Shown here: positions 1 to 64,000 of the stretch, piece after piece
How positions within the stretch are numbered: the stretch's first letter is position 1
How the letters are laid out: each line of letters starts with the position of its first letter
IMG/VR virus record: IMGVR_UViG_3300030339_000006
DNA length: 64,000 bases
Direction: 5' to 3' (one strand)
Source of the DNA: a virus
Translations under genes and position numbers: made by a program
The notes under the pieces: generated by a model
Databases searched by the model: none
Told to the model about the DNA's origin: nothing
Seen by the model: only the letters and a program-made list of their open reading frames with translations

Positions 1-555
1 AGCACCGTCGGTAGTGGTGAACGTGATGTTCGCCGTACCGGCTTTCAGTGCAGTAACCAGACCTGCGTTATCCACAGTAGCAACGGTCACATCACTCGAT
101 GCCCACGCACCGGTTTTATCCGCAGCGTTAGCTGGGAGAACGGCAGCGGCCAGAGACTGAGTATTACCGACGTCAATGGAGAACGTTGCAGGAGTCAGTG
201 TTACGCCCGAAACGTGGATGATCCCGTCATCCAGAGTCCACAGGCCCTTAGTTACGCCTTCTGCGATCCACTTCGGATAATCGACAACGTCAACGTAGGC
301 AAAAGCTTTCGGTGCAACGAAGGTGGAGTTTTTCGCGTAATTCTGGCCAGCCAGAGTCACAACGATGTCCCCTACGACCTTATAAGTGTTCGTAGCGGTT
401 GAAGAAATCAGGCCGGCGTCCAAAAGAATCTGAAGGCTCGATGGAATCTCTTGGGTTTCGTAGTGCAGAAGCGTTTTATGAGCTTCAACTGAGTCACCAG
501 ACTTGTAGATCTGCCCAGCAAGGGTGATGTTCTTCAGGATGTTTAGTTTTAACAT
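1..555 (-). CDS. Ig-like (Big_2) domain virion protein, truncated at window edge
   Basis: Not in the ORF track. ATG at 555, open to position 1: MLKLNILKN...HVSGVTLTPATFSIDVGNTQSLAAAVLPANAADKTGAWASSDVTVATVDNAGLVTALKAGTANITFTTTDG, a classic Big_2 pattern; lies downstream of the capsid gene. Confidence 0.8.
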   Translation of the reverse strand, partial: MLKLNILKNITLAGQIYKSGDSVEAHKTLLHYETQEIPSSLQILLDAGLISSTATNTYKVVGDIVVTLAGQNYAKNSTFVAPKAFAYVDVVDYPKWIAEGVTKGLWTLDDGIIHVSGVTLTPATFSIDVGNTQSLAAAVLPANAADKTGAWASSDVTVATVDNAGLVTALKAGTANITFTTTDGA

Positions 556-570
556 TTTGATTCCTCTAAT

Positions 571-593
571 AAAAAACCCCCTTTCGGGGGTTT
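571..593 (-). terminator. Rho-independent terminator after major capsid gene
   Basis: Minus strand AAACCCCC-GAAA-GGGGGTTTTTT. Confidence 0.8.
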
Positions 594-620
594 CTGAAAG
601 GTCCCTTCGGAACCGGTGGA

Positions 621-1544
621 TTAGTTCAGTGCGACCTGACCCAGGATGAAGCCTTTGGTGTTACCGATGCCGATCCCGATTGACTCGTAAGTCTGGAATT
701 CGATCATGTCAGCTTTCGCTTCCAGGAACACAGTTGGCTCCTGCAGGCTGTAGAACTGACCCAGGTATTCTTCTGGAGCGAAGACCGCAACCAGGTCACC
801 AAGTTCTTTCGTGATGTCCGTAGACAGCAGGTCAGCCTTGATGGTGGTAACGATTTCGAAGCCATAGAACGTGTCCATGGAACCAGTTTCGAATGCCTTG
901 GTAACTACTGCATCACCCAGCTGGGTAGCAGGCTCACGAAGCATCTGCAGGTACAGCACGTGAGACAGCAGGATTTTACCCGGCTTCTGACGAGCGATAA
1001 CCAGCTGTTGCACCAGGCTCATAACACGGTCAGTGATACGGTCGCCGGTAGCAACTACGAAGTCAGCACCCAGACGTTCATTCTGGATCGCACGGAGACC
1101 GGCGATGAAGTTGCTGTCTTCCTGCTGCTGCAGGTCCTTCACGGAGTTTTCCTGAAGGATGTTACGGATGTCCGTACGGTAAGTTGCCAGTTCGAACTTC
1201 GACTTAACGAAACGCTCGCTTGACAGCTTGTAGAAAGGAACTTCGTAACGAGCGCCACGGAAGTAACGCACAGTTGGCTGACCGGACAGGCTCATGTAAG
1301 CCGCCACTGAATCAGGTTCCTTTTCGATGATCACGCGAGGCTGATCATCAAGACCACGGTCCAGGTCACTTGCAGTAATCATCTGAGGGGTCAGAATCTT
1401 ACGGGCAAAGCCGGTTTCACGCAGTTTCTGGCGAACGAAAGCGGACATTGCTGCCCCTGCTTCCTTGACCATGCCCTGATCGATTTTGTCGATGAAAGAC
1501 TGGTTCAGGAAAGCAACGTTTACTGTTTCTTGTGGAATGTTCAT
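621..1544 (-). CDS. Major capsid protein (HK97-fold, probable)
   Basis: ~307 aa; VRQKLRETGFARKIL..PQ..DLDR N-terminal pattern of large-phage/encapsulin-like capsids; last gene of protease-scaffold-decoration cluster; AGGAG RBS; highly expressed codon usage; terminator follows. Confidence 0.75.
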   Translation of the reverse strand: MNIPQETVNVAFLNQSFIDKIDQGMVKEAGAAMSAFVRQKLRETGFARKILTPQMITASDLDRGLDDQPRVIIEKEPDSVAAYMSLSGQPTVRYFRGARYEVPFYKLSSERFVKSKFELATYRTDIRNILQENSVKDLQQQEDSNFIAGLRAIQNERLGADFVVATGDRITDRVMSLVQQLVIARQKPGKILLSHVLYLQMLREPATQLGDAVVTKAFETGSMDTFYGFEIVTTIKADLLSTDITKELGDLVAVFAPEEYLGQFYSLQEPTVFLEAKADMIEFQTYESIGIGIGNTKGFILGQVALN

Positions 1545-1559
1545 CAAACGTTTCTCCTA

Positions 1560-2036
1560 TTAACGAACCAAGATGACAAGGGCTTTAGTGCCATTTGCCA
1601 GAGTTTCAACTTCCAGTACATGGCCCAGGGCCTTGTCACCAGCAGCTTTACCGAACACGCCTGTAGCCGTTGCGGTTACCGCATCGCCTTCAACGTAAGT
1701 TGCGGTTGCGTCAATGGCATCGGTACGCACGATGTATCCGCTGAACAGCACGATACAAGTGTTACCACCACCGACTACGTCAGTACCGTTACCCGCAGCG
1801 ATACCGCCGGCGATGCGTACTGATTTGTCGTCTTTCGGACCACGAACTACGATGCCGACAGCACCAGTAGAGTCTGCGACGGTTACACGTTTAACTTTAC
1901 CACCAGCAACTGGAACAACCAGATCGCCGTTGGTCAACGTAGCGTCGTCAGAGCCGTAGTTCATGTGCAGTCCGTTCGGACGCGGCCAACCGTGTAGGAA
2001 CTCAGCACGGTATTCTAAAACAGGCAGTCTGCTCAT
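1560..2036 (-). CDS. Capsid decoration/cement protein (probable)
   Basis: 158 aa beta-rich, Gly/Val/Thr-rich (GDLV, GIVV, YVEGDAVT..G, LGHV); immediately upstream of MCP. Confidence 0.55.
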   Translation of the reverse strand: MSRLPVLEYRAEFLHGWPRPNGLHMNYGSDDATLTNGDLVVPVAGGKVKRVTVADSTGAVGIVVRGPKDDKSVRIAGGIAAGNGTDVVGGGNTCIVLFSGYIVRTDAIDATATYVEGDAVTATATGVFGKAAGDKALGHVLEVETLANGTKALVILVR

Positions 2037-2056
2037 TTAATTCTCCTAGTTGGGTC

Positions 2057-2578
2057 TTATGATAAACAGAAATCTACGAACGGGTCAACCCCGCGAGAAC
2101 TCTGTCCATTACTTGCTTTGCCAAGATCCCATGGATCCTGTTGGCTGCTAGCGATCTTACTCAGCGTACCTTCTGGTAGAGATTTTAACGCTTCCCAATC
2201 GGAATCCGTCCAATCTCCCTTAGATTTTAATGCATCCAAGGTCGGTGCTACGCTAGCGCTTTTCTGAAGGTCGGTAATCGTTTCTTCACTACTTTGTAGT
2301 TTAGCACTGAGTTCATCAATTACATCAGCACTTTTAGAAAGAATCCCGGCTTCCTTCTCGAAAGTCGCGGCGTGTTGCAACATTTCTGCTGCATGACCAG
2401 GAGTGAATTTTTCTTCGTAACCGGCAAGAATCTCTTCCGCCTGGCTCGCATCCACTCCATTCTCTGCCAAAGAGTTTAACGCTGCTTGCTTGACCATCGA
2501 GAAATCATACTGATTTTTGATGCCCGTGGCAATAGCATTCAGATCACCAGCTCGTTTACGAAGAAGATCAGTATTCAT
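2057..2578 (-). CDS. Head assembly/scaffold-like protein with K-x-A motifs
   Basis: Helical; RKRAG, VKQAA, EKEAG, SKSAD, QKSAS; GAGAGG RBS before ATG 2578. Confidence 0.5.
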   Translation of the reverse strand: MNTDLLRKRAGDLNAIATGIKNQYDFSMVKQAALNSLAENGVDASQAEEILAGYEEKFTPGHAAEMLQHAATFEKEAGILSKSADVIDELSAKLQSSEETITDLQKSASVAPTLDALKSKGDWTDSDWEALKSLPEGTLSKIASSQQDPWDLGKASNGQSSRGVDPFVDFCLS

Positions 2579-2593
2579 GTTTCCTCTCACTGG

Positions 2594-3250
2594 TTAAATA
2601 CTTCCGTTGTTCTTACGGAAATTGTACACAGCGGCTTTACCCGCAGCACCGTCAAGTTGCTCATCGGCGACGTGTGTAACTCCGAGTCCAACTCCCCCGG
2701 CTACTGTTCCACCTACAATTTTAGTCAGAGTCGGAGCTTTACGGCCATAGAGTCTTACTAAAGCGAGGGAACGGCGAGCCAGGCCCGCAGATTTGCTCAT
2801 TGAAGAGCGTGCAGCTAATCCACCAGCCACGCCGACAGCGAGGCCCGTCTTAGCAGGATTGGCTTTTGCGATGTCAGCACCACGCTTTAAGCCGCCGAGG
2901 ACGCTTTGACCGGTAGAGGTCTTCGCCAGGGTTGCTCGAGCAGAATTGCCGGAACGAGTCACGAAACCGCGTGCTGCGTTGACGCCTTCAGTGATGAAAG
3001 CTCCTACGCCCGCTTGTTTCTTCATCGCATCGTTATAACCAGTGTGGTACATAGTAGCTTGGGCAGCGGCGGAACCGCTGTAACCCCCAATGATATGTCC
3101 TGCGACCAGGCCTGTGCCGATAGCTTGCGGAGAGATGGATTTGATAGGCTTATAGGCTTTCGCAATGGCTCGACCCGCGGCATCCTTCCCGGCTTTAATA
3201 GCCTCAAGAGCACGCTTGGCTTGACCCAGTACGGTTGCTTCCTTCTCCAT
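2594..3250 (-). CDS. Basic Gly/Ala-rich virion (internal/ejection?) protein
   Basis: Three amphipathic Gly-rich segments separated by EKEA, KKQA, SKSA; head gene cluster. Confidence 0.45.
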   Translation of the reverse strand: MEKEATVLGQAKRALEAIKAGKDAAGRAIAKAYKPIKSISPQAIGTGLVAGHIIGGYSGSAAAQATMYHTGYNDAMKKQAGVGAFITEGVNAARGFVTRSGNSARATLAKTSTGQSVLGGLKRGADIAKANPAKTGLAVGVAGGLAARSSMSKSAGLARRSLALVRLYGRKAPTLTKIVGGTVAGGVGLGVTHVADEQLDGAAGKAAVYNFRKNNGSI

Positions 3251-3261
3251 TCTCACCTCTG

Positions 3262-3281
3262 AAAACCCCTCCGAAGAGGGG
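3262..3281 (-). terminator. Rho-independent terminator
   Basis: Minus strand CCCCTC-TTCG-GAGGGG-TTTT. Confidence 0.65.
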
Positions 3282-3288
3282 CGTGGGA

Positions 3289-4032
3289 TTAACCGCAGAT
3301 TTCTGCGATTGCTGCTACAGCTTCTGCGAAGTCAACGCCTTCATCCAGCAGTTGATCCAGGGCAGCTTTCTTTTCCAGATCGCTGTACTCAGGAGCTTCT
3401 TCGAGAGTCGCTTGCTTAACCAGTTCTACTGCGTCAGAGAAGTCGATGCCTTCTTCCAACAGAGCTGCAACGGCTGCAGATTTTTCCAGGTCCTGAGTCA
3501 TCAGGATGGAAGCTTCTTTAACCAGATCAGCTGCTTCAGCGAAGGTTAGACCATCGTTGATCAGAGCGGTCAGGGTATCAGAGGCTTGCTTATCCAGGTT
3601 AGACTGGATTGGCTCACGGCCAGCAGTTTGAGCGCCGCCTTCAGCAGACACTTCAGTCTCAACTTTAGTTGGAACTGCAGTCTTGCCTTCGTGACCAGCA
3701 CGTTCCAGAAGAGCTTTAGCCACTTCGGTCACAGTCTTACCGGCCACCGGAGTTGGTTTGATTTTAGCAGTGTCCTGAGCGACCATTTCGGCAGTTTCAG
3801 TAGCTACGTTGTTCTCAGCTTGCTTAGTCAGACCAGCAAGGATTGCGTCGGCGATAGACTGGCCAGCCAGTTCATGTGCACTTTTGGTCATTACAGTTTC
3901 TCCAGCAGTTTCGTTTGAAAGAGCAGTTTCCAGCTCAGTTGAGGCATCGGATGCCTGTTTGGTCATTTCTTGATTTGCTGAATCCTGCACCTGCAGGCTA
4001 GCAATCAAGCTGTCCAGTGTATAATCACTCAT
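3289..4032 (-). CDS. Scaffold/prohead core protein (probable)
   Basis: Acidic, Ala-rich; at least 8 K-x-A motifs; three C-terminal L..L..EG(I/V)DF.EA repeats; directly downstream of protease. Confidence 0.6.
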   Translation of the reverse strand: MSDYTLDSLIASLQVQDSANQEMTKQASDASTELETALSNETAGETVMTKSAHELAGQSIADAILAGLTKQAENNVATETAEMVAQDTAKIKPTPVAGKTVTEVAKALLERAGHEGKTAVPTKVETEVSAEGGAQTAGREPIQSNLDKQASDTLTALINDGLTFAEAADLVKEASILMTQDLEKSAAVAALLEEGIDFSDAVELVKQATLEEAPEYSDLEKKAALDQLLDEGVDFAEAVAAIAEICG

Positions 4033-4033
4033 T

Positions 4034-5518
4034 TTAACTTCTCCCACAATGGCGTTTAATGGAACCTTCCATTAGTTTAACAGTAATCTCTGCGGACTTC
4101 ACAATTGTTTCCCCGATAGGAGAGTTTAACCAACTGATCTGCTTCTGCAGTTTACGTTTAGCTAAGTCGGCAATCATGATCTTTGCCAGCAAGGCACTCC
4201 CGGCGATCGATAGGAGAGTCTTCAACAAAGTCGGCTCTTGAGCCGCTACAGCTGGAGTCGGCAGTACCGGTGTTTCCATCGGAACTCTTCCGTGCTCCCA
4301 ATTAGTATAACCTGTTGGGGCAGGAGGACGACCAACTACATACTCAGCAGCACGCTTTTCTACCATATCGGATCGCAAAGAGGAGCCCTCAATGTATCTT
4401 AAAAGTAGTTTAAGCAGAACCGGGTTCGCTTCCTTCTCAACTATCTCAGGAATGTTGTCTAAATGCAAGGGAATCGAGTCGATACCGACGTGATTCGCTA
4501 CCGCAACAGCCAAAGGTCCCAGGTGTTCTTTCTCCCGACCGAGGTACATCGTGGCGAAATATTTCGACAGGAAGTCCATGGAAGGGTTCATTCCGAGTTC
4601 CGCGAGAGCGTTCATCACGTCCTCAAACGGGTACGGTTGCAGAATGTGGAGGATATTATCGCTCGGATCCAGCACGCGGTCAAGGATAGGGTCCAAACGA
4701 TTGTCATAATCGACAACGTCTCCCTGGATTTCCTTCACCAAATCAGCCAGTTTCTCAACGGCTTCTTTCTTGATGCCCGTCTCGATGACGGCGGACGGTT
4801 CGTATGACACGCCTTCCGCGAGGGCCGCTTCTGCCGAAGAGATTGCTCCCTGGTGGTTAGCCACCTTCTCGAGCACCGACGAGGTCACGTCAGCAGGACG
4901 GATCACGATGGAGATGTCAAAGAAGCGTAGCGGTCCCAGGTTGAGTGCCATGACTTTACGACCGTCAGGGTACAGTGAGTTCAGCTGCGATGTTAAGTGC
5001 GAGCAGTACTCGTTACGGGAATGTGCTTTGTTACCACAGATGCTACACACGTCGAATGGCGTATTGCAGGCCATTGAAGTCGCCGGGTATTGCCCACGTT
5101 CAGTAATCTGGTAGTACTCATCGGCACCGAGAATCTTGCTGACTTCCACGATGAGCTCCACACGGTGCATCCGTGGGTTGTAGTACGAGAAGATTACCTT
5201 ACCGATGGACTTGGCCGGGTCTTTGTTGACGTGGTGGCGGAATACGTGGGCAGGAGACGTTTCGAAGGTCTTGTGCCATCGAATCAACTGGGCTTCCGGG
5301 AAGTAGTCCCCGTTGCGGTTCGACCCGTAGTACTCGCCGGCACCCATGGCATTAATGTGCAGATAAAAATAACCTTCGCGAACAGGGATCTGCTTCACGT
5401 AGTCATCAATCTCTGCCGCCGCAGCCTTCTTAGTCAGACCGGCCGCGTCGTCAAACAGTAACGTCGCTTCACCCATTTCCAAGTGAGCTTCGTAACGGCT
5501 GTCGAGTAATTTATCCAT
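4034..5518 (-). CDS. Prohead (capsid maturation) protease
   Basis: 494 aa; NRNGD.F, VFRHH, IGKV, TSMAC...CSICGN...CSH, FFDISIVIRPAD: HK97/herpes-like protease with Zn-knuckle insert; long K-x-A-rich C-terminal extension. Confidence 0.7.
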   Translation of the reverse strand: MDKLLDSRYEAHLEMGEATLLFDDAAGLTKKAAAAEIDDYVKQIPVREGYFYLHINAMGAGEYYGSNRNGDYFPEAQLIRWHKTFETSPAHVFRHHVNKDPAKSIGKVIFSYYNPRMHRVELIVEVSKILGADEYYQITERGQYPATSMACNTPFDVCSICGNKAHSRNEYCSHLTSQLNSLYPDGRKVMALNLGPLRFFDISIVIRPADVTSSVLEKVANHQGAISSAEAALAEGVSYEPSAVIETGIKKEAVEKLADLVKEIQGDVVDYDNRLDPILDRVLDPSDNILHILQPYPFEDVMNALAELGMNPSMDFLSKYFATMYLGREKEHLGPLAVAVANHVGIDSIPLHLDNIPEIVEKEANPVLLKLLLRYIEGSSLRSDMVEKRAAEYVVGRPPAPTGYTNWEHGRVPMETPVLPTPAVAAQEPTLLKTLLSIAGSALLAKIMIADLAKRKLQKQISWLNSPIGETIVKSAEITVKLMEGSIKRHCGRS

Positions 5519-5529
5519 TTGGGTTCCTT

Positions 5530-5551
5530 AAAAAGGTGCCCGAAGGCACCT
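5530..5551 (-). terminator. Rho-independent terminator
   Basis: Minus strand AGGTGCC-TTCG-GGCACCT-TTTT. Confidence 0.65.
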
Positions 5552-5556
5552 ACAGA

Positions 5557-6111
5557 TTACAGAGAGAAGTTACGGGCGGTAAGCGGAGTTTGGTTTCCAC
5601 GACGGGATTCCAGTTCTGCCAACATCTTCACAGTCTGAATGTCCAGGTTGTCACCACGGATGGCGTTCGACAGAACCTGGCCCAGAATGTTCGGGTCGGT
5701 AGAAACACTCGGTGCTGTAGCATAAATGCTGTCAGCCAGAGACTTCACGCGATCCTGGTCAGCGTGCTGCAGGACGTTGTTACGAGAAATCGCCATACGC
5801 AGAGCTGCTTCGAATTTGCTGCGGTTCAAGCCACCGGCAATCGAGCGGATTGCACCCGCACCGGCAGCAACACCCAGGCCACCCAGGAGTGGGATACCGG
5901 TTTTCAGCACGGCTTTACCGAGTTCTTCACCCTTAAAGGCGCCGACGAAGTCAGACCAACCGGCCGTCTTTTCGAAATTCTCGACGGTCAAGTCGATGAA
6001 ACGCTTTTGGTCTTCTGACAATTCTGCAGCGTCAGTCAGACCGGCAGATTTCATCAGACCGGACTGCAGACCTTCGCGGAGTCCGTTCAATACTTCTTGG
6101 TTTTCGTTCAT
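5557..6111 (-). CDS. Virion protein with Gly-rich hydrophobic segment
   Basis: 184 aa; MKSAG, EKTAG then GIPLLGGLGVAAGAGAI. Confidence 0.5.
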   Translation of the reverse strand: MNENQEVLNGLREGLQSGLMKSAGLTDAAELSEDQKRFIDLTVENFEKTAGWSDFVGAFKGEELGKAVLKTGIPLLGGLGVAAGAGAIRSIAGGLNRSKFEAALRMAISRNNVLQHADQDRVKSLADSIYATAPSVSTDPNILGQVLSNAIRGDNLDIQTVKMLAELESRRGNQTPLTARNFSL

Positions 6112-6120
6112 GTAGGCCTC

Positions 6121-7041
6121 TTAGTTGTGTAGACTGCCCCAGACGTCTTTGGTCGGAGCGGATTTGCTGGCGATCTGGCCGATCTCAGGACCGGCGATGG
6201 CTACTGTTCCACCTAGTTTAATCGCTTTGCCTGCTGAATTGGCGCCTTTAGCACCACCCCGCATGATCGAACCCGCCGCACGAATCAGGGAGCCAACGAA
6301 GGCTTCTTTCGTCAAGTGAGGTGGGCAGATAACTTCAGCGATCTTCGTCAGTTTCTCTTCGAGGTCTTGGCGTTTCATGCTAGCCTCTTTAGCCAGACCC
6401 AGAGAGTCCTGCAGAGCCTTAACGTTAAACAGGGCTTCTACGCCACGGATAGACGGGCCGGAAGCTTCCTTCACGTGACCGAACACCAGCGAGCAGAGCT
6501 CATTGTAACGCTTTGAATCTCCACCGGTCAACGCCGCAATCTTCATCAGGGCGTCAGGATCCTTGGCAACCACGGCAGCGGACTTCAACAGGCCTTCCGT
6601 GATGTTCATTTCCTCCATCTGCATGCTGCGAAGTTGCTCACGGCCGGCGTAGAGGTGCTTGGTCAGCTGCTTACGGGCTTCGATCGGATCGATGTTCGGT
6701 TCGTAGGCCGACGCGACCTTTTCCATCGGAGCTGACATCAGCGACAACGGGCTAGGGCGTTTCTCACTCGCAGCTTTCTCCATTGACGGAGTCAGGAAGT
6801 ACGCCATGATCTGCTCAGTGTTTGCCAGATCAAACTCCGCTGTTTTATCCATCGAGCCGTGTGGGCCAGAGAGATACGCTAGTTGGTTAACAGTTTCGAC
6901 CAGGCGGGCAACCTGGTCAGCGTTCATTTCGTTGGCTTCTGCGACTTTGATAATGCCGTCGTTCAGAGAGACACCACCGTTACGGTAGCGGGCTACCACA
7001 CCCGCCCCCACGTTCTTAAGGAAATCTACTGACATGTCCAT
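6121..7041 (-). CDS. Virion head protein, K-x-A rich
   Basis: 306 aa; ~10 K-x-A motifs; head operon. Confidence 0.5.
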   Translation of the reverse strand: MDMSVDFLKNVGAGVVARYRNGGVSLNDGIIKVAEANEMNADQVARLVETVNQLAYLSGPHGSMDKTAEFDLANTEQIMAYFLTPSMEKAASEKRPSPLSLMSAPMEKVASAYEPNIDPIEARKQLTKHLYAGREQLRSMQMEEMNITEGLLKSAAVVAKDPDALMKIAALTGGDSKRYNELCSLVFGHVKEASGPSIRGVEALFNVKALQDSLGLAKEASMKRQDLEEKLTKIAEVICPPHLTKEAFVGSLIRAAGSIMRGGAKGANSAGKAIKLGGTVAIAGPEIGQIASKSAPTKDVWGSLHN

Positions 7042-7685
7042 TAATCTTCCTTCAGGTCTTCTTCACTCGGGAACTGAATGTCATCCCCAGTGAACTGTTG
7101 CAGTGCGATATTGATGTCTTTCATAGCTTCATCAGTATCAGTCACCCATGTTTTGAGCAGACGGGCCGCTTCAACAGCCTGCTTCGTCCACTTCGCGGAT
7201 TCCTTGGACGCCTCAGAGGCGTTAGCGTTAAAGAACGCTTCCTTACTCTTGAAGTAACAATCCGAGAAGATACGGGTCAGACCCTCGACCGGCGAGACAC
7301 TGACTTCGTTACCAAAACGCCACTCGAGGAACTTCATGCCCTGAGTCAGGGCCCAAGTCTTCATCGTACGTTCGCTGGCTTCTTTGATGCTGTCAACCAT
7401 CGCCAAGCGTTGGAGTTTGGTCATCGCTTCCACGTCCCAGTATACCGTGCGGTAAATGTCCAGCACGCTCACCGGAACACCCAGGAAGGATGAGATCACC
7501 GCCAAGTCATTCGTGGCCAGTAGGCTAGACTCCACGTAAAGACGTTGTGTGCGATCCTTGTAGATTACCGTGGCTTCCGCAACCAGTTCGGCGAATTGGC
7601 CAGCCAGGAGCTGATCCACGATCGGATCAACCCCCTTGGTGCCTTTCGCGAGCAGTAGGCCGCGGTAGTTCGGTCCTTTAGACAT
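7041..7685 (-). CDS. Hypothetical protein (head operon)
   Basis: Coupled to neighbours by stop/start overlaps; alternative start 7724. Confidence 0.5.
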   Translation of the reverse strand: MSKGPNYRGLLLAKGTKGVDPIVDQLLAGQFAELVAEATVIYKDRTQRLYVESSLLATNDLAVISSFLGVPVSVLDIYRTVYWDVEAMTKLQRLAMVDSIKEASERTMKTWALTQGMKFLEWRFGNEVSVSPVEGLTRIFSDCYFKSKEAFFNANASEASKESAKWTKQAVEAARLLKTWVTDTDEAMKDINIALQQFTGDDIQFPSEEDLKED

Positions 7686-9555
7686 TACTGGCGATCTGCT
7701 CGAGCTTGATGTAGCTTTCACCAAGGTTCTGGTAAGAACTACGCAGGTTCGTCACCATGTTACTCAACGCCTCAGGGTCCAGTGAGTCGGACAGTCTGTT
7801 TGAGTTAACACGGGCCAGGAAGAGAATGCGACCGAGGCGGTCTACTGCACTCCCGATTTCCGGCAGATATTCGTTAATGGTTTCGAACATGTTCGGATCG
7901 CTCAGGAGCTCAGCGATGATTGTCGCTTCCACGACGCTCTTATCGTTGGTCTTCGCCGCAGCGTTCAGACGGTCGGTCTGACCCATTTGGCGTTCCTGAC
8001 GGCTACCCGCCATGGTCGGTGCGGGTGGCAGTTTCTGACCATACTCGAAGAACGGAGTAGGACGAGAACCTTCAACGGCAGCAGCCTGCTTGGACATGTG
8101 CATCCCGATCATCTTGCGTTCTTCCGCAGACTTCATCAGGTTTTCCGTGTCGATCGGCTGGAGCATCATGTTCTCGACCAGCATGCGAGCGGCTTCCGGA
8201 CGTCCACCCACTGGGCGACCATCAATAGCGAACTCACCATTGTGGAAGGACATGGTGTGGTAATCCGGCAGATACGACGTAGTGCGATGCTCGTGACGGG
8301 TAACCGTGGCTGCGATAGACTTCTCGAACTGAGAGCCCAGCGAAGAGCGGTGGCCGACGTACGCACGACAGACGGCATTCAGGAACACGTCCTGGCCCCC
8401 ACGTTCGTTGCTCTGGCAGTGAACCAGACCGTGCATACCTTCGGTTACAATCACGCGACCGTTGCTGCCACCCTGGAAGGTACCGCGGTAGGTCGTCGAG
8501 TGAGCATCCATCAGTGGCATTCCGTCAATGTCAAACAGGAAGTATCCCGTACCGTCGAAGAACATCACCTTCTTATCCTCTGCACCGTCCAGGAGTAACG
8601 CCAATTCACCGGCAGGAACGCCAGAGAGGTTTGCTGTCACTTCATCGTACGGCACTTCCTGTTGGTGGATCACGACGTCTTTGTCGACCAGGCCAAACTG
8701 ACCCTCTACCGTACAGACCAGAACCTGGCGAGTGTCTACCGGTGCTCCGCATTGACGCAGTACCGCGATTGGGATTTCCCCACCGCCGACACCTTCCGCC
8801 ATGTACGCGTGGCCTTCTTCAGCCGCTTTCAGCTTGGTGTAATGGTTCGCACCGGCAGACTCAATTACCACACGGGTCGTCGAGTGTTCCCCGGCGATGT
8901 GGTAACCCTTTTGCACGATATCCTGAACGGCTTCGTGAGACAGTGGAGCTCCACCGGCTGCGAAATCAGGAGTGTCAGTCAGCACTTGGGCTTCTTTCAC
9001 CATCTGAACTTCGGGCAGTTTCTCAACCGTACGCAGGGCTTCGGCGAACTTCTCCAGGTTCAGCAGACGGCCGATCGAGTCGGAAATCTCTGGGTTCTGG
9101 GTCAGCGTGTCTGCCAGTTCGCCGCGAATCGCAGGATCGGACATCGCAATGATACCGTCCAGGCGGCCATCGCTGGCGTACATGAACTTACCGGTACGTG
9201 GTGGAACGACCAGATCTTTAAGGTCTGGGTTGGAAATAGCACCCTGTGGGGTACGGGCAGCGGCACCCATCCCGGCGTTCTGAGCGGCACGGACTTGTTC
9301 GATGGTCTTCTTGGTTAACGGGAAGAATGCCTTACGATCAGCCAAATAGATGGAATCGATAGGGAAAATTACCCCGCCGCGGGAGATCACCGGAATGTAG
9401 AACAGGTTCCCACCATTTCGCATGATGAAGACGCCTACCTCTACCCCGTCTGACTCGGACAGTTCAGAAGACATGTCTTTGAATGCCACGATGTACTTGC
9501 TCAAGCCGGGAGAAGCCGCGTTAAGCTTTTCCAGAGCCATCTGACTAAAATTCAT
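7678..9555 (-). CDS. Large virion structural protein (unknown)
   Basis: 625 aa; GGAGA RBS; TAAAATAG motif 26 bp upstream; VKEAQ, MKSAE, SKQAA. Confidence 0.55.
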   Translation of the reverse strand: MNFSQMALEKLNAASPGLSKYIVAFKDMSSELSESDGVEVGVFIMRNGGNLFYIPVISRGGVIFPIDSIYLADRKAFFPLTKKTIEQVRAAQNAGMGAAARTPQGAISNPDLKDLVVPPRTGKFMYASDGRLDGIIAMSDPAIRGELADTLTQNPEISDSIGRLLNLEKFAEALRTVEKLPEVQMVKEAQVLTDTPDFAAGGAPLSHEAVQDIVQKGYHIAGEHSTTRVVIESAGANHYTKLKAAEEGHAYMAEGVGGGEIPIAVLRQCGAPVDTRQVLVCTVEGQFGLVDKDVVIHQQEVPYDEVTANLSGVPAGELALLLDGAEDKKVMFFDGTGYFLFDIDGMPLMDAHSTTYRGTFQGGSNGRVIVTEGMHGLVHCQSNERGGQDVFLNAVCRAYVGHRSSLGSQFEKSIAATVTRHEHRTTSYLPDYHTMSFHNGEFAIDGRPVGGRPEAARMLVENMMLQPIDTENLMKSAEERKMIGMHMSKQAAAVEGSRPTPFFEYGQKLPPAPTMAGSRQERQMGQTDRLNAAAKTNDKSVVEATIIAELLSDPNMFETINEYLPEIGSAVDRLGRILFLARVNSNRLSDSLDPEALSNMVTNLRSSYQNLGESYIKLEQIASNV

Positions 9556-9580
9556 AGTTGGGTTCTCCGTTAAATATACA

Positions 9581-9588
9581 CTATTTTA
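9581..9588 (-). promoter_or_regulatory. Putative late promoter TAAAATAG
   Basis: CTATTTTA on + strand; same octamer upstream of other minus-strand genes (12865, 37458, 39379). Confidence 0.55.
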
Positions 9589-9604
9589 GTTAATCACTCG
9601 TATT

Positions 9605-11014
9605 TTAGCTATTCATAGCGTCGAGGATTTCCTTGGTCAGGCTATCTTTGTTGGCTGCCGAGTGGTGCAGGTAGTCATCAATGCCTTGTCCACGAGAGAT
9701 CTTACCGAAGAGCTTGGGTTTGGTTGCGAGATATCTCATCACCCGTACTTTACGCTCTTCCTCAGGCAGGTCTGCGTGGGAACGGTAACGAATGCCACGA
9801 CCGATAACCTGGTTGATCTTCTCGTTGTTAAAGTGAGGCTCCATCCCTTGGAACGAACGGGTGCCCTTTAAATCCAAGCCTTCTGAGCCGGCTGACGACA
9901 GGAGGATCGCTTTGATCTTCCCTTCGTTGTAGTCACTGATAGCCTGCTTACGTTCCGAAGACGTGGTACTGCCGGTAAACATCGCAGCAGAAATCTTTTT
10001 CGCCACCAGTTGTCGGTGGGCCTCTTCCAGGCCGGAGCCCAGGTAGTTAGAGTAGATGATACCCTTGTGATTAGGATTATCCTTCATCATCGTCTCAAAG
10101 TCACTGACTATTCGATCAATCTTTGGCGCCGACGGTTTACGCGTGGTGTATTTAGCGTCGGTGTTACTGATCTGTCGAACGGCCTGAGAGAAGGCGTTCA
10201 GGTTCTGCTGCTCTTTCTTATCCACTGGAAGGTTCATACGGATCTTCAAGCGAAGAGGGAGGGGGATCGTGTCTTCTGCGTACTGGTAAGCCCGCAGCTG
10301 GTCCGGAGACATGTCAACGTGCACCATTTCGTCAGTACGGTCCGGGAAGTCCTGCTTCATTTCCTTCATGGCATCGAAGCGGTCCATGTACTCTTTACCC
10401 AGGCGACGCAGTTCCTTCTTGTTCTTCACAGACAGCTTATCACCGGGTTTCACCCCGAGAATACGCAGGAGTAGGCCTGGCTTGACTTTGTCATGCTGGA
10501 TGAAGGCCTGGTCGAACTTGTCTGGATCTTCCGGCATGACTGACTTGCCGGCCGTCGTGTTGATGACCTTGGCGATGTCAGAACGCTGGTTGTAGATCGG
10601 CGTACCGGTTAACAGCAGGCGTTGCTTGGCGGAACGAGCCAGATCGCGTACGGCGTCGGAGCGAAGCCCCGGGTTACGCACACGGTGGGCTTCATCGAGC
10701 ACCACCAAATGGTAGCCTTTGGCCTTGTAATCCTTCGCTTTTCTCTGAGCACCTTCGTAGGAATCGATGTCGATGTTCGAACGGATGTGCTTAGGGATGT
10801 TGTGCTTGTCCATTTCCTTCTGCATGTTGTCACGCAGCGGAGCCGGAACGATGAACAGGGCACGGGCCCCTGGATTCTTCTCAATGACACCGCGGGCGGA
10901 ATCGAGACTCTCGAGGGTCTTCCCTGACCCAAGAGAATGATAGGCCAGGACAGATTTGCCCGAGCCGATCTTGTCGGATATCCGCTGTTGGTGGTCCTTC
11001 AGCGTGTAATCCAT
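9605..11014 (-). CDS. SNF2/SWI2-family SF2 helicase/ATPase
   Basis: SLGSGKT, VLDEAH, LLLTGTPI.N, GSEGLDL, QVIGRGIR; start overlaps stop of RNAP beta'-C gene (TAATG). Confidence 0.85.
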   Translation of the reverse strand: MDYTLKDHQQRISDKIGSGKSVLAYHSLGSGKTLESLDSARGVIEKNPGARALFIVPAPLRDNMQKEMDKHNIPKHIRSNIDIDSYEGAQRKAKDYKAKGYHLVVLDEAHRVRNPGLRSDAVRDLARSAKQRLLLTGTPIYNQRSDIAKVINTTAGKSVMPEDPDKFDQAFIQHDKVKPGLLLRILGVKPGDKLSVKNKKELRRLGKEYMDRFDAMKEMKQDFPDRTDEMVHVDMSPDQLRAYQYAEDTIPLPLRLKIRMNLPVDKKEQQNLNAFSQAVRQISNTDAKYTTRKPSAPKIDRIVSDFETMMKDNPNHKGIIYSNYLGSGLEEAHRQLVAKKISAAMFTGSTTSSERKQAISDYNEGKIKAILLSSAGSEGLDLKGTRSFQGMEPHFNNEKINQVIGRGIRYRSHADLPEEERKVRVMRYLATKPKLFGKISRGQGIDDYLHHSAANKDSLTKEILDAMNS

Positions 11015-12834
11015 TAGTAACGACCTCCTTCGCCTTCACCGAACGCACCGCCGAGAATGTACGGGGCAATAGGGTCAGTGCTGCTTGATGGTGATTCCAT
11101 ACCTTCTGCTGCGGCCTCAGTCAGCGTCTTGCCGATCTGTTTGAACGCCAGGCGGGATAGCCAGTTGGTGTCTTTCAACTTCGCTGTCTTAATCCCCGGT
11201 ACCATTGGCTCTACTTCCAAGCCAGAACGAGACGTGTGAACCTCGTCGATACCGTGTTTGCTCAAATACGCCAGGTGGTTGCTGTCCAGGATTGTTCCCG
11301 GGGTCAACTCCAAGACTGGACGAGCCAGTTTCTGTCCGGTAGCACGCTCAATAGGCATGACCTGCGAGTCACGAGCCATTTCGTCGGCAATGTGGTTCAC
11401 GGTCACAACCTGGCCCGGAAGATACGCCGTAGTACCCGGATCCTTCACCTTCACGTATTTGACCAGATTCTTCGCGATCAGATCGAAGTGACGCGGGTCC
11501 AGTCCGCCGCCGTAGATTTCATACAGCTTGTTGGACATGTAGCGACGACCGTCACCGATGCCACGCAGGGCCACCAGCTCACGGGTGTTGATCGTACCGG
11601 TAGACAGAGCCTCACCGGTCTTCACTTTGTCGCCTTCCTTCACTGCCAGATCCTGGGAGTTCGGGATGAAGTACTCTTTGTCACCGACGTGCAGCGTGGT
11701 ATCCCCGAGAGTCGTGGTCTTGATCGTGTGAACAGAACCGTTACCCTCTGCGATGATCGCTTTGTCCTGGAACTTCTGTGGGTTGACCAAGAGGTTAGAC
11801 GTCAAGTCGTACGGGTTGATGGACTTACCGGATTTCGCGTTATGCTTAGTACCCAGAATCATCTGTGTCAACACTTCGGAGGCCGACTGAGCCGCCACGA
11901 CACCGACGTTCTCTCCGATATCCGGGATGTGACCGTTGGCATTCAGACCGTAACACTTCTTACACACGCCTTCTTTGGCCTGGCAGGTCAGCGTATTGCG
12001 GACTTTGATACTCTTCACGCCGTCGTGTTGCAACTGGCGGTAGTAAGCTTCGTCGATCAGGTGGTTTGTGCCGGCAGTGAAGTGGAAGATTACCTTCTTC
12101 TTATCCGTCGGATCCATCTTCTCGACCAGGCCATTCGTCGTGCCACAGTCGTCTTCCGTGATTACTTCGTGGTACAGGTTCGGAGTGATCGATTTGAACA
12201 TGTCGCCAGGCTTGGAGGTAGACAACTGAGCTCCCACGGTGTTACCGCGTCCCCAGTATGACATGGCCAAGTGTTCGGCGGGACTCAGACCTTCGGCGAA
12301 GGAGTGCATGATCGCCAGTGGGATCGGTGAGCCATCGATCTTCTTTGACTGAATCGGTGAGCTGGTAGCCTGTTGGAGCTGATCCGGGTTACCACGAGCA
12401 CCGGTCTGAGCCATCATAGCCGCCGTCGACTTGCGGGCCACCATGTAGTTCAGGTTCTGGTCGGTCAGCAAGCGTTGATACTTGGTTGACACGTCCAGCA
12501 GTTTTTCACGGCGTTCACGCTCGGAGAGACCCTTCTCGTCGTTCACGTGGTTAGTTGCCGCTTCGTATTCTTTGAGCATGGCATCACGTTCGTCTGAGTC
12601 GTTGTAGTAGTCAGAGAGTGGGGTGGAGTAGCCGTGATCGGTTGCTGTGTGGAAAAACAGGTGTGACAGATTCGAGATCGTGTCAGCTGCTTGATCTCCA
12701 CCGTGGGTAATGACGTTAGCAATCAAATCCTTAACGCCGTTCTTGTTCAGCACTGTGTGCGGGTCGAAGTGCTTCTGTGCTGCTTCCGGTAGCATGCTCT
12801 TAATCTTCAGAGCGCCGGGGGTAATGATTGTCAT
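11014..12834 (-). CDS. rpoC: DNA-directed RNA polymerase beta' C-terminal chain
   Basis: TGARGN, SFAEGL, bridge-helix region, EDDCGT, VRNTLTC..EGVCKKCYG Zn site, trigger loop GENVGVVAAQSASEVLTQMILGTKH, RHFDLI, WLSRLAF. Confidence 0.92.
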   Translation of the reverse strand: MTIITPGALKIKSMLPEAAQKHFDPHTVLNKNGVKDLIANVITHGGDQAADTISNLSHLFFHTATDHGYSTPLSDYYNDSDERDAMLKEYEAATNHVNDEKGLSERERREKLLDVSTKYQRLLTDQNLNYMVARKSTAAMMAQTGARGNPDQLQQATSSPIQSKKIDGSPIPLAIMHSFAEGLSPAEHLAMSYWGRGNTVGAQLSTSKPGDMFKSITPNLYHEVITEDDCGTTNGLVEKMDPTDKKKVIFHFTAGTNHLIDEAYYRQLQHDGVKSIKVRNTLTCQAKEGVCKKCYGLNANGHIPDIGENVGVVAAQSASEVLTQMILGTKHNAKSGKSINPYDLTSNLLVNPQKFQDKAIIAEGNGSVHTIKTTTLGDTTLHVGDKEYFIPNSQDLAVKEGDKVKTGEALSTGTINTRELVALRGIGDGRRYMSNKLYEIYGGGLDPRHFDLIAKNLVKYVKVKDPGTTAYLPGQVVTVNHIADEMARDSQVMPIERATGQKLARPVLELTPGTILDSNHLAYLSKHGIDEVHTSRSGLEVEPMVPGIKTAKLKDTNWLSRLAFKQIGKTLTEAAAEGMESPSSSTDPIAPYILGGAFGEGEGGRY

Positions 12835-12864
12835 GGAGACCTCCGTTTAGTTGATCAACTAGAC

Positions 12865-12883
12865 CTATTTTACAGGGTATAAG
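12865..12883. promoter_or_regulatory. Back-to-back promoters: TAAAATAG (-) and GGTATAAG (+)
   Basis: CTATTTTA-CAG-GGTATAAG in the 72 bp divergent gap between the rpoC-like gene and 12907. Confidence 0.65.
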
Positions 12884-12906
12884 TACTGTAGTGAATAGGA
12901 GAGTCT

Positions 12907-13170
12907 ATGTTCAAAATTCTTAAGAAATACTCTACCACAAGAGTAAGTTACAACGAACGGGCTACAGGTTGTGTAGACTACCTACCCGTTCAAGATCAGA
13001 TCTTCTTCGAAGATCACTACATAGGCGGAATACGCGTGTATCGAAGGATACTCTTCAGAGAAAGGATACCTGTGTACGCGTGGACCGCCAGTGCTGTTAT
13101 GGGCTTTACAGACTGGAAAACAGACTGCCCAGCAGACATTTGGAAACTTTGCACCGGGAAAGATCTATGA
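12907..13170 (+). CDS. Hypothetical protein
   Basis: AGGAG RBS; first gene after GGTATAAG. Confidence 0.6.
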   Translation: MFKILKKYSTTRVSYNERATGCVDYLPVQDQIFFEDHYIGGIRVYRRILFRERIPVYAWTASAVMGFTDWKTDCPADIWKLCTGKDL

Positions 13171-13508
13171 AAACCAAAACTGTACTTGCTTTCGATACAC
13201 CCTTCATCACGTTCAAAGAGGATAACACCGTTTGGGTTTCAGTTGAATCCCTCTCGAACTTCCTCGGCCTGGGTTACGCAGAACAGGTGTACAACCTGTC
13301 CGGCGATACATCCATGCGGGAACTGGGGTTGAAGACCACCACTACCCCTGTCACGAAAGTCATCAGTGATGAGGGCCGGCAGTATCTTTGCATTCGACTC
13401 GAGGATGTCTCATTGTTTGCGGCCACGGCCACACTCGATGATCTCGGGAAGATTGATAACCAAAGACACTGCCGGGATGACCTGCCGGGTCTCCTGGCAG
13501 TATCCTGA
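13167..13508 (+). CDS. Antirepressor-N/Bro-N-like DNA-binding protein
   Basis: MKTKTVLAFDTPFITFKEDNTVWVSVESLSNFLGLGYAEQ resembles P22_AR_N; ATGA overlap with upstream gene. Confidence 0.5.
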   Translation: MKTKTVLAFDTPFITFKEDNTVWVSVESLSNFLGLGYAEQVYNLSGDTSMRELGLKTTTTPVTKVISDEGRQYLCIRLEDVSLFAATATLDDLGKIDNQRHCRDDLPGLLAVS

Positions 13509-13529
13509 GGACCCTTACGGGTCCTTTTT
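13508..13529 (+). terminator. Rho-independent terminator
   Basis: AGGACCC-TTAC-GGGTCCT-TTTT. Confidence 0.75.
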
Positions 13530-13567
13530 AGCTGCTGTGACATCGAAAGTCAGGGTCCTGTTCCCAA

Positions 13568-13781
13568 AATGTTCCAAAGAAAACCCAGATAGGACAAGGG
13601 CTTAGACGATTCTGTGACATTGTTACATCGGAACGTCTCCAACCCACCCTTATTAGAGACATCTTACCCCTATACATACATTACTATGGATCTTTAAATA
13701 GGTATATATAGGATACTACCTACTCTATGGGGATAAAGGGGGTGTGTGTTTAGGGGTGTTGTTCCTGTAACGGTGTCACAG
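13568..13781. repeat. Non-coding dyad-symmetric element, copy 1 (copy 2 at 48811-49018)
   Basis: Identical 28, 47 and 20 nt blocks shared with copy 2; arms CTGTGACA..GTTACA..GGAAC / GTTCC.TGTAAC..TGTCACAG. Confidence 0.9.
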
Positions 13782-14400
13782 CCCGGTCACGATAGTACCC
13801 AATCATGTTACCTGCTGCGTTTCCTACCTTCGAGGCAAGATACGCGGTACCCAAAGATCCCCCGATGGCGAACAATGGGTTTGTCCCATTTGTCATCATA
13901 CGGGCAGCCAGAGGAACGACCGACGCGATACCCAGGGCAGAACCCATGTTTGAGTAACGTGACTGACGATCACTCATGATGTCCACGTGGGTCAGTGCTT
14001 CCGGGATCATATCCACAGAGTCAGCTGCAGCAATCGCTCCGTCTACTACTCGACGTCCGATTGCTCCCCCTACTATAGACCCGCCGATAGCGCCTGCAAC
14101 GCCCGCTGCGACCTTAGCACGCAGTGACCCTGGCATTGCTGCGGCTGCAAGGTAAGAACCCAGCAGAGAGCCTCCTATGCCACCTCCTGACTGGATTACG
14201 TCTTTGGCCACGTACCCCAGGTCATCGATCGGGCGATCCATCAGGGCCACCTTCTCGAGCGGTTTCTGACGGAGCAGAGCACGAATCTTCGCTTTGGCGT
14301 ATGACAGCGCCATTTTATGAGGACGAGGGTCAGTACTCGCCTTCAGCAGCACCTTGATTTCCGGGCTGCGGTATACTTCAGTTACGTTAGAATCCTCCAC
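13750..14400 (-). CDS. Glycine-zipper membrane/virion protein
   Basis: GTG start; LEKVA followed by two GxxxG-rich helical hairpins. Confidence 0.55.
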   Translation of the reverse strand: MEDSNVTEVYRSPEIKVLLKASTDPRPHKMALSYAKAKIRALLRQKPLEKVALMDRPIDDLGYVAKDVIQSGGGIGGSLLGSYLAAAAMPGSLRAKVAAGVAGAIGGSIVGGAIGRRVVDGAIAAADSVDMIPEALTHVDIMSDRQSRYSNMGSALGIASVVPLAARMMTNGTNPLFAIGGSLGTAYLASKVGNAAGNMIGYYRDRAVTPLQEQHP

Positions 14401-14545
14401 GTCTGGCTCCTAATTTCTTTGCACGACGGTACATACCGTTGATCGACATACGGGTGCCACGTAGGAGTCCGCGAAGAGCGATGAAGCTGCCCAGCCCGGC
14501 CCCGATCTTGATCCCCGTCTCCAGATAAGACTTTTGTTCATTCAT
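14387..14545 (-). CDS. Small basic protein with hydrophobic helix (52 aa)
   Basis: Not in track: MNEQKSYLETGIKIGAGLGSFIALRGLLRG...; GGAGG RBS; TAAAATAT motif upstream. Confidence 0.55.
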   Translation of the reverse strand: MNEQKSYLETGIKIGAGLGSFIALRGLLRGTRMSINGMYRRAKKLGARRGGF

Positions 14546-14565
14546 AGTGTTCCTCCATTCAGCTC

Positions 14566-14582
14566 ATATTTTAGGGTATAAG
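14566..14582. promoter_or_regulatory. Back-to-back promoters: TAAAATAT (-) and GGTATAAG (+)
   Basis: ATATTTTA-G-GGTATAAG-CAAG-GTGTAG in divergent gap. Confidence 0.6.
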
Positions 14583-14623
14583 CAAGGTGTAGTAGAAACC
14601 ATTGTACCCCAAAGGAGGTGCCT

Positions 14624-14836
14624 ATGAAATATCGCATTACAGAAAGGATTGCCGGGTTCAACTACGCGGCAGGACTTCTGGCGAGCTCACGTGCCCTAAG
14701 CGATGATGACCTTCGTCTCGCGGTAAATACCATGATCGAAAACGCTGAGATAGCCACAGAGAGCTACCAGCGGGGCGTCGAAGATGCCCTTATGCATTCC
14801 CATCCGTATCTTTCTAGAAGACTCGGCCACTACTGA
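14624..14836 (+). CDS. Hypothetical protein
   Basis: AAGGAGGT RBS. Confidence 0.6.
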   Translation: MKYRITERIAGFNYAAGLLASSRALSDDDLRLAVNTMIENAEIATESYQRGVEDALMHSHPYLSRRLGHY

Positions 14837-14894
14837 TCCCGCGAGGGACATTCTGAATGGTCTTCATTCACAATTTTCCTTAAAGGAGATTTCC

Positions 14895-15248
14895 ATGGAA
14901 ATCTTAAAAACCCCCATCACCTTCAACTTCTGTGGCCTCCTGTTGAAGTTCGTTATTGATCCATCTGGCCGTCGTCTGGTTGATTCCGCCAAGCTTTGGT
15001 CCGACCTGGAACTCTGGCAGCGTCCGGCTCCGGATTGCACTGAGTATCTGTATGAAGAAGATCGCGAGGGGATACCATCCTGGTCGGTCTCCCGGTTCAG
15101 TAACCTAGAGGATCTGAAGAAACGCCACGAGCAACTCTCCACGATCGCTCTGATGAAGGACAACAAAGGTTTCATCCAACTGGGCTTCCTGCTCGAACAT
15201 TACCCACAACTCCTAGCAAAGCTAGATAAGGACTTACAATGTCAATAG
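14895..15248 (+). CDS. Bro-N/antirepressor-N-like protein
   Basis: AAGGAG RBS; ITFNFCGLLLKFVIDPSGRRLVDSAKLWSDLEL. Confidence 0.5.
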   Translation: MEILKTPITFNFCGLLLKFVIDPSGRRLVDSAKLWSDLELWQRPAPDCTEYLYEEDREGIPSWSVSRFSNLEDLKKRHEQLSTIALMKDNKGFIQLGFLLEHYPQLLAKLDKDLQCQ

Positions 15249-15862
15249 AAACATTCAACTTCCACGGTGAATCAATCCGCTTCAACTTAGACACCATGCA
15301 GATCAGCGTTTCGGATATTCTCTCCGTCATCGCCAATGACGTAAGCCAATTTGCCCTTGAGTCTAAATTCTCCTATTGGGTAGGCCTGGATAAAGTCATG
15401 GATGTCATCTCCGAAGGTTCGGATGGTTGCGGTGAATGTGGGGTCTGCACGATCTGGCTGTTGGAATTCGTCCCGACGTTGGTCAAGTGGTTGACCTGGC
15501 AGCATAGCGCCCTCGACCCAATCACGATCAACGAAGACGAATACAGCAAAGGCTTCAAAGAGGTCTACTGGGCACAGAAAGACGCCAAACACACTACCGC
15601 GTATCTGCTCTCAGGTGTTTTCACAGATTTGTACTCCCCGTGGGACGATCGCTGTGAAGTGAAGGTGGGTATGGGATACATTCCGTTAGAGGGTGAATTC
15701 CAGTACCGCGTCGTTCACGTGGTCCGTGATGTTGATATCGTAGAGGATGTCCCGGGTGGCTTCCCGCTCCGCTCTACTCGCTCGGTTACCCTACGTCTGG
15801 GTGTCGAAACGATCATCAAAAGTGCGGATCTCGGCAGCTTGCTCCACACGCTGTCCCGTTAA
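15239..15862 (+). CDS. Bro-N-like N-terminal domain protein
   Basis: MSIETFNFHGESIRF...ISVSDILSVI. Confidence 0.5.
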   Translation: MSIETFNFHGESIRFNLDTMQISVSDILSVIANDVSQFALESKFSYWVGLDKVMDVISEGSDGCGECGVCTIWLLEFVPTLVKWLTWQHSALDPITINEDEYSKGFKEVYWAQKDAKHTTAYLLSGVFTDLYSPWDDRCEVKVGMGYIPLEGEFQYRVVHVVRDVDIVEDVPGGFPLRSTRSVTLRLGVETIIKSADLGSLLHTLSR

Positions 15863-15886
15863 AATCCGGGGTGGAGGTACCACCCT

Positions 15887-16222
15887 ATGATCGAAATTGT
15901 GTACTTGAACGGAACTCCGGTAAATACCATTAAGACTGACGCGATCTACGTCGATGTCGTGAAGTTCTGGAAGGACCTAAAGATCCGCGTGGATCTGGCA
16001 CCCCTTCCTCCTTTCACGGAAATCCTCACGAGCGAATCAGAGAAGAGCTTCGCACTGGGCCAGTACGTGACCCTTGAAGACTTCGTCCAAGCCGTTTCTA
16101 ACATGAACCCGATTGCCATCGATGCAGCTATTCAGCATGCGATTTCCGTCGGTCTCACGGAAGCGGTCACGACTTACTGGGCATCACTGCCGGAGTTCAC
16201 ACCTATCTACAAGCCCCGCTAA
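15887..16222 (+). CDS. Bro-N/antirepressor-N-like protein
   Basis: GGAGG RBS; VYLNGTPVNTIKTDAIYVDVVKFWKDLKI. Confidence 0.45.
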   Translation: MIEIVYLNGTPVNTIKTDAIYVDVVKFWKDLKIRVDLAPLPPFTEILTSESEKSFALGQYVTLEDFVQAVSNMNPIAIDAAIQHAISVGLTEAVTTYWASLPEFTPIYKPR

Positions 16223-16233
16223 GGGGCTTTTTT
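16211..16233 (+). terminator. Rho-independent terminator
   Basis: AAGCCCC-GCTAA-GGGGCTT-TTT. Confidence 0.6.
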
Positions 16234-16244
16234 CGGAAACTGCT

Positions 16245-16877
16245 ATGGATTTTTTCGGTTGTCCAATTGATATCACGGTAGAACGCGGGCAGGTACATAT
16301 CGCCAGCACATCCCTGACTGAAAACCTCATCCTCCCTAAACGATTGGACCGAATGATCCTCGAGACCGACAAGATCCCGTTGGATTTACTCCTTCCAATC
16401 CTCAACCAATTCTCTGATACGAACAAGCAGGGCATCTTCCGCCGCCATCTGATCGAGGCCATCGTGATTGACAGTACGTGGATGACGAAGAAACTCCAGA
16501 AGGTGTATCCTCGCGTCGTTCCCGTCGTCCCGGGGCTTAACGTAACCTGCTACAACGAGGAAGGCCTCTGGATTGACGCGATGGATCTGGAGTATGACTT
16601 AAATCCCAAAGCTCGCCCCGCCCGTATCCCCCGATTATCCATGCGTCCATTCGACATGATGTATCGCCCTCGCCTGGCTCATCTGGAGCAGATGGAACGC
16701 GTCCGCTACTTTATCCCACTGCGTAGCCTCGACGATTACCTGGCCGCCAGCCGCAATCTGGCCAACGACAAGAACGTCCGGGCGTGGAAAGGACGCATCG
16801 AATCTGCCCTCCTGGATTACTGGGAGAACCTGGCGGACCTATCCTCTATCGGCTTACCGGAGAAATACCGTGCTTAA
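16245..16877 (+). CDS. Bro-N/antirepressor-N-like protein (possibly two domains)
   Basis: MDFFGCPIDITVERGQVHIASTSLTENL and internal VPGLNVTCYNEEGLWIDAMDLEYDL. Confidence 0.45.
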   Translation: MDFFGCPIDITVERGQVHIASTSLTENLILPKRLDRMILETDKIPLDLLLPILNQFSDTNKQGIFRRHLIEAIVIDSTWMTKKLQKVYPRVVPVVPGLNVTCYNEEGLWIDAMDLEYDLNPKARPARIPRLSMRPFDMMYRPRLAHLEQMERVRYFIPLRSLDDYLAASRNLANDKNVRAWKGRIESALLDYWENLADLSSIGLPEKYRA

Positions 16878-17151
16878 AAACGTTGTCATTATCTTCGGGG
16901 TATCCCTCCCAATCATGGAGGATGGCCACCTGGTGTACGTCGACCCTGGTGAGCTTCTGAAGAAGCTGTCGATAGACCGCGAGCTGATCCCGTGCAATCG
17001 TCGAGTTGGCTGGTGGGATGGCTTCTGCCACATCTCTAAGGCCACGATGACTTCGGAGTACTTAGTGTATATGCTCAGGACTTTAAGGGGTTCACAGGAA
17101 GAGATCGAGAAGTACAACATCTACGCTGATGAGATTGAGCGACGGGTGTAA
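16870..17151 (+). CDS. Bro-N/antirepressor-N-like protein
   Basis: GTG start, GGAG RBS; VIIFGVSLPIMEDGHLVYVDPGELLKKLSI. Confidence 0.5.
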   Translation: MLKNVVIIFGVSLPIMEDGHLVYVDPGELLKKLSIDRELIPCNRRVGWWDGFCHISKATMTSEYLVYMLRTLRGSQEEIEKYNIYADEIERRV

Positions 17152-17182
17152 AAGAAAAGGGCCCCGTTAAGGGCCCTTTTTT
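17151..17182. terminator. Bidirectional terminator between convergent blocks
   Basis: AAAAGGGCCC-CGTTAA-GGGCCCTTTTTT. Confidence 0.75.
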
Positions 17183-17267
17183 AGGCAGGAAAATGAAATT
17201 TCAACAGCATTCACAACATTCAATAACATAAGGAGGACTTCCACTATAGCTAAGTCCTCCTGGACTG

Positions 17268-20200
17268 TCAACCCGTAATTCGAATCGGAGTGTCACTTTG
17301 TACGTGACCTGCTTCGAGAGCCGCCAGTGCTTCAGCTTCTGTCTTGAATTCCACGACTTTCTTATCCATGTTCGGCTTAGTCAGGTGAACTGAACCGAGG
17401 ATCGCTTCGTGGCCCGGTGCGAACATCGGGTTGCCGTAACCTTTACGAGCGTCGTGCAGGTTGCTCGAAGGCATCAACTTCTCCTTCGCTTCCCGTACGG
17501 CTTCCGGAGTCATCGGCACGAACATCGACATGGCGTCACCGTCGTAGTCGGCTGCGAACGCCGGTAGGTGGAGGATGTTCACCCCGATCGTCTTACCGTC
17601 CGTCGGCACTGCCTTCATCGCCATGATGTTGGTACGCATCAGGGTCGGTGCACGGTTCAGCATGACCGGAACGGTATCCACGATGTGGTTAAAGCTCGCC
17701 GTCGCTGCGTCGTTACGTCCTTCGTAGGCGTTCTTCGCTTCCGCCAGGTCATACCCTTTCTGGCTCAGGTCACGAATGATGTGCATCTTGTACATCGTCC
17801 AGAGCTGATCAGCGGGGATACGGGCCTCGTTGAAACCAATATCTGGCGCCGCGTAGATCGTACCACGACCGGAGAAGTCCTGTTTCTTCTTCAGGATCTT
17901 ATCCTGGAAGTAACCCGTCTTCGGTCCACCGGTACCTTCCAGCTGACGCATCAGGCCTTTGGTCCCCTTCTGCTTCGCTTGGAAGTCAATCGGGTCACCG
18001 CCGTCCATGATTGCTTTCGCCCCGTTGTACAGGTCACGACGCAGATCGACCATCCCTTCCATGTCTGGAGAGATCATGTCCATCCCGATTTCGTCATCCA
18101 GACGCTTCAAGCGGCCATTTACCAGCATGTGGTGTTTGTACAGCTCGTTGACGTCAGCGTAGCCCAGACGGTTACCCGAAATGGTATACGGACGCATGAC
18201 CGGAGGAATTACCGGCATGTGGTGCAGCACGAGTGCCTTCGATGGATCCGTAAAGCCCTGCTTGGCCAGACCGGCCAGGTACTTCATCTTCTTCACGATG
18301 GTGTCACGCTTGGTGGCAGACTTCTCGTCCATCACTTTGCCACGCAGGTGGGCCAGCTCGTCGTCGACGTGAATGTCTTTCAACATCGCTTCGATCGCGT
18401 GTCCGCCGACCAGTGCTTCCCCACCCTCTTCTGCCGCTGCTTTCTCCAGCGTGTTGGAAACGGTCAGCTGTTTCACCAGAGCATCGTCCTTGTGGGTATC
18501 GACCAGGTCGAACAGGCCTTTACCGCGACGAATCACCCCATACTTCCCGGAGATCAGGTTCGTCATGTGCTCTTTGCTCAGACCCAGCAGGGCACGAGCA
18601 GGATCTTCCATGACCGGGTTAACGATCGGTTCCATCAGCTTGTAGTGAGACCAGTTGTTACCTTCTGGACCACCGGTCACGTCCATATCGAACAGGCCGC
18701 CCTTCACTGGAGAGACGTTACGAGCCAAGATCATGTCCGGCTTGTGAATCTCACCGCTCGAGTTACCTAGCACTTCACGGTCGGTCATTGGGCCGGCCAC
18801 GAGGTTACCGTTACGCTCAGAGACGTTGATGCCTGAACCACGCAGGTAATCGAAGAACTTACGCGTGGCGAAAGTCGTCTTCGGCTGCGGCAGTGGCAGG
18901 CCACGCATGAACTTGTCCCAGTAATCGTGGGTGTCAGAGTGATCACCACCTTCAGACTTCACGGTACCGATCTCTTTCAAGTTAGCACGAGCGTTGGAAC
19001 CCAACAGGCCCAGGAACTCCATGTAACCCACGGCCTTAGCACCATCGTCACCACCCTTAGTAGGCTGGGCGTTGTTGTCGTAGCCACCAACTGAACGGGC
19101 CGAGTAGTTCGCATCGGTCGTCTTGTTCAGCTTCAGGAAGTACTGTGGCCCCGTCAGGACATTCGTACCGTACACGTGACCGGTTTTCGGATCGATAACG
19201 GTGTCGGTGTCAGACAGGCCGTGCTCTTTTAGCTTAGCCATCAAGTTCTTGACGGTGTTGCCTTCTTCGTAGACTTTGGTCTTGTACGGCTGCCCGGTCT
19301 TCTGAGCAATCTTACCGGCCGCAGCTTCGAAGATCTGACCCAGGTTGATACGGGACGTTACTGACGCTGGGTTCAGAATCAGGTCGAACGGCTTACCGGT
19401 AGTACCGCTGGTAGGCATTTCGTCGTCTTCGAGAACCGCTGAGACCACGCCTTTGTTCCCGTGGAAGCCAGTGACTTTATCGCCGATCTCCAGGTTACGT
19501 TCACAGCGAACCATGATGCGAATCTTCTTCCCGTCAACGCTGGTGTCGGTCACGGTACCTTTTTCTTTGTGGTCCCAGACTTCTGCAGCAGAACGGTACG
19601 GGTTCACCAGCGTCTTATGCAGACGGCCGAGCACCATGTCCGTTTCGGTCAGTTGACGCTGCTCGAGAACGGCGAAGACCGGGTCACCGTATTCCAGCAC
19701 GGCACCCTGCTTAGCGAAGCCACGGGAGTCCAGCTTGGAGAGCTGCTCTGCAGTGAACTTGCCGGCGAAGGCTGCTTTGTACTTGTTGACGTCCGCGATG
19801 GTGTCTTTACCCATCTCGTATTCCACTTTGTACGCGTGGTTGGACTGCAGCTTCTCCGTCGCAGAGCGAGACACGACGATACCATCTTCGTGGTTGAACC
19901 CTTTGAATGGCATGTACGCCGTTTCCAGGTTCTTACCGATCGCCAACTGGCCGTCTTTGGTGTAGTTGTTGTCCGTCAGTACCTGACCGGCTTCAACCTG
20001 AGCACCGACCGGGTGCAGGTTAGGTTCGTCATCGTGGAAGCCTTTCATGTTGAACGGCAGGTTCTGCACGAAGTCGACGGTGTGTTCTTTCCCGTCGTGA
20101 GCCTTGATCACCATCTGAGACGGTGTGGACTTCACTACGGTACCCGTCACCGGCGCCACGGTAGACACGATCTTACCGATCGCAGAAACGAAGGTCTCGC

Positions 20201-21848
20201 CGTTATCCGCAACGGTCTGCACCAGCGGAGTCTCACGGTTCGTCAGGGACAACGCCTGTGGGATCGCCTTGCCTGCCATGGTCAGACGGCCCGGGTGGTT
20301 GGTGTTCAGGAACGGCACGAGGTTAGTCGTGATCGTGTACATGTCCGTACCGGATGGAATCCAGTATTGAACCTGGCCGCGAGGCACGTTCTTGAACTCG
20401 CCGTGAACCTGAGCCTGGACGATTGGCTTACCGTTGTCCTTCTCACCCGGGAACCCGATGGTGTGCGTCATGATTTCGTTGGCAGACAGATAAACCTTCT
20501 TGCCTTGATTATCGACGGCACGAGCGTACATCCCACCTTCTTTGTCACGGTGAGCCGTGATGGTGAAACGCTGGTCCAGACCGGCAGTTGACGATTCTGG
20601 TGTACGGGACGGGTCAATGATACCGAGCTGAGAGGGGTGCACGTTACGGCTCTCCGTCGTGGCCTGGCGCTCAGAGGACATCCCGCCGTCACCGGCAGCA
20701 ATTAGGGTCACCTTACCGACGTTCTCGATAGACTCGACAGGGTTGGTCTCATCCGGCGTAGAGCTCAGCTGAGAACCGATGATGAAGTCCGAGTAAATCT
20801 TGTTGAACGGCTTGGCCGGGATCACTTCACGCAGGCTCGGGGCCGCGTCATTGATTCGGCTCAGGTTGTACTTGATGCGGTCAAAGGACTTCCCAACGGT
20901 CTGGTGCAGCTTGTTCGCTTCGAAACGACGACCGATGAAGTCCGGCAGGTTCTGAACACGCTTGAACTGCAGGGAGTCACGGTTATCTTCCGGACGCTTC
21001 TTCGAGTACACTTCGACGATGTTCTTCATCGCACGCAGCAGTGTCTCTGGCTCGATCCCACCGAAGGACTTCCCAAGGGTTGTCGCGGTAGTCTCTTTGT
21101 CCAGAGTCATTTCGGCCAGACGGCTCTTCAGCGCCACGCCCATTTCCTCAGTGGAAACACTGCGGGACTGTTCTTTGCGGTCAACCAAACGCTTGTACAG
21201 CTGGCCGAGGATCAGGTCTTCCTTACCCTTGGTGATCTTGCGGTTAGCCATCCACACGTCAGACGGAACGAAACGCATCACGTCGGCGTCGGACAGGCCA
21301 AAGCCCTTGGTCATCAACGGAGCGATCGGAATGTGCAAGTTCTTGCCGTTGATCTTGGAGAAGTAAATCTCCATGGTCTTCGAATCCAGGCCGAGAGAGA
21401 ACGTCGCACCCTTACCGGTGTTGATGTTCGTTTCCAGCTCGCCGTTGTTGGTCTTACGGGTGTAAACCCCGGGACGCAGCTGCATTAAGTTGGCGACGGA
21501 ATAGTTGTTCCCTTTGTACAGTAGGGTATGCTTGTTGGTGACGTGGAAGGTGTCAGCCAGGGCGAAGTTCTGCACGCGGTCAACCAGTTTCCCGGTCGCA
21601 CGGTCGTGCAGCATCAACGTACCGCGGATTGGGTACGTCAGAGAACGCGACTTCAAGATCGCGTCCTTCTCATCTGCCGTGGTGTAGTTCTTCTTGTCGA
21701 CATGCATGTCCTCTACCGACAGGGTGTACTTACCCGTCTCGATAGGGAACTGTTGCTTGATACCCTGGAGCATCGCGTCATCAGTGGCCGCGTTGATTGC
21801 GACCGGTGACGAGAAGATAGGCATCAATTCACTTGCTGTCTTAGGCAT
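17268..21848 (-). CDS. rpoB: DNA-directed RNA polymerase, beta fused to beta' N-terminal half
   Basis: beta motifs FPI, LRPGVY, VHPSQLGIIDPSRTPE, GFNHEDGI, IGDKVTGFHGNKGVVS, ILNPASVTSRINLGQI, YMEFL..TVKSE; then beta' motifs GEIHKP..GGLFD, PVIPPVMRP, KKQDFSGRG, LNRAPTL and catalytic AADYDGD (17535-17555). Confidence 0.95.
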   Translation of the reverse strand: MPKTASELMPIFSSPVAINAATDDAMLQGIKQQFPIETGKYTLSVEDMHVDKKNYTTADEKDAILKSRSLTYPIRGTLMLHDRATGKLVDRVQNFALADTFHVTNKHTLLYKGNNYSVANLMQLRPGVYTRKTNNGELETNINTGKGATFSLGLDSKTMEIYFSKINGKNLHIPIAPLMTKGFGLSDADVMRFVPSDVWMANRKITKGKEDLILGQLYKRLVDRKEQSRSVSTEEMGVALKSRLAEMTLDKETTATTLGKSFGGIEPETLLRAMKNIVEVYSKKRPEDNRDSLQFKRVQNLPDFIGRRFEANKLHQTVGKSFDRIKYNLSRINDAAPSLREVIPAKPFNKIYSDFIIGSQLSSTPDETNPVESIENVGKVTLIAAGDGGMSSERQATTESRNVHPSQLGIIDPSRTPESSTAGLDQRFTITAHRDKEGGMYARAVDNQGKKVYLSANEIMTHTIGFPGEKDNGKPIVQAQVHGEFKNVPRGQVQYWIPSGTDMYTITTNLVPFLNTNHPGRLTMAGKAIPQALSLTNRETPLVQTVADNGETFVSAIGKIVSTVAPVTGTVVKSTPSQMVIKAHDGKEHTVDFVQNLPFNMKGFHDDEPNLHPVGAQVEAGQVLTDNNYTKDGQLAIGKNLETAYMPFKGFNHEDGIVVSRSATEKLQSNHAYKVEYEMGKDTIADVNKYKAAFAGKFTAEQLSKLDSRGFAKQGAVLEYGDPVFAVLEQRQLTETDMVLGRLHKTLVNPYRSAAEVWDHKEKGTVTDTSVDGKKIRIMVRCERNLEIGDKVTGFHGNKGVVSAVLEDDEMPTSGTTGKPFDLILNPASVTSRINLGQIFEAAAGKIAQKTGQPYKTKVYEEGNTVKNLMAKLKEHGLSDTDTVIDPKTGHVYGTNVLTGPQYFLKLNKTTDANYSARSVGGYDNNAQPTKGGDDGAKAVGYMEFLGLLGSNARANLKEIGTVKSEGGDHSDTHDYWDKFMRGLPLPQPKTTFATRKFFDYLRGSGINVSERNGNLVAGPMTDREVLGNSSGEIHKPDMILARNVSPVKGGLFDMDVTGGPEGNNWSHYKLMEPIVNPVMEDPARALLGLSKEHMTNLISGKYGVIRRGKGLFDLVDTHKDDALVKQLTVSNTLEKAAAEEGGEALVGGHAIEAMLKDIHVDDELAHLRGKVMDEKSATKRDTIVKKMKYLAGLAKQGFTDPSKALVLHHMPVIPPVMRPYTISGNRLGYADVNELYKHHMLVNGRLKRLDDEIGMDMISPDMEGMVDLRRDLYNGAKAIMDGGDPIDFQAKQKGTKGLMRQLEGTGGPKTGYFQDKILKKKQDFSGRGTIYAAPDIGFNEARIPADQLWTMYKMHIIRDLSQKGYDLAEAKNAYEGRNDAATASFNHIVDTVPVMLNRAPTLMRTNIMAMKAVPTDGKTIGVNILHLPAFAADYDGDAMSMFVPMTPEAVREAKEKLMPSSNLHDARKGYGNPMFAPGHEAILGSVHLTKPNMDKKVVEFKTEAEALAALEAGHVQSDTPIRITG

Positions 21849-22116
21849 TGCGTTTCTCCATGTAGATTACAACGGCAGTATAGATCCCGGTGGCAGACGA
21901 GATGGAGTCTTTACGCTCCACCACAATGACACTGCCCTGCAGGCTTCGAGTCAGGAGAGACTCCATCTGCAGCGTGTCATCGTCTTCACCCCCGATAGTG
22001 AAGTACCCGATACGGTACTGCCACTCGTCCATGTTAATCCCTAACTGATCAACGGCCGGGGTAACCCCGGGCATTGCGTTCCCTTCATTACTTGGTTCCA
22101 GCGGATTCTTGGCCAT
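21841..22116 (-). CDS. Small protein between portal and RNAP
   Basis: 91 aa; AAGGAG RBS; overlaps both neighbours. Confidence 0.6.
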   Translation of the reverse strand: MAKNPLEPSNEGNAMPGVTPAVDQLGINMDEWQYRIGYFTIGGEDDDTLQMESLLTRSLQGSVIVVERKDSISSATGIYTAVVIYMEKRNA

Positions 22117-23800
22117 CTTGTTCTCCTTGTTGTGCCGGTGGCAGGTTTTCGATGATGTTCATAACGCTCTGATACATCGTCTGGTCTTTCGCCTGTAGAG
22201 CCAACAGAGCTTGCTGCTGAGCTTCTGGAGGAGTCTGCAGAATCTTCGCAGCTTCGTCATAGGCTTCTTTACGGTTGTCAGCGAATCCTGAGCTGTCTTT
22301 ATCAGACGCCAGGCCTTTGGATTTCGCGAAGATTGCTTTCTCGACGAGGTCTTTCGTTTCGACCTGGCTTTCAGCAGAGGAGACGGTATCGTTCATCATC
22401 TTCTCGAGTTCTTCATCATAATCCATTCCGAACGCTTCTAACAGGGTAGATGCAGACAAAATGTTAGATTTCCACATGTCCATCATGGACGCTTTCAGTG
22501 CTTCGTTATCCGTAAGTTTAAACGGCACGAGCTTCACTTCGGCAATCTCCAGAGACAGATATGACGCGATCTTCTCCATGATCCATTCGATCATATCCTT
22601 GAGCTGGCCCACGTAGTTGTTCATCGTGTTTTCCAGCAGACGCAGACCGATGGTTGAAGACGTCCAGTTAGTCGTACCAGACAGCAGTTCACGGGATACC
22701 CCCATGGACATCAGCTGTTGCTCTTCAGCGTACTGCAACTCTTGGGAGACCAACAGGGAACGTCCCTGGCCACCGATTTGCTGCGAACCGATCGGGATCG
22801 GAGAGATCAGCACGTGGTTCGGGTCCGACTTCATCTGACGGATTGTCCCCTTCATGTGCTTCGCGAAACCACGCAGTGACATCTGGGCCACCGGGTCGGC
22901 GTTCGCTGAGTTCTGCTGCGGGAAGATAACACGCAACGGAACCATGTGTTCTGCCGCCACTGCTTCGTTAGCCTTGCGGAGCATTGCCTGGTAGAACACC
23001 AGACCGTAGTGAGAGATCAACGGTGGGATGCCCAGCCCATCAATCATGTTACCCATCGAAATGGACTTCATGTGGTAGATGTTGGTGTCATCGAACAGGT
23101 AATCTTTACCAAAGCGTACGGCTTCAACCATAGACCACGGCACGGTAGACAGGAACAGTGGGTCGCCCATCATGATCTTCTTCTTCACGTCGCCAGGAAT
23201 CTGATAGTAGAACTCGGATTCTCCGGTCACCGGGTTGTGGTTCAGAGAGACGTTCTCTGGTTTCCACTTGATCAGGTTGATGCGAGACACGTCACGGGAC
23301 TTAGTGTCGACCAATTTGTAGTTCACGATGTTGTGACAGTTCGGGCATTCCCCGACGAATTGCCATTTCTTGAACGCTGCGAAGCCAGAACGCATGGCAG
23401 TCTTCACTTCGTAGGACGAGCGGCAGTTCGGGCAGTGCACGTGGCGGTCAATCGGGAAGTAGATCGACGTGTAAACGTTACCGAGCGTGTAGTAATCGAA
23501 ACCGGCGTCACAGAGCTTCTCTTTGAACTTGATGCTCTTGAAGATCTGCTTGTACGTCTCGATGGTTTTCTCGTTCTTGGAGTCCGTCAGGAACTCAGTG
23601 ATCGGGTAAGAGGAAAGCTTACGGATCACTTCGGTGGTAGTCGGCGCCTGGGTAGTGATGTAGCGGGACCACTTGATAATGTCATGAAAGCTACGCGGGA
23701 TGAACTGGTTCGCTTGCGTAAAGAAAGGACTCGGCAGTTGGCCGACCTCGTAGCTGTCATACATTCCACTCGGGGTGGGGTTAAGTCCGAACATTGACAT
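22088..23800 (-). CDS. Portal protein (probable) with CxxC..CxxC insertion
   Basis: 570 aa; DYYTLGNVY, IYHMK..GLGIPPL, MGVSRELL, ILSASTLLE..G.D.DEE portal-like patterns; two CPNC. Confidence 0.65.
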   Translation of the reverse strand: MSMFGLNPTPSGMYDSYEVGQLPSPFFTQANQFIPRSFHDIIKWSRYITTQAPTTTEVIRKLSSYPITEFLTDSKNEKTIETYKQIFKSIKFKEKLCDAGFDYYTLGNVYTSIYFPIDRHVHCPNCRSSYEVKTAMRSGFAAFKKWQFVGECPNCHNIVNYKLVDTKSRDVSRINLIKWKPENVSLNHNPVTGESEFYYQIPGDVKKKIMMGDPLFLSTVPWSMVEAVRFGKDYLFDDTNIYHMKSISMGNMIDGLGIPPLISHYGLVFYQAMLRKANEAVAAEHMVPLRVIFPQQNSANADPVAQMSLRGFAKHMKGTIRQMKSDPNHVLISPIPIGSQQIGGQGRSLLVSQELQYAEEQQLMSMGVSRELLSGTTNWTSSTIGLRLLENTMNNYVGQLKDMIEWIMEKIASYLSLEIAEVKLVPFKLTDNEALKASMMDMWKSNILSASTLLEAFGMDYDEELEKMMNDTVSSAESQVETKDLVEKAIFAKSKGLASDKDSSGFADNRKEAYDEAAKILQTPPEAQQQALLALQAKDQTMYQSVMNIIENLPPAQQGEQDGQESAGTK

Positions 23801-23859
23801 GATTAGTCCTCGTTAGTTGTTCTAAGATTTTAGACGATCCAATTCTCAGGAACCGGCCT

Positions 23860-23880
23860 GGTATAAGTATTGTGTAAACC
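23860..23880 (+). promoter_or_regulatory. Phage promoter GGTATAAG-N4-GTGTAAA
   Basis: GGTATAAGTATTGTGTAAACC before AGGAG RBS of 23897. Confidence 0.7.
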
Positions 23881-23896
23881 ACATAGGAGATAGTTT

Positions 23897-24124
23897 ATGT
23901 CATTACTGAAGAAATTGGAACCGTCGACTTCTAGTCAATTAACGACAATGGCCTTAGTTGGTACGGCTATTGTACTCGGTGCGGTGGCAATACGCCATAG
24001 CATTGAGATCAAAGAGTTAAAGAAGTGGACTGATCTTCAGACCAAATTGAACAACAGCCTGGTCCCCGTAGTTCTGGCTCAGGGTGGTCAAATCCGTAAC
24101 CTGCATGCGAAGGAAACTCTGTGA
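23897..24124 (+). CDS. Small single-TM membrane protein
   Basis: MALVGTAIVLGAVAI; AGGAG RBS. Confidence 0.65.
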   Translation: MSLLKKLEPSTSSQLTTMALVGTAIVLGAVAIRHSIEIKELKKWTDLQTKLNNSLVPVVLAQGGQIRNLHAKETL

Positions 24125-24468
24125 ATATCATTATCGAAGTAAACGGTCTGAACCAGTGCGATTTCGTACAGAACGGCTACTGGGTGCGTAACCCGTCAGT
24201 TGAACTCTGTGGTGTAAATGATAGCGATGACTGTAAAGTCAACGTTATCCAGTGGTTGAAAGACCTGGAGCCGGTACCGTTCGAGAACATTTCGGACTTC
24301 GAAGGTCAGGTGCCATTGGTCGTCGATCAGATCGACTTGTTTATTAAAGAGTTGGAAGGCATGGATGTAATCACCCAGACCTTCTCCACTGACACGATCT
24401 TCATCAGTGTCCGGGCTATTGCGAAGTACAGCAGCGATTACGTCTTCGACCCTGCGGATTTTCAATAA
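24121..24468 (+). CDS. Hypothetical acidic protein
   Basis: GTGA overlap; GAAGGA RBS. Confidence 0.6.
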   Translation: MNIIIEVNGLNQCDFVQNGYWVRNPSVELCGVNDSDDCKVNVIQWLKDLEPVPFENISDFEGQVPLVVDQIDLFIKELEGMDVITQTFSTDTIFISVRAIAKYSSDYVFDPADFQ

Positions 24469-24482
24469 CAGAAAACCGTAAT

Positions 24483-24503
24483 GGTATAAGAAGGTTGTAG
24501 AAA
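24483..24503 (+). promoter_or_regulatory. Phage promoter GGTATAAG-N4-TTGTAGA
   Basis: GGTATAAGAAGGTTGTAGAAA upstream of 24541. Confidence 0.7.
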
Positions 24504-24540
24504 GAGATTAGATTAACCATAACCCCATAAGGAAAGTAAC

Positions 24541-24969
24541 ATGACTACCCAGAAAACCAATACTGCTAAGAACACTGCTAAACCTACTCTGTCTGTTGAA
24601 GAGCGTCTGGAAATGATCGAGAGCGGTCAAGAGCGTACTGCTCAGATCGTTGGTGAATTAGATCAACGTCTGAGCAGCATTCAGGCTGACGTTGCGACTG
24701 AAGCAGTAATCGATGCGTTGGCTCCGGCAGCGAAGAAAAACCTGCTGGCTGGCCTGAAACAAACCAGTACTACCCGTAAAGTTGTTATCGCTACTGTTGC
24801 TACTGCAGCGGTTGCTGGTGTTGGCTATGCAGGTTACCGCGGTCTGGAAATGTACAAAGATCGTAAAGCTGCTGGTGCAATGGCAGAAGTACTGAGCGTT
24901 GCTCACGTGGACTCACCGTCTACCGTCAGCAAACAAGATGCGATCCGTCAGGGTCTGGGCGTTAAGTAA
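24541..24969 (+). CDS. Coiled-coil + single-TM protein, probably highly expressed
   Basis: VVIATVATAAVAGVGYAGY; strong CTG/ACT/GCT/CGT codon bias; TAAGGA RBS. Confidence 0.7.
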   Translation: MTTQKTNTAKNTAKPTLSVEERLEMIESGQERTAQIVGELDQRLSSIQADVATEAVIDALAPAAKKNLLAGLKQTSTTRKVVIATVATAAVAGVGYAGYRGLEMYKDRKAAGAMAEVLSVAHVDSPSTVSKQDAIRQGLGVK

Positions 24970-25032
24970 TCGGTTGAGGGGTCACTAGCTAAGGCCCCTT
25001 TCCCTCTCCACTAAGAATAACAGGAAATACTC

Positions 25033-25251
25033 ATGAGCAAATTACTCGATCAGTTGAAAGAAAGTTCCCCGAATGTAAAATTGGGTGTGGCAGTTGCAAC
25101 AGGCGTGGCAGTGGGCATCGCAGGTACTATCGCGATTCAAGCTTACGGTCAACGCAAAGAGCGTCTGGCTACTCAACGCACGCTGAGCCTGCAGGATAAC
25201 AACAACATCGTTCCCCTGCGTATGTTTCGCACAGTGAACGCTCAGCAGTAA
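25033..25251 (+). CDS. Small single-TM membrane protein
   Basis: LGVAVATGVAVGIAGTIAI; CAGGA RBS. Confidence 0.65.
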   Translation: MSKLLDQLKESSPNVKLGVAVATGVAVGIAGTIAIQAYGQRKERLATQRTLSLQDNNNIVPLRMFRTVNAQQ

Positions 25252-25347
25252 CAAATTTGCCCCGGTCGGTGCCAACACCAGGCCATCACACGAACCGGTC
25301 GGGGCAAACCACTAAAGACTTCGGTCTTTTTTACATTAGGGTTAACT

Positions 25348-25629
25348 ATGGACTCCAAAAAGATTCTCAACGACGCACGCGATCCTAACTCGAAGGACAA
25401 TACCTTCCGTCAGCTCTGGGCTCAGTACCAGAAGACGAGTTTTCACGTGGAGCAGAAGCGACTCATGGGGATGCCCTTGAAGACGTTGGAAGCGAACATG
25501 ACGAGTATCCGTGACATGATCACTAAGATGCGTTACGGGCCGGAGACGGAGAAAGAAGAAACCGCCGAGGAGTGCTTGAAGCTGGTCGAGCAATCCCAGG
25601 CGGTTATGGAGCAACTACTTAAGCTGTAG
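25348..25629 (+). CDS. Hypothetical helical protein
   Basis: 93 aa ORF filling the gap before a convergent gene. Confidence 0.55.
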   Translation: MDSKKILNDARDPNSKDNTFRQLWAQYQKTSFHVEQKRLMGMPLKTLEANMTSIRDMITKMRYGPETEKEETAEECLKLVEQSQAVMEQLLKL

Positions 25630-26551
25630 GGCTTTTGTACGTGTAGATCTTCGTCTGAACAACCTGCACGTCTGCTGCGTAGGTCAGTTCCCCACCCAGG
25701 ATAATGCGGAAGAGAACCGGGTCGATACTGAAGTTGACCTGGTTCACCCCTGTCAAGAACACCTCGAAGGAATCCTTGCCGAGTGACCAGTCGAAGTCAG
25801 AACGCCCTGACAGATCGACAATCTTCGAGCCGAGTGGAACAGTGATGTTTGCACGGGCCTTCGCAAAGCGAGCCTTTTCTAACTTGGTCTGTGACTGACC
25901 GTTGACCAAATCCGAGATGTTCGACTGGTCAACCCAGTTGATACCCACGATGTTTTCTTCGGTTAACGCCGTCTGGCCAAACTTCACGATGAACGACAGG
26001 ACTGCAGTATTGCCGGTATCTGGATAGATAATCGGTTCAGCACCCGTCGCAGTGTATTCACCTGAAGACTTCAGGGCGAAACGACAGACCTTCGTCAGTG
26101 AGTCAACACCCGGAACGATCGACGTGGCGTCAGCCTCTTCCATGTAACCCTGCAGCAAGTACTTGATGTTCTTGCCGGCAGTTACCGGAGCAGCGACGTT
26201 CGTCAGGTTGGTCGGTGAGTCATGAACCGCCATAGTCGGAACACGGAAGAACGTGTTGTTGTTATCGTACGGCACGGACTGGATGAGATATCCGAACAGC
26301 ACATTCAGGCTTAAACCACCAGGGAAGTAGAGATTACCCACGAACCCTTCGTTGGCCGAAAATTGCACGCCAATAGATGCCGCCGCCAGTGAGCCGCGGT
26401 TGAAACTGCCCTTCGTGATGTCCAGCTGATCCGCCAGGATGTTCATGTTATCCATGATATCCTTGAGTGGACGGTTATCGACGTCAACGTAGTAAGGGTC
26501 CAGGTTCGTGTAGTAACGTACCTGCTTTAATTTTGATTGAGTTGTAGACAT
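25619..26551 (-). CDS. Virion structural protein (tail/baseplate-like, probable)
   Basis: 310 aa beta-rich; VRYYTNLDPYYVDVDNRPLKDI; GAGGA RBS; late strand. Confidence 0.5.
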   Translation of the reverse strand: MSTTQSKLKQVRYYTNLDPYYVDVDNRPLKDIMDNMNILADQLDITKGSFNRGSLAAASIGVQFSANEGFVGNLYFPGGLSLNVLFGYLIQSVPYDNNNTFFRVPTMAVHDSPTNLTNVAAPVTAGKNIKYLLQGYMEEADATSIVPGVDSLTKVCRFALKSSGEYTATGAEPIIYPDTGNTAVLSFIVKFGQTALTEENIVGINWVDQSNISDLVNGQSQTKLEKARFAKARANITVPLGSKIVDLSGRSDFDWSLGKDSFEVFLTGVNQVNFSIDPVLFRIILGGELTYAADVQVVQTKIYTYKSPTA

Positions 26552-26603
26552 GTGTTATCCTCTCTAAGGAACGGTGTACTCATAGTTTAACTAAAGGTGG
26601 CGA

Positions 26604-28484
26604 ATGAAACTTATCTTAACTCCCGACGGACAGAACGTTGAGTTCGTCCCGGAGAGCAATGCGGAAGAGACCATCATCACGATGTTCCCCGCCCTCTACA
26701 AGGTCCGAGGCAAACGCTTCGCCCCAAGTCTACCCCATATTTTACAGAATATCATCGAGCGTTTGAAGAAAACCCTCAAGACGCCAATCACGACGGCGGA
26801 CAAACGCATCGTTGATCTGCTAAAGAACGAAGTGACGCTCCGAGAGATTCCGGAAGAGTTCAACTTTATCACAGATCCGATGAAGCACCAACGTATCGTT
26901 CTACAGTATCTGCTGACCAACGGCGGCGGCGGCGTGCTGCTCGATCCCGGCCTGGGCAAGACGAAGATCATCCTGGATTTCATCAAGCTGATGAAGTTCA
27001 AGAAGAGCCTGATCGTGTGCCCGGTAGCCCTGCTCGATGTGTGGGTCGATGAGACCGGTACGCACCGTCCGGACCTGAAGACGTACGTGCTGCAGTCCAC
27101 CAGCTGGCCGACACTGTTCAAAGCCGCTAAGACCCGGGTTGAGAAGCACTCCGCGGCACTGGCAGAGGAAGAAGAGGGATCGGACGAGTACAAGAAGATT
27201 CGCACCAAGCTTCGAGCGGCAGAACGGGAAGTGAAGTTCATCCCGGCGGCCATGGCGGAAGACCTGGAGTTGGCCGCTGCGGCCGACGTGGTAGTCATCA
27301 ACTACGACAAAGCCAGCAACTACGACTACTTGATGAAGCACTTCGAGTTTGACTTCATTGCCCTCGACGAAGCGCTCATCAAGACGCACAACTCGACCCG
27401 CACGCTGTCCCTCTTGAAGATCGGGTCGAAGATCCCTTACCGCGTCATCATGTCCGGCACGCTGATCAACAACACGGCTCTCGATGCCTTCGCACCGATC
27501 CGTTTTCTTCAGCCGGCCCTCACCGGTATGGCCTACGGGAAGTTCGATCAGCATTACGGCATCAAGATCAAACCCCGGGGTAAGTCCTTTGAGGTCACGA
27601 TCGGCGTCAGTAAGAAGAACGTGCAGGAGATCCGCGGTATCCTCGAGGCCTGTTCGATCGTCATGCGTAAAGAAGACTGGTTGGATCTCCCACCGAAGCA
27701 CTTCCACCGCGTTGACGTTCCACTGACCGAAGCACAGAAGAGAATGTACTCCGGGTTGGTCAGTAACTACGCCTACGAGTTGCCGAACGGGGAAATGGTC
27801 TCAGTCGATAACGGTCTGGGTATGCTGGCCAAAGTCCAACAGATCGCCAGCGGGTTCCTGTACTACAAGGAAGAGTCCGACGATTACTACGATATCCTCT
27901 TTGGGAACGATCAGAAGGAGTCTCCTCGCCAGACATATCTGTTCGAAGAGAACCCGAAGCTCGATGCCCTGTTTGAGCTCCTCAATGGCCCCCTGGTTGG
28001 ACGCAAGGGTATCTTGTGGTACAACTGCGAGGCAGAGTACGAGCTCATCACAGCGGCCTTCAGAGAGCGTTCTGTGACCCATCGGGTTATCAAAGGCGGG
28101 ACGAAGGGGACGGGTGCGATTATCCGTGAGTTCAACAACGATCCGAGCATTTCGTGGCTGGTCTGTCAGGCCAAGTCGGTGAACTACGGGATTACCGTCC
28201 TCGGGGCGAACCCGGAGAACCTCGATCGGGCCCAGGAGATCCTTCCTGAGGTCTCGACCCGGGTGTTCACCCACGTGTTCTACTCGTTGAACTACTCGCT
28301 GGAAGTCTACCTGCAGCAGCAAGACCGTTCCCACCGAATCGGTCAGACGATGCCGGTCGACTATTACGTCCTTCTGGGTGACTGTGAAGCCGAAGAACAA
28401 GTCTATAACGCCCTGCAAAACAAGATGGTAATCCGAGAATCGACCCTGGTAGACTTTTCCAGAAGGCTCAAACCACTGGTATAA
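26604..28484 (+). CDS. SNF2-family helicase
   Basis: DPGLGKT, LIVCP, INYD, LDEA, MSGTLI.N, QQQDRSHRIGQ. Confidence 0.88.
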   Translation: MKLILTPDGQNVEFVPESNAEETIITMFPALYKVRGKRFAPSLPHILQNIIERLKKTLKTPITTADKRIVDLLKNEVTLREIPEEFNFITDPMKHQRIVLQYLLTNGGGGVLLDPGLGKTKIILDFIKLMKFKKSLIVCPVALLDVWVDETGTHRPDLKTYVLQSTSWPTLFKAAKTRVEKHSAALAEEEEGSDEYKKIRTKLRAAEREVKFIPAAMAEDLELAAAADVVVINYDKASNYDYLMKHFEFDFIALDEALIKTHNSTRTLSLLKIGSKIPYRVIMSGTLINNTALDAFAPIRFLQPALTGMAYGKFDQHYGIKIKPRGKSFEVTIGVSKKNVQEIRGILEACSIVMRKEDWLDLPPKHFHRVDVPLTEAQKRMYSGLVSNYAYELPNGEMVSVDNGLGMLAKVQQIASGFLYYKEESDDYYDILFGNDQKESPRQTYLFEENPKLDALFELLNGPLVGRKGILWYNCEAEYELITAAFRERSVTHRVIKGGTKGTGAIIREFNNDPSISWLVCQAKSVNYGITVLGANPENLDRAQEILPEVSTRVFTHVFYSLNYSLEVYLQQQDRSHRIGQTMPVDYYVLLGDCEAEEQVYNALQNKMVIRESTLVDFSRRLKPLV

Positions 28485-28500
28485 GAAAAGTGTGTAAAAC
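28478..28500 (+). promoter_or_regulatory. Phage promoter GGTATAAG-N4-GTGTGTAAA
   Basis: Overlaps SNF2 stop codon; upstream of DinG-like gene. Confidence 0.55.
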
Positions 28501-28514
28501 AGCCAGAGGTCACT

Positions 28515-30101
28515 ATGATTAAGGACTACTTTCCGTTCGACTCGATACGAGAAACGCAAGACCGAGTGCTAACGCAGTTAGACATTATCCTGCCGCAGCA
28601 CTCTTGCATCATCCTGGAGAGTCCAGTGGGTTCCGGTAAGTCCGCAATGGCTCTCGCCGTCGGGTGTTCCCGAGGGCGGAGCTTCTTACTGACACCCCGC
28701 AAGAGCCTGCAAGACCAGTACTTTGACGATTTTTCCCAGCACGTCGTCACGCTCAAAGGCCGTTCGGCCTACCCCTGCGTCGATCCTTCCCGACCGGGCA
28801 ATGAGAACCTTCCCGTCCATCAAATAGAATCCGAAGTCTTCGAAGGGAATCTCTCTACCAGATTCCTGACGGGGAGAATGTGTGCTACCGGACGCTGCAC
28901 GACTTTCTCAACGGCGGCCCGCCGAGAAGCCTACGTGGATGACTGTGAGTCGTCGAGCGGTATTGCCTGCCCGTACAACTCTGCTATTCAGGTCGCTATC
29001 GGTGCCCCGCACGTGGTCTGTAACCTCCACTCATTTATCTTCCAGACGAACTTCGCCGGCCGCTTCGAGCGTCGCCCGACGTTGATCGTTGATGAGTGTC
29101 ATGATATGGCCGGTATCGTACGGGATATGCTCGAGAAGGACTTCTATATCCGCGGGATCTTTATTAATGAGGACAGCGAGATGGAGCAGTGGGATCTGCC
29201 TCGCTGGCAGCGTTTCTTCCACGCCCCGCAGAACCGACCGATCGGGTCAAACACTCGAGAGTTCCGTGATTATCTCGAGGACCATGACCTGAAGGTTGAA
29301 GCCCTCGCGGAATCTATCTTCGGTGCCTTCGTGGTAGACTTCAAGGTCTTGCCTGGTGGGACCGTCATTAAGTTCCGACAGCTGAACGTGGCCGCTGCTT
29401 CCCGCAAGCTCATTCTTGATCACGGGGATAAGATCCTCTTGATGTCGGGGACGATCTACAACAAGAACATGTTCTGTTGGGAGAACGGTCTGGATGCCAG
29501 GGAGACGGCACACGTTAAGGTGAACTCCACGTTCCCAGTAGCGAACCGTCCGGTGATCCTGCATCCGAACGCGATAGACACGTCGGCCCGAGTCTGGGAG
29601 AACAACTTCGGCCACCTGGTCGACGTCTGTCGTGAGATTATGGATGATCATCCTCGGGAGAAGGGGTTGATTCACGTGTCGAGTTACGCCAAGGCCATCC
29701 AGCTGCAGGCCGCACTCGGTGATCGTGCGGTTACCCACACGCCAGAAGACTTCCAACTGGCCCTGATGGGCTTCTTCATTGCCCCGGGCAACGGTGTGTT
29801 TATCTCACCGATCTGCCAGCAGGGGACAGACTTCAAGGATGACCGTGCCCGCTTCCAAATCGTGACTTCGGTACCGTACTTAAACGTCGGTGACAAAGTG
29901 GTGAAGCGGATGATGGAAACGGTCCGTGGTTGGTACGACCTGAAAACACTGGTGGTCTTTGGCCAGATTCTCGGTCGAGTAGTACGCTCCGAAACTGACA
30001 GTGGGACGACCTATCTGGTAGACAGTCGCTTCCGCTCATTTATTAACAGAACCCGCCGCCATCTTCCACGTTGGCTAACGGAATCCTTCATAGGCTTATG
30101 A
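28515..30101 (+). CDS. DinG/Rad3-like SF2 helicase
   Basis: Q motif RETQ, ESPVGSGKS, KGRSAYPC..C..C..CPY Fe-S cysteines, VDECH, MSGT, GTDFKDD, QILGRVVRSETD.G..LVDSRF. Confidence 0.88.
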   Translation: MIKDYFPFDSIRETQDRVLTQLDIILPQHSCIILESPVGSGKSAMALAVGCSRGRSFLLTPRKSLQDQYFDDFSQHVVTLKGRSAYPCVDPSRPGNENLPVHQIESEVFEGNLSTRFLTGRMCATGRCTTFSTAARREAYVDDCESSSGIACPYNSAIQVAIGAPHVVCNLHSFIFQTNFAGRFERRPTLIVDECHDMAGIVRDMLEKDFYIRGIFINEDSEMEQWDLPRWQRFFHAPQNRPIGSNTREFRDYLEDHDLKVEALAESIFGAFVVDFKVLPGGTVIKFRQLNVAAASRKLILDHGDKILLMSGTIYNKNMFCWENGLDARETAHVKVNSTFPVANRPVILHPNAIDTSARVWENNFGHLVDVCREIMDDHPREKGLIHVSSYAKAIQLQAALGDRAVTHTPEDFQLALMGFFIAPGNGVFISPICQQGTDFKDDRARFQIVTSVPYLNVGDKVVKRMMETVRGWYDLKTLVVFGQILGRVVRSETDSGTTYLVDSRFRSFINRTRRHLPRWLTESFIGL

Positions 30102-30144
30102 ATGAACATTTGGAATTGGGAATTTTTTCCTAACGGAGAAGAGA

Positions 30145-30417
30145 ATGAAGATCGAGATGAAAGACAACCTGTTAACGCTGACACCAGAAGGCCGGTGGGA
30201 GCGGAAGACTATTGAGGATAAAACTAAAAAGGCGATGGCGGCTTTTGGCGTTTCTTCTCGTGTTGGACGGATTTTCGCAGCAGTGACGATCGCTACCGAG
30301 CTCGGTCATGACATCTCGGTAGACAATCGCCAAGTCACGGTGCAGGATCAGTCGTTCTCGATATACCCCAGAGGACTGGACGGCATGTCCATCCCTGAAG
30401 TACTCATCAACCCGTAA
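30145..30417 (+). CDS. Hypothetical protein
   Basis: GGAG RBS; 3' end overlaps convergent sigma gene. Confidence 0.45.
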   Translation: MKIEMKDNLLTLTPEGRWERKTIEDKTKKAMAAFGVSSRVGRIFAAVTIATELGHDISVDNRQVTVQDQSFSIYPRGLDGMSIPEVLINP

Positions 30418-31199
30418 CCCGCCTCCATAACTTCTCCAATACTCTCAAGACTCTTCGCCAACGTCTTCTTGACGAACGCTTGATTCACTTTAGGATCGTT
30501 GATGTGCTTCACGATGTCGGCCGGCTTCATCTCCGTGCCGTCGATCAGACCGTATGTCAGCTTAACGATTGTGCTATCAGGATAAGGCAGTGCGTTAATT
30601 GCACCCATGAGACTTTTGTCTTCGAGCTCGTTGACCAGTTCATCGATCGGGTTAACCGTTGGCATCTCTGCCTCCTTCATGTTATCCAGATAGAAGGTGA
30701 TGTACTGGGTCTTACTGAGCTCTTTCAAATCCCGCACGGATGCATTCGGGAATTCTTCACGCAGCTCACACAGCGTTGGGACAACATCGAGACCTTCAAT
30801 GTGCTTCTTCAGCTTGGTCGCCAGTTGTTGCTTCTGAGCGGGAAGAGCCACCAAACGCCACTTGGACATCTCTTTGAGTTGGCGTTGCATGACCCACCAG
30901 CCGGCGTACGTCAATAGACGAACTCCCGAGGTCGGATCAAATTTGTCGAGACCTGCAAGCAAGCCTTCATTTCCGGCTGCGATCAGGTCCTCGAATTGCT
31001 CCAGGTTACCGCGGGAATACTTCTTGGCCCGTTTGAACACGTAGCGGAGGTTTGAGCAGATCAACTTATCGCGAGCGGCCTTCTTTACATTAGGGTTAGT
31101 GGCGGGATCGAAATAAGTCGCCAGCAGTACCGTTTCGTCCTCACGGGATAGAATCGGGTAGCGGTCGCAGATCTCTTCGTAGTATTTTGTCAGGCCCAT
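30348..31199 (-). CDS. Sigma70-family RNA polymerase sigma factor
   Basis: Region 1.2 (YPILSREDE..L); region 2 ARDKLICSNLRYV..AKKY..FEDLIAAGNEGL...DKFDP..G.RLLTYA.WW; degenerate region 4. Confidence 0.9.
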   Translation of the reverse strand: MGLTKYYEEICDRYPILSREDETVLLATYFDPATNPNVKKAARDKLICSNLRYVFKRAKKYSRGNLEQFEDLIAAGNEGLLAGLDKFDPTSGVRLLTYAGWWVMQRQLKEMSKWRLVALPAQKQQLATKLKKHIEGLDVVPTLCELREEFPNASVRDLKELSKTQYITFYLDNMKEAEMPTVNPIDELVNELEDKSLMGAINALPYPDSTIVKLTYGLIDGTEMKPADIVKHINDPKVNQAFVKKTLAKSLESIGEVMEAGYGLMSTSGMDMPSSPLGYIEND

Positions 31200-31223
31200 T
31201 GTGTTCTCCAGGTTAATAGCAGT

Positions 31224-31252
31224 ATAGTACTCGGCGAAACCCGAATAGTCAA
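31224..31252 (-). promoter_or_regulatory. Host sigma70-type promoter for phage sigma gene
   Basis: Minus strand TTGACT-N17-TACTAT, ~25 bp upstream of ATG. Confidence 0.6.
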
Positions 31253-31264
31253 TTGAGGAATACC

Positions 31265-31477
31265 ATGATCAAGATTGAAGCAGTACAGCGAGATAACGGC
31301 GTGGTCGCCCTTATCCTCAACAGCAATGACCCCGATCGAGACCGTGACCAAATGGACCTGATCGGTGCAACCATCGTGACACCGTCCGAGCGCCGTGGCC
31401 GTTACACCATGCAGGGTTCTGGTCGCACCATTGAGATTCTCTTCCAGGAACCTCAAAACCGTAAATCTGGGGTATAA
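31265..31477 (+). CDS. Hypothetical protein
   Basis: GAGGA RBS before ATG 31265. Confidence 0.55.
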   Translation: MIKIEAVQRDNGVVALILNSNDPDRDRDQMDLIGATIVTPSERRGRYTMQGSGRTIEILFQEPQNRKSGV

Positions 31478-31482
31478 CAACT

Positions 31483-31644
31483 ATGGAGAAATCTGGACGC
31501 ATCGTTCTGACTCCGGAAGACCTTGCCGAATTTCGAAAAGGCTTGGTATCAGAACGTATTCAGACAACTTGGGGCTTGACATTCGCCGAGCTTTCAGAGA
31601 TAATTGCATCTCAAAACACAAACTCTAACGGAGAATCCGAATGA
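31483..31644 (+). CDS. Small hypothetical protein (53 aa)
   Basis: Not in track: MEKSGRIVLTPEDLAEF...; stop overlaps SSB start (ATGA). Confidence 0.45.
   Translation: MEKSGRIVLTPEDLAEFRKGLVSERIQTTWGLTFAELSEIIASQNTNSNGESE
31576..31604 (+). promoter_or_regulatory. Host sigma70-type promoter for SSB
   Basis: TTGACA-N17-GATAAT. Confidence 0.55.
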
Positions 31645-32312
31645 CTGACAAAATCGAACAGCGTATCATCATCCCAGCAGCTAAAGGCGAATGGTTCCAC
31701 ATCGTTGATCCAGACACCAAATTCAACGCGGAAGGCGAATACAAAGTAACCGTCTACCCGACCCAGCGTGAAATGGAAGCTCTGTTTGAGCCGCTGAAAG
31801 CAATGGCTGAAGAAGCGCTGGCCGCTTATCAGGAAGAAGAAAACGAGAAAGCGAAGGCGAAGAAAGTTAAGCCTAAGATTCTCAAATTGGCCGATAACCA
31901 GCCGTGGACCGCTCAGGAAACTGAAGAAGGCACTCTGGTACTGAAGCTGAAACGTAAAGCTCGTATCACCAAGAAAGACGGCACTATCGAAGACATTCAG
32001 ATGAAAGTCGTTGATGGTAAAGGCAACTCGATGACCCCTGAGCAGGTAAAAGCCGCTCGTGTGGGTAACGGTTCCGTCGCTCGTTGCGTAGTAACTGCGT
32101 TCCCATACAACATGGCTTCCGTCGGCGTCGGTATCTCTCTGCGTTTAGAGAAAATCCAACTGCTGAAAGTTGTGGCCTACGGTGGCAACAGCGGTCCAGA
32201 TAACGAGCTGGGCGAATACGAAGGTTCTGACTTCGTAGCGGCTCCAGCCAGCTCTACTCCATCAGATCCAGATTTTGCACCTGATGAGCAGCAGACTAAC
32301 TACACCGTCTGA
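31641..32312 (+). CDS. ssb: Single-stranded DNA-binding protein, T7 gp2.5-like
   Basis: PDTKFN.EGEYKV, VVDGKG, VGNGS, GVGISLRLEKIQLLK, acidic C-terminal tail. Confidence 0.85.
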   Translation: MTDKIEQRIIIPAAKGEWFHIVDPDTKFNAEGEYKVTVYPTQREMEALFEPLKAMAEEALAAYQEEENEKAKAKKVKPKILKLADNQPWTAQETEEGTLVLKLKRKARITKKDGTIEDIQMKVVDGKGNSMTPEQVKAARVGNGSVARCVVTAFPYNMASVGVGISLRLEKIQLLKVVAYGGNSGPDNELGEYEGSDFVAAPASSTPSDPDFAPDEQQTNYTV

Positions 32313-32323
32313 GTGTAGTAAAT

Positions 32324-32350
32324 AGGGGGCCTTCGGGCCCTCTCTTTTTT
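32324..32350 (+). terminator. Rho-independent terminator
   Basis: AGGGGGCC-TTCG-GGCCCTCT then T tract. Confidence 0.7.
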
Positions 32351-32360
32351 AGGAGATTCC

Positions 32361-33257
32361 ATGAGTCAGAAGCAAGAACTTGAAGAGGCACTCGCTCGCG
32401 TCCCGCTAGTGACTGACATCTCGCCGACATCGTTCGGTTCGTGGTCCGTGTCAAAACTGAAGATGCTTGAGAAGTGTCCGCTGCAGTTCTTCTTGAAATA
32501 CTGCGTGAAACTCGTCGTGGTAAAAGAGGAGAATCCCGATGACGTTCTCCTGCGTAACACGGGGACGACACTGCACCGTATCCTGGAACTCATGTTCTCC
32601 GGCTATAACTTTGCAGCGGCTGAAGCGTTGGCCCGCGAAGAGAATATCGCCTCCGTTACTCCCGAGCGTTTCGAGTTCGTTGAGAAGCACTACGCGAACC
32701 TGAAGTCCTTTGAGCGCCGTATCGGTGCCTTCGAGGAGAACCACCCGATCGCGTCGATTGATCCTGAGCTCAAGCTCGCGGTTAATCGTAACTACGAACC
32801 GGTGGATTTTTTCGCTGAAGATGCTTACTTCCGCGGCGTCCTTGACCTCCCGATTCTCATGGAGAACGAAGACGTGCTCATCCTGGACCACAAACGCGGT
32901 GGCTCACCGGCGTACGGTCTGAAGTTCCACATGCCACAGCTCTCCACGTATCACTTACTGTATCACTTCGGTCACCGAAAGGTCCGTGGGTCGCAGGCAG
33001 GGATTCACTTCATGGAAGCCGGGGCGGTGGTCATGTCACCGTACACCAAAGGGAAGAACATCGAGGATCTGTTGCCGACGTGGTTGGACAACAAGATTGA
33101 GACAGCAGTCCAGGTCGTGCTCGAAGCGGAAAACTTCCAGGCGAACAAAGGGACTGCCTGTACGTGGTGCGATTACAAAGCTCTCTGCAAGAATGGCAAA
33201 CGGAATACCGTCGGTGATCTCCAAGAGATCCGAGACGCGACCCGTAAGTTGTTCTAA
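32361..33257 (+). CDS. PD-(D/E)XK exonuclease, Cas4/AddB-like with Fe-S cysteines
   Basis: WSVSKL..CPLQF, GTTLHRILE, RGVLD..ILDHK.G, QL.TY, CTWCDYKALC. Confidence 0.85.
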   Translation: MSQKQELEEALARVPLVTDISPTSFGSWSVSKLKMLEKCPLQFFLKYCVKLVVVKEENPDDVLLRNTGTTLHRILELMFSGYNFAAAEALAREENIASVTPERFEFVEKHYANLKSFERRIGAFEENHPIASIDPELKLAVNRNYEPVDFFAEDAYFRGVLDLPILMENEDVLILDHKRGGSPAYGLKFHMPQLSTYHLLYHFGHRKVRGSQAGIHFMEAGAVVMSPYTKGKNIEDLLPTWLDNKIETAVQVVLEAENFQANKGTACTWCDYKALCKNGKRNTVGDLQEIRDATRKLF

Positions 33258-33258
33258 T

Positions 33259-33289
33259 AAAAAACCCCGATCTCTCGGGGTTTTCTTTT
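33259..33289. terminator. Bidirectional terminator
   Basis: AAAAAACCCCGA-TCTC-TCGGGGTTTT between convergent genes. Confidence 0.75.
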
Positions 33290-35648
33290 AGTTACCAATC
33301 ACTCGCCAAGCCGCTCCGGCATAACTTCCGTCCGTCCCTCCTGCAAAGAACACCATGAAGCTCGTCTTGTCGATCACTTTGGCTGACGCATAGCCCGGGT
33401 TACCGTTGTACGTCAGTGTCGCCTGAACCTGGAACATCGCGTTCGGGAACGGTGAAGGCAGCGTTACGATATGCTCACCGGCTGCCGTTGAGGTGATAGA
33501 CCCCCACTGCTCAATCAATCCAGAATCTCCGTCGGTACGAATCCCGGTAACCGCTACTGTGGCCGGAGAAATGGCCGGAGAGATATCCTTGATACGCGTC
33601 TTCGATTCCAGGAAGAATTGCTTCTTCGTTCTCGGGTTCGAGTAAATGCGACCGATTTCCAGGTCGACAAACACTGAAGCCCCAGCCGTCAGAGACCACG
33701 CGGTGCCGTTGTAAGACCAGACCGAACCGTCACGGGCATCGTAGATTTTGTTGTCACCAGAAGATGACGCCAGCGTCGTGAAGGTCGTTGCGTTCTGTGA
33801 CCAAGAGAAGTAACCGTAAGATGACTTGTCGTTGAACTTGGCCAGTGCCGCGGTAGTCAGGTCCAGAGTGATCGTCGCTCCAGCGATGTACGTGTTGGAG
33901 TTTAGGTCACTCGTGTCCAGAGTGATCGTGCTTCCGACGCGAGATGCTTTGATAAGGCAACCCTGTGGGAAACCACTCCATCCCTGTCCGGCGGTGTTGG
34001 TCACGTAACCGGCCGCTGCAGCGTTCGCACCGTAGTTCCCGTTACCCCATTTCACCAGGCTCGTCTTGTTCGTGATATCCGCAACAGACTGAGCAGTTCC
34101 CGCGGCGTTCTGCGTGAAGACTTTAACACCCCAGGTTTGATCACCCACACCACCCGGAGAGCGACAGGCTGCCAGGATGTACTTGTTGGTGGCATCCTGA
34201 GTAACTGCCAGGATCAGACCGACCGAGTCGTCATCCCCGTCCGTCGAAGACATTTGGGCTTCCAGAGACCAGTTGTCAAAACGACCTGGAGAGATAAATC
34301 CGGTCAACCCTGACGTGTTACGCGTACACTGAATCAATCCTGTTGTGGCGTTAAAGGTCCACGACTGGGTTTCATCCACCCCACTCGCGTTCGTCAGGCC
34401 TACACGGCCCCACTTGGCAAAGATATCGCCAGCCGTCAAGATAGTCGCTTTCTCTGCTGCCAGCGTCACGTCAGAGTTGACGATACGGGCGTCCTGAACG
34501 ACTTGTTCCGGAGACATCTTTTTAGATCCCGTTGCATCAACGAAGAGCACATCACCTTCACGGCCGGCCGGTACGTTGGCGTCGTCGAAAGCTCCCAGTT
34601 CTGTCAGCGTCGGCTTGTTCTCCGTAGAGTAGATCGGGATCCACGGCGTTACAGTGGTGCCGTCAGCACTCGGACGTTGATACATCAGCTTCGTCTGGTC
34701 AGAAGGGAAGGCTAGAGTAGCCGCTTTCCCAGTCGGCCCAGATGGAATTGTCATCAGCTGACCAACGTTTGAGCCAGTTGGACGATCTGCAACTGACGTT
34801 GCGGCACCCCCTGAGTCTGTACCCGCTTTATAGCCATAGAATCCCGCACCGATAGGGGAATCATTCACAGTTTGCACTTGGATTGTCCCGTCTGTCAGGT
34901 ATGGGATATTTGTCATACCCAGACCGGCGGCATTATTGATGCTAAGGAAACCATTTACCTTTGCGTCAATTTCCGTTTTGGTGTACGTGTTGAACGCACT
35001 GGCATCCAGCGTCAAGCCGGTACCGGTCATTGGGATATCGTTGATGGTGTACGTGCGAGGGACCGCTTCGGCCTTCGTGTACGCTCCAACATCCCCCGCG
35101 ACCAGGGTGATATCCTGGTAGAGTTGCTTTCCGTTTACCTTGCGAGTGGTCGGAACGTAACCCTGAAGCAGAGTGTCTACTTGACCACTGGTGTAGGCCC
35201 CGAGGTCAGCGGCGGTCAGCGTCAGGTTCTTGTTCAACTGCTGTCCATTGATCGTCACGGTGTTTGGCACGAAGCCCTGCACCTTGGTGTCGATCTCAGA
35301 GCTGCTGTACGTTCCGATATCTCCTGGTGTCAGGGTGATGTCTTTGTCGAGCAGCTTACCATTGACGCGAACAGGATTGTAGCCACCTGCTTCCACGGCA
35401 GCGATCTTCTGATCGATCGTGGTCTTATCGTAAGTATCCAGATCGTCCGCAGTGATCACCACGTCGTCGTCCAGCGTCTTGCCATTCACCATACGGCCAA
35501 CCGGTACGCGGGTACCGAGGTATCGTTCCGTGGTGTTGGCCACGTTAAGAGCATTGTCGGCAATCTGTTGGATCGCTGCGATGTCTTCTTCGGTGGTGAT
35601 GTCTTTACGCTCCACCCCACCGGGTGCTACTAACGTTAAATCGCTCAT
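33288..35648 (-). CDS. Tail fibre protein
   Basis: Five VNGKxLxxDITL repeats, lectin-like middle domain, C-terminal GLIEQWG..LPSPFPNA (gp53-like) domain; GGAG RBS at 35648. Confidence 0.8.
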   Translation of the reverse strand: MSDLTLVAPGGVERKDITTEEDIAAIQQIADNALNVANTTERYLGTRVPVGRMVNGKTLDDDVVITADDLDTYDKTTIDQKIAAVEAGGYNPVRVNGKLLDKDITLTPGDIGTYSSSEIDTKVQGFVPNTVTINGQQLNKNLTLTAADLGAYTSGQVDTLLQGYVPTTRKVNGKQLYQDITLVAGDVGAYTKAEAVPRTYTINDIPMTGTGLTLDASAFNTYTKTEIDAKVNGFLSINNAAGLGMTNIPYLTDGTIQVQTVNDSPIGAGFYGYKAGTDSGGAATSVADRPTGSNVGQLMTIPSGPTGKAATLAFPSDQTKLMYQRPSADGTTVTPWIPIYSTENKPTLTELGAFDDANVPAGREGDVLFVDATGSKKMSPEQVVQDARIVNSDVTLAAEKATILTAGDIFAKWGRVGLTNASGVDETQSWTFNATTGLIQCTRNTSGLTGFISPGRFDNWSLEAQMSSTDGDDDSVGLILAVTQDATNKYILAACRSPGGVGDQTWGVKVFTQNAAGTAQSVADITNKTSLVKWGNGNYGANAAAAGYVTNTAGQGWSGFPQGCLIKASRVGSTITLDTSDLNSNTYIAGATITLDLTTAALAKFNDKSSYGYFSWSQNATTFTTLASSSGDNKIYDARDGSVWSYNGTAWSLTAGASVFVDLEIGRIYSNPRTKKQFFLESKTRIKDISPAISPATVAVTGIRTDGDSGLIEQWGSITSTAAGEHIVTLPSPFPNAMFQVQATLTYNGNPGYASAKVIDKTSFMVFFAGGTDGSYAGAAWRVIGN

Positions 35649-35658
35649 GCGTTCTCCA

Positions 35659-36159
35659 TTAAAGTGTTGGCCAAACCGGATCAACCAAGTTGATACCCAT
35701 TAAAGCTTTGATGTACGTGATATACTTGTTTAACTCGGCCTGTGATTCTTCATCGAGGCTGTCGGTCGATTCAAGCATCTTCAGCCGGGAGACAGTATCC
35801 GTAATCCCATTCAGTAGTACGGTACGTTTAGTCTTCGTCTGATCGATCTTTTCCTGCTCGCTTAACTCCCGAGCGACGAATCCGTCCAGCGTAATGCGAT
35901 ACTTAGAGAACGTGAAATCTTCCGGTATAGTTTCCTGATCGATCTCGGCGACACGAAGTCCACAAGGAGTCAGGTAACTCGGGTCGGTATGGTACGCTCT
36001 CGGTGAGCCATCTTGATCAATCAAGAAGACGTGCGGAGCAGTGATATCCCGGCGATACACGTACCAGTCTTGGCCGAGAGGGTCGGTCAGCCATTCAATT
36101 TTCGCGTCAACCGGTGCATTCTCCGGTGTGTACACTTCCCAAGGTCCAGTTATGATCAT
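35659..36159 (-). CDS. Tail fibre assembly chaperone
   Basis: G.DWY motif; C-terminal L..Y...L...VWP pattern of Tfa proteins. Confidence 0.7.
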   Translation of the reverse strand: MIITGPWEVYTPENAPVDAKIEWLTDPLGQDWYVYRRDITAPHVFLIDQDGSPRAYHTDPSYLTPCGLRVAEIDQETIPEDFTFSKYRITLDGFVARELSEQEKIDQTKTKRTVLLNGITDTVSRLKMLESTDSLDEESQAELNKYITYIKALMGINLVDPVWPTL

Positions 36160-37436
36160 AAGCCTACGTTGTACCAAACGCCTCCCATTTTCTTTTGCAG
36201 ATACACATACCAAACGCCATCAACATCTTCGATCCACAGTTTACTAGTCTGGTAATCCGCAACGTTAGTAATAACCCCGCCTGCGGGAACGCTTGTGCGA
36301 CGCCCTTGTGAGTAGTAGGTGAACTGTAGTTTGTCGTTCTGAGTTTCTCCTGACCAACGGAGATCTTGAACGGCACCGAGGTTCGCAATCAGGGCGTTAA
36401 CCTCTGCTTGAGTATACGCACCAACGCCGTGAGCATCAATCGTTAAGTCATTGTCCAGGGTCATTCCGTTGATGCGGCGGGTGAGCGGGACTTTAGAGTT
36501 AGCCGTCTCATAGGCCACACGTACGGCATTGGCAGAACCGGCGTCAGTGGTAGATCCACTCGTGATCGAGTCGAGAACGCGGGTCAGACCTTGAACGCTG
36601 CTGGTCGCAATCGGGATATCCGACAGTTCAATGCGACGGCGCCATCCTGAGAAAGATCCTGCGGTAACAGCGGCGGTATAGAGATTACCGGCATCGGAGA
36701 TCAACGAGAGTGACTTGTAGTTCGTCACTTCATGGCTGGTACAGATGATTTCACCCCATCCGCCGACCACGTCGGTAGGATAGTTCGAATAGCCATTGCC
36801 CGGATAGTTATCCAAGTGATATACGCCGAACGGTTTATCGTTGAAGTACGTCGCCAGGTTAGTGCCCGTCGGGATCATAATCGATTTCGCGCCGACGCCA
36901 TAAAGGTCCAGCAACTGCTGGGTCTTCAGCGAGGTCATCGCACGGGTATTCTCAGTCTTGCTCTGGGCTTCCGCCGTTGCAGCAATCTCAATGAAACCCT
37001 TCTGAATCTCCGTCGCGTACGGGTGGTTCACAGAGGATTCATGCAGAGCAATAGCCGCGGCGATCGCTGCGTTCATCTCTGCCGTCTGTACGAAGGTCTT
37101 CCACCCACGGAAGACGTCCCCGAATACTTCCCCGATAAACAGGTTGTTACCCTTGGTGTTTGCGAAGATCGTGATGTTACCCGGCACGCCGCCGTAAATG
37201 ACGGTGTAGTACGTCTGCAAACCGTTAGGAGAACCGGTGCTCTGGCTGATCGCCGGGTCATCGTAGAAGAATCCACCGGTAGAACGGGCAAAGTAGTTCC
37301 CAATGTTAACGCCGGCCGGGATCGTTTTGGCCATGCCGCCGGTTCCGTACGAATCGAGTAAAGCTTGAGCTTGGTCCTGCGTCATCACGTACGGGTGGTT
37401 TACACCGGCACGGTCGACGACTGTTAATTCATTCAT
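36156..37436 (-). CDS. Tail fibre protein
   Basis: HPYATEIQKGFIEIA and ATSSVQGLT..SANAVRVAY fibre repeats; C-terminal VQDLR...LQKKMGGVWYNV. Confidence 0.8.
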   Translation of the reverse strand: MNELTVVDRAGVNHPYVMTQDQAQALLDSYGTGGMAKTIPAGVNIGNYFARSTGGFFYDDPAISQSTGSPNGLQTYYTVIYGGVPGNITIFANTKGNNLFIGEVFGDVFRGWKTFVQTAEMNAAIAAAIALHESSVNHPYATEIQKGFIEIAATAEAQSKTENTRAMTSLKTQQLLDLYGVGAKSIMIPTGTNLATYFNDKPFGVYHLDNYPGNGYSNYPTDVVGGWGEIICTSHEVTNYKSLSLISDAGNLYTAAVTAGSFSGWRRRIELSDIPIATSSVQGLTRVLDSITSGSTTDAGSANAVRVAYETANSKVPLTRRINGMTLDNDLTIDAHGVGAYTQAEVNALIANLGAVQDLRWSGETQNDKLQFTYYSQGRRTSVPAGGVITNVADYQTSKLWIEDVDGVWYVYLQKKMGGVWYNVGL

Positions 37437-37457
37437 GGAATTCTCCTGTAATAAGCA

Positions 37458-37465
37458 CTATTTTA
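37458..37465 (-). promoter_or_regulatory. Putative late promoter TAAAATAG
   Basis: 22 bp upstream of tail fibre ATG. Confidence 0.5.
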
Positions 37466-38083
37466 CCTGCGGATGATGTTCAGTGCCTGTCCACCTTGGA
37501 TCAGGAATTTCATCGGGGTGTACGTTCCAACCCACTCACCGTTGACATAACGGAGGTTCGTTAGGATACCTGAATTTCCGGAAGCATCATCCGGATTCTG
37601 GGCCACCTGAGTCCCTGTGATCTCTTCTGCAGCGTCGGTATCAAAAAAGAGATACGGACCGGTAGGATCGGCCGGTCCTAGCTTAGCGTCAATCTCTGCT
37701 GCCGTGTACATGTTGAAGTCGTTCAGCGTCAACGTGACGTCGGCGGTCAGGGCTTTCCCGTTGATCTTCACCGTCGGCAGGGCTTTTGTCTGGGCCAGCA
37801 GTTTCTTTGCAGCGTAGACTGAAGCGGCTGTCGTTTGAGACTGGGAGCTGGTCAGGGAGTCAATCTTGGCCAAGCCTACCGCACCGGTAGAGGAATCTGC
37901 GTAGACGGGGTTCTCCACGTCTGACCACGGTACCGCTTCCCCGGCGCCCATTTTCCCTTCCAGGACGTCCATGAGATCATCCGCCCGCTGGCTCTGAGCG
38001 GGAATTTCTTGAGTTAATCCTTCCACGTCACGCGTGGTTAAGAAGCTCGGGTCTACCCCGACTTCGCTTACGAGTGTGATCAT
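37463..38083 (-). CDS. Short tail-fibre-like protein
   Basis: INGKALTADVTL repeat plus GLAKI..AAS..AAK fibre motif. Confidence 0.65.
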   Translation of the reverse strand: MITLVSEVGVDPSFLTTRDVEGLTQEIPAQSQRADDLMDVLEGKMGAGEAVPWSDVENPVYADSSTGAVGLAKIDSLTSSQSQTTAASVYAAKKLLAQTKALPTVKINGKALTADVTLTLNDFNMYTAAEIDAKLGPADPTGPYLFFDTDAAEEITGTQVAQNPDDASGNSGILTNLRYVNGEWVGTYTPMKFLIQGGQALNIIRR

Positions 38084-38667
38084 AGATTTACCTTCACGTT
38101 AGTGTATACACCTGTGATCATGTCCCAGATCTGCAGAGGACGAGATAACACCGGGTCCGTCGGTGAGACGAATCGGGTGATAAAGTTCCCCGATGGGACG
38201 GCGGACAGAGAGGTGGTGACTGCTGGGCCCCACAGGAGGGTTCGATCTCCCGGAACGGTAGTGATCAGGGCATCTACCTGGGCCTTCGTCAGGGAGTACA
38301 CGTCTTCTGCCGTCAGCACCACGTCACGGTCAAGTGTGCGGGAGTTAACCTGGCGGGTAATTGGCACGAAGCCATAACCGTTCGAGTTCACCTTCCACAG
38401 GCCCAGCAGTGACGCCGCTCGGGTCTTGTCGTTAGTGATTGCGTCGGACAGTTCTACCACACCGGTCACACCGATTGCCGCTGCGGGTTTACCCACGATA
38501 TCCACCCATTGGATCTTGCCACCTTTATCTACCAAGCCGGCCGAACCGAGTTCCACCCCATTCAGAGTGACGTCCACGGCGGCCATGCGAGTATAGATCG
38601 TGGCGATGTCTGACTTTAAAGCCAGCGGGCGAGGACTCTCCATCCCGCCCAGAGTAATTTGTGTCAT
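38080..38667 (-). CDS. Short tail-fibre-like protein
   Basis: W.DIVGKP, GVVELSD, VPITRQVNSRTLDRDVVL. Confidence 0.65.
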   Translation of the reverse strand: MTQITLGGMESPRPLALKSDIATIYTRMAAVDVTLNGVELGSAGLVDKGGKIQWVDIVGKPAAAIGVTGVVELSDAITNDKTRAASLLGLWKVNSNGYGFVPITRQVNSRTLDRDVVLTAEDVYSLTKAQVDALITTVPGDRTLLWGPAVTTSLSAVPSGNFITRFVSPTDPVLSRPLQIWDMITGVYTNVKVNL

Positions 38668-39314
38668 GCTACCACACTCCAGATGCCTTTTCTCAGTACG
38701 GCAAATTTATAGTAAGTCATCGTGATCGACGTTGGGGTAATCGCCGTGATCGTGCCCATGGCTCCCGGGGCGTCGGTCGTCGTCGGGTTATACGTCACGG
38801 TCGTTTTCACTAATCGATAGTCGTCCCCGGCCAGGTCTGTCGGTCCGTGGCGCCCACCGGCCTTGGCCAGAATGACATCCGTCGAGTATGACCCGAGATC
38901 TTCTGCCGTCACGAACACGTCATGGCGAAGATCATACCCATTCACCTTCCGGCTGGCCGAGAGGGCACCGAGGAAGTAGTTCTGGATAGCGAGCATCCCA
39001 GCCGGCGTTGCTGCGACCAAGTGATCACCGTCGACCAGAGCACCGGTCACTTCACCGTATTTCAACAGTCCGGCTACCGGTTGGAACCCCCATTGAATCC
39101 CGGGGTTGGGCGTTTGAGCGTACGGGACGCCAGACACGTCGGCCCAGGCCCACGAGGTTTTCTGTGCGAGTTTCGTATCGTAATAAGCTTGTAATGCTGC
39201 CGTTTTGACTTCAAGAGCGGTTACATCCGCATCGAGATTTGGAAGGTCACCGACTCGGACTAATCCGGGATTGATGAACGTACCGTCTGCGACGACAGTC
39301 AGCTGGTCTGCCAT
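38664..39314 (-). CDS. Short tail-fibre-like protein
   Basis: WADVSGVP, AATP, RKVNGYDLRHDV; AGGAGG RBS at 39314. Confidence 0.65.
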   Translation of the reverse strand: MADQLTVVADGTFINPGLVRVGDLPNLDADVTALEVKTAALQAYYDTKLAQKTSWAWADVSGVPYAQTPNPGIQWGFQPVAGLLKYGEVTGALVDGDHLVAATPAGMLAIQNYFLGALSASRKVNGYDLRHDVFVTAEDLGSYSTDVILAKAGGRHGPTDLAGDDYRLVKTTVTYNPTTTDAPGAMGTITAITPTSITMTYYKFAVLRKGIWSVVA

Positions 39315-39378
39315 AGAGGCCTCCTGTTTCGTAGTAGTGTACTGCATGTGTGAGGGTTTAGCTATATTCCCTAATCCG

Positions 39379-39395
39379 CTATTTTAAGGTATAAG
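39379..39395. promoter_or_regulatory. Back-to-back promoters: TAAAATAG (-) and GGTATAAG (+)
   Basis: CTATTTTA-A-GGTATAAG between tail-fibre operon and replication operon. Confidence 0.65.
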
Positions 39396-39428
39396 ATTTT
39401 TAGAAACCACACTACACGTAGAGGACCT

Positions 39429-39920
39429 ATGAACAATTTATCCGATCAAATCAAGTATCTTTCAGACAAGCTCCCAGCGGCCATTGAGATCTACACCGAT
39501 GGCTGTTGCAAGGGCAATCCAGGTCCTGGCGGTTGGGGTGTGTACTTTGAGGCTCTCGACGATGGCCTGTGCGGCGGCGAAGTGATGACGACCAACAATC
39601 GCATGGAATTAATGGCGATGCTCACTACCCTGACCGTGCTCAGCCAAGTCCCCTTCACCTCTGCGAATATCTACCCTGACTCTCAGTACGTCCGTAAGGG
39701 CTTGACAGAGTGGCGTAATAACTGGGAACGTAATGGCTGGCGGACCGCCGATAAGCAGCCAGTAAAAAATAAAGACTTGTGGGTTCAACTTTTGCCGCTC
39801 TATGATACACTAAAGTCCAAACTCTCCTTCCATTGGGTGAAAGGCCATTCCGGTATTCCTGGCAATGAAGCCGCCGATGCACTAGCCAACAAAGGTTACA
39901 TTGAATGTTTAACGAAATAA
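39429..39920 (+). CDS. rnhA: Ribonuclease HI
   Basis: IYTDGCCKGNPGPGGWG, TTNNRMEL, DSQYV, VKNKDLW, WVKGHSG..GNE.AD.LA. Confidence 0.97.
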   Translation: MNNLSDQIKYLSDKLPAAIEIYTDGCCKGNPGPGGWGVYFEALDDGLCGGEVMTTNNRMELMAMLTTLTVLSQVPFTSANIYPDSQYVRKGLTEWRNNWERNGWRTADKQPVKNKDLWVQLLPLYDTLKSKLSFHWVKGHSGIPGNEAADALANKGYIECLTK

Positions 39921-42796
39921 AACAACGGGTATCCATCGTCGATGCCTATGACAAGTACTGCCCTGAAGTCCCACTGCGTGCCCGCGGTGAGAACGATTTC
40001 ATCCCCGAGGATGATTGCTGTCCGTGGCATGGAGGCCACGGTTCGTTCCACGTCATGTTCGACATTGAAGATCCGACCAAGGGTTTCGCCAAGTGTTTCT
40101 CCTCAGCGTGTACCCATCCTGAGGAAACGGCCGATGTTATCGAGTTCGTTCGCCGTACGCTGAGCCTGGAGAGCCCGAAAGAGGCTGCCCAGCGTATCAT
40201 CGCGGACTTCGAACTCGGCCTGGTCTTCGAGGTCAGTACCAGCCAGAAGATCTTCAACGAAGCCGCTCAGTATTACCAGAACATGTTCCTGACGTCGAAG
40301 ATCTACGAATCCATCGACAAGAAAACTCCTCTGGACTATCAGAAGGAGAACCGTGGGCATAAAGAGGCTACTCTTTTAGCCTTCCGCATCGGTTGGACTG
40401 ACGGTGCCGAGTTGTGCAAGCACTTGGAAATGAAAGGGTTTACCGTCGATGAGATCGTGGCCAGCGGCCTCGGTGCCAAGACCGGTACGTCCATCCGTGA
40501 CAAGTTGCCGAAGGAAGCGTTCGTCTACACGGCGTACGTCGGCGGCCGCCCGTCTCGCTTTACCTTTAAGACACTACGTCTGGGTAACGACGGCAAGCCG
40601 ATTGCCTACCAGTTGAAGAAAGAGTTCTGGCTGAACGGTGTGGTCGTCATGGGCCAGGATACTGTCGCCAGTCACGAAGACATTGCCGTGGTAGAGGGTG
40701 AGAACGACGCACTCTCCTTGATGGACATGGAGTGGCCGGGCGGTATCATCATCATGAATGGCCAGCCAGGCAAGAACCAATACGAGTACCTGAAGACTGC
40801 CTTGAAGCATAAGCGTATCCATACGTTCTATGACGCGGATGAAGCCGGTGACAAATACCGACTGAACTCCTGGGCGTGGGCGGAAGGTGAAATCCATCAA
40901 TACCGAGTTCCGGAAAACGACGAAGATGTGGATCTGTATATTCAGCGCCGCCGTAATGATGAGCTTAATCCTGTCGAGCGTCTCATGGATGGCGGTGAAG
41001 TTGCTCGTCCGTCTAACGGCGAGGCTGATAACGCAGCTGTTAAGGTTACTGGCTCCGGTCAGATAATCGAGAAGGACGGTTGCTACTTTGGCTTCAAGCA
41101 ATTCACTTCGGCGAACGGTGACGTGAAAGAGCAGCTGACCCAGCTGACCAACTTCACGATCAAAATGAAGACCGTGCTGGTACACCGTGGCGACCGTATC
41201 CGTGAGTTGGAATTCACTCGCGACGACGGTTACCGCTCCGGTTCTGTCTACCTGAACTCCTCGTCCAAGTCCTCTATGCGACTGTTCAAGGAATTCTGTG
41301 CGAAGTCCGGTGACGCTCTGTTCCTCGGAACGGATTCTGACCTGAACAACCTGTGGATGCACTTGGCGGCGACACAGCGTGAACGTGTAGTGAACATCCC
41401 TGAGTACTGCGGTTACGTCGCTGAGTTGAACATGTGGCTGTTCCGTAACGTCATGATCAATAACGCGACCGGTGCTGTGTACTTACCGGACGAGCGTGGC
41501 ATCTTCTGGACGCAGCCGGGCCAGGGTATCATGCCACAATCCATCTCCTCGGACATTCTGCAGGACGGTGTGAACGTGGAAGACGCGATGAATATCCCAA
41601 TGCTTCGCGATGATATCAAAGATCCGGAAGAGTTCATGGAGTGGCAGGGCGAGGTGATTCGTCGTCTGGCGGATATCGTTGGCATGCAGGAAGCCTGTAC
41701 CCTGATGGGTTGGGCCAATGCGAATGCGTACTCGACGGCAATCTTCCAGTCACAGCACTTCTTCCCAATGCTGATGTTCTGGGGCCGCCACGGTAAAGGC
41801 AAAACGACGATCGTGCAGTGGATTCTGTCGACCTTCGACATGCTGGAGAACAACAAAGGCTACATGGTGGTGTCAGCGATGGAGAAATCCACCGTCGGCT
41901 TCCAGCGGAAGATGGAGTATTACTCCAGCCTGCCAATCTGTGTGGATGAACTGCGTGCGGACTTCAAGACCAAAGAGCACTACTCCATGTGGCGTGGTAT
42001 GTTCAACCGTGCACCGCGTACTCTCGGTACTCCGCGTCAGGGTGTCGTTAAGCTGCAGAAAGTCCGTGCCAATCTGGGCTTCGGCGGTCAGGATGCCTTC
42101 ACCGATGCTGCTCTGCAGTCTCGCTGTATTGGCATGAAGACCAGCAACATGCGTAGCGACGAGCGTTCCCAAGCGTCCTACCGCTGGTTGAGCAACGAAG
42201 TGGACTACTTCCCACGCTTTGGTTACCACTGGATTCTCGAGTCCACCCGTGCAGATAAAGCCTCGATGGAACTCGCGTGGGAAGAGATGAAGGAGCGTAT
42301 CAACGCTGCCCTGCCAAAGGGTTCCGACGTTGGTTCCCGTACGAAGGACATGTGGAAAATCGTTGGGTGGTTCGGTGAACGCTTCATGAACACCTACTTC
42401 CCAGGCGAAGAGTACATGCCATGGATGCTCAACCAAATCCGTCAGGACGTTGAGATGCAAACGGAAGTCGATATCGTCACCGAAGTGTGGAGCAAGATTG
42501 CTTCCCGTCAGGTCGGCCGCAATCCCGATATCACCCTGGACCACGTCATGACCGACGGCAGCAAGCTCTACGTGTGGTGGCCGGCAGTGATGGACATTCT
42601 CGACCGTGAGTTGGCTCACTTGGGTCATGCCAAGTCGACGATTCGCACGGCAATGCTAGAGGAAGCGTACTACGAAGGCACCGCTACCCGTCGTATGGGT
42701 GTGGCCAACCATCAGCGTCGCGTCCTCGTGTTCAACCTCGAAAATGCACCGGAAGTCGTGAAGCAAATTGCGATTGTCTCTCCGGACGGCTTTTAA
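39905..42796 (+). CDS. DNA primase-helicase fusion
   Basis: Zn finger CPWH..CF..C, DnaG-like core, TOPRIM VEGEND / FYDADEAG, P-loop GRHGKGKT, Walker B CVDE. Confidence 0.88.
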   Translation: MFNEIKQRVSIVDAYDKYCPEVPLRARGENDFIPEDDCCPWHGGHGSFHVMFDIEDPTKGFAKCFSSACTHPEETADVIEFVRRTLSLESPKEAAQRIIADFELGLVFEVSTSQKIFNEAAQYYQNMFLTSKIYESIDKKTPLDYQKENRGHKEATLLAFRIGWTDGAELCKHLEMKGFTVDEIVASGLGAKTGTSIRDKLPKEAFVYTAYVGGRPSRFTFKTLRLGNDGKPIAYQLKKEFWLNGVVVMGQDTVASHEDIAVVEGENDALSLMDMEWPGGIIIMNGQPGKNQYEYLKTALKHKRIHTFYDADEAGDKYRLNSWAWAEGEIHQYRVPENDEDVDLYIQRRRNDELNPVERLMDGGEVARPSNGEADNAAVKVTGSGQIIEKDGCYFGFKQFTSANGDVKEQLTQLTNFTIKMKTVLVHRGDRIRELEFTRDDGYRSGSVYLNSSSKSSMRLFKEFCAKSGDALFLGTDSDLNNLWMHLAATQRERVVNIPEYCGYVAELNMWLFRNVMINNATGAVYLPDERGIFWTQPGQGIMPQSISSDILQDGVNVEDAMNIPMLRDDIKDPEEFMEWQGEVIRRLADIVGMQEACTLMGWANANAYSTAIFQSQHFFPMLMFWGRHGKGKTTIVQWILSTFDMLENNKGYMVVSAMEKSTVGFQRKMEYYSSLPICVDELRADFKTKEHYSMWRGMFNRAPRTLGTPRQGVVKLQKVRANLGFGGQDAFTDAALQSRCIGMKTSNMRSDERSQASYRWLSNEVDYFPRFGYHWILESTRADKASMELAWEEMKERINAALPKGSDVGSRTKDMWKIVGWFGERFMNTYFPGEEYMPWMLNQIRQDVEMQTEVDIVTEVWSKIASRQVGRNPDITLDHVMTDGSKLYVWWPAVMDILDRELAHLGHAKSTIRTAMLEEAYYEGTATRRMGVANHQRRVLVFNLENAPEVVKQIAIVSPDGF

Positions 42797-42804
42797 GGAG
42801 CCCT

Positions 42805-43050
42805 ATGTTCTACCCTGAAATTCTTGATCGCTACGAAGCGATCCTTCGGGGAGCAGAAGACTTCGGTGAGGGTGATACCTCCCGAGGTCACCTTCTCGAC
42901 CTGATCGAGCTGCTCAACGGAAACGACGCCATGAGCCTGACCCGCAAACACCGCTGGCTGGGCTTTATCCAAGGAGTTATGATCTGCCACGGTCTGCTGA
43001 CCGTCTTGGAAGAACGTAACACCACTCGCAGTATCTTTGCTGGAGCTTAA
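42805..43050 (+). CDS. Hypothetical phage protein
   Basis: AAGGAG RBS; RWLGFIQG motif. Confidence 0.65.
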   Translation: MFYPEILDRYEAILRGAEDFGEGDTSRGHLLDLIELLNGNDAMSLTRKHRWLGFIQGVMICHGLLTVLEERNTTRSIFAGA

Positions 43051-43051
43051 T

Positions 43052-43786
43052 ATGAAACTTCAACCCACCCGTGACCTGCCGATCTACTCCCGTGCCAACC
43101 GGCCTGCAGTCATGCCCTCTGAAATGAGAGTCGGCGAGCTCGATAAACCGGTCACGATCGATAACCTGACCCAACGAATTATCGACGATAGTGGCTACAA
43201 CCCGATCTTCCCTCGCCATGCTCTGATGGTGGATATCGAGACGCTGGACACCCGGCCGTACTCGAAGATCCTGTCCATCGCCGGTGTCGTGTTCGATTCT
43301 CTGGCGGATCGCTCCTCGATCGTTGACGCCAACGGTAACGTCATTGCTCCACACTTCTCGATCGTCCTCGAGCTGATCGGCCAGGGGCATCGCACGCAGG
43401 ATGAATCGACCGTCGAGTGGTGGTCTAAGCAATCTCCTGAAGCCCGTGCCCCAATCTTCGGCCCAGGAGTGGCCAAGGTGCCGTACGTGGAAGGTATCCG
43501 TTCGTTCTGGGCGTGGGCCAAAGAACAGCAAGCGGACGGGGCATTTGCATGTTCTCCTGCGTTCGACTATACTATCCTGGATACGGCCGGCGAGGATGTC
43601 CTCGGGTACGGCAACAAGTTCCCCATTCCTTTCTACAACCACACCGACGTCCGCTCCCTGCGTAACTTCGTGTTCGGTAAGAAGAAAATCGACTGGGGCA
43701 TCAAACATGAAGCTCTGGGTGACTGCGTTCGCCAGATCTTCGAAATGCAGGAGTTATACTTATGGCGGAAGCAGAAACAAGGTTGA
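43052..43786 (+). CDS. DEDDh 3'-5' exonuclease (ExoVIII-N/Rv2179c-like)
   Basis: LMVDIETL, STVEWW..Q, FD.TIL, DVRSL, HEALGDC..Q. Confidence 0.85.
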   Translation: MKLQPTRDLPIYSRANRPAVMPSEMRVGELDKPVTIDNLTQRIIDDSGYNPIFPRHALMVDIETLDTRPYSKILSIAGVVFDSLADRSSIVDANGNVIAPHFSIVLELIGQGHRTQDESTVEWWSKQSPEARAPIFGPGVAKVPYVEGIRSFWAWAKEQQADGAFACSPAFDYTILDTAGEDVLGYGNKFPIPFYNHTDVRSLRNFVFGKKKIDWGIKHEALGDCVRQIFEMQELYLWRKQKQG

Positions 43787-44211
43787 TCGATCTATCCATT
43801 GAGAACAGTCACTGGATTCGTGCGTTTGAGTTCATGATGAGTGAGTTCAGACAGGATGCCCAGAAGGGGTTGTACCGTCCGGACCGGCAGGTAGTGGGCG
43901 TAGGGTTAGACCGTCGAGACCTGGCGTTGAACTCCACAGCGTTAACGCTACTGCTGAACACCAACGGTATCGGCTGTGAGTTCCACCCGGGCTTGCTCCG
44001 GGAAGTGAAGATCACCCGGCCGGTCGAGCAGGTTGGCAATGTTGTGTATCTGAACGGTGCACCGTCGCCGGAGCTCTTCGTTGAACTGATTGCGAACGAT
44101 ATCCCTGTTCCGATGGATGCGACCTTGGATGCTATCGCCGAACACTACAACGCGGGAGGGTCAATCTTCATTGTCCCTGCTGAAATTCACTGGCCGTTCT
44201 TACGGCAGTAA
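43762..44211 (+). CDS. Hypothetical protein
   Basis: ORF in operon; start uncertain. Confidence 0.55.
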   Translation: MAEAETRLIDLSIENSHWIRAFEFMMSEFRQDAQKGLYRPDRQVVGVGLDRRDLALNSTALTLLLNTNGIGCEFHPGLLREVKITRPVEQVGNVVYLNGAPSPELFVELIANDIPVPMDATLDAIAEHYNAGGSIFIVPAEIHWPFLRQ

Positions 44212-44213
44212 CC

Positions 44214-44240
44214 AAAGGCCCTTCGGGGCCTTTTCTTTTT
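44214..44240 (+). terminator. Rho-independent terminator
   Basis: AAAGGCCC-TTCG-GGGCCTTT-TCTTTTT. Confidence 0.7.
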
Positions 44241-44248
44241 GGTGAACT

Positions 44249-45142
44249 ATGAAACAATACTTGGATAATATCCTGTTCGTTCTTAACAACGGGCTGGAGA
44301 AAGGGGATCGCACTGGGACGGGAACCGTCTCCGTTATCGGTCAGGGTACGTCTTATGATCTGCTGGGTAATAAAGTTCCGGTCGTGACACTGAAGAAGAC
44401 CAACCTTCGCAGCGTCATTCATGAGCTCTTGTGGTTCATCAAGGGTGACACGAATATCCAGTACCTGCTGGATAACAACGTGCATATCTGGGATGAGTGG
44501 GCTGATGATGAAGGCAACCTCGGACCGGTCTACGGGAAGCAGTGGCGTTACTGGGATGATATCAAGCTCACAACTATTGGAAGCGACCGAGCAATTGATC
44601 TGTTAGGTAGAGGCTACCAACTTGAAGGCTCGATGGATACCCGATGGGTATTTACCCGCAAGATTGACCAGCTGCAGAACGCAATCGACCTCCTGCGTAC
44701 CGATCCAGATTCTCGTCGTATCATCGTGTCGTCCTGGAACCCAGGAGATCTCGAAGACATGGCTCTGGCGCCGTGCCATTGCTTCTTCCAGTTCTTCTCA
44801 GAGGAAGTTGAAGGCAAACGCTACCTGACCTGCCTGTTGTATCAACGTTCTGCCGACATGTTCCTCGGCGTGCCGTTCAACATTGCATCCTACGCGATCC
44901 TCACTCACTTGATAGCCTCTATAACGAACCATACGGCTGCTGGCTTGATCCACGTCACCGGGGACACTCACGTATACCAAAACCATTTGGACGTCGCAGC
45001 GAGCCTCTCAGACCTCCCTATGTACGACCTCCCGACCCTTCGGATCAACTCCCGAAAGGAGATCGACGAGTTCACTTTCGAAGATATCGAGATCCTGGGC
45101 TATCAGTCTGGCCCGTGGATCAAGGCGCCGGTGGCGGTGTGA
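44249..45142 (+). CDS. thyA: Thymidylate synthase
   Basis: DRTGTGT, ELLWF, LGPVYGKQW, MALAPCH, YQRSADMFLGVPFNIASY, GDTHVY. Confidence 0.97.
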   Translation: MKQYLDNILFVLNNGLEKGDRTGTGTVSVIGQGTSYDLLGNKVPVVTLKKTNLRSVIHELLWFIKGDTNIQYLLDNNVHIWDEWADDEGNLGPVYGKQWRYWDDIKLTTIGSDRAIDLLGRGYQLEGSMDTRWVFTRKIDQLQNAIDLLRTDPDSRRIIVSSWNPGDLEDMALAPCHCFFQFFSEEVEGKRYLTCLLYQRSADMFLGVPFNIASYAILTHLIASITNHTAAGLIHVTGDTHVYQNHLDVAASLSDLPMYDLPTLRINSRKEIDEFTFEDIEILGYQSGPWIKAPVAV

Positions 45143-45324
45143 AGTACCTGTGGATGGCGATCGCTTGCCTCTTCGCTTCATTCTTCTGCGGGGCGAGCAT
45201 GTTTCTCAGTGCACACGAAGGTTCACCGGAGGTGGTTCGCGGATTGTTCTTACTGGGGGAGTTTATCTTCTGGGTCGTCTGCGGGTATATACTGACGTGG
45301 CTGCTGTTTAAGATCTTCGACTAA
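45139..45324 (+). CDS. Small two-TM membrane protein
   Basis: GTGA overlap with thyA; two hydrophobic helices. Confidence 0.55.
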   Translation: MKYLWMAIACLFASFFCGASMFLSAHEGSPEVVRGLFLLGEFIFWVVCGYILTWLLFKIFD

Positions 45325-45405
45325 AAAAGTCCCCCGGCAGGAAAAGGAGGGAAAACCTTTCCGGGGGCAAAGATATAAGTGAGCCTTGATAGTACCCACT
45401 TTCCG

Positions 45406-45425
45406 GGTATAAGTAAAGTAGGAAA
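45406..45425 (+). promoter_or_regulatory. Phage promoter GGTATAAG
   Basis: Intergenic; GAGGA RBS follows. Confidence 0.6.
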
Positions 45426-45443
45426 TTTAACTGAGGAACGATT

Positions 45444-45875
45444 ATGAAACTGTATGCATTCTGCCAAGGACACCCGAGTGGTGTTGAAGGATTAACAATC
45501 AGTGCTGACGGTGATGTCATCGCCGGGCATTTCTCTTCGAACTCCACCTGGGCCCGTCACGACATGGGTGCCGATGGTCGGAGCGATTGGAAACACGATA
45601 TCTATGACAAGAAGTACGGTGCCGGCAACTGGGAGATCGAGTGGGTTGAAAACCCGGATGAGCATCCTGGCCTGATGGCTGCGATCGCTGCGAACCACGC
45701 TCAGCCACACCGCCTGACTTACGTCGTGAAGGATGGTCATCTGGTTATCAACTACGGCAGCGACGAGATAAAGCTGGGTGAGGAATTCCTCGAGTCAGAT
45801 CTCAAGAGTAATCGCCTTATCTACCGCTTGAACGACATCTTCGGCGGAGAAGAATGGGAGCTTGATCCGGCATGA
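45444..45875 (+). CDS. Hypothetical protein
   Basis: GAGGA RBS. Confidence 0.6.
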   Translation: MKLYAFCQGHPSGVEGLTISADGDVIAGHFSSNSTWARHDMGADGRSDWKHDIYDKKYGAGNWEIEWVENPDEHPGLMAAIAANHAQPHRLTYVVKDGHLVINYGSDEIKLGEEFLESDLKSNRLIYRLNDIFGGEEWELDPA

Positions 45876-46972
45876 AAACCTTCCTACCCAAACTCTTAAA
45901 GCCCAGTAAGGGCGGCCACTTGCAGCAGTGGGAAGTCTGGTATCGTCCGAAGCTCGACGGGACGGCGGAACTGGGCACGGTCTATGGGCGGGCCTGTGGA
46001 AAGCTTCAGGAACACTCGATCATTATCAAGGAGGGGAAGAACATCGGTCGTAAGAACGAAACGACTCCCCTGACGCAGGCGGAAGCGGAAGCCAAATCGA
46101 TGCACGCGAAGCAGATCCGGACGGGGTATTCCCTGACTGGTGAAGTCGTGGCGGAGAAAGGCGTGATGTTGGCCGCAGATTACTTGGTGCTGGCTCAACG
46201 AAGGAAGGGTGTGGATCTTCCGGGCCGCGTTATCGTGTCACCGAAGCTGGACGGGATCCGTTCCCGGTTCATCTCGGGGAATCACGTATCGCGGGGCCAC
46301 TTGAACTTCCGCGGTATCCCGAGTCGTATCACGGAGTACCTCAATCACGTGAACTCTCCCGCCGACGGGGAGATGTACATCCACGGGATCCCTCTGCGTC
46401 GGCTGAACGGGTTGGTGAACCGCTACGAAGAAGGCCTGACGGAACGCCTGCAGTACCACATCTTCGATCTCCCCGTTCCAGGCATTCCAGTTGAGGAACG
46501 CAAGGCGATCATCGCTGAACGTTTCGACAATCAAGAAGCCCGTGACCAAGGGGTTATCGTGGTGCCATACGAGACCGTTGCCTCAGAGCGGGTCGAGGTC
46601 TACAAGAACCGTTACGTGGAGCTCGGTTTTGAAGGCGTCATGATTAACCTGTTGGGCTTCGAGTACCTGTTCCAGAACAAGCGGGATAACCGTCTGATCA
46701 AGTGGAAAGACTTCTTCGAACGTGAGTACATCGTCACTGAACTCGAAGAGGACGCGGACGGCGGGGCGAAGGCGGTGGCCTACACGGATGAGGGTGTGCG
46801 TTTCACCATCACGCTGAAGGCGGAAGACTGGATCAAAGAGGATCTCCTTCGTCATCCGGAGAAGCTCGTAGGTCTGCCACTGACCACCCGCTACCAGACC
46901 ATCCTGGACAGCGGTATCCCGCAGTTTGCCCGCGGTATCGTTGAGCGTATCTATGAAGGAGACATTGGATGA
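45872..46972 (+). CDS. lig: ATP-dependent DNA ligase
   Basis: SPKLDGIR, DGEMY, YHIFD, FEGVMI, IKWK; N-terminal GKNIGRKNETT domain. Confidence 0.92.
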   Translation: MKTFLPKLLKPSKGGHLQQWEVWYRPKLDGTAELGTVYGRACGKLQEHSIIIKEGKNIGRKNETTPLTQAEAEAKSMHAKQIRTGYSLTGEVVAEKGVMLAADYLVLAQRRKGVDLPGRVIVSPKLDGIRSRFISGNHVSRGHLNFRGIPSRITEYLNHVNSPADGEMYIHGIPLRRLNGLVNRYEEGLTERLQYHIFDLPVPGIPVEERKAIIAERFDNQEARDQGVIVVPYETVASERVEVYKNRYVELGFEGVMINLLGFEYLFQNKRDNRLIKWKDFFEREYIVTELEEDADGGAKAVAYTDEGVRFTITLKAEDWIKEDLLRHPEKLVGLPLTTRYQTILDSGIPQFARGIVERIYEGDIG

Positions 46973-47400
46973 ACATCGAAGAGCTACAGGAGGTAGTTGC
47001 TAACCCGAAGACCTCCCTGGAACAGTACTTGGCTCTTCAGTTGATTGATCTACTGAAGCAGGGGTCCGTGCGAAAGAATTATCTTGCAGGGTATGATGAA
47101 GGCCATTCACGGGGGGTGAATTGCGGAAGGCTTTACAAAGTGGACGATGGCATGCGGGGTCACCGCCATGCTTGTGCGAATGCGTATTCCACTTCTCCGG
47201 AAGTCTCCTGGATACCCTGCCGTGTAAGGAATCCGGAAGAGAGCGGGCGATATCTATGTTATGTCGAAGAGATAAACTCTCTAGGAAAAAGCCACTACCA
47301 GTGGAACTGCTCCTGGAACGGTCAGGTGTGGTCCGACGCAGCACTGACCGGACGTGTTACCCACTGGCGTGAATTACCGGAACGACCGGAGATCAAATGA
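46969..47400 (+). CDS. DUF551-like domain protein
   Basis: WIPC...PE..YL...VTHWRELPERP. Confidence 0.7.
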   Translation: MNIEELQEVVANPKTSLEQYLALQLIDLLKQGSVRKNYLAGYDEGHSRGVNCGRLYKVDDGMRGHRHACANAYSTSPEVSWIPCRVRNPEESGRYLCYVEEINSLGKSHYQWNCSWNGQVWSDAALTGRVTHWRELPERPEIK

Positions 47401-47648
47401 GTGAACTGTTGGAAGTAACTCGGGGAAGAACTACTATGGCATTAGTAGGTCGACACCATCAGGAGTGGCTCAAAATCCTTCAGGCTATCGAGGATGGTGC
47501 AAACCGAGGAGAAACATCCATCGAGGTCGATAACGACTACGGTGATCTGGCCCCGGCCCTCGTAGATGCACTGCGTCTTAAGGGTTTCCGGTCGAACTTC
47601 AATCACGAAGGACGCACCCGTATCTACATTGATTGGAGAGTACGCTAA
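47397..47648 (+). CDS. Hypothetical protein
   Basis: GGAG RBS; ATGA overlap. Confidence 0.6.
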   Translation: MSELLEVTRGRTTMALVGRHHQEWLKILQAIEDGANRGETSIEVDNDYGDLAPALVDALRLKGFRSNFNHEGRTRIYIDWRVR

Positions 47649-47670
47649 ACTCAATAGGACGCGAGTAAAC

Positions 47671-47694
47671 GGGTATAAGTAAGGTGTAACCAAC
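47671..47694 (+). promoter_or_regulatory. Phage promoter GGGTATAAGTAAGGTGTAACCAAC
   Basis: 24 nt identical to 59942-59965. Confidence 0.75.
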
Positions 47695-47709
47695 ATAGGA
47701 GCAATCATC

Positions 47710-47814
47710 ATGACCTACGGTAAAGCCATTCTTATCGCGATCTTATTCGCCACCGCATTCACCGCAGCGGGAACGCTGGACTACAATTCTCAACTGACAG
47801 TACTCAGCCGATAG
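47710..47814 (+). CDS. 34-aa hydrophobic peptide
   Basis: Not in track: MTYGKAILIAILFATAFTAAGTLDYNSQLTVLSR; AGGAG RBS; own promoter and terminator (47821-47850). Confidence 0.65.
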   Translation: MTYGKAILIAILFATAFTAAGTLDYNSQLTVLSR

Positions 47815-47863
47815 TGGCTGGCGGGCGCCTTCACGGGCCCGTTCTTTTTTAGCGAGGAAAGCA

Positions 47864-48490
47864 ATGAACTGGTCTGATATCGATGGCCTGGATGTGGACC
47901 AGGCAGCCGAAGCGATTTGGCAACACAACCACACGAGAACTCGACTGGAGACCATCCGGTCTATGCTCGGAGCGGCACCGACGGATCTGAAGGGTTACCG
48001 TCCGGACGGTGATTACAAACACCAAATGGTCAATCTCGGCCCGTACGCAGAGAAAGTGGTTGCCAGAGTGTTGACAGACGGGGATAATATAGCCTTACGC
48101 TCACCGGACAATAACAACGCCCGGGACATCTACTTCGTCAACAACGGCCGTGTCCAGGATCGTGGACTGCAGGTCAAACTGGGAGATCCAAATGAACACA
48201 TATTCTATTCTCTACGCAAAAGACTTGCTCGTGGCCACGCTGATGACATTGTTCTTGATGACAGTCTCGTCAGTGACGGACGGCTGGGCGAAGCGTTTAC
48301 GCCTTACAAACGCCGCAGTCTACAGACCGCGATTGATGGGGCCGGCGTTCGGGTACTCGGTGTCCCTGGCCTCCTGGCTCGAGCCCGGACCGAAAGAGCT
48401 ATCGATGCTTCACGAGGGGTCCGCAGTGGGATACTTCGAATGGTCCGTGCGGGACAGAATTTAAAATATTCGAAAAAGATTGATGTGTAA
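47864..48490 (+). CDS. Hypothetical protein, possible PD-(D/E/Q)XK fold
   Basis: GAGGA RBS; E...DIYF...LQVK. Confidence 0.55.
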   Translation: MNWSDIDGLDVDQAAEAIWQHNHTRTRLETIRSMLGAAPTDLKGYRPDGDYKHQMVNLGPYAEKVVARVLTDGDNIALRSPDNNNARDIYFVNNGRVQDRGLQVKLGDPNEHIFYSLRKRLARGHADDIVLDDSLVSDGRLGEAFTPYKRRSLQTAIDGAGVRVLGVPGLLARARTERAIDASRGVRSGILRMVRAGQNLKYSKKIDV

Positions 48491-48493
48491 GGG

Positions 48494-48522
48494 TTGACAG
48501 CCAGTGAGCAGAAGGATATAGT
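48494..48522 (+). promoter_or_regulatory. Host sigma70-type promoter
   Basis: TTGACA-N17-TATAGT. Confidence 0.7.
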
Positions 48523-48554
48523 AGCTACATCTTCCACCCAACCTGGTAAACACC

Positions 48555-48773
48555 ATGAAACTGAAGCACGAAGGTCAGCAGTACGAAATCCGCCCTATTC
48601 TTCCAAAGAATAAGGATGGTTCCCAGAAGAAAGGCCGTTATGGCAAAAAGCCGGCGACAGAAATTGTCCACGCTTACTCCGCAGACGCGGCGATGAAACT
48701 GGCAGTGGTACGCGGGATTATCCCAGCGAACACACTGATGTCGTACTACGAAGCCATCCCACTTCGTAAGTAA
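48555..48773 (+). CDS. Small basic protein
   Basis: 72 aa; single-gene unit between sigma70 promoter and terminator. Confidence 0.65.
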   Translation: MKLKHEGQQYEIRPILPKNKDGSQKKGRYGKKPATEIVHAYSADAAMKLAVVRGIIPANTLMSYYEAIPLRK

Positions 48774-48778
48774 CATTT

Positions 48779-48802
48779 GGGCCCACTTCGGTGGGCCTTT
48801 TT
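48779..48802 (+). terminator. Rho-independent terminator
   Basis: GGCCCAC-TTCG-GTGGGCC-TTTTT. Confidence 0.8.
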
Positions 48803-48810
48803 GTTTCTAG

Positions 48811-49018
48811 AATGTTCCAAACCTTTCCCTTATCCGTCAAGCACTTACACCCTTCTGTGACATTGTTACATCGGAACGTCAGAAAGTCACCCTTATTAGA
48901 GACATCTTACCCCTATACATACATTACTATGGATTCAAAATAAGGTATATATAGGATGCTACTACCCTCTAGGGACTAAAGGGGGTGTGTGTTTAGCCGC
49001 GTTGTTCCTGTCACAGAA
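48811..49018. repeat. Non-coding dyad-symmetric element, copy 2
   Basis: Same orientation and block spacing as 13568-13781; bounded by TTCTGTGACA (48853) / TGTCACAGAA (49009). Confidence 0.9.
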
Positions 49019-49100
49019 GTTCCAATCATCCCTCGATTCCCCGGTATAACTATCATGACAAGGTATCTCACTCTGAGAGCCTACTTTATTAGGTGACATT

Positions 49101-50270
49101 ATGAATGCATTGACTCCCAAAGAGCTCCGTGGGCTGGCGGCTACCTGTGATTCTGACGTCCGCTACCTGACCACCGGACAGTTAATCGATCTGGCCGACA
49201 AGATCGAGAACCTGGAAAAGGCCCTCGTGACGCTGGCTTCCTCTCAAGCAGCGAGAGTGGACCGCGTCCAGCGAGGCCTGGCCCGCATCCTCCTTGAAGT
49301 TGACCAAAGTCTGCCGGCTGCAGAGTACACTCAAGCGGAAGTCCGCTTGGTGGTCGACGCGTTGGATCTAGAACGTAAAAAAGCCCCACCGCACGTAGCA
49401 CGTTCCTTCAGCTTCATCCGTAATGAAACACGTCGTATGAGCACAGAGCATTTCTACAGCCTCGGGGAAATGATGAACGTCTTCGAGCACTTCACCGGCG
49501 GTGGTGACTTCCGCACGATCGACAAGATTCGTGAAGCTCTGGACCACGAGCCCGGCGCCTTCCGTCCTGACGAAATGCGAATGGTCCTCATGGCACTCGA
49601 CCAAGCCAAGTCTCTGTGGCCCGAAGCACCGCGTAGCATCAGTCAGATAATGGAGGAGTGTAAGGAACACCGTCCTGTACAAACCCGCTTCTACTCACGG
49701 GAAGAGATGACCGCCGTCCTCAAGTTCTACCGAGCGTTCGACGGTAAATACACCTCTGCAGAGTCTATACGTGGTGCTCTCTTTAAAGGTGTGGCATGTT
49801 TCGGTCATGAGGAGGTGGCGGGGATTTTTCGTGAATGGGACTTGAAACTCCTGCAATTTGATGAGATCCGCACCCGCCAGTGGGATATGGACACGATCAT
49901 CGAACACCTGGAAGGGTACGACGGCTACTACTCGGCGTCCGAAATGCGTCTGATGGCCAAGGACTGGATGGCAGGCAACAAGCTGCGTGCGTGGGAAACT
50001 GACGGCGAGTGTGTCATGGAAGAAGCCCGTGAAGGGAATGACCGCTTCTACTCGCTGCAGGAAGTTCGTAACCTGTGCGATTACTACGAAGCCCGTTCTC
50101 GTATCCCTCTCATGCTCCGTACTCCAAAGACCACACTCGCGGAGATCATCGAGTTTCATAATCGTCCTTGTGGCAAAGGGATGTACTTCGAGTCGGAAGT
50201 GGCTATTCTCCTGCAGGAGATCAAGACCCGTGACCACAAGCTCTACATCATTTGCACGGCCCTGAAATGA
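49101..50270 (+). CDS. Internal-repeat protein (~8 x (F/Y)(Y/F)SxxE(M/V) helical units)
   Basis: EYTQAEV, FYSLGEM, AFRPDEM, FYSREEM, CFGHEEV, YYSASEM, FYSLQEV, MYFESEV; GGTATAAC at 49043. Confidence 0.7.
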   Translation: MNALTPKELRGLAATCDSDVRYLTTGQLIDLADKIENLEKALVTLASSQAARVDRVQRGLARILLEVDQSLPAAEYTQAEVRLVVDALDLERKKAPPHVARSFSFIRNETRRMSTEHFYSLGEMMNVFEHFTGGGDFRTIDKIREALDHEPGAFRPDEMRMVLMALDQAKSLWPEAPRSISQIMEECKEHRPVQTRFYSREEMTAVLKFYRAFDGKYTSAESIRGALFKGVACFGHEEVAGIFREWDLKLLQFDEIRTRQWDMDTIIEHLEGYDGYYSASEMRLMAKDWMAGNKLRAWETDGECVMEEAREGNDRFYSLQEVRNLCDYYEARSRIPLMLRTPKTTLAEIIEFHNRPCGKGMYFESEVAILLQEIKTRDHKLYIICTALK

Positions 50271-50446
50271 AAGGCATCAAAGACTTCGGCCCCTTCTGGG
50301 TAGATGACGATGGCGTCTACCTTAAACCACTGCATTATAAATCGCCGGGATCCTTCCTGATCTCCATGCAATCCGCCCTTAACTTCCTTGAAAGAGAATT
50401 ACCTGATGAATCACAAACAGAAACTTCGCATCCTGACCAAGAATGA
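50267..50446 (+). CDS. Hypothetical protein
   Basis: ATGA overlap. Confidence 0.45.
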   Translation: MKGIKDFGPFWVDDDGVYLKPLHYKSPGSFLISMQSALNFLERELPDESQTETSHPDQE

Positions 50447-50870
50447 AAACTCCGTCCGTCGTAAACTGGCCGCCGGCTGGAATGCCTTCACGCGGGAAGA
50501 AGTGGAGACCCTACTGGGTTCGCTGCAGATGTCCCGCGAGAAAGCTAACCGTCACCGTTACCGCCTGAACGCCGCCTTCCCGATCCCGTACGGCTGGCAC
50601 GACGAAGACGGTACCTTTGCCCTGTACCCGGAAGAGAAGCCGGCGACGGCTCGCAACGTGTTCGTGAAGCCACCTTCCGTGAACTTCGAAGCCGGCTGGC
50701 GTCTACAGAAAGGCGAGAGTGTTCGTGGCTACGGGCGTACCGCAGAGGGTATGCTGCTTGCCCACCGCCCGAAACCACAATCTCCGAACGACGTGCTGCG
50801 TCACTGCCAGAACGTCATCGACCAACTCCGTCAAATCAAGAAGGCTCGCAATGACAGCATTCTCGGTTAA
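50406..50870 (+). CDS. Hypothetical protein
   Basis: Contains AFTREEVETLL, similar to the repeat unit of 49101. Confidence 0.55.
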   Translation: MNHKQKLRILTKNENSVRRKLAAGWNAFTREEVETLLGSLQMSREKANRHRYRLNAAFPIPYGWHDEDGTFALYPEEKPATARNVFVKPPSVNFEAGWRLQKGESVRGYGRTAEGMLLAHRPKPQSPNDVLRHCQNVIDQLRQIKKARNDSILG

Positions 50871-51108
50871 CGAAGAGGGTTCCCTGATTTCCCACATCGG
50901 AGACGGGGTGATCCACTTAACAGGTGGTTACCTTGGTAGTGGAGAGAAAGCTCTGGGCTTCTCGGCCGCCACTCGGAAGTATGAACCCGGGGAATCTATC
51001 CCGATCGAGGACCGCACGACGCCGGTCCATATTATGGCCTTCAAAGATGAAGAAGCGATCGACCGCATGATTGCCTATCTCACCAAACTTAAAGGGATGA
51101 ATAAATGA
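50851..51108 (+). CDS. Tandem paralog 1 of 4, unknown
   Basis: AF..EGS....GDG......G....LGF...F....AID..I..L. Confidence 0.65.
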   Translation: MTAFSVNEEGSLISHIGDGVIHLTGGYLGSGEKALGFSAATRKYEPGESIPIEDRTTPVHIMAFKDEEAIDRMIAYLTKLKGMNK

Positions 51109-51392
51109 GTGCATTCACGCTATACGAAGACGGCACCCTTAACACCACTCTGGGTATCGGAGAGGTTGTTATCGGTACCGGAATCCTCCCCGGCGACCAG
51201 GGGTGTATGGGGTTCTACCAACCGAAAGAAAAAGGCACCCCAGGAGAGGTTGCGGATAACGACCGGCTGGGCGCCCTGGTCCACACCCTTACGTTCACGA
51301 GCCTGGCAGCCGTCGATGCAGCGATAACCGACCTGCAACGTATCCGTCGCTTGATGGAGAGCCGTGCTGAACAAAACCTGGAGAAATCATGA
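51105..51392 (+). CDS. Tandem paralog 2 of 4, unknown
   Basis: AF..EDG....LGIG..IGTG...GCMGF...LTFTS..AVD..I..L. Confidence 0.7.
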   Translation: MSAFTLYEDGTLNTTLGIGEVVIGTGILPGDQGCMGFYQPKEKGTPGEVADNDRLGALVHTLTFTSLAAVDAAITDLQRIRRLMESRAEQNLEKS

Positions 51393-51655
51393 ACGCATTC
51401 ATACGGTTTCCCGATGGGAGCCGAGGAATAGTCCTGGGTACCGGAGACGCTATTGTTGGCACCGGAATGTTTGGGCCACGGACGGGCTGCCTGACTTTCT
51501 TCAAGCCTAACTGCCCTGGCAACTTTAAAGATGAGGTCGCCGACAGCGAGATCGAACGTGCCGTCGTCAACCTGATGTTCACTTCTCCGGAAGCGGTCGA
51601 CGGCCTCATCGAAATGCTTCTCCATGTTAAAAGCACTATGGAGAAGGCAAAATGA
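51389..51655 (+). CDS. Tandem paralog 3 of 4, unknown
   Basis: AF..PDG....LGTG..VGTG...GCLTF...LMFTS.EAVD.LI..L. Confidence 0.7.
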   Translation: MNAFIRFPDGSRGIVLGTGDAIVGTGMFGPRTGCLTFFKPNCPGNFKDEVADSEIERAVVNLMFTSPEAVDGLIEMLLHVKSTMEKAK

Positions 51656-51942
51656 CCACCATACTTCAGGAAGCTTTCACGATAGTTTATGAAGACGACG
51701 GCGCCCCTATCCTGGTAACTCAAATGGGTATCGGTAAGGTGGCGGTCGGTTATGGTCACAATCAGGATGATGAAATGACTACGCTGGAATTCTCAGAGAA
51801 GCTCGGAAAGCCGAAGGAAGGTCTGCTGGATGCTGAGGAAATCGGTGGTAGTACGCACATCATCGCTTTCCCGACCCTGGCTTCTTTAAAGAATTTCCAC
51901 CAGAAGATCGGTGACCTGATCGACAGGGTTTCAGAGGTATAA
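51652..51942 (+). CDS. Tandem paralog 4 of 4, unknown
   Basis: AF...EDDG...MGIG.V.VGYG...LEF...HIIAF. Confidence 0.65.
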   Translation: MTTILQEAFTIVYEDDGAPILVTQMGIGKVAVGYGHNQDDEMTTLEFSEKLGKPKEGLLDAEEIGGSTHIIAFPTLASLKNFHQKIGDLIDRVSEV

Positions 51943-51944
51943 GT

Positions 51945-52436
51945 ATGTTAGTCATCTTGGGAAAAGCCATTGAAGAAGATAACGGGTGGTTCCGACTGCA
52001 CGATGTTTTCTTGGTAAGCGACAGACCTGACTATCTGGCACCGTCCGCGTGGGCGGTGTCACGCAGCTTTAAATTCCTTACCGATAAGCAAAAAGGGCGT
52101 GTGCGGAAAATCGGGGATTATGGTACAATCTGGGTCCGGATTGATATCATCCCGATCTACGCAAAGTGGATATCGATCCATTTCAAACGCAAAGTAGAAG
52201 AGGCGATACATGGCTATAAACTCATCAAAGCTTCGTTCGCGGGCTCCTGCTCGAGTGGCCGAAACGGTAACTCCGAAACCTCGAGTCTCGAAGGGTCCCG
52301 CGAAGCTGAAAATCAAAGACATGACGCTCGATCAGCTCTACGAACAAGAGAAGATTACCCCCAGTGTCAAGACGGCTATCTTGGAGAAAGAAGACTTCTC
52401 CCAGATCCAACCTCGCTACTGCGAGAAGGTGTGTAA
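51945..52436 (+). CDS. KilA-N-like DNA-binding protein
   Basis: DNGWFRLHDV...P.AW...GTIWV...YAKWIS.HF; 3' part overlaps the polymerase N-gene. Confidence 0.55.
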   Translation: MLVILGKAIEEDNGWFRLHDVFLVSDRPDYLAPSAWAVSRSFKFLTDKQKGRVRKIGDYGTIWVRIDIIPIYAKWISIHFKRKVEEAIHGYKLIKASFAGSCSSGRNGNSETSSLEGSREAENQRHDARSALRTREDYPQCQDGYLGERRLLPDPTSLLREGV

Positions 52437-53607
52437 GTTACCCTGTGAGATGAAGCATCACAGACTGGCCGGTCAGAACTATAACCGTGCCGACGTGGTG
52501 ATCATCCAGGACCACCGTGCCGGTCCGGACGGGTGGAAGACGGCAGGGCAGGTCAATCGGTTGCAGGAGACGCAGATCCACACGCTCGCCCGCAACGCCT
52601 TCCCTGACTCTAGCTTCAAAGTGCTCAATCTGGTGAAGTGTCCGAACCTCGACGGTGACGACCCGGATACCCAGAGGAAGAAGCTGACCGCCACGCAGAT
52701 GATGTCCTGTGCACCCTATCTGTGGAGTGAGCTGCGAGAAACGAAACCGAAGGTGATCATCTCCCTGTCTACGGAGGTGACCAAGTCTCTAGGCCTGACG
52801 CAGTCGAACTACAACAACCGGGGCGAGTTCGTTTACTCTAACCTGGATGCTCTCCCTGCGACGCCGGTCGTGATCACTCTGCACCCTCGCGTGCTGAACA
52901 TGTTGCGACAGAACGCCAGCGGGAAGATGTACGGTGCGGACTACACCAGCGTCATTCAGCGGGATTTCGGCAAAGCGACACTGATCATGAAGAACCCCGT
53001 CCCAATCGGTGGCCTTCACGAACGTATCGCTCAGATCATTTCCGATCAGGTCTTTGTAACGACGACGCTGCAGGAAGTGAAGGATGCCATGGAGGATATC
53101 CTCCGACTGCCATCCACCTTCGTAATCTCCTGGGACTTGGAGACGACGAGCCTGGACCCGTGGGCGCCGGATGCCCGCATCCTGACCTGTCAGTTCGGTT
53201 ACCGTCGTCCCGACGGGAAGATCCAAGCGATCGTCATCCCACTCTGGCATCGCAATCAAACGTTCTATGATGCCGATGAAGCGTGGGCCCTGGTCGTTCC
53301 GGTGTTACTCTCCCAGTACGCCAAGGTCGGTCACAACGTGAAGTTTGACATCAAGTACTGTGCAGTCACCACCGGTGTCCGTGTGGTCAACGTGAAGTTC
53401 GACACGATGTTGATGCTCCACTCGTTGAACTCTGGGATCGTTGGGTGCTATGGCTTGAAAGCCGGTGCGTGGGATTATCTCCCGATGCTCGGCCTGGGCG
53501 GTTACGAAGAATTACTCGATGAAACACTCGACGCCGAAGAAATGAAGCGTCTCATTAAGCTTGAGAAAGGGGATACCAATGAAGATGACGAAGAATCTGA
53601 TGATTAA
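52210..53607 (+). CDS. polA: DNA polymerase A, N-terminal chain: UDG-like domain + 3'-5' exonuclease (ExoI, ExoII)
   Basis: C..VC, NLVKCP, C.PYL..E....PKVII.L, TLHP (family-4 UDG-like, as in SPO1-type pol); WDLETTSLDP, GHNVKFD, FDTML, YGLK. Confidence 0.85.
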   Translation: MAINSSKLRSRAPARVAETVTPKPRVSKGPAKLKIKDMTLDQLYEQEKITPSVKTAILEKEDFSQIQPRYCEKVCKLPCEMKHHRLAGQNYNRADVVIIQDHRAGPDGWKTAGQVNRLQETQIHTLARNAFPDSSFKVLNLVKCPNLDGDDPDTQRKKLTATQMMSCAPYLWSELRETKPKVIISLSTEVTKSLGLTQSNYNNRGEFVYSNLDALPATPVVITLHPRVLNMLRQNASGKMYGADYTSVIQRDFGKATLIMKNPVPIGGLHERIAQIISDQVFVTTTLQEVKDAMEDILRLPSTFVISWDLETTSLDPWAPDARILTCQFGYRRPDGKIQAIVIPLWHRNQTFYDADEAWALVVPVLLSQYAKVGHNVKFDIKYCAVTTGVRVVNVKFDTMLMLHSLNSGIVGCYGLKAGAWDYLPMLGLGGYEELLDETLDAEEMKRLIKLEKGDTNEDDEESDD

Positions 53608-54214
53608 CGGCCGTTCCATCCGCTACGACCGCGGGTGTTATTGCTTGGAAGATATGTATAACGCTTACTTCTGCCCGCCTCCTAAGATACGGGTCTGGGT
53701 TGAGCAACAGGGTATTAAGGATCGCGTAGTGTGCAAGGGATTCATGATCAAGACCACCTGGGCTGCCCTTCCGGACGTGATCGCGTACGCGGACCACCTG
53801 GGCATCGGTGACTCTGTCCGTAAGCAATTCGGCATGAAGACGCTGGCAGAACAGAAGGCAGAGCGGGAACGCGTTAATGTAGTGACTCGTCGAGAAACGC
53901 AGCGGGACACCCCTCCTGACGACCCACTGTTGAACGCAGCGATGTTTGGTGTCATTCTGAACGATCCAAGTCCGGTTCGTATCATCCAAAATGACCCTAT
54001 CCCGACGCATCGTCACGATAACCACAGCACCAATCATCGTGATACCGACTTCAGCCGTCACTCCGCCAGCGAGACGTATAGCTCTAAAGGTTACGAGTCT
54101 CACTCGAATCACAACCACGGGTCTAGCCATTCCCATGACCACAGCTCCCACTCCAGTCACGACCACGGGTCTAGCTACGACAGCTCTTCCCCTTCAGGTG
54201 GAGATTCATGGTAA
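53600..54214 (+). CDS. KilA-N-like protein with His/Ser-rich tail
   Basis: INGRSIR.DRG.YCL.D...TW...VIAYA; C-terminal HSNHNHGSSHSHDHSSH. Confidence 0.55.
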   Translation: MINGRSIRYDRGCYCLEDMYNAYFCPPPKIRVWVEQQGIKDRVVCKGFMIKTTWAALPDVIAYADHLGIGDSVRKQFGMKTLAEQKAERERVNVVTRRETQRDTPPDDPLLNAAMFGVILNDPSPVRIIQNDPIPTHRHDNHSTNHRDTDFSRHSASETYSSKGYESHSNHNHGSSHSHDHSSHSSHDHGSSYDSSSPSGGDSW

Positions 54215-54534
54215 GACTGTGGGAGATCTTCCTCGGTTGGTATCATCTCAACGATGATCGTAACCTTCTCGAAGAGATGATCATGTGGTATGCCCTAAAG
54301 CGTAAGCCGATACGGTGTGTACCCATTGTCGTTAACGGGACGGTCATCTACACGTTGATCGCTTCGGATCTCCGTCACCACCCGCGAGTTGTCTGCCGCT
54401 CGCGGAGTGTCTACGGGTCGTTCTTGAAGTTCAGTGAGATCGATGCCTTCGTCGTGGGCGGGAAGCGTTACCCCGCTCGATTACTTCCCCTTTATATCAA
54501 AGTGGGTCTCTATCGTGTATCCAGAGAACTATAA
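54208..54534 (+). CDS. Hypothetical protein
   Basis: GGAG RBS. Confidence 0.5.
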   Translation: MVRLWEIFLGWYHLNDDRNLLEEMIMWYALKRKPIRCVPIVVNGTVIYTLIASDLRHHPRVVCRSRSVYGSFLKFSEIDAFVVGGKRYPARLLPLYIKVGLYRVSREL

Positions 54535-55249
54535 GGGTCACCCGCAGCTCGTCAAGGACGACGAGAACGGTCTACCCCTACTCGAACTCGGTAAGTTTTA
54601 CAAAAAGATTGCTTCCACACACCTCAGTGAAGACAATTGGTGTCTGAAGCAAACCTGGCAGCGTCACCCCCCGTTCCTTTTCATCGGCCGAGATCCCGGT
54701 AGCAGCAAGCAATGCTATCCCGGACTATCGGAATCATCATTCCCCTCGATGTTTCCGTACTTCGGCTTTTGCTGTCACTGGTTTGGTAAACGCTATTCTG
54801 ACCACCAAGCCAACTACATCCTGGAACTCTTGCCAGAGGAACAGGAAATCTTCACCCGGTTCTACAAACGGATCAACCAAGACCGTCACCCGAACGACTT
54901 CAAAGCGGAAAGGGTGAAGTCTCGTGAGGATGGTAAACCCGATCTGAAACCCGGAGAGATCTACTTCGTCAGAAGTACCGGTAACTGCAAAGGTCCAACG
55001 GGCTATCAAAGGGCCTCCCTGAGAGGGGACTCGATTTGGCTGTCTGAGCTCACCTGGTATAAGATAGGCGGCCACAATTTTGCAGGTAGCTACGTGACTT
55101 TTGATGGTGATCATGAAGTCTACCGTCCTCCACTATGGGTTCGCCACGCGTACCACCATCTGGCTAAAGATCTTCTGGCAGCAAACACCCCACACAAACT
55201 TAGCTGGGCCTACTACAAGGTATGGTCCTTTGAGGAAGGAAAGTTATGA
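54434..55249 (+). CDS. Hypothetical protein (start uncertain)
   Basis: Long ORF in operon; aromatic-rich. Confidence 0.5.
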   Translation: MRSMPSSWAGSVTPLDYFPFISKWVSIVYPENYKGHPQLVKDDENGLPLLELGKFYKKIASTHLSEDNWCLKQTWQRHPPFLFIGRDPGSSKQCYPGLSESSFPSMFPYFGFCCHWFGKRYSDHQANYILELLPEEQEIFTRFYKRINQDRHPNDFKAERVKSREDGKPDLKPGEIYFVRSTGNCKGPTGYQRASLRGDSIWLSELTWYKIGGHNFAGSYVTFDGDHEVYRPPLWVRHAYHHLAKDLLAANTPHKLSWAYYKVWSFEEGKL

Positions 55250-55836
55250 AATTCTTAATGCCTGTTGAAGTTGCAGTCAATCTAATCACCGAGGTGCGGG
55301 ACGGGGAGTTCTCCATCGGTGGACCCCGCATCAAGTGGACGGGGGATACCCCTTCGGTAGGGGATTACCTCGTGACCGGCGACGGTGTCTATGAAGTGTG
55401 GACCGAGAAGTGCTTCGATGCGAATAAAGCTTCGATGATAGCATCCTTCGGTCCCGGTTTGACCCTGGATGATGAAGGCTGGAAGGCTCCGTATCTCGAG
55501 CTGAGGGCGATCGATCGGGAAACCGCTATCGACTACTTGGACGGGGATATCCCGCTCGAATATACCCTCCTCAAGGATACCGGCTGGGAAGATGAAGGCA
55601 AGCAGGATATCCGTGCCATCTACCTCCGCCACGATAACACCAACAGTAATTTCATTCTGGCCTACTCCCGTGAGGGTGATCCGTGGTCTGGCTACCGGAC
55701 GACCTTCGACGGCGTCGGTATGGTTGCCGCAGTGCCGAAAGTCACCTATGACTTCGAAGAATACTCCGGTTGGGACGTTCGTATTCAGAGCCTGGTCAAT
55801 CCAGGACCGGAGGTACCGCCATGCAAACCCGAGTAG
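55246..55836 (+). CDS. Hypothetical acidic protein
   Basis: AAGGA RBS; ATGA overlap. Confidence 0.6.
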   Translation: MKFLMPVEVAVNLITEVRDGEFSIGGPRIKWTGDTPSVGDYLVTGDGVYEVWTEKCFDANKASMIASFGPGLTLDDEGWKAPYLELRAIDRETAIDYLDGDIPLEYTLLKDTGWEDEGKQDIRAIYLRHDNTNSNFILAYSREGDPWSGYRTTFDGVGMVAAVPKVTYDFEEYSGWDVRIQSLVNPGPEVPPCKPE

Positions 55837-56099
55837 TCAATAAGTTCAAAGAACCCTACGGGGTATACATCGGTCGAGGCTCGGAATGGGGTAATCCATT
55901 TACCGTTGAAGATCACGGCCGGGAAGAGGCCATTCGTTTATACGAAAAGTATATGCGGGAGCGTCTCTCCAAAGAACCCGGCTTGGTTATCCAGCTGCTC
56001 AAACTCCGAGGCAAAGTTCTCGGGTGTTTCTGCCATCCTAAACCCTGCCATGGTGACGTACTGATTACCTTAATCGAGGAATACTATGCGGTATCGTAG
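55821..56099 (+). CDS. DUF4326 protein
   Basis: VYIGRGSEWGNPF...LRGKVLGCFCHPKPCHGDVL; GGAGG RBS. Confidence 0.85.
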   Translation: MQTRVVNKFKEPYGVYIGRGSEWGNPFTVEDHGREEAIRLYEKYMRERLSKEPGLVIQLLKLRGKVLGCFCHPKPCHGDVLITLIEEYYAVS

Positions 56100-56301
56100 A
56101 GTAACGCGGATTGATGCCGACGGGACTTACGGCAGCCAGTATTACTTCGAAGATCTGGAAGAACTGCCCGAAGGTTACAAACTGGCTACGATCGGTCCGA
56201 TGGAAATCGGTGACATCGAAGAGCAGGGCGACCACGGTTACTTTATGGGGATTTATCGTCATGTTGACCGCAATAAAGTGGTGAAAAAAGAAGACAACTA
56301 G
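56086..56301 (+). CDS. Hypothetical protein
   Basis: GAGGA RBS. Confidence 0.55.
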   Translation: MRYRRVTRIDADGTYGSQYYFEDLEELPEGYKLATIGPMEIGDIEEQGDHGYFMGIYRHVDRNKVVKKEDN

Positions 56302-56363
56302 TCTATACTCAATGGGTGTTCGGAGGTCCGACGCCCCTTTACCTCGCTTAGGAGAGCCTTGCG

Positions 56364-57590
56364 ATGAAGAAATTAGCAGTCATTATCGGCCGTATGCAGT
56401 TCCTGCACAATGGTCACACCCACCTGTTCCGTGAAGCGCTGAAACGTGCTGAGAACGTCCTCGTCCTGATCGGTTCCGCCGATAAAGCCCCAGACCCAAA
56501 GAATCCGTTCTCGTACGCTCAACGTGAAGCGATCGTGCACAAAGTCTTCAGTGACATGCCCGGTAGCCCAACCGTTTGGGTTGCTCCACTGCCCGATCAC
56601 TACCTGGATGAAGTCTGGGCGTCCGGCGTCATGCAGGCCGTCGAGCGTTACTCGCTGGACTCCATGCCGGAGACCGGCTACTTGGTTCGCGATGAAGATG
56701 TCGTTCTGGTCGGTCACGAGAAGGATGAATCTTCGTACTACCTGAAGATGTTCCCACAGTGGGACTTCTACAACGCTCCGAATGAACGTAACCTGTCGGC
56801 CACCGATTTCCGTCACGACCTATTCGCCCGCATCCCAGCTATCGATATTGGTTTCCCTGCTCGTCTCCGCGTGATGATGGAGCAGTTCGACAAGAAGGAC
56901 GCCGGTTCGTTCACCAGTGACGTGATCCGACTGTTGACCGAGAAGTATCCGACCCTGGGGATTCACTTTATTCCGAACACCAACGCCCGTGCTCTGATGG
57001 AACCGTTGGACATGACCCACCTGAAGCTGAACTCGCCGCCGGCCATGCATGAATTCGTTGAGATGTACATCCACTCGCCGGAATACCAAGCGATGCTCGG
57101 TGAGCAGAACGGTTACGACACCAACAAGCTCACCTGGGATATGGCCCCGTACGAAAACATCTTCGTGACTACTGACGCCGTCGTGACCCACAAGTCTTCT
57201 ATCCTGATGATTCGCCGTAAGAACTCTCCGGGCCGTGGCCTGTGGGCGTTACCTGGCGGGTTCCTGGGGCCGAAGCAGTGGATCCGCGATTCCATCATCC
57301 GTGAACTCCGTGAGGAAACCCGAATTGCCGTCCCTAATGAAGATCTTCTGCGAATCATGCAACCGATTCAAGTCTTCGATAACCCGTCTCGATCACTGCG
57401 TGGCCGCACCATTACGCATGCTGCTCGCTTTAATCTCGATCACCTGGGCATTGAACGTCCGAAAGTCCGGGCCGACGATGATGCCGACGCCGTTCGCTGG
57501 TTCTCCTTCGCGGAAATCCAACGGGCCGACGCCGAACTCTTCGAAGATCACGCTGAAATCATCAAACGTCTGGTCTTCTCCCGTGGCTAA
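56364..57590 (+). CDS. nadM: Bifunctional NMN adenylyltransferase / Nudix ADP-ribose pyrophosphatase
   Basis: IGRMQFLHNGH, IGSA...KNPF, GHEKDESSYYL.MFPQW, LSAT; Nudix box LPGGF...RELREET; RSLRGRTIT, FEDH. Confidence 0.93.
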   Translation: MKKLAVIIGRMQFLHNGHTHLFREALKRAENVLVLIGSADKAPDPKNPFSYAQREAIVHKVFSDMPGSPTVWVAPLPDHYLDEVWASGVMQAVERYSLDSMPETGYLVRDEDVVLVGHEKDESSYYLKMFPQWDFYNAPNERNLSATDFRHDLFARIPAIDIGFPARLRVMMEQFDKKDAGSFTSDVIRLLTEKYPTLGIHFIPNTNARALMEPLDMTHLKLNSPPAMHEFVEMYIHSPEYQAMLGEQNGYDTNKLTWDMAPYENIFVTTDAVVTHKSSILMIRRKNSPGRGLWALPGGFLGPKQWIRDSIIRELREETRIAVPNEDLLRIMQPIQVFDNPSRSLRGRTITHAARFNLDHLGIERPKVRADDDADAVRWFSFAEIQRADAELFEDHAEIIKRLVFSRG

Positions 57591-57831
57591 TAACTTCCGG
57601 AAGGGTCGCTTGGCTTTTCACTGTGATAACTACCCGGAGGATAACCCCTACGTCGCGGGGACTCCAGAGGCACAGGAGTGGGATGACGGGTGGTTGGATG
57701 CTTACGACGATTACTCAGAAGCTCGAGCCATGCAGCATGACACCTTCGGTCAGTCCGCTGCCATCACAATCTTCGGGGTGCTGGCAGTATTGGCTATCGG
57801 AGCGATCTATGTTTCACTTAAGGGGGCTTGA
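57583..57831 (+). CDS. Rmf-like motif protein with C-terminal TM helix
   Basis: GTG start overlapping nadM stop: FRKGRLAF...NPY...QEWDDGWLDA then AAITIFGVLAVLAIGAIYV; weak RBS. Confidence 0.5.
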   Translation: MANNFRKGRLAFHCDNYPEDNPYVAGTPEAQEWDDGWLDAYDDYSEARAMQHDTFGQSAAITIFGVLAVLAIGAIYVSLKGA

Positions 57832-58328
57832 TGTATAAGTACATAATCGGTGCTCTCGGGGCCGGCGTGATCATGGCCCTGATGTACAACTGGGGTTACT
57901 CCAGCGGTGCAGACTCGGTGAAGACGAAGAATCTCACCACCACCGTCGTTCAAACTGGGGAAGCCCGGAAGATCGAACAGGGGATTGTCGCCAAGCAATC
58001 CGACCTCGACCTTAACTATCAGAAAGGTGCAATCGATGCCAGTAAAAGTACGCAAGTGCTCGTGGATTCTCTGCTTAATGGTTCTGTCCGGATGTCAGTC
58101 CCAAGTCCTGCCGCCACCACCGTGCCCGGTGATACCACCTCCACCAGCAAGCGTCATGATCAAACGTCCTGCGAACTTCCAGGAAAGACTGCAGCAGATC
58201 TTGCCCGTCTCGCAGCTGACGCTGACGCAAACACTCGACAACTCGGTCTCTGCCAAGACGTCATCGATGCCTACCAAGCCTTGATGCCGAAGTGGGCTGC
58301 TCCACAAACGACGCATTTAGCACCGTAA
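57831..58328 (+). CDS. i-spanin (Rz-like)
   Basis: N-terminal TM; L.NG.VRMSV, CEL...A..L....AD....L..CQ..I. Confidence 0.85.
   Translation: MYKYIIGALGAGVIMALMYNWGYSSGADSVKTKNLTTTVVQTGEARKIEQGIVAKQSDLDLNYQKGAIDASKSTQVLVDSLLNGSVRMSVPSPAATTVPGDTTSTSKRHDQTSCELPGKTAADLARLAADADANTRQLGLCQDVIDAYQALMPKWAAPQTTHLAP
58036..58284 (+). CDS. o-spanin (Rz1-like lipoprotein), embedded in i-spanin
   Basis: Lipobox VLSGC then Pro-rich PPPPCPVIPPPPA; alternate frame fully inside Rz. Confidence 0.85.
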   Translation: MPVKVRKCSWILCLMVLSGCQSQVLPPPPCPVIPPPPASVMIKRPANFQERLQQILPVSQLTLTQTLDNSVSAKTSSMPTKP

Positions 58329-58431
58329 AGTATCATATATGAACCTTTAGGGGTCAAAAGGGCCCCTAAAGGTCTAGATAATGTCTTTTAACGATAGAAA
58401 GTGTCAGAGATGACACTTTTGAGGATAAATT

Positions 58432-59928
58432 ATGCAATTCAGTCACGTTCAGAAAGTCCGTAATTCCGCCCGCGTCCGCGTTGAGACGAATGGCCAGCCG
58501 AACCACACCCACCGCATCTTCGGGGACTATAACTTCAACCCTCTGGTCTGGATGGACGGTTACAAGTACTCGCAGTTCCCACAGTACCCAGAAGGGATGG
58601 AGCACCTGCTGTCCTACGTTGAGGCCCGTACCGGTGCCAAGCACAATAAGATTCCTTTCTTCCTGCAGCCTTTCCTGAAGGAGTATCTAACCCGTCCGTT
58701 GACGCACGCCCACATCGACTACATGATCCCGTTCCTGAAACGCTACGGAGCGATGTTCAATGAAGCCGGCTACCGTCGTGTCGTTGATGAGTTCGGTGGA
58801 CGCTGGCCGGTCGAAATCAAATGCCTCCCAGAAGGCTTTGTAACGAAGGCTGGCACGCCTCAGCTCTACGTTGAGGAAACCCACCCAGACTTCGCGTGGC
58901 TCGTCTCTCCGTTCGAAACAGCCATGCTCCGTGCGGTCTGGTACATGGCGTCCGTCGGTGCCATCGCGATCAACATGTACGACATCCTTCGGAAATCCCT
59001 GGTCGAAACGTCCGATCTGGAAGGTGAAGAGCTGGAAGCCGTTCTGGCTTACATGTTGAATGACTTCGGTGCCCGCGGTGCGACGGGCCATGAAGGTGCA
59101 ACACTCGGCGGGATGGCTCCGCTTCTGGTGGGCTTTAAAGGTTCGGATACCACGGAAGCCGTCCATGGCCTGAGCATCTACTACCACAACACTCCTGGTG
59201 TTGGCGGCGGGACCATCGCTGCGTCTGAACACTCTACGGCCACGGCCTTCGGTCTGGAACCGGAAGAGGAAATCGCCTTCAACAACCACATGATCGAGCA
59301 ATTCGGTGACCTGCCGATCTTCGCTTCTGTGATTGACTCAGTAGACTCTGGTCGTAACGTGGAGTATCACTGGGGTGCGGCTAACCTTGACCGCGTCATG
59401 GCGATGAAGGCCCGCTTGGTCCTCCGTCCGGATTCCGGCGTGCCGGAAGAAGAGATCGTGAAGATTCTGGAATTGCTCTGGAAACGCTTCAGTGGTGATC
59501 TGAACTCCAAGGGTAAACGCGTTCTGAATCCGAAGGTCCGTGTGATCTACGGTGACGGCATCGACGAAGAGAGCATCCTGCGTATCATCACTGCCGTCAA
59601 GGGCGCCGGCTTCTCCATGGAGAACGTGGCATTCGGGATGGGCGGTGGGCTGCTTCAAGCGGTTACCCGTGACTGGGAGCGTTACGCGATGAAGGCCTGT
59701 GAAATCGACACCGGTACCGGCAAGCGTCCGATCGGCAAGAAGCCGGCTACTGACCCAACGAAGACCAGCAAGTTCGGCCCTCGCTGGTTGTACCTGAATG
59801 AGTTCGGCGAAGTACTCGTTTACAGCCAACCGGTGGTGGGTTGTGCCGAGTTGATGTCCGTTCGTTACCGTAATGGCCTTCTTCTGGAAGACTACACGGC
59901 CGATGAAGTGATCTCCCTGGTTCGATAA
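58432..59928 (+). CDS. nadV: Nicotinamide phosphoribosyltransferase (NAMPT)
   Basis: DGYKYSQ, YVEAR, ET.ML..VW, DFGARG, FKGSDT, ASEHS, LRPDSG, IYGDG, FGMGGGLLQ, K.P.TD..K.SK.G. Confidence 0.92.
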   Translation: MQFSHVQKVRNSARVRVETNGQPNHTHRIFGDYNFNPLVWMDGYKYSQFPQYPEGMEHLLSYVEARTGAKHNKIPFFLQPFLKEYLTRPLTHAHIDYMIPFLKRYGAMFNEAGYRRVVDEFGGRWPVEIKCLPEGFVTKAGTPQLYVEETHPDFAWLVSPFETAMLRAVWYMASVGAIAINMYDILRKSLVETSDLEGEELEAVLAYMLNDFGARGATGHEGATLGGMAPLLVGFKGSDTTEAVHGLSIYYHNTPGVGGGTIAASEHSTATAFGLEPEEEIAFNNHMIEQFGDLPIFASVIDSVDSGRNVEYHWGAANLDRVMAMKARLVLRPDSGVPEEEIVKILELLWKRFSGDLNSKGKRVLNPKVRVIYGDGIDEESILRIITAVKGAGFSMENVAFGMGGGLLQAVTRDWERYAMKACEIDTGTGKRPIGKKPATDPTKTSKFGPRWLYLNEFGEVLVYSQPVVGCAELMSVRYRNGLLLEDYTADEVISLVR

Positions 59929-59941
59929 AGTTAAGTTCCTG

Positions 59942-59965
59942 GGGTATAAGTAAGGTGTAACCAAC
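59942..59965 (+). promoter_or_regulatory. Phage promoter GGGTATAAGTAAGGTGTAACCAAC
   Basis: 24 nt identical to 47671-47694. Confidence 0.75.
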
Positions 59966-59981
59966 CCACAGGAACTTTTCC

Positions 59982-60842
59982 ATGATCACTAAATTGCTCC
60001 AACTGACCGACAAAGATGCTTACTCCAGCTGGGTTGAATTCAACGTTGGGTATCTGCATCAGATCCAAGTGTATCTGGCGGATAAGGCCCCGCCGGATAT
60101 GTTCATCAAGAATATCCTGGCCAAAGACGAAGTCGATCGCTTTAAGTATTCCGTTGCGAAGACTCCACCGAAGCTGCACACGTCACTCTTGAAAGTGGTG
60201 AACGAGCGTATCTTCTACGGGACGAAGGAGCGGAGTATCGTGAACGGCGTCCTGACTTACATGTCATTGACCGGTAAGCCAGACCTCGAGTACATCAACA
60301 GTAAACTGGCTCCGCTCCAAGAACTCCATCAGAACCTGACCGGGCTCGAAGCGGGAAAGGATGCGGTAACGGTCTTCTCGAAGCTGGTCTACAACCGTTC
60401 TCGTATTATGCATCTTCTCTTCGGCGACGGCATGTCTCCGGAAGAGTACGAAACGAAAACGTATCTAAACGAAACGGTACCGGCACTCAACGTGGCAGAA
60501 GCGCTCTGTAAGGTCTCCGGTATTCACCACGCACTTCGCTCTATGTCGTCACAGGCGTTGACCTGTTCTGACACCGAGTTAGGTGCTATGATACGGGATA
60601 TCTCAGAAGCGATGATCTCCTATCGGAAATCTCTGATCGACCCTGAAAAGGCCGGTCTCGGAGATATCGATATGGGTGCTGCGGAGTTGGAATTGGTGAC
60701 TCGCTCACCGTCTCCGGCTGCCGGCAACAATCTGAAGTACGTGATCGAGAAATACAGTTCCGTAGAATCCTTTACTCCGACAGACTTCCTGCTCTGTTTG
60801 AATGAAGGTGTTAGACTGTCAGGCATCGACCTGATGGTATAA
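59982..60842 (+). CDS. Hypothetical helical protein, stand-alone unit
   Basis: 286 aa between promoter and terminator. Confidence 0.65.
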   Translation: MITKLLQLTDKDAYSSWVEFNVGYLHQIQVYLADKAPPDMFIKNILAKDEVDRFKYSVAKTPPKLHTSLLKVVNERIFYGTKERSIVNGVLTYMSLTGKPDLEYINSKLAPLQELHQNLTGLEAGKDAVTVFSKLVYNRSRIMHLLFGDGMSPEEYETKTYLNETVPALNVAEALCKVSGIHHALRSMSSQALTCSDTELGAMIRDISEAMISYRKSLIDPEKAGLGDIDMGAAELELVTRSPSPAAGNNLKYVIEKYSSVESFTPTDFLLCLNEGVRLSGIDLMV

Positions 60843-60845
60843 GAC

Positions 60846-60866
60846 AAAGCCCTTCGGGGCTTTTTT
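60846..60866 (+). terminator. Rho-independent terminator
   Basis: AAAGCCC-TTCG-GGGCTTT-TTT. Confidence 0.75.
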
Positions 60867-60876
60867 AGGAGACTAA

Positions 60877-62442
60877 ATGGCGAAGTTACGAAAGCCTTCA
60901 AATTTTACCTATGAGTGGTATGACTATCAAACACTCAACGCTTACGCCGGCGTTGACTGTATTGTGACGTCGGAGCTCATGGCGGCGTTAATGCCAACCC
61001 TGGCCGCCAAGAACCCCTTTGCGTGGTATCATCAGGGCGTCCGTTCGGTATCGCCGGCACCGTCAGTACTCCAGGAACAGCTGGAGGTGAAATCCCGTGC
61101 GTTAGAGTTCATCTGCGACATGGAGATTGCCGGGATGGCCTATGACATTCAGGGTAACCGGGCGATGGACAACCGCATGATCGAGGATATCGCGGCCACC
61201 GAGGATCAGATCTTCTCGGCGATCGGGAAGCGAATCGACCTGTCCTCCTCGTCGGTACTCAAGGAATTTCTCTACGGCGAGAAGGGCTTCACTGCACCAA
61301 TTCAGACCAAGCACGGGGATGATTCTACCTCTGGGGATGCTCTGGAGGCGTTGTACAAAGAGCACGAGCTGCAGTGGCTCAAGGATATCAAGAAGCGTAA
61401 CGACGTGACGTCGATGCACGGTTCGTTCATCAAGACGTACGTGGCGGATTGGGTTAAGCACGACGGCCGGGTGCATCCCCAATACAACCTGCACGGGACC
61501 AGTTCCCACCGCATCTCCTCACAGGATCCGAACTTACTGAACCTGCCTCGCGGCTACTACAACTATAATATCCGTCGGTTGTACACGTCGAGTAAGGGGA
61601 TGGTGTTTTTAACCTTCGACTTCTCCTCCTGTGAAGTGAAGATCTTGGCAGCCCTGTCTGGCGACGAGACGATGATCGAGGCCTGTGTCTCCGGTAAGGA
61701 CTTCCACTCCTATACCGCCTCGATGATTTACCACGTCGAGTACGATGACTTCGTGGCGATCGTCAAGGATCACAAGCATCCCGATCATAAGCGTTATAAG
61801 GATTACCGTCAGGGCGCTAAGTCGGTGACTTTCGGTCTGCTCTACGGTGCGACGGTCAACTCGATCGCTCGTGACCTAGGTGTGACCGTTGGAGAGGCTC
61901 AAGAAATCGTTGATGCGTACTTCAAACTCTACCCACGGGTGCAGGCGTTCATCTCGGATTGCCACAAGATGGCCGAAGCGAATCAGTTCATCATCACTCC
62001 GTTCGGTCAACGCAAAATGGAATATGGCACGCTGCCAATGTTCAAAGGCTCCGCTGCGTTCAATGCCGCCAAACGAAATGCTCAGAACGTGAGTATCCAG
62101 TCGCCGGCGTCAACGCTCGGTCTGATCGTGTTCACCGAAATGAACCGCCGTATGAAGGAACTGGGTGGGCAGTGCATCTGTACCGTATACGACTCCATCG
62201 AGATCGAAGTACCGATCGCCCGTCTGGCGGAGGCCATCAACACTGGCTTCTACGTAATGGACGATTGGCCACAGGAGCAGTTTGACTGGCTGAACTTCCC
62301 AATCGGCTCTGACGGTGAAATCGGTTGGAACTGGGGCGACGTGGAGCCGGTTAAGAAAGGCATCACCCAGGCAGAAGCGATCGCTATCCTGGCAGAATGT
62401 GATGCTGGGAAGCTGGCCGAGGCTCTACAAATGGCCGCTTAA
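60877..62442 (+). CDS. polA: DNA polymerase A, C-terminal chain: ExoIII + polymerase domain
   Basis: YAGVD (ExoIII), GRVHP.Y..GT.SHRISS.DPNL.N.P, motif A DFSSCEVKILA, motif B RQGAKSVTFGLLYG, N..IQS, motif C TVYDS; own AGGAG RBS. Confidence 0.93.
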   Translation: MAKLRKPSNFTYEWYDYQTLNAYAGVDCIVTSELMAALMPTLAAKNPFAWYHQGVRSVSPAPSVLQEQLEVKSRALEFICDMEIAGMAYDIQGNRAMDNRMIEDIAATEDQIFSAIGKRIDLSSSSVLKEFLYGEKGFTAPIQTKHGDDSTSGDALEALYKEHELQWLKDIKKRNDVTSMHGSFIKTYVADWVKHDGRVHPQYNLHGTSSHRISSQDPNLLNLPRGYYNYNIRRLYTSSKGMVFLTFDFSSCEVKILAALSGDETMIEACVSGKDFHSYTASMIYHVEYDDFVAIVKDHKHPDHKRYKDYRQGAKSVTFGLLYGATVNSIARDLGVTVGEAQEIVDAYFKLYPRVQAFISDCHKMAEANQFIITPFGQRKMEYGTLPMFKGSAAFNAAKRNAQNVSIQSPASTLGLIVFTEMNRRMKELGGQCICTVYDSIEIEVPIARLAEAINTGFYVMDDWPQEQFDWLNFPIGSDGEIGWNWGDVEPVKKGITQAEAIAILAECDAGKLAEALQMAA

Positions 62443-62444
62443 CT

Positions 62445-62465
62445 GGTATAAGAATAGTGTAAACC
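62445..62465 (+). promoter_or_regulatory. Phage promoter GGTATAAG-N4-GTGTAAA
   Basis: GGTATAAGAATAGTGTAAACC, followed by a UUCG hairpin (62467-62482). Confidence 0.7.
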
Positions 62466-62502
62466 CGAGGGCTTCGGCCCTCTTCACTATTTAGGAGTCA
62501 CC

Positions 62503-62883
62503 ATGTTTCGCGAAATATCTAAAACTTTACTCATCAACCTTATTGCCCGAATCACCGAGCAGCAAACCAAAGATCCCGCGGCACGGTTTGCTTACTTCCA
62601 CACTCTTAACCAACATCGGCAAGCACGCCTTAATACCCTCAATCAGGAAGGTACTAATGAACTTGACCAGGTGAATATCTTCCTGGACATGTTTGAGCCG
62701 AAAGATCGTCATCCTGCCGCCAACATCATGTTCCATAACGCCATCAGCTTCTTAGGGAGTTCAGAGTCGTATCAGCTGGATATCCACTTGAAGCAACGCC
62801 CGTGGTATCAGTACCCCGAGGTCATGGCTATCACCGTAACCCTTCCTGACAACCAAACTCAAACCTTCGAGCGTGACGCATGA
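62503..62883 (+). CDS. Hypothetical protein
   Basis: AGGAG RBS. Confidence 0.65.
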   Translation: MFREISKTLLINLIARITEQQTKDPAARFAYFHTLNQHRQARLNTLNQEGTNELDQVNIFLDMFEPKDRHPAANIMFHNAISFLGSSESYQLDIHLKQRPWYQYPEVMAITVTLPDNQTQTFERDA

Positions 62884-63263
62884 AAGACTTCAACTTTACC
62901 AAAGCCTGGCAGGCTGAAACTGCCAACCGTAACGAAGACAAGATGATGGCCTTCGCGTACGCCCTATGTAACTCGGTGGCGGTTGCCGTGTCGATAACCC
63001 GACCGGGTCGTTATCAGATCCGTCGTGAACTCTTGAAGTCCATCGCAGAGTTGGAGAACCAGGGGGTAGAGCTGGACGAGATACTCACCGCGTTGTTCTT
63101 CCCGAACAATGAGTTGTTCATGATGACCTTCGAAGCGTTGATGGACTCCGTGACGGTCGACACGGTCTACGAAGTGACCCTACTGCCGGTTCAATCGACG
63201 ATGTTCGACATCCCGACGAATCGTATTCAAACCCTGTCTGTTATAGAGGCGAAACATGTCTAA
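62880..63263 (+). CDS. Hypothetical protein
   Basis: ATGA overlap. Confidence 0.6.
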   Translation: MKDFNFTKAWQAETANRNEDKMMAFAYALCNSVAVAVSITRPGRYQIRRELLKSIAELENQGVELDEILTALFFPNNELFMMTFEALMDSVTVDTVYEVTLLPVQSTMFDIPTNRIQTLSVIEAKHV

Positions 63264-63588
63264 ACCTGAACAATTCCTTGCAGCAATCCACCACTCGCTG
63301 GCCATGAGCGTCGTCGGGGAATCCCATCAGTACGTCACTAAGCTGGTCCTGCGGGCTCGCCGGGAGGACTTCTACGCGACCTGCGAAGACCTGCGGAACC
63401 CTGCTAGGACGACCTTCCTCGACATGCACGTGGAAAAACCGCTGCGGGCTGCCGGTGGGGTGATGTTTGATGAGGCTCTGGCAGTGTGGGAGCCGGGTAA
63501 ACGTGTCATTATCTCTGCTTCCTACCGTAACGCGGGACCTGGCATGCTAGATCCTCTCATCAGCTCAATCCAGATTGCCCGTGAATGA
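63256..63588 (+). CDS. Hypothetical protein
   Basis: GAGG RBS. Confidence 0.6.
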   Translation: MSKPEQFLAAIHHSLAMSVVGESHQYVTKLVLRARREDFYATCEDLRNPARTTFLDMHVEKPLRAAGGVMFDEALAVWEPGKRVIISASYRNAGPGMLDPLISSIQIARE

Positions 63589-63811
63589 GTACCTGGAGGT
63601 CCTGAAAGAAGACAGAGATTTCTTCATCGAAGAGATCCTCAATCCTTCACGTAGAATAGCCTTGAGCACACCGAGTGCTCGGGGTTTATCCTGGCCTATT
63701 GCAGAGAGCGTCAAACTCACCGTTCCAAAAGAAACACCACACTGGCTCGTCCATTCCAATAAACCTACCGGCGTCGCGAAGGCCCGGAGAAATCGTAAGG
63801 GTAAAAAATGA
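63581..63811 (+). CDS. Hypothetical basic protein
   Basis: GTG start; fills gap, overlaps neighbours. Confidence 0.4.
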   Translation: MNEYLEVLKEDRDFFIEEILNPSRRIALSTPSARGLSWPIAESVKLTVPKETPHWLVHSNKPTGVAKARRNRKGKK

Positions 63812-64000
63812 ACTTTAAACCTTTTGCTACTGCATTGGCGGAACATTTCGCTGCACTGTCAACGTCTGAGCTGTATCGCGTTAACGTTCCTGGCGAAGAG
63901 CTTTGGGACCACTACCTGGCGTCCTTCCCGGAAGGCACCAACCCGATCTTCCGCGTCCGTACCGAGCATGACGGTTCCTATGACCGTAACTTCGTGCGTC
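63808..64000 (+). CDS. Conserved phage protein, truncated at window edge
   Basis: MNFKPF...LWDHYLASFPEGTNPIFRVRTEHD; ATGA overlap. Confidence 0.6.
   Translation, partial: MNFKPFATALAEHFAALSTSELYRVNVPGEELWDHYLASFPEGTNPIFRVRTEHDGSYDRNFVR

Follow-up and report, generated by a model that had tools for sequence, protein, structure and literature searches.

A probable RNA polymerase core of bacterial type in a phage lineage, with beta fused to the N-terminal part of beta-prime and the remainder on a second chain

Every multisubunit RNA polymerase of cells is believed to require an alpha-type platform that joins the two large subunits, and the phage enzymes of the phiKZ/AR9 type, whose assembly is debated, are the only exceptions that we know of. 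Fusions of rpoB and rpoC occur in bacteria of the Helicobacteraceae and in Wolbachia (Zakharova 1999; Lane and Darst 2010, as cited in PMC7483510). These fusions are chromosomal and full-length (~2800-2900 aa), beta-prime is intact, and alpha and omega are kept. In cyanobacteria and plastids, beta is separate and beta-prime is split into gamma (RpoC1) and RpoC2, both recognisably bacterial, at a surface region just past the double-psi barrel.

Among phages, phiKZ and AR9 have highly diverged polymerases in which beta as well as beta-prime is split, giving 4-5 chains (PMC7598289). They encode two sets, virion and non-virion, and the virion contains one of these forms; their specificity subunits are not of the sigma70 type, and the enzymes function without alpha or omega (PMC7598289). 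The mReC phages (Weinheimer and Aylward 2020, PMC7481178) have separate beta (~900-1560 aa) and beta-prime (~900-1390 aa) proteins, often in two sets per genome, and no beta-prime of ~600 aa appears in the table of that study. Finally, crAss-like gp66 and YonO are extremely diverged single polypeptides that lack most of the beta and beta-prime modules and make no use of sigma.

We analyzed a stretch of 64,000 nucleotides ("the window") from a peat-soil phage with a complete genome of 176 kb. We think it likely that two genes in the window together specify the whole catalytic core of an RNA polymerase of bacterial type that is the phage's own, with the assembly, use of sigma factors, packaging and order of cuts that we propose below. 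The genes and their main parts are:

17268..21848, (-) strand: chain 1 gene, 1526 aa, beta plus beta-prime ~19-554 (E. coli numbering)
18822..21848, (-) strand: beta portion of chain 1, residues 1-1009 (Pfam PF04565 and PF00562; alignment to Salmonella RpoB)
17271..18821, (-) strand: beta-prime-N portion of chain 1, residues 1010-1526 (Pfam PF04997 and PF00623; structure alignment)
11014..12834, (-) strand: chain 2 gene, 606 aa, beta-prime-C (Pfam; structure and Salmonella alignments)

A preliminary description had read the 1526-aa open reading frame as a compact beta that continues into beta-prime without a stop, and the reading frame, Pfam, solved structures, and alignments to Salmonella RpoB and RpoC (our reference, with lengths as in E. 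coli) all agree with this. The Pfam matches in chain 1 are to Rpb2 domain 3 (PF04565, residues 366-432), Rpb2 domain 6 (PF00562, residues 617-932, E = 4e-54), Rpb1 domain 1 (PF04997, residues 1174-1253), and Rpb1 domain 2 (PF00623, residues 1384-1456). In alignments to solved structures, residues 48-1016 correspond to residues 49-1063 of a bacterial beta (8gzg_C), and residues 1143-1523 correspond to residues 162-533 of E. coli beta-prime. Together, profiles and structures bear out the assignment of both chains, and the best structural matches are to bacterial beta and beta-prime rather than to phiKZ/AR9, in line with the preliminary reading of the sequence as recognisably bacterial.

The beta portion lacks the lineage-specific inserts of E. 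coli and keeps the equivalent of the flap-tip helix and the beta double-psi barrel. The beta-prime-N portion contains the clamp helices, the lid/rudder region, and the beta-prime double-psi barrel; it amounts to about the first 40% of beta-prime and ends opposite residue ~554 of Salmonella beta-prime. Thus both barrels are on one polypeptide, which passes through the catalytic DxDGD, again as first described. Four further features of chain 1 were located:

17535..17555, (-) strand: catalytic loop AADYDGD (Salmonella alignment)
18651..18692, (-) strand: site of the missing N-terminal zinc-binding domain of beta-prime (C70/C72/C85/C88), a 32-column gap relative to Salmonella
18399..18497, (-) strand: variable segment, residues ~1118-1150, the second cut site in a sister clade with a three-chain form
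20694..20786, (-) strand: equivalent of rifampicin-pocket cluster I, a gapless stretch of the Salmonella alignment

All three aspartates of the catalytic loop are kept, and in the clade of the window the asparagine of NADFDGD is replaced by alanine. Where the zinc-binding domain would be, there is a short cysteine-free loop, FDMDVTGGPEGNNWSH, and none of the four zinc-binding cysteines (C70, C72, C85, C88) is present in any of the three phages that were aligned to Salmonella. In cluster I of the rifampicin pocket we found the substitutions Q513S, H526N, R529K, and S531T (E. coli numbering). As these are positions that we take to be among the known sites of rifampicin resistance, the phage polymerase is probably insensitive to rifampicin.

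Chain 2 has Pfam matches to Rpb1 domains 4 and 5. It begins at the equivalent of the TTxGR motif (TTVGR, ~570 of beta-prime), and the structure alignment runs from ~570 onward. It carries the bridge helix, the second zinc site with its four cysteines, the motif TLTEAAAEG, an insert-free trigger loop, and, near the C terminus, region H. The remainder of beta-prime is therefore a separate gene 4.4 kb from the fusion gene. In the trigger loop, the histidine is kept and the equivalent of the arginine is a glycine; judging from this residue and the lost asparagine of the catalytic loop, kinetics or sugar selectivity may differ from those of the bacterial enzyme. The cut is clean: single-chain relatives read VxVxG-KxTTxGR through the site where the window has a stop and a methionine. 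Cyanobacterial RpoC2 starts opposite residues ~15-21 of chain 2, which places the phage cut ~15-20 residues upstream, that is, just before TTxGR rather than just after it. Across the two chains, every conserved region of beta and beta-prime is present once, colinear and strongly conserved. The active-site aspartate triad, the bridge helix, the trigger-loop histidine, the second zinc site, the flap-tip helix, and the clamp-helix region are kept, while the N-terminal zinc domain and all E. coli-type inserts are lost.

The two subunits meet without a linker:

18807..18848, (-) strand: beta/beta-prime junction, YLRGSGINV followed by SERNG

Beta ends in LRGSGINV (residue 1009, at 18822 in the window), which is aligned with IRSLGINI, and the next residues lie opposite beta-prime from ~19. 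This puts the join at 18821/18822, inside the interval (~18810-18835) where the transition had been expected, with beta-prime entered at residue ~18/19. Such a junction could in principle come from faulty assembly, from a frameshift in an rpoB-rpoC pair, or from decay into a pseudogene. But Logan contigs from four independent peat runs, none of them flagged as a possible source of the window, bridge 18807-18848 identically, with 0 differences, 0 gaps, and neither a stop nor a frameshift, and none of the 32 related loci that we examined (29 IMG/VR loci and 3 annotated phage records) interrupts the frame at the junction. The sequence of both chains is strongly conserved, and the orthologous protein from a cultured phage has 100% peptide coverage (see below). 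We consider artefact or decay to be refuted, with a negligible chance of being correct.

This polymerase is not an isolated case but one member of a very large lineage in phages, among them Salmonella phage Arash, which is in culture. The span between the junction anchors is 39 residues in 134 of 147 rows, and a single alignment covers the junction in nearly all of the best 150 representative clusters (all E < 1e-100). At 50% identity, the proteins with this length-invariant join fall into at least 150 clusters, and the layout is common to hundreds of phages, mostly uncultured, from sources as diverse as Salmonella, Vibrio, peat, and the sea. Arash (OQ632216; PMC10585845) has orthologs of both chains (gp206, 80% identical to chain 1, and gp216, 74% identical to chain 2), of the two sigma factors (gp10 and gp196), and of the helicase described below (gp217). 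Vibrio phages D69, D148, and D181 also have orthologous genes; the identities to D69 are 55% for chain 1 and 53% for chain 2. These phages have the same two-chain cut, the same block of portal, small open reading frame, and polymerase, and the helicase after beta-prime-C, so we see no architectural difference from the window. Published records label the genes "subunit beta", "beta-prime", or "hypothetical", and the Arash paper (PMC10585845) is silent on the fusion, on the cut, and on the absence of alpha and omega. We found no paper in the searchable literature that describes the fused and split architecture.

To compare the chain forms, we built trees with FastTree (148 rows) and IQ-TREE (LG+C20, four bacterial outgroups). 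When rooted, these place single-chain forms (1935-2090 aa, with all of beta and beta-prime) at the base; the two-chain forms are one nested clade, and a three-chain form arises within the window's own clade. IQ-TREE support was 100 for the family, 99 for the two-chain clade, 100 for the window clade, and 85 for the three-chain subclade, and the window nests with Arash at a support of 100 in both trees. Given these rooted trees, the single fused chain would have come first, followed by the cut before TTxGR that gave the form in the window, and then by a second cut at beta-prime ~140-165 in a sister clade. As far as these sequences indicate, the fusion is an old, fixed feature of the lineage and the cuts in beta-prime are derived and variable. 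In Vibrio phages D181 and D148, the beta part is broken by a group I intron, and intein-interrupted forms also occur in the lineage.

As in the bacterial RpoB-RpoC fusions, the C terminus of beta is joined in frame to the N terminus of beta-prime. Unlike them, the window polymerase has lost ~18 N-terminal residues of beta-prime and the zinc domain, its beta-prime is cut, and there is no alpha or omega; a single RpoBC-type chain with all of beta and beta-prime is found in the basal relatives and not in the window. The cut is in the same surface region as in cyanobacteria and plastids, but beta is fused rather than separate, and the C-terminal half has no large trigger-loop insert. With phiKZ/AR9 it shares phage encoding, the lack of alpha and omega, and a beta-prime cut past the barrel; it differs in having one set, an unsplit and fused beta, a sequence much closer to bacterial polymerases, and sigma70-family genes in the same genome. 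crAss-like gp66 and YonO also have both barrels on one polypeptide, whereas the window polymerase keeps the full set of modules. The mReC phages, like this one, are tailed, have genomes of ~100-300 kb, and have beta and beta-prime that are detected by cellular profiles. Of the mReC markers, separate genes for beta and beta-prime are absent from this genome, the PF03237 terminase is present, and PF07068 (Gp23-type capsid) had no match in it or in the controls. None of the six metagenome identifiers that we tried is in the mReC supplementary files.

The neighborhood of the polymerase genes includes:

21841..22116, (-) strand: 91-aa open reading frame that overlaps the polymerase start by 8 nt, with orthologs at the same position in 25+ loci
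22088..23800, (-) strand: portal-like gene (phrog_16240 portal) that overlaps the 91-aa frame; Arash gp204 is annotated as portal
9605..11014, (-) strand: SNF2-family helicase gene (PF00176 and PF00271) that abuts the beta-prime-C stop
30348..31199, (-) strand: sigma70-family factor, 283 aa (PF04542, phrog_351), counterpart of Arash gp196
G000:C1:162024-162728, outside the window: second sigma70-family gene, 77% identical to Arash gp10

The portal-like gene, the 91-aa frame, and chain 1 form one co-directional overlapping block. The 91-aa protein is predicted to have a beta-alpha-beta-beta core (AF2 pLDDT >90 over residues 30-88), and the model had no meaningful structural match. We considered whether it might be omega and rejected this, as it is not omega-like.

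By tblastn, the whole genome contains a single polymerase set. The preliminary description saw no alpha or omega in the window, and this extends to the complete 176-kb genome, which has no match to alpha (PF01000/PF01193) or omega (PF01192); 14 of 14 control genomes were positive. (One weak alpha-like match was rejected as a shadow frame of an antirepressor-like gene.) An absent alpha would also fit a hybrid enzyme, in which the phage supplies the catalytic subunits and sigma, and its chains use the alpha dimer of the host, and perhaps its omega, for assembly. Compared with phiKZ-type enzymes, the sequence is far nearer to that of bacterial beta and beta-prime, so alpha-binding surfaces might survive. 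On the other hand, a fixed and length-invariant fusion is expected if it replaces the assembly platform, very diverse hosts argue against reliance on one host's alpha, and there are precedents for phage polymerases without alpha. We think that a hybrid enzyme is unlikely.

Proteomics of Arash particle preparations bears on where the enzyme acts. Polymerase chain gp206 led all proteins in number of spectra (3516, 100% coverage), and gp216 had 1210, sigma gp10 had 467, and the SNF2 helicase gp217 had 1148 (PMC10585845). From the gene lengths, we computed 2.0-2.4 spectra per residue for these four proteins, compared to 1.5 for the portal. The particles were purified by sucrose only, and ribonucleotide reductases and kinases were among the 116 of 272 proteins that were detected (PMC10585845), so carry-over from the lysate is likely, a possibility that the Arash authors themselves raise. 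The enzyme could then be a middle or late transcriptase that is abundant in the cell and is not packaged. Against this, gp206 is the top protein, the polymerase matches sigma and the helicase per residue and is at or above the portal, and the gene is in an overlapping block with the portal, among structural genes. Also, there is one polymerase set, so reliance on the phage's enzyme for early genes would mean bringing it along. A purely intracellular role seems improbable to us, and delivery by the particle would be the better explanation. Particle association of a hybrid enzyme would require packaging of a host protein; the spectra were searched against a phage-only database, in which host alpha could not show (PMC10585845).

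The complete genome contains two sigma70-family genes, and phage transcription probably uses this polymerase with the phage's own sigma factors in place of the host enzyme. Phage sigmas that redirect the host's polymerase are common, including in T4-like and many jumbo phages (PMC7824862), so the sigmas might serve the host enzyme while the phage core uses another initiation factor, like AR9 gp226 or phiKZ gp68. This seems quite doubtful, and less likely than the alternatives for alpha and for packaging: in Arash preparations, gp10 and the polymerase chains have equal spectra per residue, in a distant two-chain relative a sigma gene also lies ~10 kb upstream of the polymerase gene, and the clamp-helix and flap-tip regions are kept.

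With phage sigmas on the phage core as our preferred reading, we propose that the covalent link between beta and beta-prime would do the job of the alpha dimer in holding the large subunits together, and that chain 2 would dock onto chain 1 as the C-terminal part of cyanobacterial beta-prime does on gamma. Promoters would be recognized by the phage sigma factors bound to the retained clamp helices and flap tip. The enzyme would be a late product, expressed in one block with the portal, and would be carried in the particle with one sigma and the SNF2 helicase, which is a candidate RapA-like partner; without the host polymerase, it would begin to transcribe the injected DNA. A stronger model, that of a self-sufficient minimal holoenzyme of two chains and a phage sigma, free of alpha and omega, with the link in place of the universal alpha platform, borne in the virion with an SNF2 motor to start infection, and repeatedly re-cut without loss of function, is tentative, and we hold it with somewhat less than even confidence.

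If it is correct, the polymerase of this lineage would be a third class of multisubunit enzyme in phages, so far undescribed. It is much more bacterial-like, seems to have found another solution, via the fusion of beta to beta-prime, and apparently still uses sigma70-type factors. The lineage would also be nature's own test of which subunit boundaries are tolerated by a cellular-type RNA polymerase. Its one-, two-, and three-chain forms, and those interrupted by introns or inteins, map the cut points of such an enzyme, which is useful for engineering minimal polymerases and for understanding the origin of split polymerase genes. The result corrects plain database labels such as "subunit beta" or "hypothetical", and with cultured members in hand (Salmonella phage Arash and Vibrio phages D69, D148, and D181), the enzyme is directly testable at the bench.

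The polymerase is encoded by two genes in the window, and both open reading frames lie exactly where the preliminary description had put them. These genes and the features around them are as follows:

17268-21848, minus strand: chain 1, 1526 amino acids, beta fused to the N-terminal part of beta-prime
18821/18822, minus strand: the beta/beta-prime junction, from alignment to Salmonella RpoB and RpoC
17535-17555, minus strand: the catalytic loop AADYDGD, from the alignment
11014-12834, minus strand: chain 2, 606 amino acids, the C-terminal part of beta-prime
9605-11014: SNF2-family helicase gene, whose last base is the first base of the span of the chain 2 ORF
21841-22116, minus strand: 91-aa ORF upstream of the chain 1 gene
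30348-31199, minus strand: sigma70-family ORF

Profile matches to chain 1 run in the order Rpb2 domains 3 and 6, then Rpb1 domains 1 and 2, and chain 2 matches Rpb1 domains 4 and 5. When compared to solved structures, chain 1 matches bacterial beta over residues 48-1016 and E. coli beta-prime 162-533 over residues 1143-1523, while chain 2 is colinear with beta-prime from about residue 570 on. The top structural matches of both chains are ordinary bacterial enzymes, not those of phiKZ or AR9, which bears out their proposed bacterial character.

We aligned the proteins from the window, Salmonella phage Arash, and Vibrio phage D69 with Salmonella RpoB and RpoC (E. coli lengths). Beta reaches its natural end before the join: ...LRGSGINV aligns with Salmonella ...IRSLGINI. 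The five residues SERNG then occupy the place of the last five residues of beta, and beta-prime is entered right afterwards at about residue 19. The join therefore has no linker and costs beta-prime some 18 residues at its N-terminus. The N-terminal zinc domain of beta-prime is deleted from chain 1, and the phage chains lack the inserts that E. coli has in beta and in the trigger loop. Read data agree with the fusion: contigs from four peat runs (those not flagged as a possible source) span the junction with 0 differences and 0 gaps. An AF2 model of the excised junction module (residues 840-1150) had a mean pLDDT of 53.7, too low to be informative. A co-fold of chain 1 residues 1300-1526 with chain 2 and the 91-aa protein scored 0.00, which is no verdict and carries no weight either way.

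At the other boundary, the last residue of chain 1 lies opposite beta-prime ~554, and the start of chain 2 (M-TIITPGA) aligns with Salmonella K-DTTVGR, which places the cut before TTxGR as described. Chain 2 does retain the bridge helix and the trigger loop (both aligned, with the trigger-loop His kept), along with the four Zn cysteines and region H. In E. coli, the Asn of NADFDGD helps read the NTP sugar. All members of the window's clade have Ala in its place (AAD or AGD), and Asn is kept in most of the wider family, so sugar selectivity may be altered in the window's clade. In the alignment to Salmonella RpoB, the equivalents of Q513, H526, R529, and S531, which are known rifampicin-resistance positions, are S, N, K, and T. 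From these residues, we infer that the phage enzyme would be insensitive to rifampicin.

The closest annotated relative is Arash, whose gp206 and gp216 are 80% and 74% identical to chains 1 and 2 and whose synteny is the same. The Vibrio phages D69, D148, and D181 are next, at ~55% identity. The Arash genes are labelled beta and beta-prime, and the architecture passes without comment (PMC10585845). Sequences of this lineage are already public and partly annotated. We found 29 related loci in IMG/VR, where their contigs are mostly 150-190 kb long.

We also searched exhaustively, without profiles, using a query that spans the junction (chain 1 residues 800-1526), and obtained 1,339 representative clusters at E < 1e-30. 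We mapped the best 150 of the 1,339 (all with E < 1e-100) on both chains, and nearly all of these cross the junction in one alignment. These 150 belong mainly to two classes. One has complete beta::beta-prime proteins in a single chain, 1935-2090 aa long or longer with inserts, and the other has proteins that stop exactly at the window's cut. We inspected the genomic context of one example per class. P0014 (1481 aa, ~40% identical) comes from a phage contig on which it is preceded by a sigma gene and followed, 2.9 kb downstream, by a gene for a 597-aa beta-prime-C. The single-chain example, P0084 (2046 aa), lies on a contig that also has tail-sheath-like genes. In three clusters (P0008, P0036, and P0089), an inorganic-pyrophosphatase-like domain (PF18823) is inserted in beta.

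The length of the junction, anchor to anchor, is 39 residues in 134/147 aligned phage rows and 38-40 in all of them. This near-invariance points to a join that was made once, long ago, and is tightly constrained. Where the window is cut, single-chain relatives are uninterrupted (...VxVxG-KxTTxGR...), and the window itself shows a stop plus a Met, with 0 residues lost.

We built two trees of the junction-spanning region, one with FastTree (148 rows, one outgroup) and one with IQ-TREE (LG+C20, 61 rows, four bacterial outgroups: two Proteobacteria and two Firmicutes), and they agree. In the IQ-TREE analysis, the whole phage family is monophyletic (support 100), the two-chain forms are one nested clade (99), the window's 12-row clade has support of 100, and the three-chain forms are nested in it (85). 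In both trees, the single-chain forms branch at the base and are paraphyletic. This places the fusion first, the cut before TTxGR second, and a further cut near beta-prime 140-165 third. Because the bacterial outgroups are distant, the root deserves caution.

The three-chain forms are found in a sister clade (50-54% identity), where the large gene ends at about residue 1115-1140, and so contains beta and only ~115 residues of beta-prime; a separate gene of ~380 aa corresponds to beta-prime ~168-565. The breaks have TAA or TGA stops, the downstream genes begin with ATG at a conserved ...GGxAF... motif, and the middle chain forms its own protein cluster (P0042). On this evidence, the breaks are real protein splits. 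Some of the gaps measure only 0-37 nt, and the largest reach 2 kb. Introns could in principle rejoin the chains, but Rfam found none at the chain gaps of loci L017, L021, L032, and L035, and gaps of 0-37 nt are too short. Readthrough by an amber suppressor as a way of joining chains 1 and 2 in L020 is rejected, since the in-frame stop there is TAA.

That mobile endonucleases made the cuts in general is unproven: the gap ORF of L035, an RRXRR-family protein (E = 8e-33), is the sole gap ORF that is clearly endonuclease-related. The ORFs between chains 1 and 2 at L017:13339-15243, L021:4678-5340, and L032:11779-12360 have in common a glycine-zipper segment and a C-terminus that weakly resembles a J domain, below threshold (E = 3e-4 to 9e-3).

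Group I introns (RF00028, 100-108 bits) are present at L002:10533-10813, L019:11536-11817, and L002:6736-6943, each adjoining a homing-endonuclease ORF of ~205 aa. In D181, D148, and L019 (an IMG/VR contig), a group I intron interrupts the beta part at query residue 516/517, and D181 has a further one just upstream of the portal-like gene. LAGLIDADG inteins (~500-600 aa) lie directly after DxDGD in about twenty two-chain-type clusters, such as P0036, P0089, P0061, and P0050. These introns and inteins leave the polymerase protein unchanged.

The window belongs to a complete virus record of 176 kb, and tblastn of the whole genome found one polymerase set only. The preliminary description had seen no alpha or omega in the window; this extends to the complete genome, where profiles for these subunits find none, with positive controls in 14/14 genomes. 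A diverged alpha was considered and rejected: the one weak PF01193 match (E = 0.04) comes from a shadow frame within a P22_AR_N (antirepressor-like) gene.

The 91-aa ORF keeps its position across the lineage and is not omega-like. The portal-like gene, this ORF, and the chain 1 gene overlap one another. The model of the 91-aa protein is a confident one and shows a small beta-alpha-beta-beta domain preceded by a disordered N-terminus. Pfam and PHROGs searches gave no match, and fold searches gave no meaningful match (best Foldseek E = 0.04, to a dodecin-like topology; best VIA Z = 5.4) and no omega-like fold.

The genome has two sigma70-family ORFs, the one in the window and a FliA-like 234-aa ORF outside it that is 77% identical to Arash gp10. 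The SNF2-family helicase, a possible RapA-like partner of the polymerase, is encoded immediately after the stop of beta-prime-C. Its gene has this place in the Arash-like clade, and in the three-chain clade it is no more than ~5 kb from the polymerase genes.

On one strand, we noticed a candidate promoter class. The genome has 30 copies of GGTATAAG, where ~5 would be expected, and 29 of them share a strand. Most copies precede a start codon by 25-45 nt, and a GTGTA box often comes after them. Its copies in the window would be promoters on the strand opposite the polymerase genes:

12876, 14575, 23860, 24483, 28478, 39388, 45406, 47672, 51936, 55056, 59943, 60836, and 62445, plus strand: GGTATAAG

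Two other elements were seen. A non-coding element of ~210 bp is present in two copies (13559-13771 and 48802-49014, 81-86% identity), one of which sits between the two polymerase genes. A 245-aa ORF that lies outside the window and has no Pfam match (G000:C1:157442-158179 of the complete genome; L040:943-1680) carries a stand-alone copy of the segment that forms the second Zn site of beta-prime (...EDNCGT...C-x7-C-x2-C), with 34% identity to chain 2 residues 225-294.

In Arash particles, gp206 is the top protein by spectra (3,516, with 100% coverage), and gp216, sigma gp10, and helicase gp217 have 1,210, 467, and 1,148 spectra (PMC10585845). By our arithmetic from those spectra and the protein lengths, these four proteins have 2.0-2.4 spectra per residue, and the portal has ~1.5. 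Such similar values would be expected of a stoichiometric complex that travels in the particle. The particles were purified by sucrose only, and 116/272 Arash proteins were detected, metabolic enzymes among them (PMC10585845). The second sigma (gp196) and gp205, the ortholog of the 91-aa ORF, are missing from the detected list (PMC10585845). Because the spectra were matched to phage proteins only, host alpha would have gone undetected (PMC10585845).

The phage has a complete conserved catalytic core in two chains and its own sigma genes, and it lacks genes for alpha and omega. We infer that the beta/beta-prime fusion would take the place of the alpha platform, by analogy with the phiKZ and AR9 enzymes, which work without alpha (PMC7598289), and with natural bacterial rpoB-rpoC fusions (PMC7483510). 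A further point in favor is Severinov 1996 (reference 49 in PMC7483510), which by its title introduced archaeal and chloroplast split sites into the large RNAP subunits. The retained clamp-helix region and flap-tip helix suggest that the phage core would use the phage sigma factors. A 2026 review holds that phage multisubunit polymerases lack sigma, alpha, and omega, and that phage sigmas serve the host enzyme. The polymerase would probably be delivered in the particle, together with sigma gp10 and the SNF2 helicase.

Our literature search found no paper that describes the fused two-chain arrangement. None of the six metagenome ids that we tried was present in the contig files for the mReC phages (tailed phages whose beta and beta-prime are detectable with cellular profiles). 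The PF07068 capsid profile had no match, and its control was also without any match. The mReC table has separate beta and beta-prime genes only, and no pair with lengths of ~1500 and ~600. The phage enzyme is not a canonical alpha2-beta-beta'-omega core. Unlike the Helicobacter and Wolbachia fusions, chain 1 has a truncated beta-prime. Unlike in cyanobacteria, beta is fused, and the cut is before the RpoC1/RpoC2 boundary, as had been claimed, by ~15-20 residues (from alignment offsets). The phage also differs from the phiKZ/AR9 class in keeping beta in one piece, in having one polymerase set only, and in encoding sigma. The two-chain architecture is well supported as an observation, and the biochemistry is predicted: the enzyme would work like a bacterial core, yet it falls outside the four classes just named.

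Follow-up and report, generated by a model that had tools for sequence, protein, structure and literature searches.

Results

RNA Polymerase Genes Inside the Head-Assembly Block

The window, a 64,000-nt stretch of the 176-kb genome (rated 100% complete) of an uncultured phage from a peat metagenome, carries the genes of a two-chain RNA polymerase (RNAP) among those of the virion (Table 1). An earlier note on this DNA placed both RNAP genes on the structural strand (minus in the window), where they do lie, together with the major head protein, protease-like, and fibre genes, and the order portal, 91-aa ORF, RNAP large chain was likewise confirmed. The first two of these genes overlap by 29 nt, with AAGGAG ahead of the 91-aa ATG, and the last two by 8 nt (ATGCCTAA); further along, the stop of beta'C and the start of the Snf2 gene overlap in TAATG. 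Profile searches with Pfam and PHROG gave zero matches for the 91-aa ORF, which is retained in the nearer relatives. The RNAP genes are bounded by the portal gene on one side and by the scaffold-like, protease, and capsid genes on the other.

All 30 related loci have the portal gene on the strand of the RNAP large chain and directly 5' of it (portal identity 41–78%). In each of the 19 related loci where it was found, the beta'C gene comes 3' of the large chain, also on that strand, and head-module genes then follow. Relatives are common in metagenomes, with 29 viral loci and >1200 relatives of the protease-like protein. In the cultured relative Salmonella phage Arash (OQ632216), the portal orthologue gp204 is annotated as portal and the major head protein orthologue gp226 as major capsid protein.

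Table 1. Genes and sequence features of the window discussed in the text
Feature	Position	Strand	Remarks
Major head protein, 307 aa	621-1544	-	PHROG major head protein, E 4.7e-11
Head-module genes rich in the motif, eight proteins	2057-9555	-	7678-9555, 7041-7685, 6121-7041, 5557-6111, 4034-5518, 3289-4032, 2594-3250, 2057-2578
Prohead-protease-like protein, 494 aa	4034-5518	-	Putative catalytic domain aa 33-215
TAAAATAG box	9581-9588	-	5' of head-module gene 7678-9555
Snf2-family ATPase, 469 aa	9605-11014	-	Pfam SNF2-rel_dom and Helicase_C
RNAP beta'C, 606 aa	11014-12834	-	
TAAAATAG box	12865-12872	-	32 nt 5' of beta'C; abuts divergent GGTATAAG box
RNAP beta+beta'N fusion, 1526 aa	17268-21848	-	
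AADYDGD, beta' catalytic aspartate triad	17535-17555	-	aa 1432-1438
L-E-K-A-A, proposed prohead-protease cut site	18435-18449	-	aa 1134-1138
91-aa ORF	21841-22116	-	Overlaps portal and RNAP large chain
Portal-like protein, 570 aa	22088-23800	-	PHROG portal family, E 1.6e-7
TAAAAT box (gtcTAAAATctt)	23827-23832	-	26 nt 5' of portal ATG
GGTATAAG box, second phage-specific promoter-like class	23860-23867	+	Box of divergent opposite-strand gene
Sigma-70-family protein, 283 aa	30348-31199	-	Regions 2-3
TAAAATAG box	37458-37465	-	5' of fibre gene
TAAAATAG box	39379-39386	-	5' of first fibre-block gene

The RNAP Chains and the Snf2 ATPase

In the large chain, beta (~aa 1–1117) is joined to an N-terminal portion of beta' (~aa 1150–1526), with Pfam matches to Rpb2_3, Rpb2_6 (E 4e-54), Rpb1_1, and Rpb1_2, and the small chain is the C-terminal part of beta' (Rpb1_5, E 1.3e-14, and Rpb1_4). 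GFHGNKG is present in the beta part, and the AADYDGD of beta' corresponds to the bacterial consensus, NADFDGD. Among solved structures, bacterial beta/beta' came out on top (E 1e-64 to 1e-42), filling the best 60 of 178 matches. The phage RNAP is a bacterial-type multisubunit enzyme, built of a beta-beta'N fusion plus beta'C. It is single-copy, one set of Rpb2_6 and Rpb1_2 matches being found in the whole genome. A search for the alpha subunit with the PF01000 profile found nothing in the genome at E <= 1, whereas 14 of 14 control genomes matched.

The large chain contains a single Cys against 12.6 expected (0–3 in 26 relatives) and the Snf2 protein none; among proteins of at least 200 aa, the capsid protein is also Cys-free, as are several large proteins of the structural strand. 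No such depletion was seen in beta'C (four against 5.0 expected), the four Cys of which are spaced C..C-x6-C-x2-C. Compared with solved structures, the Snf2 protein gave generic Snf2 matches only.

A Putative Head Protease and Its Motif

Eight adjacent head-module proteins contain 39 sites of the form hydrophobic-x-K-x-A ([LMIVF]-x-K-x-A). Control motifs in the same proteins gave seven hits when reversed, four with K changed to R, and one with A changed to G (1–10 across all variants), and own-composition shuffles predicted 0.3–0.8 sites per protein. The scaffold-like proteins have one site every 20–40 residues, and the enrichment recurs in the head genes of six distant loci. The earlier note had described plain K-x-A as saturating the head proteins and as marking the RNAP too: the first half held, with three to four times enrichment in head-module proteins (12 vs. 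3.1, 10 vs. 2.7, 8 vs. 2.7, and 6 vs. 1.6 expected), while in the RNAP the motif is at chance (8 vs. 9.4 in the large chain and 2 vs. 3.6 in beta'C).

One of the eight proteins, the 494-aa product, matched the PHROG head maturation protease (E 6e-6), and its structure model (pLDDT 57) gave weak fold matches, of which the two best relevant ones were VZV protease (Z 4.8) and T4 gp21 (5jbl; Z 4.1); on these profile and model matches, it can be assigned weakly as a candidate protease. Motif sites at aa 28 and 216 bracket its predicted catalytic domain in 22 of 22 relatives (44–76% identity) and their x positions vary; further sites at aa 386 and 472 are kept in 21 and 19 of the 22, respectively. 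Self-processing sites show just this pattern, with motif positions fixed and x residues free around the catalytic domain. We infer, by analogy with T4 and phiKZ-type phages, that the motif is a cleavage site instead of a docking signal; the cores of those phages are likewise dense in cut sites according to the SPN3US paper (PMC10052503).

A Conserved Motif Site at the Beta/Beta'N Joint

As reported earlier, the large chain has MPKTAS at its start and also includes LEKAAA. The latter (aa 1134–1139) does not, however, fall in a variable beta' loop, where the earlier note had placed it, but within the predicted disordered joint between beta and beta'N. In a model of the junction (pLDDT 87), aa 1130–1145 are the sole low-confidence coil stretch, with the minimum on K-A-A. 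The large chain has two motif sites in total against about 2.3 by chance; the case for the joint rests on position and conservation.

Both were examined among 26 fused relatives (37–100% identity in the region). In 25 of them, the joint motif occupies the same alignment column, with the linker varying in length and sequence, and for seven it is the sole such site in ~1500 aa; the joint reads FSKQA in Vibrio phage D69 and VMHKEA in Arash. The residue following the motif alanine is similarly distributed at the joint (A8 S8 E6 D3) and at head sites (A8 S8 E7 G6), and LEKAA fits the consensus both of the head-module sites and of the protease's own bracketing sites. The N-terminal M-P-K-x-A is retained in only 11 of the 26. 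Among relatives with split genes, K-x-A is absent from the sequences listed for beta C termini (14 loci) and beta'N N termini (10 loci), and beta'N begins about where a cut would leave it. Judged from sequence and model, the joint site presents what is asked of prohead-protease substrates, a recognition motif predicted to be exposed. The trimming proposed in the earlier note needs recasting: what the data indicate is cleavage separating beta from beta'N, not at the N terminus or in a loop.

Promoter-Like Boxes and Sigma-Like Proteins

The small chain had been said to share a motif with head and fibre genes, and TAAAATAG indeed precedes beta'C, a head gene, and two fibre-module genes. These are the four occurrences in the window (0.68 expected; 0 of 100 shuffles reached four), all on the minus strand and 23–66 nt 5' of their genes. 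Of the 52 TAAAAT sites in the genome, 21 are at most 60 nt 5' of a same-strand start (about 4% expected), and the box precedes portal, beta'C, head, and fibre genes. Among the related loci listed, 26 of 28 have it at most 130 nt 5' of the portal gene, and 15 of 19 have it 5' of beta'C. The box before the portal gene appears to be the late-type promoter-like motif of the operon comprising portal, 91-aa ORF, and RNAP large chain; in the upstream regions of the two RNAP operons, no promoter-like boxes other than TAAAAT were found. A second class, GGTATAA[GCT], has 42 genome sites, 41 on the non-structural strand and 38 intergenic, and the sole structural-strand GGTATAAG box stands just 5' of a gene pair ending in a 234-aa sigma-like protein. 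The late expression of the RNAP claimed earlier is supported by inference, the TAAAAT box on both RNAP operons and the portal gene upstream in 30 of 30 loci suggesting co-expression with virion genes. The sequencing runs listed as containing the phage included no RNA run.

The 283-aa protein matched PF04542 (E 7e-12) and aligns to regions 2–3 of SigA/RpoD; the 234-aa protein scored 18.2 bits with this profile, under the cut-off. For region 4, PF04545 detected nothing in the genome at E <= 1 (controls 14 of 14 matched), in keeping with promoter-like boxes lacking a –35 element. A sigma-70-like promoter, TTGACT-17-TACTAT, stands 5' of the 283-aa sigma gene and is conserved in Arash; over the genome, such matches are not above chance (22 vs. 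15.4 +/- 4.2). The existence of sigma-70-like promoters makes some dependence on the host RNAP likely and, with host RNAP probably used early, an injected enzyme would not be strictly required.

Discussion

The sole RNAP of the phage is encoded among head genes and has a likely protease signal at its joint, and the enzyme is therefore probably packed into the virus particle. We favor, with somewhat better than even confidence, the reading that the RNAP is made late, loaded into the prohead, cut at the joint by the protease, carried in the particle, and delivered with the DNA. The RNAP would be synthesized alongside virion proteins and built into the prohead, where a T4 gp21-like head protease would cut the fusion at hydrophobic-x-K-x-A in the disordered joint, leaving beta and beta'N as separate chains, just as in more distant relatives with a gene for each. 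In the mature particle, the polymerase would probably be accompanied by the Snf2 ATPase and the 234-aa sigma-like protein. The packaged enzyme would be injected and carry out early transcription, reading phage-specific promoters before new polymerase exists.

The packaging claimed by the earlier note is supported indirectly, by the protease-type motif at the fusion joint and by particle proteomics of Arash. Arash resembles the window phage in gene order and two-chain RNAP (gp204–gp206, gp216, gp217, and gp10), with 80% identity in the large chain, 78% in the portal, and 74% in beta'C. Its authors detected both RNAP chains, the Snf2-type helicase, and sigma gp10 in particle preparations and offered two possible explanations, early transcription and carry-over (PMC10585845). 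The most detected particle protein was gp206, with 128 unique peptides and 3516 spectra, and the RNAP chains ranked first and sixth of 116 proteins by unique peptides; gp204 (portal) had 32 and gp217 (Snf2) 38, and gp205, the orthologue of the 91-aa ORF, is absent from the particle protein list (PMC10585845). Scaled to unique peptides per 100 aa, the values are 8.4 and 6.6 for the RNAP chains, 8.1 for Snf2, 10.3 for gp10, 9.8 for the capsid, and 5.5 for the portal; seven of the 10 tabulated DNA/nucleotide-metabolism enzymes gave 0.2–1.4. The preparation, described as coming from a single sucrose gradient, was impure: 116 of the 252 proteins were detected, with reductase, ligase, and primase among them (PMC10585845).

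Alternatively, the RNAP might be made late and remain outside the particle. Host RNAP with two phage sigmas in turn would then run early and middle transcription and switch on the TAAAAT genes, phage RNAP subsequently taking over or boosting late transcription, and its presence in Arash would be carry-over; a late transcription complex, if abundant and bound to DNA, could sediment together with the particles. We consider this account improbable. The sigma-70-like promoters, with one conserved before the 283-aa sigma gene, argue for it, as do the many non-structural enzymes in the Arash preparation, and the structural-strand GGTATAAG box before the 234-aa sigma pair fits a cascade from host sigma to sigma-283 to sigma-234 wholly on the host core enzyme. 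It leaves unexplained, however, why 25 of 26 fused relatives keep at the joint a head motif that relatives with split genes lack, why the RNAP genes are wedged between portal and scaffold/protease in every one of the 30 loci, and why RNAP, Snf2, and gp10 have peptide densities close to those of capsid and portal when seven of the 10 tabulated replication and nucleotide enzymes are 5–40 times lower.

Should the RNAP be packaged with its joint uncut, the motif would be a docking or targeting signal for the scaffold or inner capsid surface and the fusion would work as one chain. Natural beta-beta' fusions work uncut in some bacteria, and the motif is common to the scaffold-like proteins; the Arash report also gives 100% sequence coverage for Arash gp206, a protein-level figure (PMC10585845). 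This reading is nevertheless quite unlikely: the motif is at invariant positions around the catalytic domain of the protease-like protein, in a self-processing pattern, its density in scaffold-like proteins resembles that of T4/phiKZ-type cut sites in the SPN3US paper (PMC10052503), and the joint site falls exactly where relatives have a gene boundary. Very unlikely indeed is that TAAAAT is not late-specific, for example a weak –10 element for the host sigma-70 holoenzyme, and the RNAP an early-made, T7-type non-virion enzyme: TAAAAT differs from TATAAT at one position and one match before beta'C pairs TTCACT with TAAAAT at 17 nt (nine of 12 positions), yet the box is kept across relatives with presumably different hosts, mostly stands without a –35 element or TG extension, and marks portal, head, and fibre genes, and sigma-70-like matches overall do not exceed chance.

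Packaged RNAPs are known from N4, crAss-like, phiKZ-like, and P23-45 phages; to our knowledge, none of these combines a bacterial-type beta/beta' architecture with the use of sigma-like factors. The protease motif of phiKZ and T4 is of the glutamate type, unlike the K-x-A of the window phage. T4 has no RNAP of its own and uses the host core enzyme throughout, with gp55 and a TATAAATA late promoter. The likeness to its late transcription lies in a short A/T-rich –10-like box without –35 and sigma-like proteins without detectable region 4, and that to gp21 in the weak fold match of the protease-like domain and the scaffold-like proteins dense in sites; the window box, CTAAAAT(A/C), differs from the T4 late box, and the cleavage motif differs too.

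The heads of phiKZ-like phages (phiKZ, SPN3US, and AR9) are reported to carry a multisubunit RNAP with ejection proteins, and their head proteins to be processed at a short motif by a protease of the T4 gp21 type (PMC10052503, PMC7824862); a Snf2-type helicase gene adjoins the beta' C-terminal gene, as in the window phage (PMC7824862). Those phages have a virion and a non-virion RNAP set and lack a sigma factor (PMC7824862), in contrast to one set and two sigma-like proteins here. The window RNAP is nearer in sequence to bacterial beta/beta' than the phiKZ-like RNAPs are, and the genome, unlike those of these jumbo phages, is <200 kb. The mReC group of RNAP-encoding Caudovirales consists of uncultured tailed phages with bacterial-like beta/beta', as here; its capsids match the T4 gp23 family, whereas the 307-aa window capsid matches a different PHROG, and the words "virion," "packaged," and "sigma" do not occur in the text of the paper (Weinheimer and Aylward 2020, PMC7481178). 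The poxvirus virion RNAP with NPH-I also combines a packaged multisubunit RNAP with a Snf2-type ATPase, an analogy and not kinship, poxviruses being eukaryotic viruses with a virion unrelated to that of the window phage; the window Snf2 protein matched NPH-I (6rfl_Y) weakly (E 1.9e-4), over ~80 residues of the shared helicase fold. Neither the fusion joint nor the protease motif, the promoter classes, or the single-RNAP logic comes up in the available portion of the Arash paper (PMC10585845), and this cultured relative makes the packaging question directly testable.

In a jumbo-phage survey, phages encoding their own RNAP and those encoding sigma factors represent opposite strategies (PMC7824862), which the RNAP lineage described here unites. 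More tentatively, and with the odds rather against it, a phage of <200 kb may run its whole programme on one bacterial-type RNAP that cycles through the virion: made late as a fusion, loaded into the prohead, cut at the joint by the head protease, and delivered, together with the Snf2 ATPase, as a holoenzyme whose sigma lacks region 4, with timing set by sigma swapping on one core where phiKZ instead exchanges polymerases. If this is true, capsid maturation would double as the activation of a transcription machine. If the joint is cut, the capsid protease would process an enzyme at the boundary between its subunits, the coexistence of fusion and non-fusion forms in one family would be explained, and the site would provide a simple, testable packaging marker that can be read from sequence alone.

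RNA Polymerase Genes within the Head Block

The window corresponds to the reverse strand of bases 59480–123479 in a viral record of 176,021 bp with a completeness rating of 100%, and its sequence is present in peat metagenome runs; for positions 14500–24000, no RNA run was among those listed. The only DNA-level match in the phage collection was the cultured Salmonella phage Arash (77% over 66% of the query). From their domain content, the two RNA polymerase (RNAP) proteins were identified as a fusion of beta and beta'N (the large chain) and a separate beta'C, with a variable 4.4-kb insert between the genes. The RNAP contains the aspartate triad as AADYDGD, and among solved structures it matches bacterial beta and beta' best. 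It is the single RNAP set in the whole genome, where no match to an alpha subunit was found.

The gene arrangement described in the earlier note was borne out. Both RNAP genes lie on the structural strand; the portal gene overlaps the 91-aa ORF by 29 nt, this ORF overlaps the large chain via ATGCCTAA, and beta'C overlaps the Snf2 gene via TAATG. The TAAAATAG motif, said to be shared by the small chain with head and fibre genes, has four copies in the window against 0.68 expected, every one on the minus strand and located upstream of beta'C, one head-module gene, and two fibre-block genes.

We compared this arrangement across 30 related loci, consisting of Arash and 29 viral contigs with portal identities of 41–78%. 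In 30/30 loci, the large chain directly followed the portal gene on the same strand, and beta'C was downstream on the same strand in all 19 loci where it was found. After beta'C, the relatives have a homologue of the head-module gene at 7678–9555 and then motif-rich head genes; compact relatives such as the viral locus L015 show the unbroken order portal, RNAP, beta'C, head-module genes, and protease. The fixed gene order across related loci argues that the RNAP genes are part of the head block and not chance neighbours.

The Snf2-family ATPase next to beta'C was considered as a relative of RapA and rejected, as its 26 solved-structure matches are generic Snf2 proteins with RapA absent among them. 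A second Snf2-related protein is encoded on the other strand, as is a DEAD/Helicase_C_2 helicase; the phage thus has two Snf2 paralogues, one alone being linked to the RNAP.

Locations of the features discussed (window positions unless prefixed C1, which denotes the phage's own genome outside the window)
Feature	Position	Strand	Remarks
Head-module genes (eight)	2057-9555		
Protease-like protein	4034-5518		
Snf2-family ATPase	9605-11014	minus	
RNAP beta'C	11014-12834	minus	606 aa; Rpb1_4 + Rpb1_5
Back-to-back box pair	12865-12890		
Back-to-back box pair	14573-14590		
Gene island	14895-17151	plus	
TTGACA-17-TATAGT	17243-17271	minus	near-consensus (11/12)
RNAP large chain	17268-21848	minus	1526 aa; Rpb2_3 + Rpb2_6 (beta), then Rpb1_1 + Rpb1_2 (beta')
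91-aa ORF	21841-22116	minus	
Portal-like gene	22088-23800	minus	
Back-to-back box pair	23827-23867		
Second Snf2-related protein	26604-28484	plus	626 aa
DEAD/Helicase_C_2 helicase	28515-30101	plus	528 aa
Sigma-283	30348-31199		aligns to SigA/RpoD regions 2-3
TTGACT-17-TACTAT	31205-31260	minus	before sigma-283 gene
Back-to-back box pair	39379-39402		
Sigma-234	outside window		weaker region 2 match; orthologue of Arash gp10
G/A/K-rich protein	C1:29448-31106	minus	552 aa; Cys-free; 'early' strand
Structural-strand GGTATAAG site	C1:161719-161726	plus	

A Candidate Protease Signal in the Head Module

The K-x-A motif singled out in the earlier note is indeed enriched 3–4x in several head-module proteins, and the full pattern is longer: hydrophobic-x-K-x-A, followed mostly by A, S, E, or G. 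We found 39 such sites in the eight adjacent genes, while own-composition shuffles predicted 0.3–0.8 sites for each protein. Control motifs gave much lower counts in the same eight proteins (reversed, 7; K to R, 4; A to G, 1; A to S, 2; shifted spacing, 10). The enrichment recurs among the head-module ORFs in six loci of distant relatives; six further loci were inspected but stop short of these genes.

One head-module protein, the counterpart of Arash gp222, matches the PHROG head-maturation protease (E 6e-6). Its structure model is of low confidence (full-length pLDDT 57), and among 48,161 chains compared, none reached Z >= 5; the conserved N-terminal domain matches the folds of VZV protease (Z 4.8) and T4 gp21 (Z 4.1) best, in both cases weakly. 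In relatives at 44–76% identity, the sites at aa 28 and 216, flanking the conserved domain, are kept in 22/22, the site at aa 386 in 21/22, and that at aa 472 in 19/22, with variable x positions. Fixed flanking sites combined with variable x positions are the pattern that would be expected of self-processing.

The motif also occurs in a G/A/K-rich protein encoded outside the window, with nine sites against 3.1 expected. The N-terminus of this protein matches Arash gp97c, a protein abundant in Arash particles (24 unique peptides).

The Joint of the Large Chain

K-x-A by itself was discarded as evidence for the RNAP because both chains carry a chance number of copies (large chain, 8 vs. 9.4 expected; beta'C, 2 vs. 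3.6), contrary to the earlier proposal of a match to the head proteins. The two sequences cited in that proposal, MPKTAS and LEKAAA, are both present in the large chain and contain its two hydrophobic-x-K-x-A sites, M1-P-K-T-A and L1134-E-K-A-A. The N-terminal site was not counted as a processing site since it is kept in just 11/26 relatives, two nearer ones reading KSP and KDP. The second had been placed in a variable beta' loop but lies outside any such loop, exactly at the boundary between the beta and beta'N parts, hereafter the joint.

We examined the junction region in 74 database relatives, 26 of which form a linker-bearing clade with 37–100% identity in this region. The joint motif occupies the same alignment column in 25 of the 26, the sole exception reading LEKEE, while linker length and other residues vary; for seven of the 26, it is the only hydrophobic-x-K-x-A in ~1500 residues. 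Among cultured phages, the joint reads FSKQA in Vibrio phage D69 and MHKEA in Arash. The residue following the alanine is distributed alike at joints (A8 S8 E6 D3) and head sites (A8 S8 E7 G6). In a structure model of aa 1000–1300 (mean pLDDT 87), aa 1130–1145 form the only low-confidence coil stretch, with the lowest pLDDT at K-A-A.

Relatives further removed encode beta and beta'N as two genes, divided at the position of the joint. In 14 unfused loci, beta has a stop codon of its own, and in 10 of these the beta'N gene was found, beginning M-S-E-L-L-V-G-G-H-A or similar. K-x-A is absent from the printed beta C-termini (14 loci) and beta'N N-termini (10 loci). The viral locus L030, a candidate for a fused relative lacking the motif, has an in-frame stop at the beta/beta'N boundary and is therefore not fused. 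The two genes lie 0.15–2 kb apart in unfused relatives, and inserted genes, including annotated homing endonucleases, break up or spread the RNAP genes in some relatives (L032 10001–15492; L020, L023, and L034; Vibrio phages D181 and D148).

Cysteine Content and the Arash Particle Proteome

The large chain contains one Cys where 12.6 would be expected, and between zero and three occur in its 26 relatives; the Snf2 protein and sigma-234 have none and sigma-283 has three. The structural strand is Cys-poor overall (0.48% vs. 1.09%). The large chain, with its single Cys, has no zinc-ribbon cysteines. BetaʹC retains four (aa 230, 284, 291, and 294) with the spacing C..C-x6-C-x2-C, which resembles that of the second zinc site in bacterial beta', and the depletion is hence only partial across the RNAP. 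We regard it as a further, weaker line of evidence for packaging.

Published particle data exist for Arash, whose particles were purified in one 0–45% sucrose gradient and yielded 116 proteins (PMC10585845). The large-chain orthologue gp206 is the most detected protein, with 128 unique peptides, 3516 spectra, and a reported coverage of 100%; gp216 (beta'C), gp217 (Snf2), and the sigma protein gp10 have 40, 38, and 24 unique peptides. Normalized by length in a hand-chosen set of 33 of the 116 entries, these four proteins give 6.6–10.3 unique peptides per 100 aa, compared with 9.8 for the capsid, 6.0 for the major tail protein, and 5.5 for the portal. Of the ten tabulated DNA/nucleotide-metabolism enzymes, seven give 0.2–1.4 and two 2.5–2.9, the tenth being a 150-aa 'RNA ligase' at 9.3. 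The 116-protein list includes neither the other Arash sigma protein, gp196, nor gp205, the orthologue of the 91-aa ORF (PMC10585845).

Promoter-like Boxes and Sigma-like Proteins

The box TAAAAT, often CTAAAAT(A/C), has 52 genome sites, 21 of them no more than 60 nt ahead of a start codon on the same strand (~4% expected). These start-proximal sites stand before portal, beta'C, head-module, and fibre genes, and the box is conserved upstream of the portal in 26/28 listed relatives and of beta'C in 15/19. No other promoter-like box was found before either RNAP operon. In six distant loci (L016, L019, L024, L026, L031, and L034), TAAAAT lies just 3–8 nt before the ATG of beta'C or the portal with no Shine-Dalgarno visible, and the mRNAs look leaderless.

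A second box, GGTATAA[GCT], often lengthened to GGTATAAGTAAGGTGTAAAC, has 42 genome sites, 41 on the other strand and 38 intergenic; its reverse complement is likewise kept in relatives. Neither box has a -35 element. On the structural strand, GGTATAAG has one site only, between a cell-wall-hydrolase-like gene and the gp9-like and sigma-234 pair, a few nucleotides before the ATG and conserved in Arash. In four places, the two strands carry GGTATAAG and TAAAAT(A/C) back to back, 1–30 bp apart, such that a single short control region serves divergent units of the 'early' and the 'structural' strand.

Sigma-70 region 2 was found in two genome-encoded proteins, sigma-283 (283 aa) and sigma-234 (234 aa), and region 4 was not detectable in the genome. 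Overall, sigma-70-like promoters show no enrichment (22 vs. 15.4 ± 4.2; 13/22 intergenic). The one before the sigma-283 gene has both hexamers kept in the Arash counterpart (L037 20770–20835) with a diverged spacer, on which basis the host RNAP probably serves some early genes. The annotated start of Arash gp196 is apparently 177 nt too far upstream. Another sigma-70-like promoter lies directly past the large-chain stop, antisense into a plus-strand gene island.

Discussion

The observations suggest that the RNAP is packaged in the particle, which we consider quite probable for the window's phage. In the proposed account, the polymerase would be a late product built into the prohead, where the head protease would cut it at the joint; the particle would then carry it together with its partners and deliver it along with the DNA, for a presumed early function. 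We favour this account as the most economical, with moderate confidence. Cleavage at the joint is somewhat less secure than packaging and seems on balance the better reading of the conserved motif.

The main rival is that the RNAP is a late, cell-bound enzyme and that its presence in the Arash preparation reflects carry-over. Such an enzyme would leave unexplained both the conserved motif at the joint and the fixed place of the RNAP genes inside the head block.

A packaged, head-processed polymerase would resemble phiKZ-type virion RNAP in the way it works but belongs outside that family. While phiKZ-type phages have two RNAP sets, this phage has one, of bacterial type in sequence; its protease motif differs, and it has sigma-like factors. 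According to a jumbo-phage survey, phages with their own RNAP and phages that encode sigma factors follow opposite strategies; the Snf2 gene beside beta'C has a parallel in the phiKZ-type phages described there (PMC7824862). For Arash, a packaged RNAP is already in print as a possibility (PMC10585845). Among the papers listed by full-text searches outside subscription journals, we saw no description of the joint motif and, apart from the Arash report, none of a packaged, sigma-dependent phage RNAP of bacterial type. What this analysis adds is the site at the joint and its tie to whether the beta and beta'N genes are fused.

Follow-up and report, generated by a model that had tools for sequence, protein, structure and literature searches.

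What function could explain a non-coding element of ~210 bases that recurs, in the same orientation and 35,243 bp apart, in the DNA of a lytic phage? The stretch analyzed here (the window, 64 kb) is part of a complete phage genome of 175.9 kb (a 175,894-bp circular map), which is related to Salmonella phage Arash. The original prediction described two copies, beginning at 13568 and 48811, and offered three readings: dispersed replication origins, protein-loading sites, or a structured non-coding RNA family. It also called for a search of the rest of the genome. The family proves to have five near-identical members (c1 to c5), one strand throughout, and a profile search finds no sixth copy in the genome. 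The two that lie in the window, copies 1 and 2 of the prediction, are c2 and c3, and their parts are as follows.

13568-13781, plus strand: element copy c2 (nhmmer E 9.5e-70)
13568-13578, plus strand: upstream word cluster A of c2, AATGTTCCAAA
13610-13637, plus strand: left arm of c2 (cluster B), three units of 8 nt, TGTGACAT, TGTTACAT and CGGAACGT
13645-13753: core of c2, with CACCC and GGGGGTG at its borders and an AT-rich centre
13761-13781, plus strand: right arm of c2 (cluster C), with the inverted words GTTCC, TGTAAC and TGTCACAG
48811-49024, plus strand: element copy c3, which follows a terminator, precedes a promoter-like word and has a shortened right arm
48853-48880, plus strand: left arm of c3, the same 28-mer as in c2
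48888-48996: core and AT-rich centre of c3, ranked among the least stable DNA
49004-49024, plus strand: right arm of c3, GTTCC and TGTCACAG, then AAGTTCCA, with a single TGTCACA word, the second being absent

The blocks reported as shared are indeed identical in both copies: the 28-mer of the left arms, a 47-mer (13645-13691 and 48888-48934), AGGTATATATAGGAT (at 13700 and 48943), a 20-mer (at 13734 and 48977) and GTTGTTCCTGT (at 13758 and 49001), and the linkers between them differ in sequence as described. In c2, the AATGTTCCAAA of cluster A includes ATGTTCC, the inverse of the left-arm word GGAAC(A/G)T, and is separated from the left arm by a variable linker of ~31 nt that contains a small hairpin (13579-13609). 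The outer arms form an inverted repeat of ~21 bp, composed of tandem TGT(G/T)ACA words together with GGAAC/GTTCC. The inner stems of the nested complementarity proposed earlier are not kept in all copies, and the DNA fold z-score of -1.9 does not indicate a stable cruciform.

Reduced to its design, the element consists of 7-nt words that are tandem on the left with a period of 8-9 bp, inverted on the right, and separated by an AT-rich centre of 110-144 bp. Each side carries at least two iterons in opposed sets, TGTGACAT-TGTTACAT-CGGAACGT on the left and GTTCC-TGTCACAA-TGTCACAG on the right, as in origins of the SaPI type. The spacer between the arms, comparable with the AT-rich region of roughly 80-100 bp in a SaPI-type origin, is 64-67% AT compared with 47% genome-wide and is predicted to melt. 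In all six genomes with five copies, the five least stable windows genome-wide, at 40 bp as at 60 bp, are exactly the element centres, and in the four distant genomes the centres take ranks 1-4 for 40-bp windows; in c2 the least stable window of 40-60 bp begins at about 13649-13669.

The two copies have different surroundings. Copy c2 sits between the converging 3' ends of ORF 12969-13508 (plus strand) and ORF 13750-14400 (minus strand), its right arm overlapping the last codons of the latter, as had been noticed, and there is no promoter downstream of it. Copy c3 lies between a terminator (48779-48798) and a GGTATAAC word, which is followed by a gene starting at 49101. Both copies had been placed just after a terminator: for c3 the terminator is called, complete with its T-run, and for c2 a GC hairpin with T5 (~13508-13530) is seen by eye but is uncalled by the terminator scan.

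The distribution of the family around the genome is strikingly regular. Gaps between consecutive elements on the circular map are 32.9, 35.2, 34.9, 39.5 and 33.4 kb. When gene boundaries were drawn at random 200,000 times as a null model, the minimum gap was at least as large as that observed in 4 draws and the standard deviation of the gaps at least as small in 5, such that evenness of this degree is expected by chance about 2 times in 100,000. The five elements are probably near-equidistant origins of phage replication.

The layout also appears to be older than the sequences that now fill it. In Arash, a cultured phage, and in four uncultured relatives (G001, G002, G003 and G005) there are again five copies, placed among the genes as in the window's genome, and the proteins of the phages that share all five sites are only 45-67% identical. 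In Arash (OQ632216.1) the elements lie at about 26.7, 66.5, 100.2, 138.6 and 173.4 kb; more distant relatives have 2-4 copies. A profile built from the five copies of the window's genome, run on G001, G002 and Arash, recovers every copy in the first two on the same strand (E 3e-15 to 8e-5). In Arash it returns five copies on the same strand at E 1e-5 to 0.33, three of which are significant, the two weakest (E 0.048, partial, and E 0.33) being assigned by position. BLAST between genomes detects almost no similarity among the elements, which are homogenized within a genome and divergent between genomes. This is the pattern expected when an ancestral layout under selection evolves in concert.

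What turns over is the words. They are TGTGACA/TGTTACA in the window's genome, TGTAACC in Arash and G003, GATACGT in G001 and G002, TGTGTCG in G005, TGCTACA in G006, TGTAACA in G009 and AGTTCCGA in G007. The design stays constant across lineages while the words are lineage-specific, and the opposed-iteron layout is present with other words in nine relatives. Copy c2 lies between converging gene ends wherever it is present (all five-copy genomes and G009) and is inverted in G005. It has no gene to drive, and its function would therefore be independent of a driven gene.

If these words are protein sites, the phage encodes a plausible reader.

39905-42796, plus strand: candidate trans factor of 963 aa, with an N-terminal DnaG-type primase and a C-terminal P-loop ATPase and winged-helix-like part

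The C-terminal 563 aa comprise a P-loop ATPase (GRHGKGKTT / DELRAD), the Walker A and B motifs of which are invariant in nine orthologues, followed by a terminal winged-helix-like domain. In a Foldseek comparison, a model of this part (pLDDT 78.5) fits SCCmec Cch best (5dgk, E 1.7e-11, TM 0.54/0.57 across the full length) and also matches the SaPIbov1 Rep initiator-helicase (8tch, E 4.4e-10), with poxvirus D5/E5, MCM and PriRep5/PriRep1 following. The Arash counterpart of the protein is gp183. The SaPI Rep and PriRep structures named here are PDB 8tch, 7ola and 7pds. The resemblance to the SaPI proteins is at the level of the fold only (9-11% identity), with no detectable sequence similarity, and Pfam and HMMER place the C-terminal part in no family. 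We propose that the phage encodes a self-loading initiator helicase of the Cch/SaPI-Rep type, an assignment made from one predicted fold (a 9-sequence alignment) and a language-model lead. No DnaB-type helicase was found in the phage.

This fusion, 26 kb from c2, is a better candidate partner than the Bro/KilA-like genes near c2 to which attention had been drawn, a link that comes down to one P22_AR_N match below threshold (E 0.0015; 19 bits, where the cut-off is 30.7). In every pair compared, the fused protein evolves fastest in its C-terminal domain. The ratio of C-terminal domain to ATPase identity is 0.78-0.86 for pairs of the same word class and 0.47-0.79 for pairs of different classes, overlapping ranges in which divergence of the domain tracks word class weakly. 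A putative recognition helix, moreover, is conserved among lineages with different words, which counts against the pairing of protein and words.

The closest parallel to this combination of site and protein is found in the SaPIs. Their origins contain 6-12 iterons, each a penta- to heptanucleotide, arranged as two sets of opposite direction on either side of an AT-rich stretch of ~100 bp; the SaPI5 iteron TGCAACC recurs with a 9-bp period and is in some cases inverted, and the iterons are read by the C-terminal winged helix of Rep (PMC9371898; bioRxiv 10.64898/2026.10.17.759575). The phage elements resemble these in their opposed iterons of 5-7 nt, in their period (8-9 bp compared with 9 bp in SaPI5) and in having some words inverted upstream; the Arash word TGTAACC resembles the SaPI5 word itself. 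On the protein side, both systems would have a ring helicase that loads itself and reads DNA through a C-terminal winged helix; in SaPI5 it is fused to a primase, as the candidate here is, and in both systems the specificity of word and protein varies by lineage. G006 and G009 each have one element 0.6-0.8 kb downstream of their primase-helicase gene, with one small gene between, an arrangement that recalls the adjacency of rep and ori in SaPIs. The differences are that a SaPI is a 15-kb satellite with one ori just downstream of rep, whereas here five copies (2-5 across the family) are dispersed over a 176-kb lytic phage, the nearest of them (c3) 6 kb downstream of the gene, and that the primase part is of the DnaG/Toprim type. 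Cch, an MCM-like self-loading helicase, differs in having no primase fusion and in residing on a chromosomal cassette, not a phage, and we know of no origin of this architecture defined as its cognate.

Origins or loading sites are favored, among the readings first offered, because inverted iterons flank the least stable DNA, because the sites are syntenic and evolve in concert, and because a helicase of the Cch/SaPI-Rep type appears to be encoded. We estimate at roughly 60% the probability that these are five SaPI-type origins served by the fused primase-initiator helicase, judging from sequence, structural modeling and analogy; the pairing of protein with words, the melting and the firing as origins are what we infer from these. 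Hypothetically, the fused protein would read the words through its C-terminal winged-helix domain, and one helicase ring would assemble on each arm, facing the centre, as has been proposed for SaPI Rep proteins. The rings would then melt the AT-rich centre, and the protein's own DnaG-type primase domain would prime DNA synthesis, giving rise to bidirectional forks. Recombination or gene conversion may keep the copies alike within a genome, while between lineages they may drift together with the DNA-reading domain of the protein. GC skew gives no signal at the elements.

Several other viruses offer partial analogies. T4 is a lytic myovirus of 169 kb with at least five early origins (oriA, C, E, F and G) that share no sequence motif; some consist of a promoter and an unwinding element, oriE has iterons, and oriF and oriG depend on an R-loop, the promoter for which lies upstream of their unwinding element (PMC3016281). 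The genomes are nearly equal in size, and at least five origins in T4 compare with five candidate origins here. T4 origins are not evenly spaced, and in contrast to them the present copies are homologous and have inverted iterons, and where a promoter is associated it lies downstream and points away. In baculoviruses, which infect insects, the hrs are scattered, homogenized non-coding repeats, imperfect palindromes that keep their intergenic places; they have been implicated both in origin function and as enhancers. Each is made up of 30-bp palindromes in tandem, to which IE-1 binds. The phage sites are likewise dispersed and homologous, yet each is a single dyad of ~170 bp with iteron arms, not a tandem array, and they occur in a bacteriophage; they are hr-like in function at most. 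In HSV oriS and oriL inverted initiator sites lie on either side of an AT-rich centre, and in P4 ori and crr, two separated loci, octamer iterons (TGTTCACC) are read by the alpha protein, a fusion of primase, helicase and origin-binding functions. UL9 is an SF2 protein, P4 alpha is an SF3 protein with a different primase type, and protein family, copy number and spacing all differ from those of the window's phage.

Three of the five copies are tightly tied to a rare promoter variant, an observation that could mean a transcriptional role instead or as well.

49043-49050, plus strand: GGTATAAC, a rare form of GGTATAAG, the promoter-like word that recurs on the plus strand across the genome

The elements might be hr-like enhancers, or they might lie upstream of a distinct class of promoter, perhaps the earliest, and be bound by a phage regulator, either alone or beside an origin activity. 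Strong promoters, too, typically have AT-rich DNA that melts easily. In each of the five close genomes the GGTATAAC word comes 23-153 nt after c1, c3 and c5, and these are three of only 4-8 such words per genome; the element centre holds GGTATAtatagg, a partial match to GGTATAAG; and one orientation is kept by all copies in the family but one. In Arash, the virion contains an RNA polymerase together with a sigma-like factor (PMC10585845), and a few dedicated early promoters would be expected as a result. However, c2 in its conserved position has nothing to drive, c4 has no GGTATAA word, the variable distance between element and promoter implies no fixed phasing, and a sigma-70-type scan finds nothing in the elements. 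The evenness, moreover, belongs to the five elements and not to the three promoters, which are 33, 68 and 74 kb apart. We regard a transcriptional explanation as unlikely. Any physical process that acts across the whole genome would be served by even spacing, and a site of some other kind, such as an HU/IHF bending or architectural site (like E. coli BIME/RIP or P1 parS), a pac-like packaging site or an anchor of supercoil domains, has its own attractions. An HU/IHF-family protein (PF00216, E 1.8e-31) is encoded 0.65 kb from c4 and conserved in Arash and G005, in both P1 pac and P1 parS oppositely oriented sets of short words flank an AT-rich centre bent by IHF, and BIME-1 elements, like these, come just after terminators. 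Against this, neither a ParB-type protein nor a type II topoisomerase A subunit was found in the phage, no element lies beside the terminase gene (the nearest in Arash is 7.5 kb away), and in word period, word type and an AT centre of ~100 bp the elements are nearer to a SaPI Rep origin, for which a matching initiator is predicted to be encoded. This makes a non-origin site of that kind quite unlikely.

Two further explanations remain. A five-copy gene for a structured RNA (a long hairpin RNA, a processing site or an antisense RNA) would account for the long imperfect dyad and for a core as invariant as in multi-copy RNA genes, and some arm differences do preserve pairing (T-A in c2 and G-C in c4 at one position, and two U-G pairs in c2). 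Yet Rfam gives no match even at E up to 1, the RNAalifold covariation term of +0.16 kcal/mol amounts to no covariation, and folding favors neither strand (plus and minus differ on average by 1.2 +/- 7.2 kcal/mol over 30 copies in six genomes). Inner stems are lost while one side stays invariant (Arash copies 3-5, in record order), arms of tandem short words are a signature of protein sites, and an element set between terminator and promoter is likely untranscribed. This part of the original prediction thus finds no support, and we consider an RNA gene very unlikely. Terminal inverted repeats of ~21 bp, a non-coding length of ~200 bp and several copies would also fit a selfish MITE-like element that has spread within the genome and has no phage function. 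Such an element is hard to reconcile with the same five sites in six genomes of such divergent phages, with the lack of a sixth copy and the even spacing, with centres that are always the least stable DNA, or with a design kept while sequence turns over. Homology reaches past the inverted repeats, to 265 bp in the case of c2 and c5; no candidate transposase was noted, and we consider this origin of the family most improbable.

We return, then, to the reading of the elements as SaPI-type origins served by the phage's own primase-helicase. If they are origins, five near-equidistant sites would hold the longest stretch to be copied per pair of forks below about 40 kb.

The two repeats described in the original prediction are genuine: they lie in the same orientation 35,243 bp apart, every identical block quoted for them is present in both, and the linkers between those blocks differ as stated. 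The window is the minus strand of 59480-123479 in a virus record of 176,021 bp with a completeness rating of 100%. Because the first and last 127 bases of the record (1-127 and 175895-176021) are identical, which is an assembly overlap, the map is circular with a length of 175,894 bp. The IMG/VR label is 'linear' for this record and 'direct terminal repeats' for several relatives that have the same 127-bp overlap. Searching the genome and its relatives for further copies, a check proposed with the original prediction, gave multiple copies in relatives and five in the genome, all on the window's plus strand; a profile search of the genome found no sixth.

Element copies in the genome (window orientation)
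33.2 kb, plus strand, c1
66.1 kb, plus strand, c2 (window 13568-13781)
101.3 kb, plus strand, c3 (window 48811-49024)
136.2 kb, plus strand, c4
175.7 kb, plus strand, c5

The gaps between copies are 32.9, 35.2, 34.9, 39.5 and 33.4 kb. When five gene boundaries were drawn at random 200,000 times, the minimum gap equalled or exceeded the observed one in 4 draws and the spread was as small as observed in 5; the analytical chance of such even spacing, (1-5x)^4, is ~2e-5.

Parts of the element, left to right
Upstream word of each copy, ATGTTCC, the leftmost part
Linker after the upstream word, ~31 nt, variable, with a small hairpin
Left arm, three 8-nt units: TGTGACAT, TGTTACAT, CGGAACGT
Core, starting with CACCC, with an AT-rich centre, ending with GGGGGTG
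Right arm, the words of the left arm inverted: GTTCC, TGTCACAA, TGTCACAG

The outermost right-hand word is missing from c3. The copies are mosaics of one another, c5 matching c2 on its left (together with 50 nt of upstream flank and the terminator) and c1 on its right, which indicates recombination or gene conversion among them. The stretch common to c2 and c5 covers 265 bp at 94% identity, takes in the upstream terminator hairpin and an extra TGTGACA word, and extends well beyond the core element, into the flank at window 13480-13567 and, for c5, at the start of the record. A shared stretch of this length speaks for recent gene conversion between distant sites. The linker hairpin, of the type AAACCC...GGGTTT at window 13579-13609 and 48822-48852, has the same place in most lineages (the uncultured IMG/VR relatives G001, G002, G003 and G006, and Salmonella phage Arash), its stem letters varying among copies.

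The genome is related to Arash (OQ632216.1), with ~66% median protein identity. Arash carries exactly five dispersed ~210-bp repeats, at 26.6, 66.4, 100.1, 138.5 and 173.3 kb, and the genes that flank each of the five are orthologous to those flanking the elements of this genome; neither the Arash record nor the paper describing the phage mentions them (PMC10585845). Despite these shared gene positions, BLAST finds no similarity between the elements of the two phages. BLASTN against GenBank phages gave no match, nor did a search of IMG/VR for the exact structural pattern; BLAST against Arash and nine relatives gave weak matches in G002 only, and the protein downstream of c3, used as bait in IMG/VR, returned no relatives. 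The whole family was recovered only with the RNA-polymerase protein as the IMG/VR query, and eight complete or near-complete genomes were used. In each of three of these (G001, G002 and G003) five copies are present, evenly spaced. G005, whose proteins are 45-48% identical to ours, carries a copy at each of our five gene positions, the equivalent of c2 being inverted (element at ~100.0-100.3 kb, L084-L086 region) within unchanged flanking gene order. G009 has four copies, one of them inverted, and G006 at least three, while G007 and G008 have two large palindromes each, the G007 pair almost antipodal (98.5 / 93.9 kb).

Homology between the element families is detectable only by profile HMM, BLAST being insufficient. 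Built from our five copies, the profile recovers every copy in G001 and G002 (E 3e-15 to 8e-5), in same-strand alignments that cover most or all of the profile, and reaches significance for three of the five Arash copies (E 1e-5 to 4e-4); the other two, at E 0.048 (a partial alignment) and 0.33, were assigned by position. These matches imply that the families are homologous. Within each genome the elements have become homogenised, and between genomes they have diverged. The arm words differ by lineage (TGTAACC, GATACGT, TGTGTCG, TGCTACA, TGTAACA, AGTTCCGA and GCCAGTTTT), and the design is constant: the words repeat in tandem every 8-9 bp on one side and recur inverted on the other, with an AT-rich centre between.

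The centre is also physically distinctive. Nearest-neighbour duplex stability was calculated along each genome in 40-bp and 60-bp windows, and in each of the six five-copy genomes the five least stable windows of either size (ranks 1 to 5) are exactly those of the element centres. In four distant genomes they rank 1-4 in 40-bp windows. Since the centre sequences differ between lineages, low duplex stability itself is the conserved property.

Opposed arrays of tandem short words are a signature of protein sites on duplex DNA, and this bears on whether the element acts as DNA or RNA. Of the nested dyad originally described, the inverted arm words stand, and the inner pairings are missing in some copies while one side is invariant. 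The option of a structured non-coding RNA fared badly: Rfam gave nothing relevant at the gathering threshold or at E up to 1, and RNAalifold on our five copies returned a covariation term of +0.16 kcal/mol, that is, none. Across 30 copies from six genomes, RNA folding is no better for one strand than for the other (mean difference 1.2 +/- 7.2 kcal/mol), so there is no sign of the G-U tolerance expected for a transcribed hairpin. As single-stranded DNA, c3 folds modestly better than shuffles (z -1.9). We consider an RNA gene very improbable, and a selfish MITE, which is likewise poorly supported, more so still.

The closest known anatomy is that of the replication origin of Staphylococcus aureus pathogenicity islands (SaPIs). 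In this origin, of ~300 bp, iterons of five to seven nucleotides form two opposed sets, one on either side of an AT-rich centre of ~100 bp; the SaPI5 word is TGCAACC, with a 9-bp period and some words inverted. SaPI Rep proteins are self-loading initiator helicases whose C-terminal winged helix reads the short iterons (PMC9371898; bioRxiv 10.64898/2026.10.17.759575). The elements described here share this anatomy. However, the SaPI/SCCmec helicase system is that of small satellites with one origin, whereas this is a 176-kb virus with five candidates. Phage T4 uses at least five origins that share no motif (PMC3016281) and are therefore unpredictable from sequence; the elements here, in contrast, are sequence-defined and homologous.

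A candidate initiator of the same kind is encoded in the window.

Candidate initiator
Window 39905-42796, plus strand, annotated 'DNA primase', 963 aa: DnaG/Toprim N-terminal part and ~560-aa C-terminal part

No sequence library recognised the C-terminal part when the primase and this part were compared with PDB and Pfam. Its Walker A (GRHGKGKTT) and Walker B (DELRAD) motifs are invariant in nine orthologues, and a language-model search led to DUF927 proteins (a lead only). The AlphaFold model of this part (pLDDT 78.5, pTM 0.69) matches, along its full length, the SCCmec helicase Cch (5dgk; E 1.7e-11, TM 0.54/0.57) and SaPIbov1 Rep, an 'initiation of replication protein with helicase activity' (8tch; E 4.4e-10), followed in order by poxvirus D5/E5, NrS-1, MCM, and SaPI PriRep5 and PriRep1. 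As modelled, then, the 'DNA primase' joins a DnaG/Toprim primase to a Cch/SaPI-Rep-like (MCM-like) self-loading helicase. The whole genome has no DnaB-type helicase, and the primase-helicase gene has one element 0.6-0.8 kb downstream of it in G006 and G009. The last ~90 residues are the fastest-evolving part of this protein and track word class weakly, a divergence that is weakly suggestive of word reading. Divergence was rejected as a means of identifying the word-reading protein, because word classes merely mirror phage phylogeny and protein divergence thus holds no independent signal.

We propose, with a probability of roughly 0.6, that the elements are five SaPI-type origins served by the fused primase/initiator-helicase, whose binding, melting and firing we infer. 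Of the original options, that of dispersed origins or protein sites is thus favoured by the inverted iterons, the least stable centres and the fold-matched initiator. A broader hypothesis, which we hold more tentatively and at slightly less than even odds, is that the family replicates from a fixed set of 2-5 homologous, near-equidistant origins using one fused primase/MCM-like self-loading helicase, that spacing is selected, and that origin sequence co-evolves with the DNA-reading domain. The family would then be a counterpart, among bacterial viruses, to multi-origin chromosome organisation, and the elements might double as hr-like enhancers of the GGTATAAC promoters (described below) next to some of them.

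The foremost alternative gives the elements a transcriptional role, either in place of origin activity or alongside it. The elements occupy the gap between one unit's terminator and the next unit's promoter, with the exception of c2, which sits between two converging gene ends. Among 8-mers, the plus-strand word GGTATAAG(taaggTGTAA) shows the strongest over-representation in both this phage and Arash (29-30 plus versus 1 minus in each); it lies 35-40 nt ahead of start codons (36 nt before many plus-strand starts in the window) and probably serves the family as its early/middle promoter. Minus-strand (structural, RNA-polymerase) genes have another promoter-like word, CTAAAATA, 25-30 nt ahead of their starts; it recalls the phage T4 late promoter TATAAATA and, in divergent gaps, often stands back to back with GGTATAAG; the Arash virion packages a multisubunit RNA polymerase (PMC10585845).

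Examples of CTAAAATA
Before window ORF 11014-12834, minus strand
Before window ORF 22088-23800, minus strand

A rare variant, GGTATAAC(TA), marks the units beginning right after c1, c3 and c5 in all five close genomes (window example 49043-49050), as a transcriptional role would have it. However, c2 is not placed to drive any gene, elements and promoters stand at varying distances from each other, and even spacing is a property of five elements rather than of three promoters. No sigma-70-type promoter was matched inside the elements. We therefore regard this role as unlikely. By analogy with gidA, whose transcription is said to help open E. coli oriC, an origin could also be opened with the help of a promoter that fires away from it. 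Somewhat less likely again is another genome-wide protein site, be it HU/IHF-like architectural, pac-like or partition-like: the phage does encode an HU/IHF-like protein, but neither ParB nor a topoisomerase II A subunit was found in the whole genome. The gene for this DNA-bending protein (PF00216, E 1.8e-31; G000:C1:40458-40727) lies outside the window, 0.65 kb left of c4, and such a gene adjoins the same element in Arash and G005; its product could aid origin bending or opening. Flanking genes compared with PHROGs, Pfam and NCBIfam gave nothing informative (one sub-threshold P22_AR_N match and one MerR match), GC/AT skew along the genome does not switch at the elements, and a scan of the window found no tRNA or tmRNA.

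Origins built of iterons on both sides of an AT-rich centre are already known, as are Rep-type self-loading helicases. In the literature we found no tailed-phage family described with a fixed set of homologous, near-equidistant, concertedly evolving origin-like elements and a primase-Cch/Rep fusion, and nothing on evenly spaced or homologous phage origin repeats that describes such elements. Mapped origins of large lytic phages are very few, and this family provides candidate origins defined by their sequence, a candidate initiator that can be named, and a member, Arash, that is in culture on Salmonella Typhimurium. If the origin reading is true, the SaPI/SCCmec self-loading helicase system would reach from one-origin satellites to a five-origin 176-kb virus, and the family would show, in nature, origin spacing under selection and origins evolving in concert with their initiator. 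Origins in uncultured phages could then be found by a simple rule, namely inverted tandem words around the least stable DNA at even intervals.
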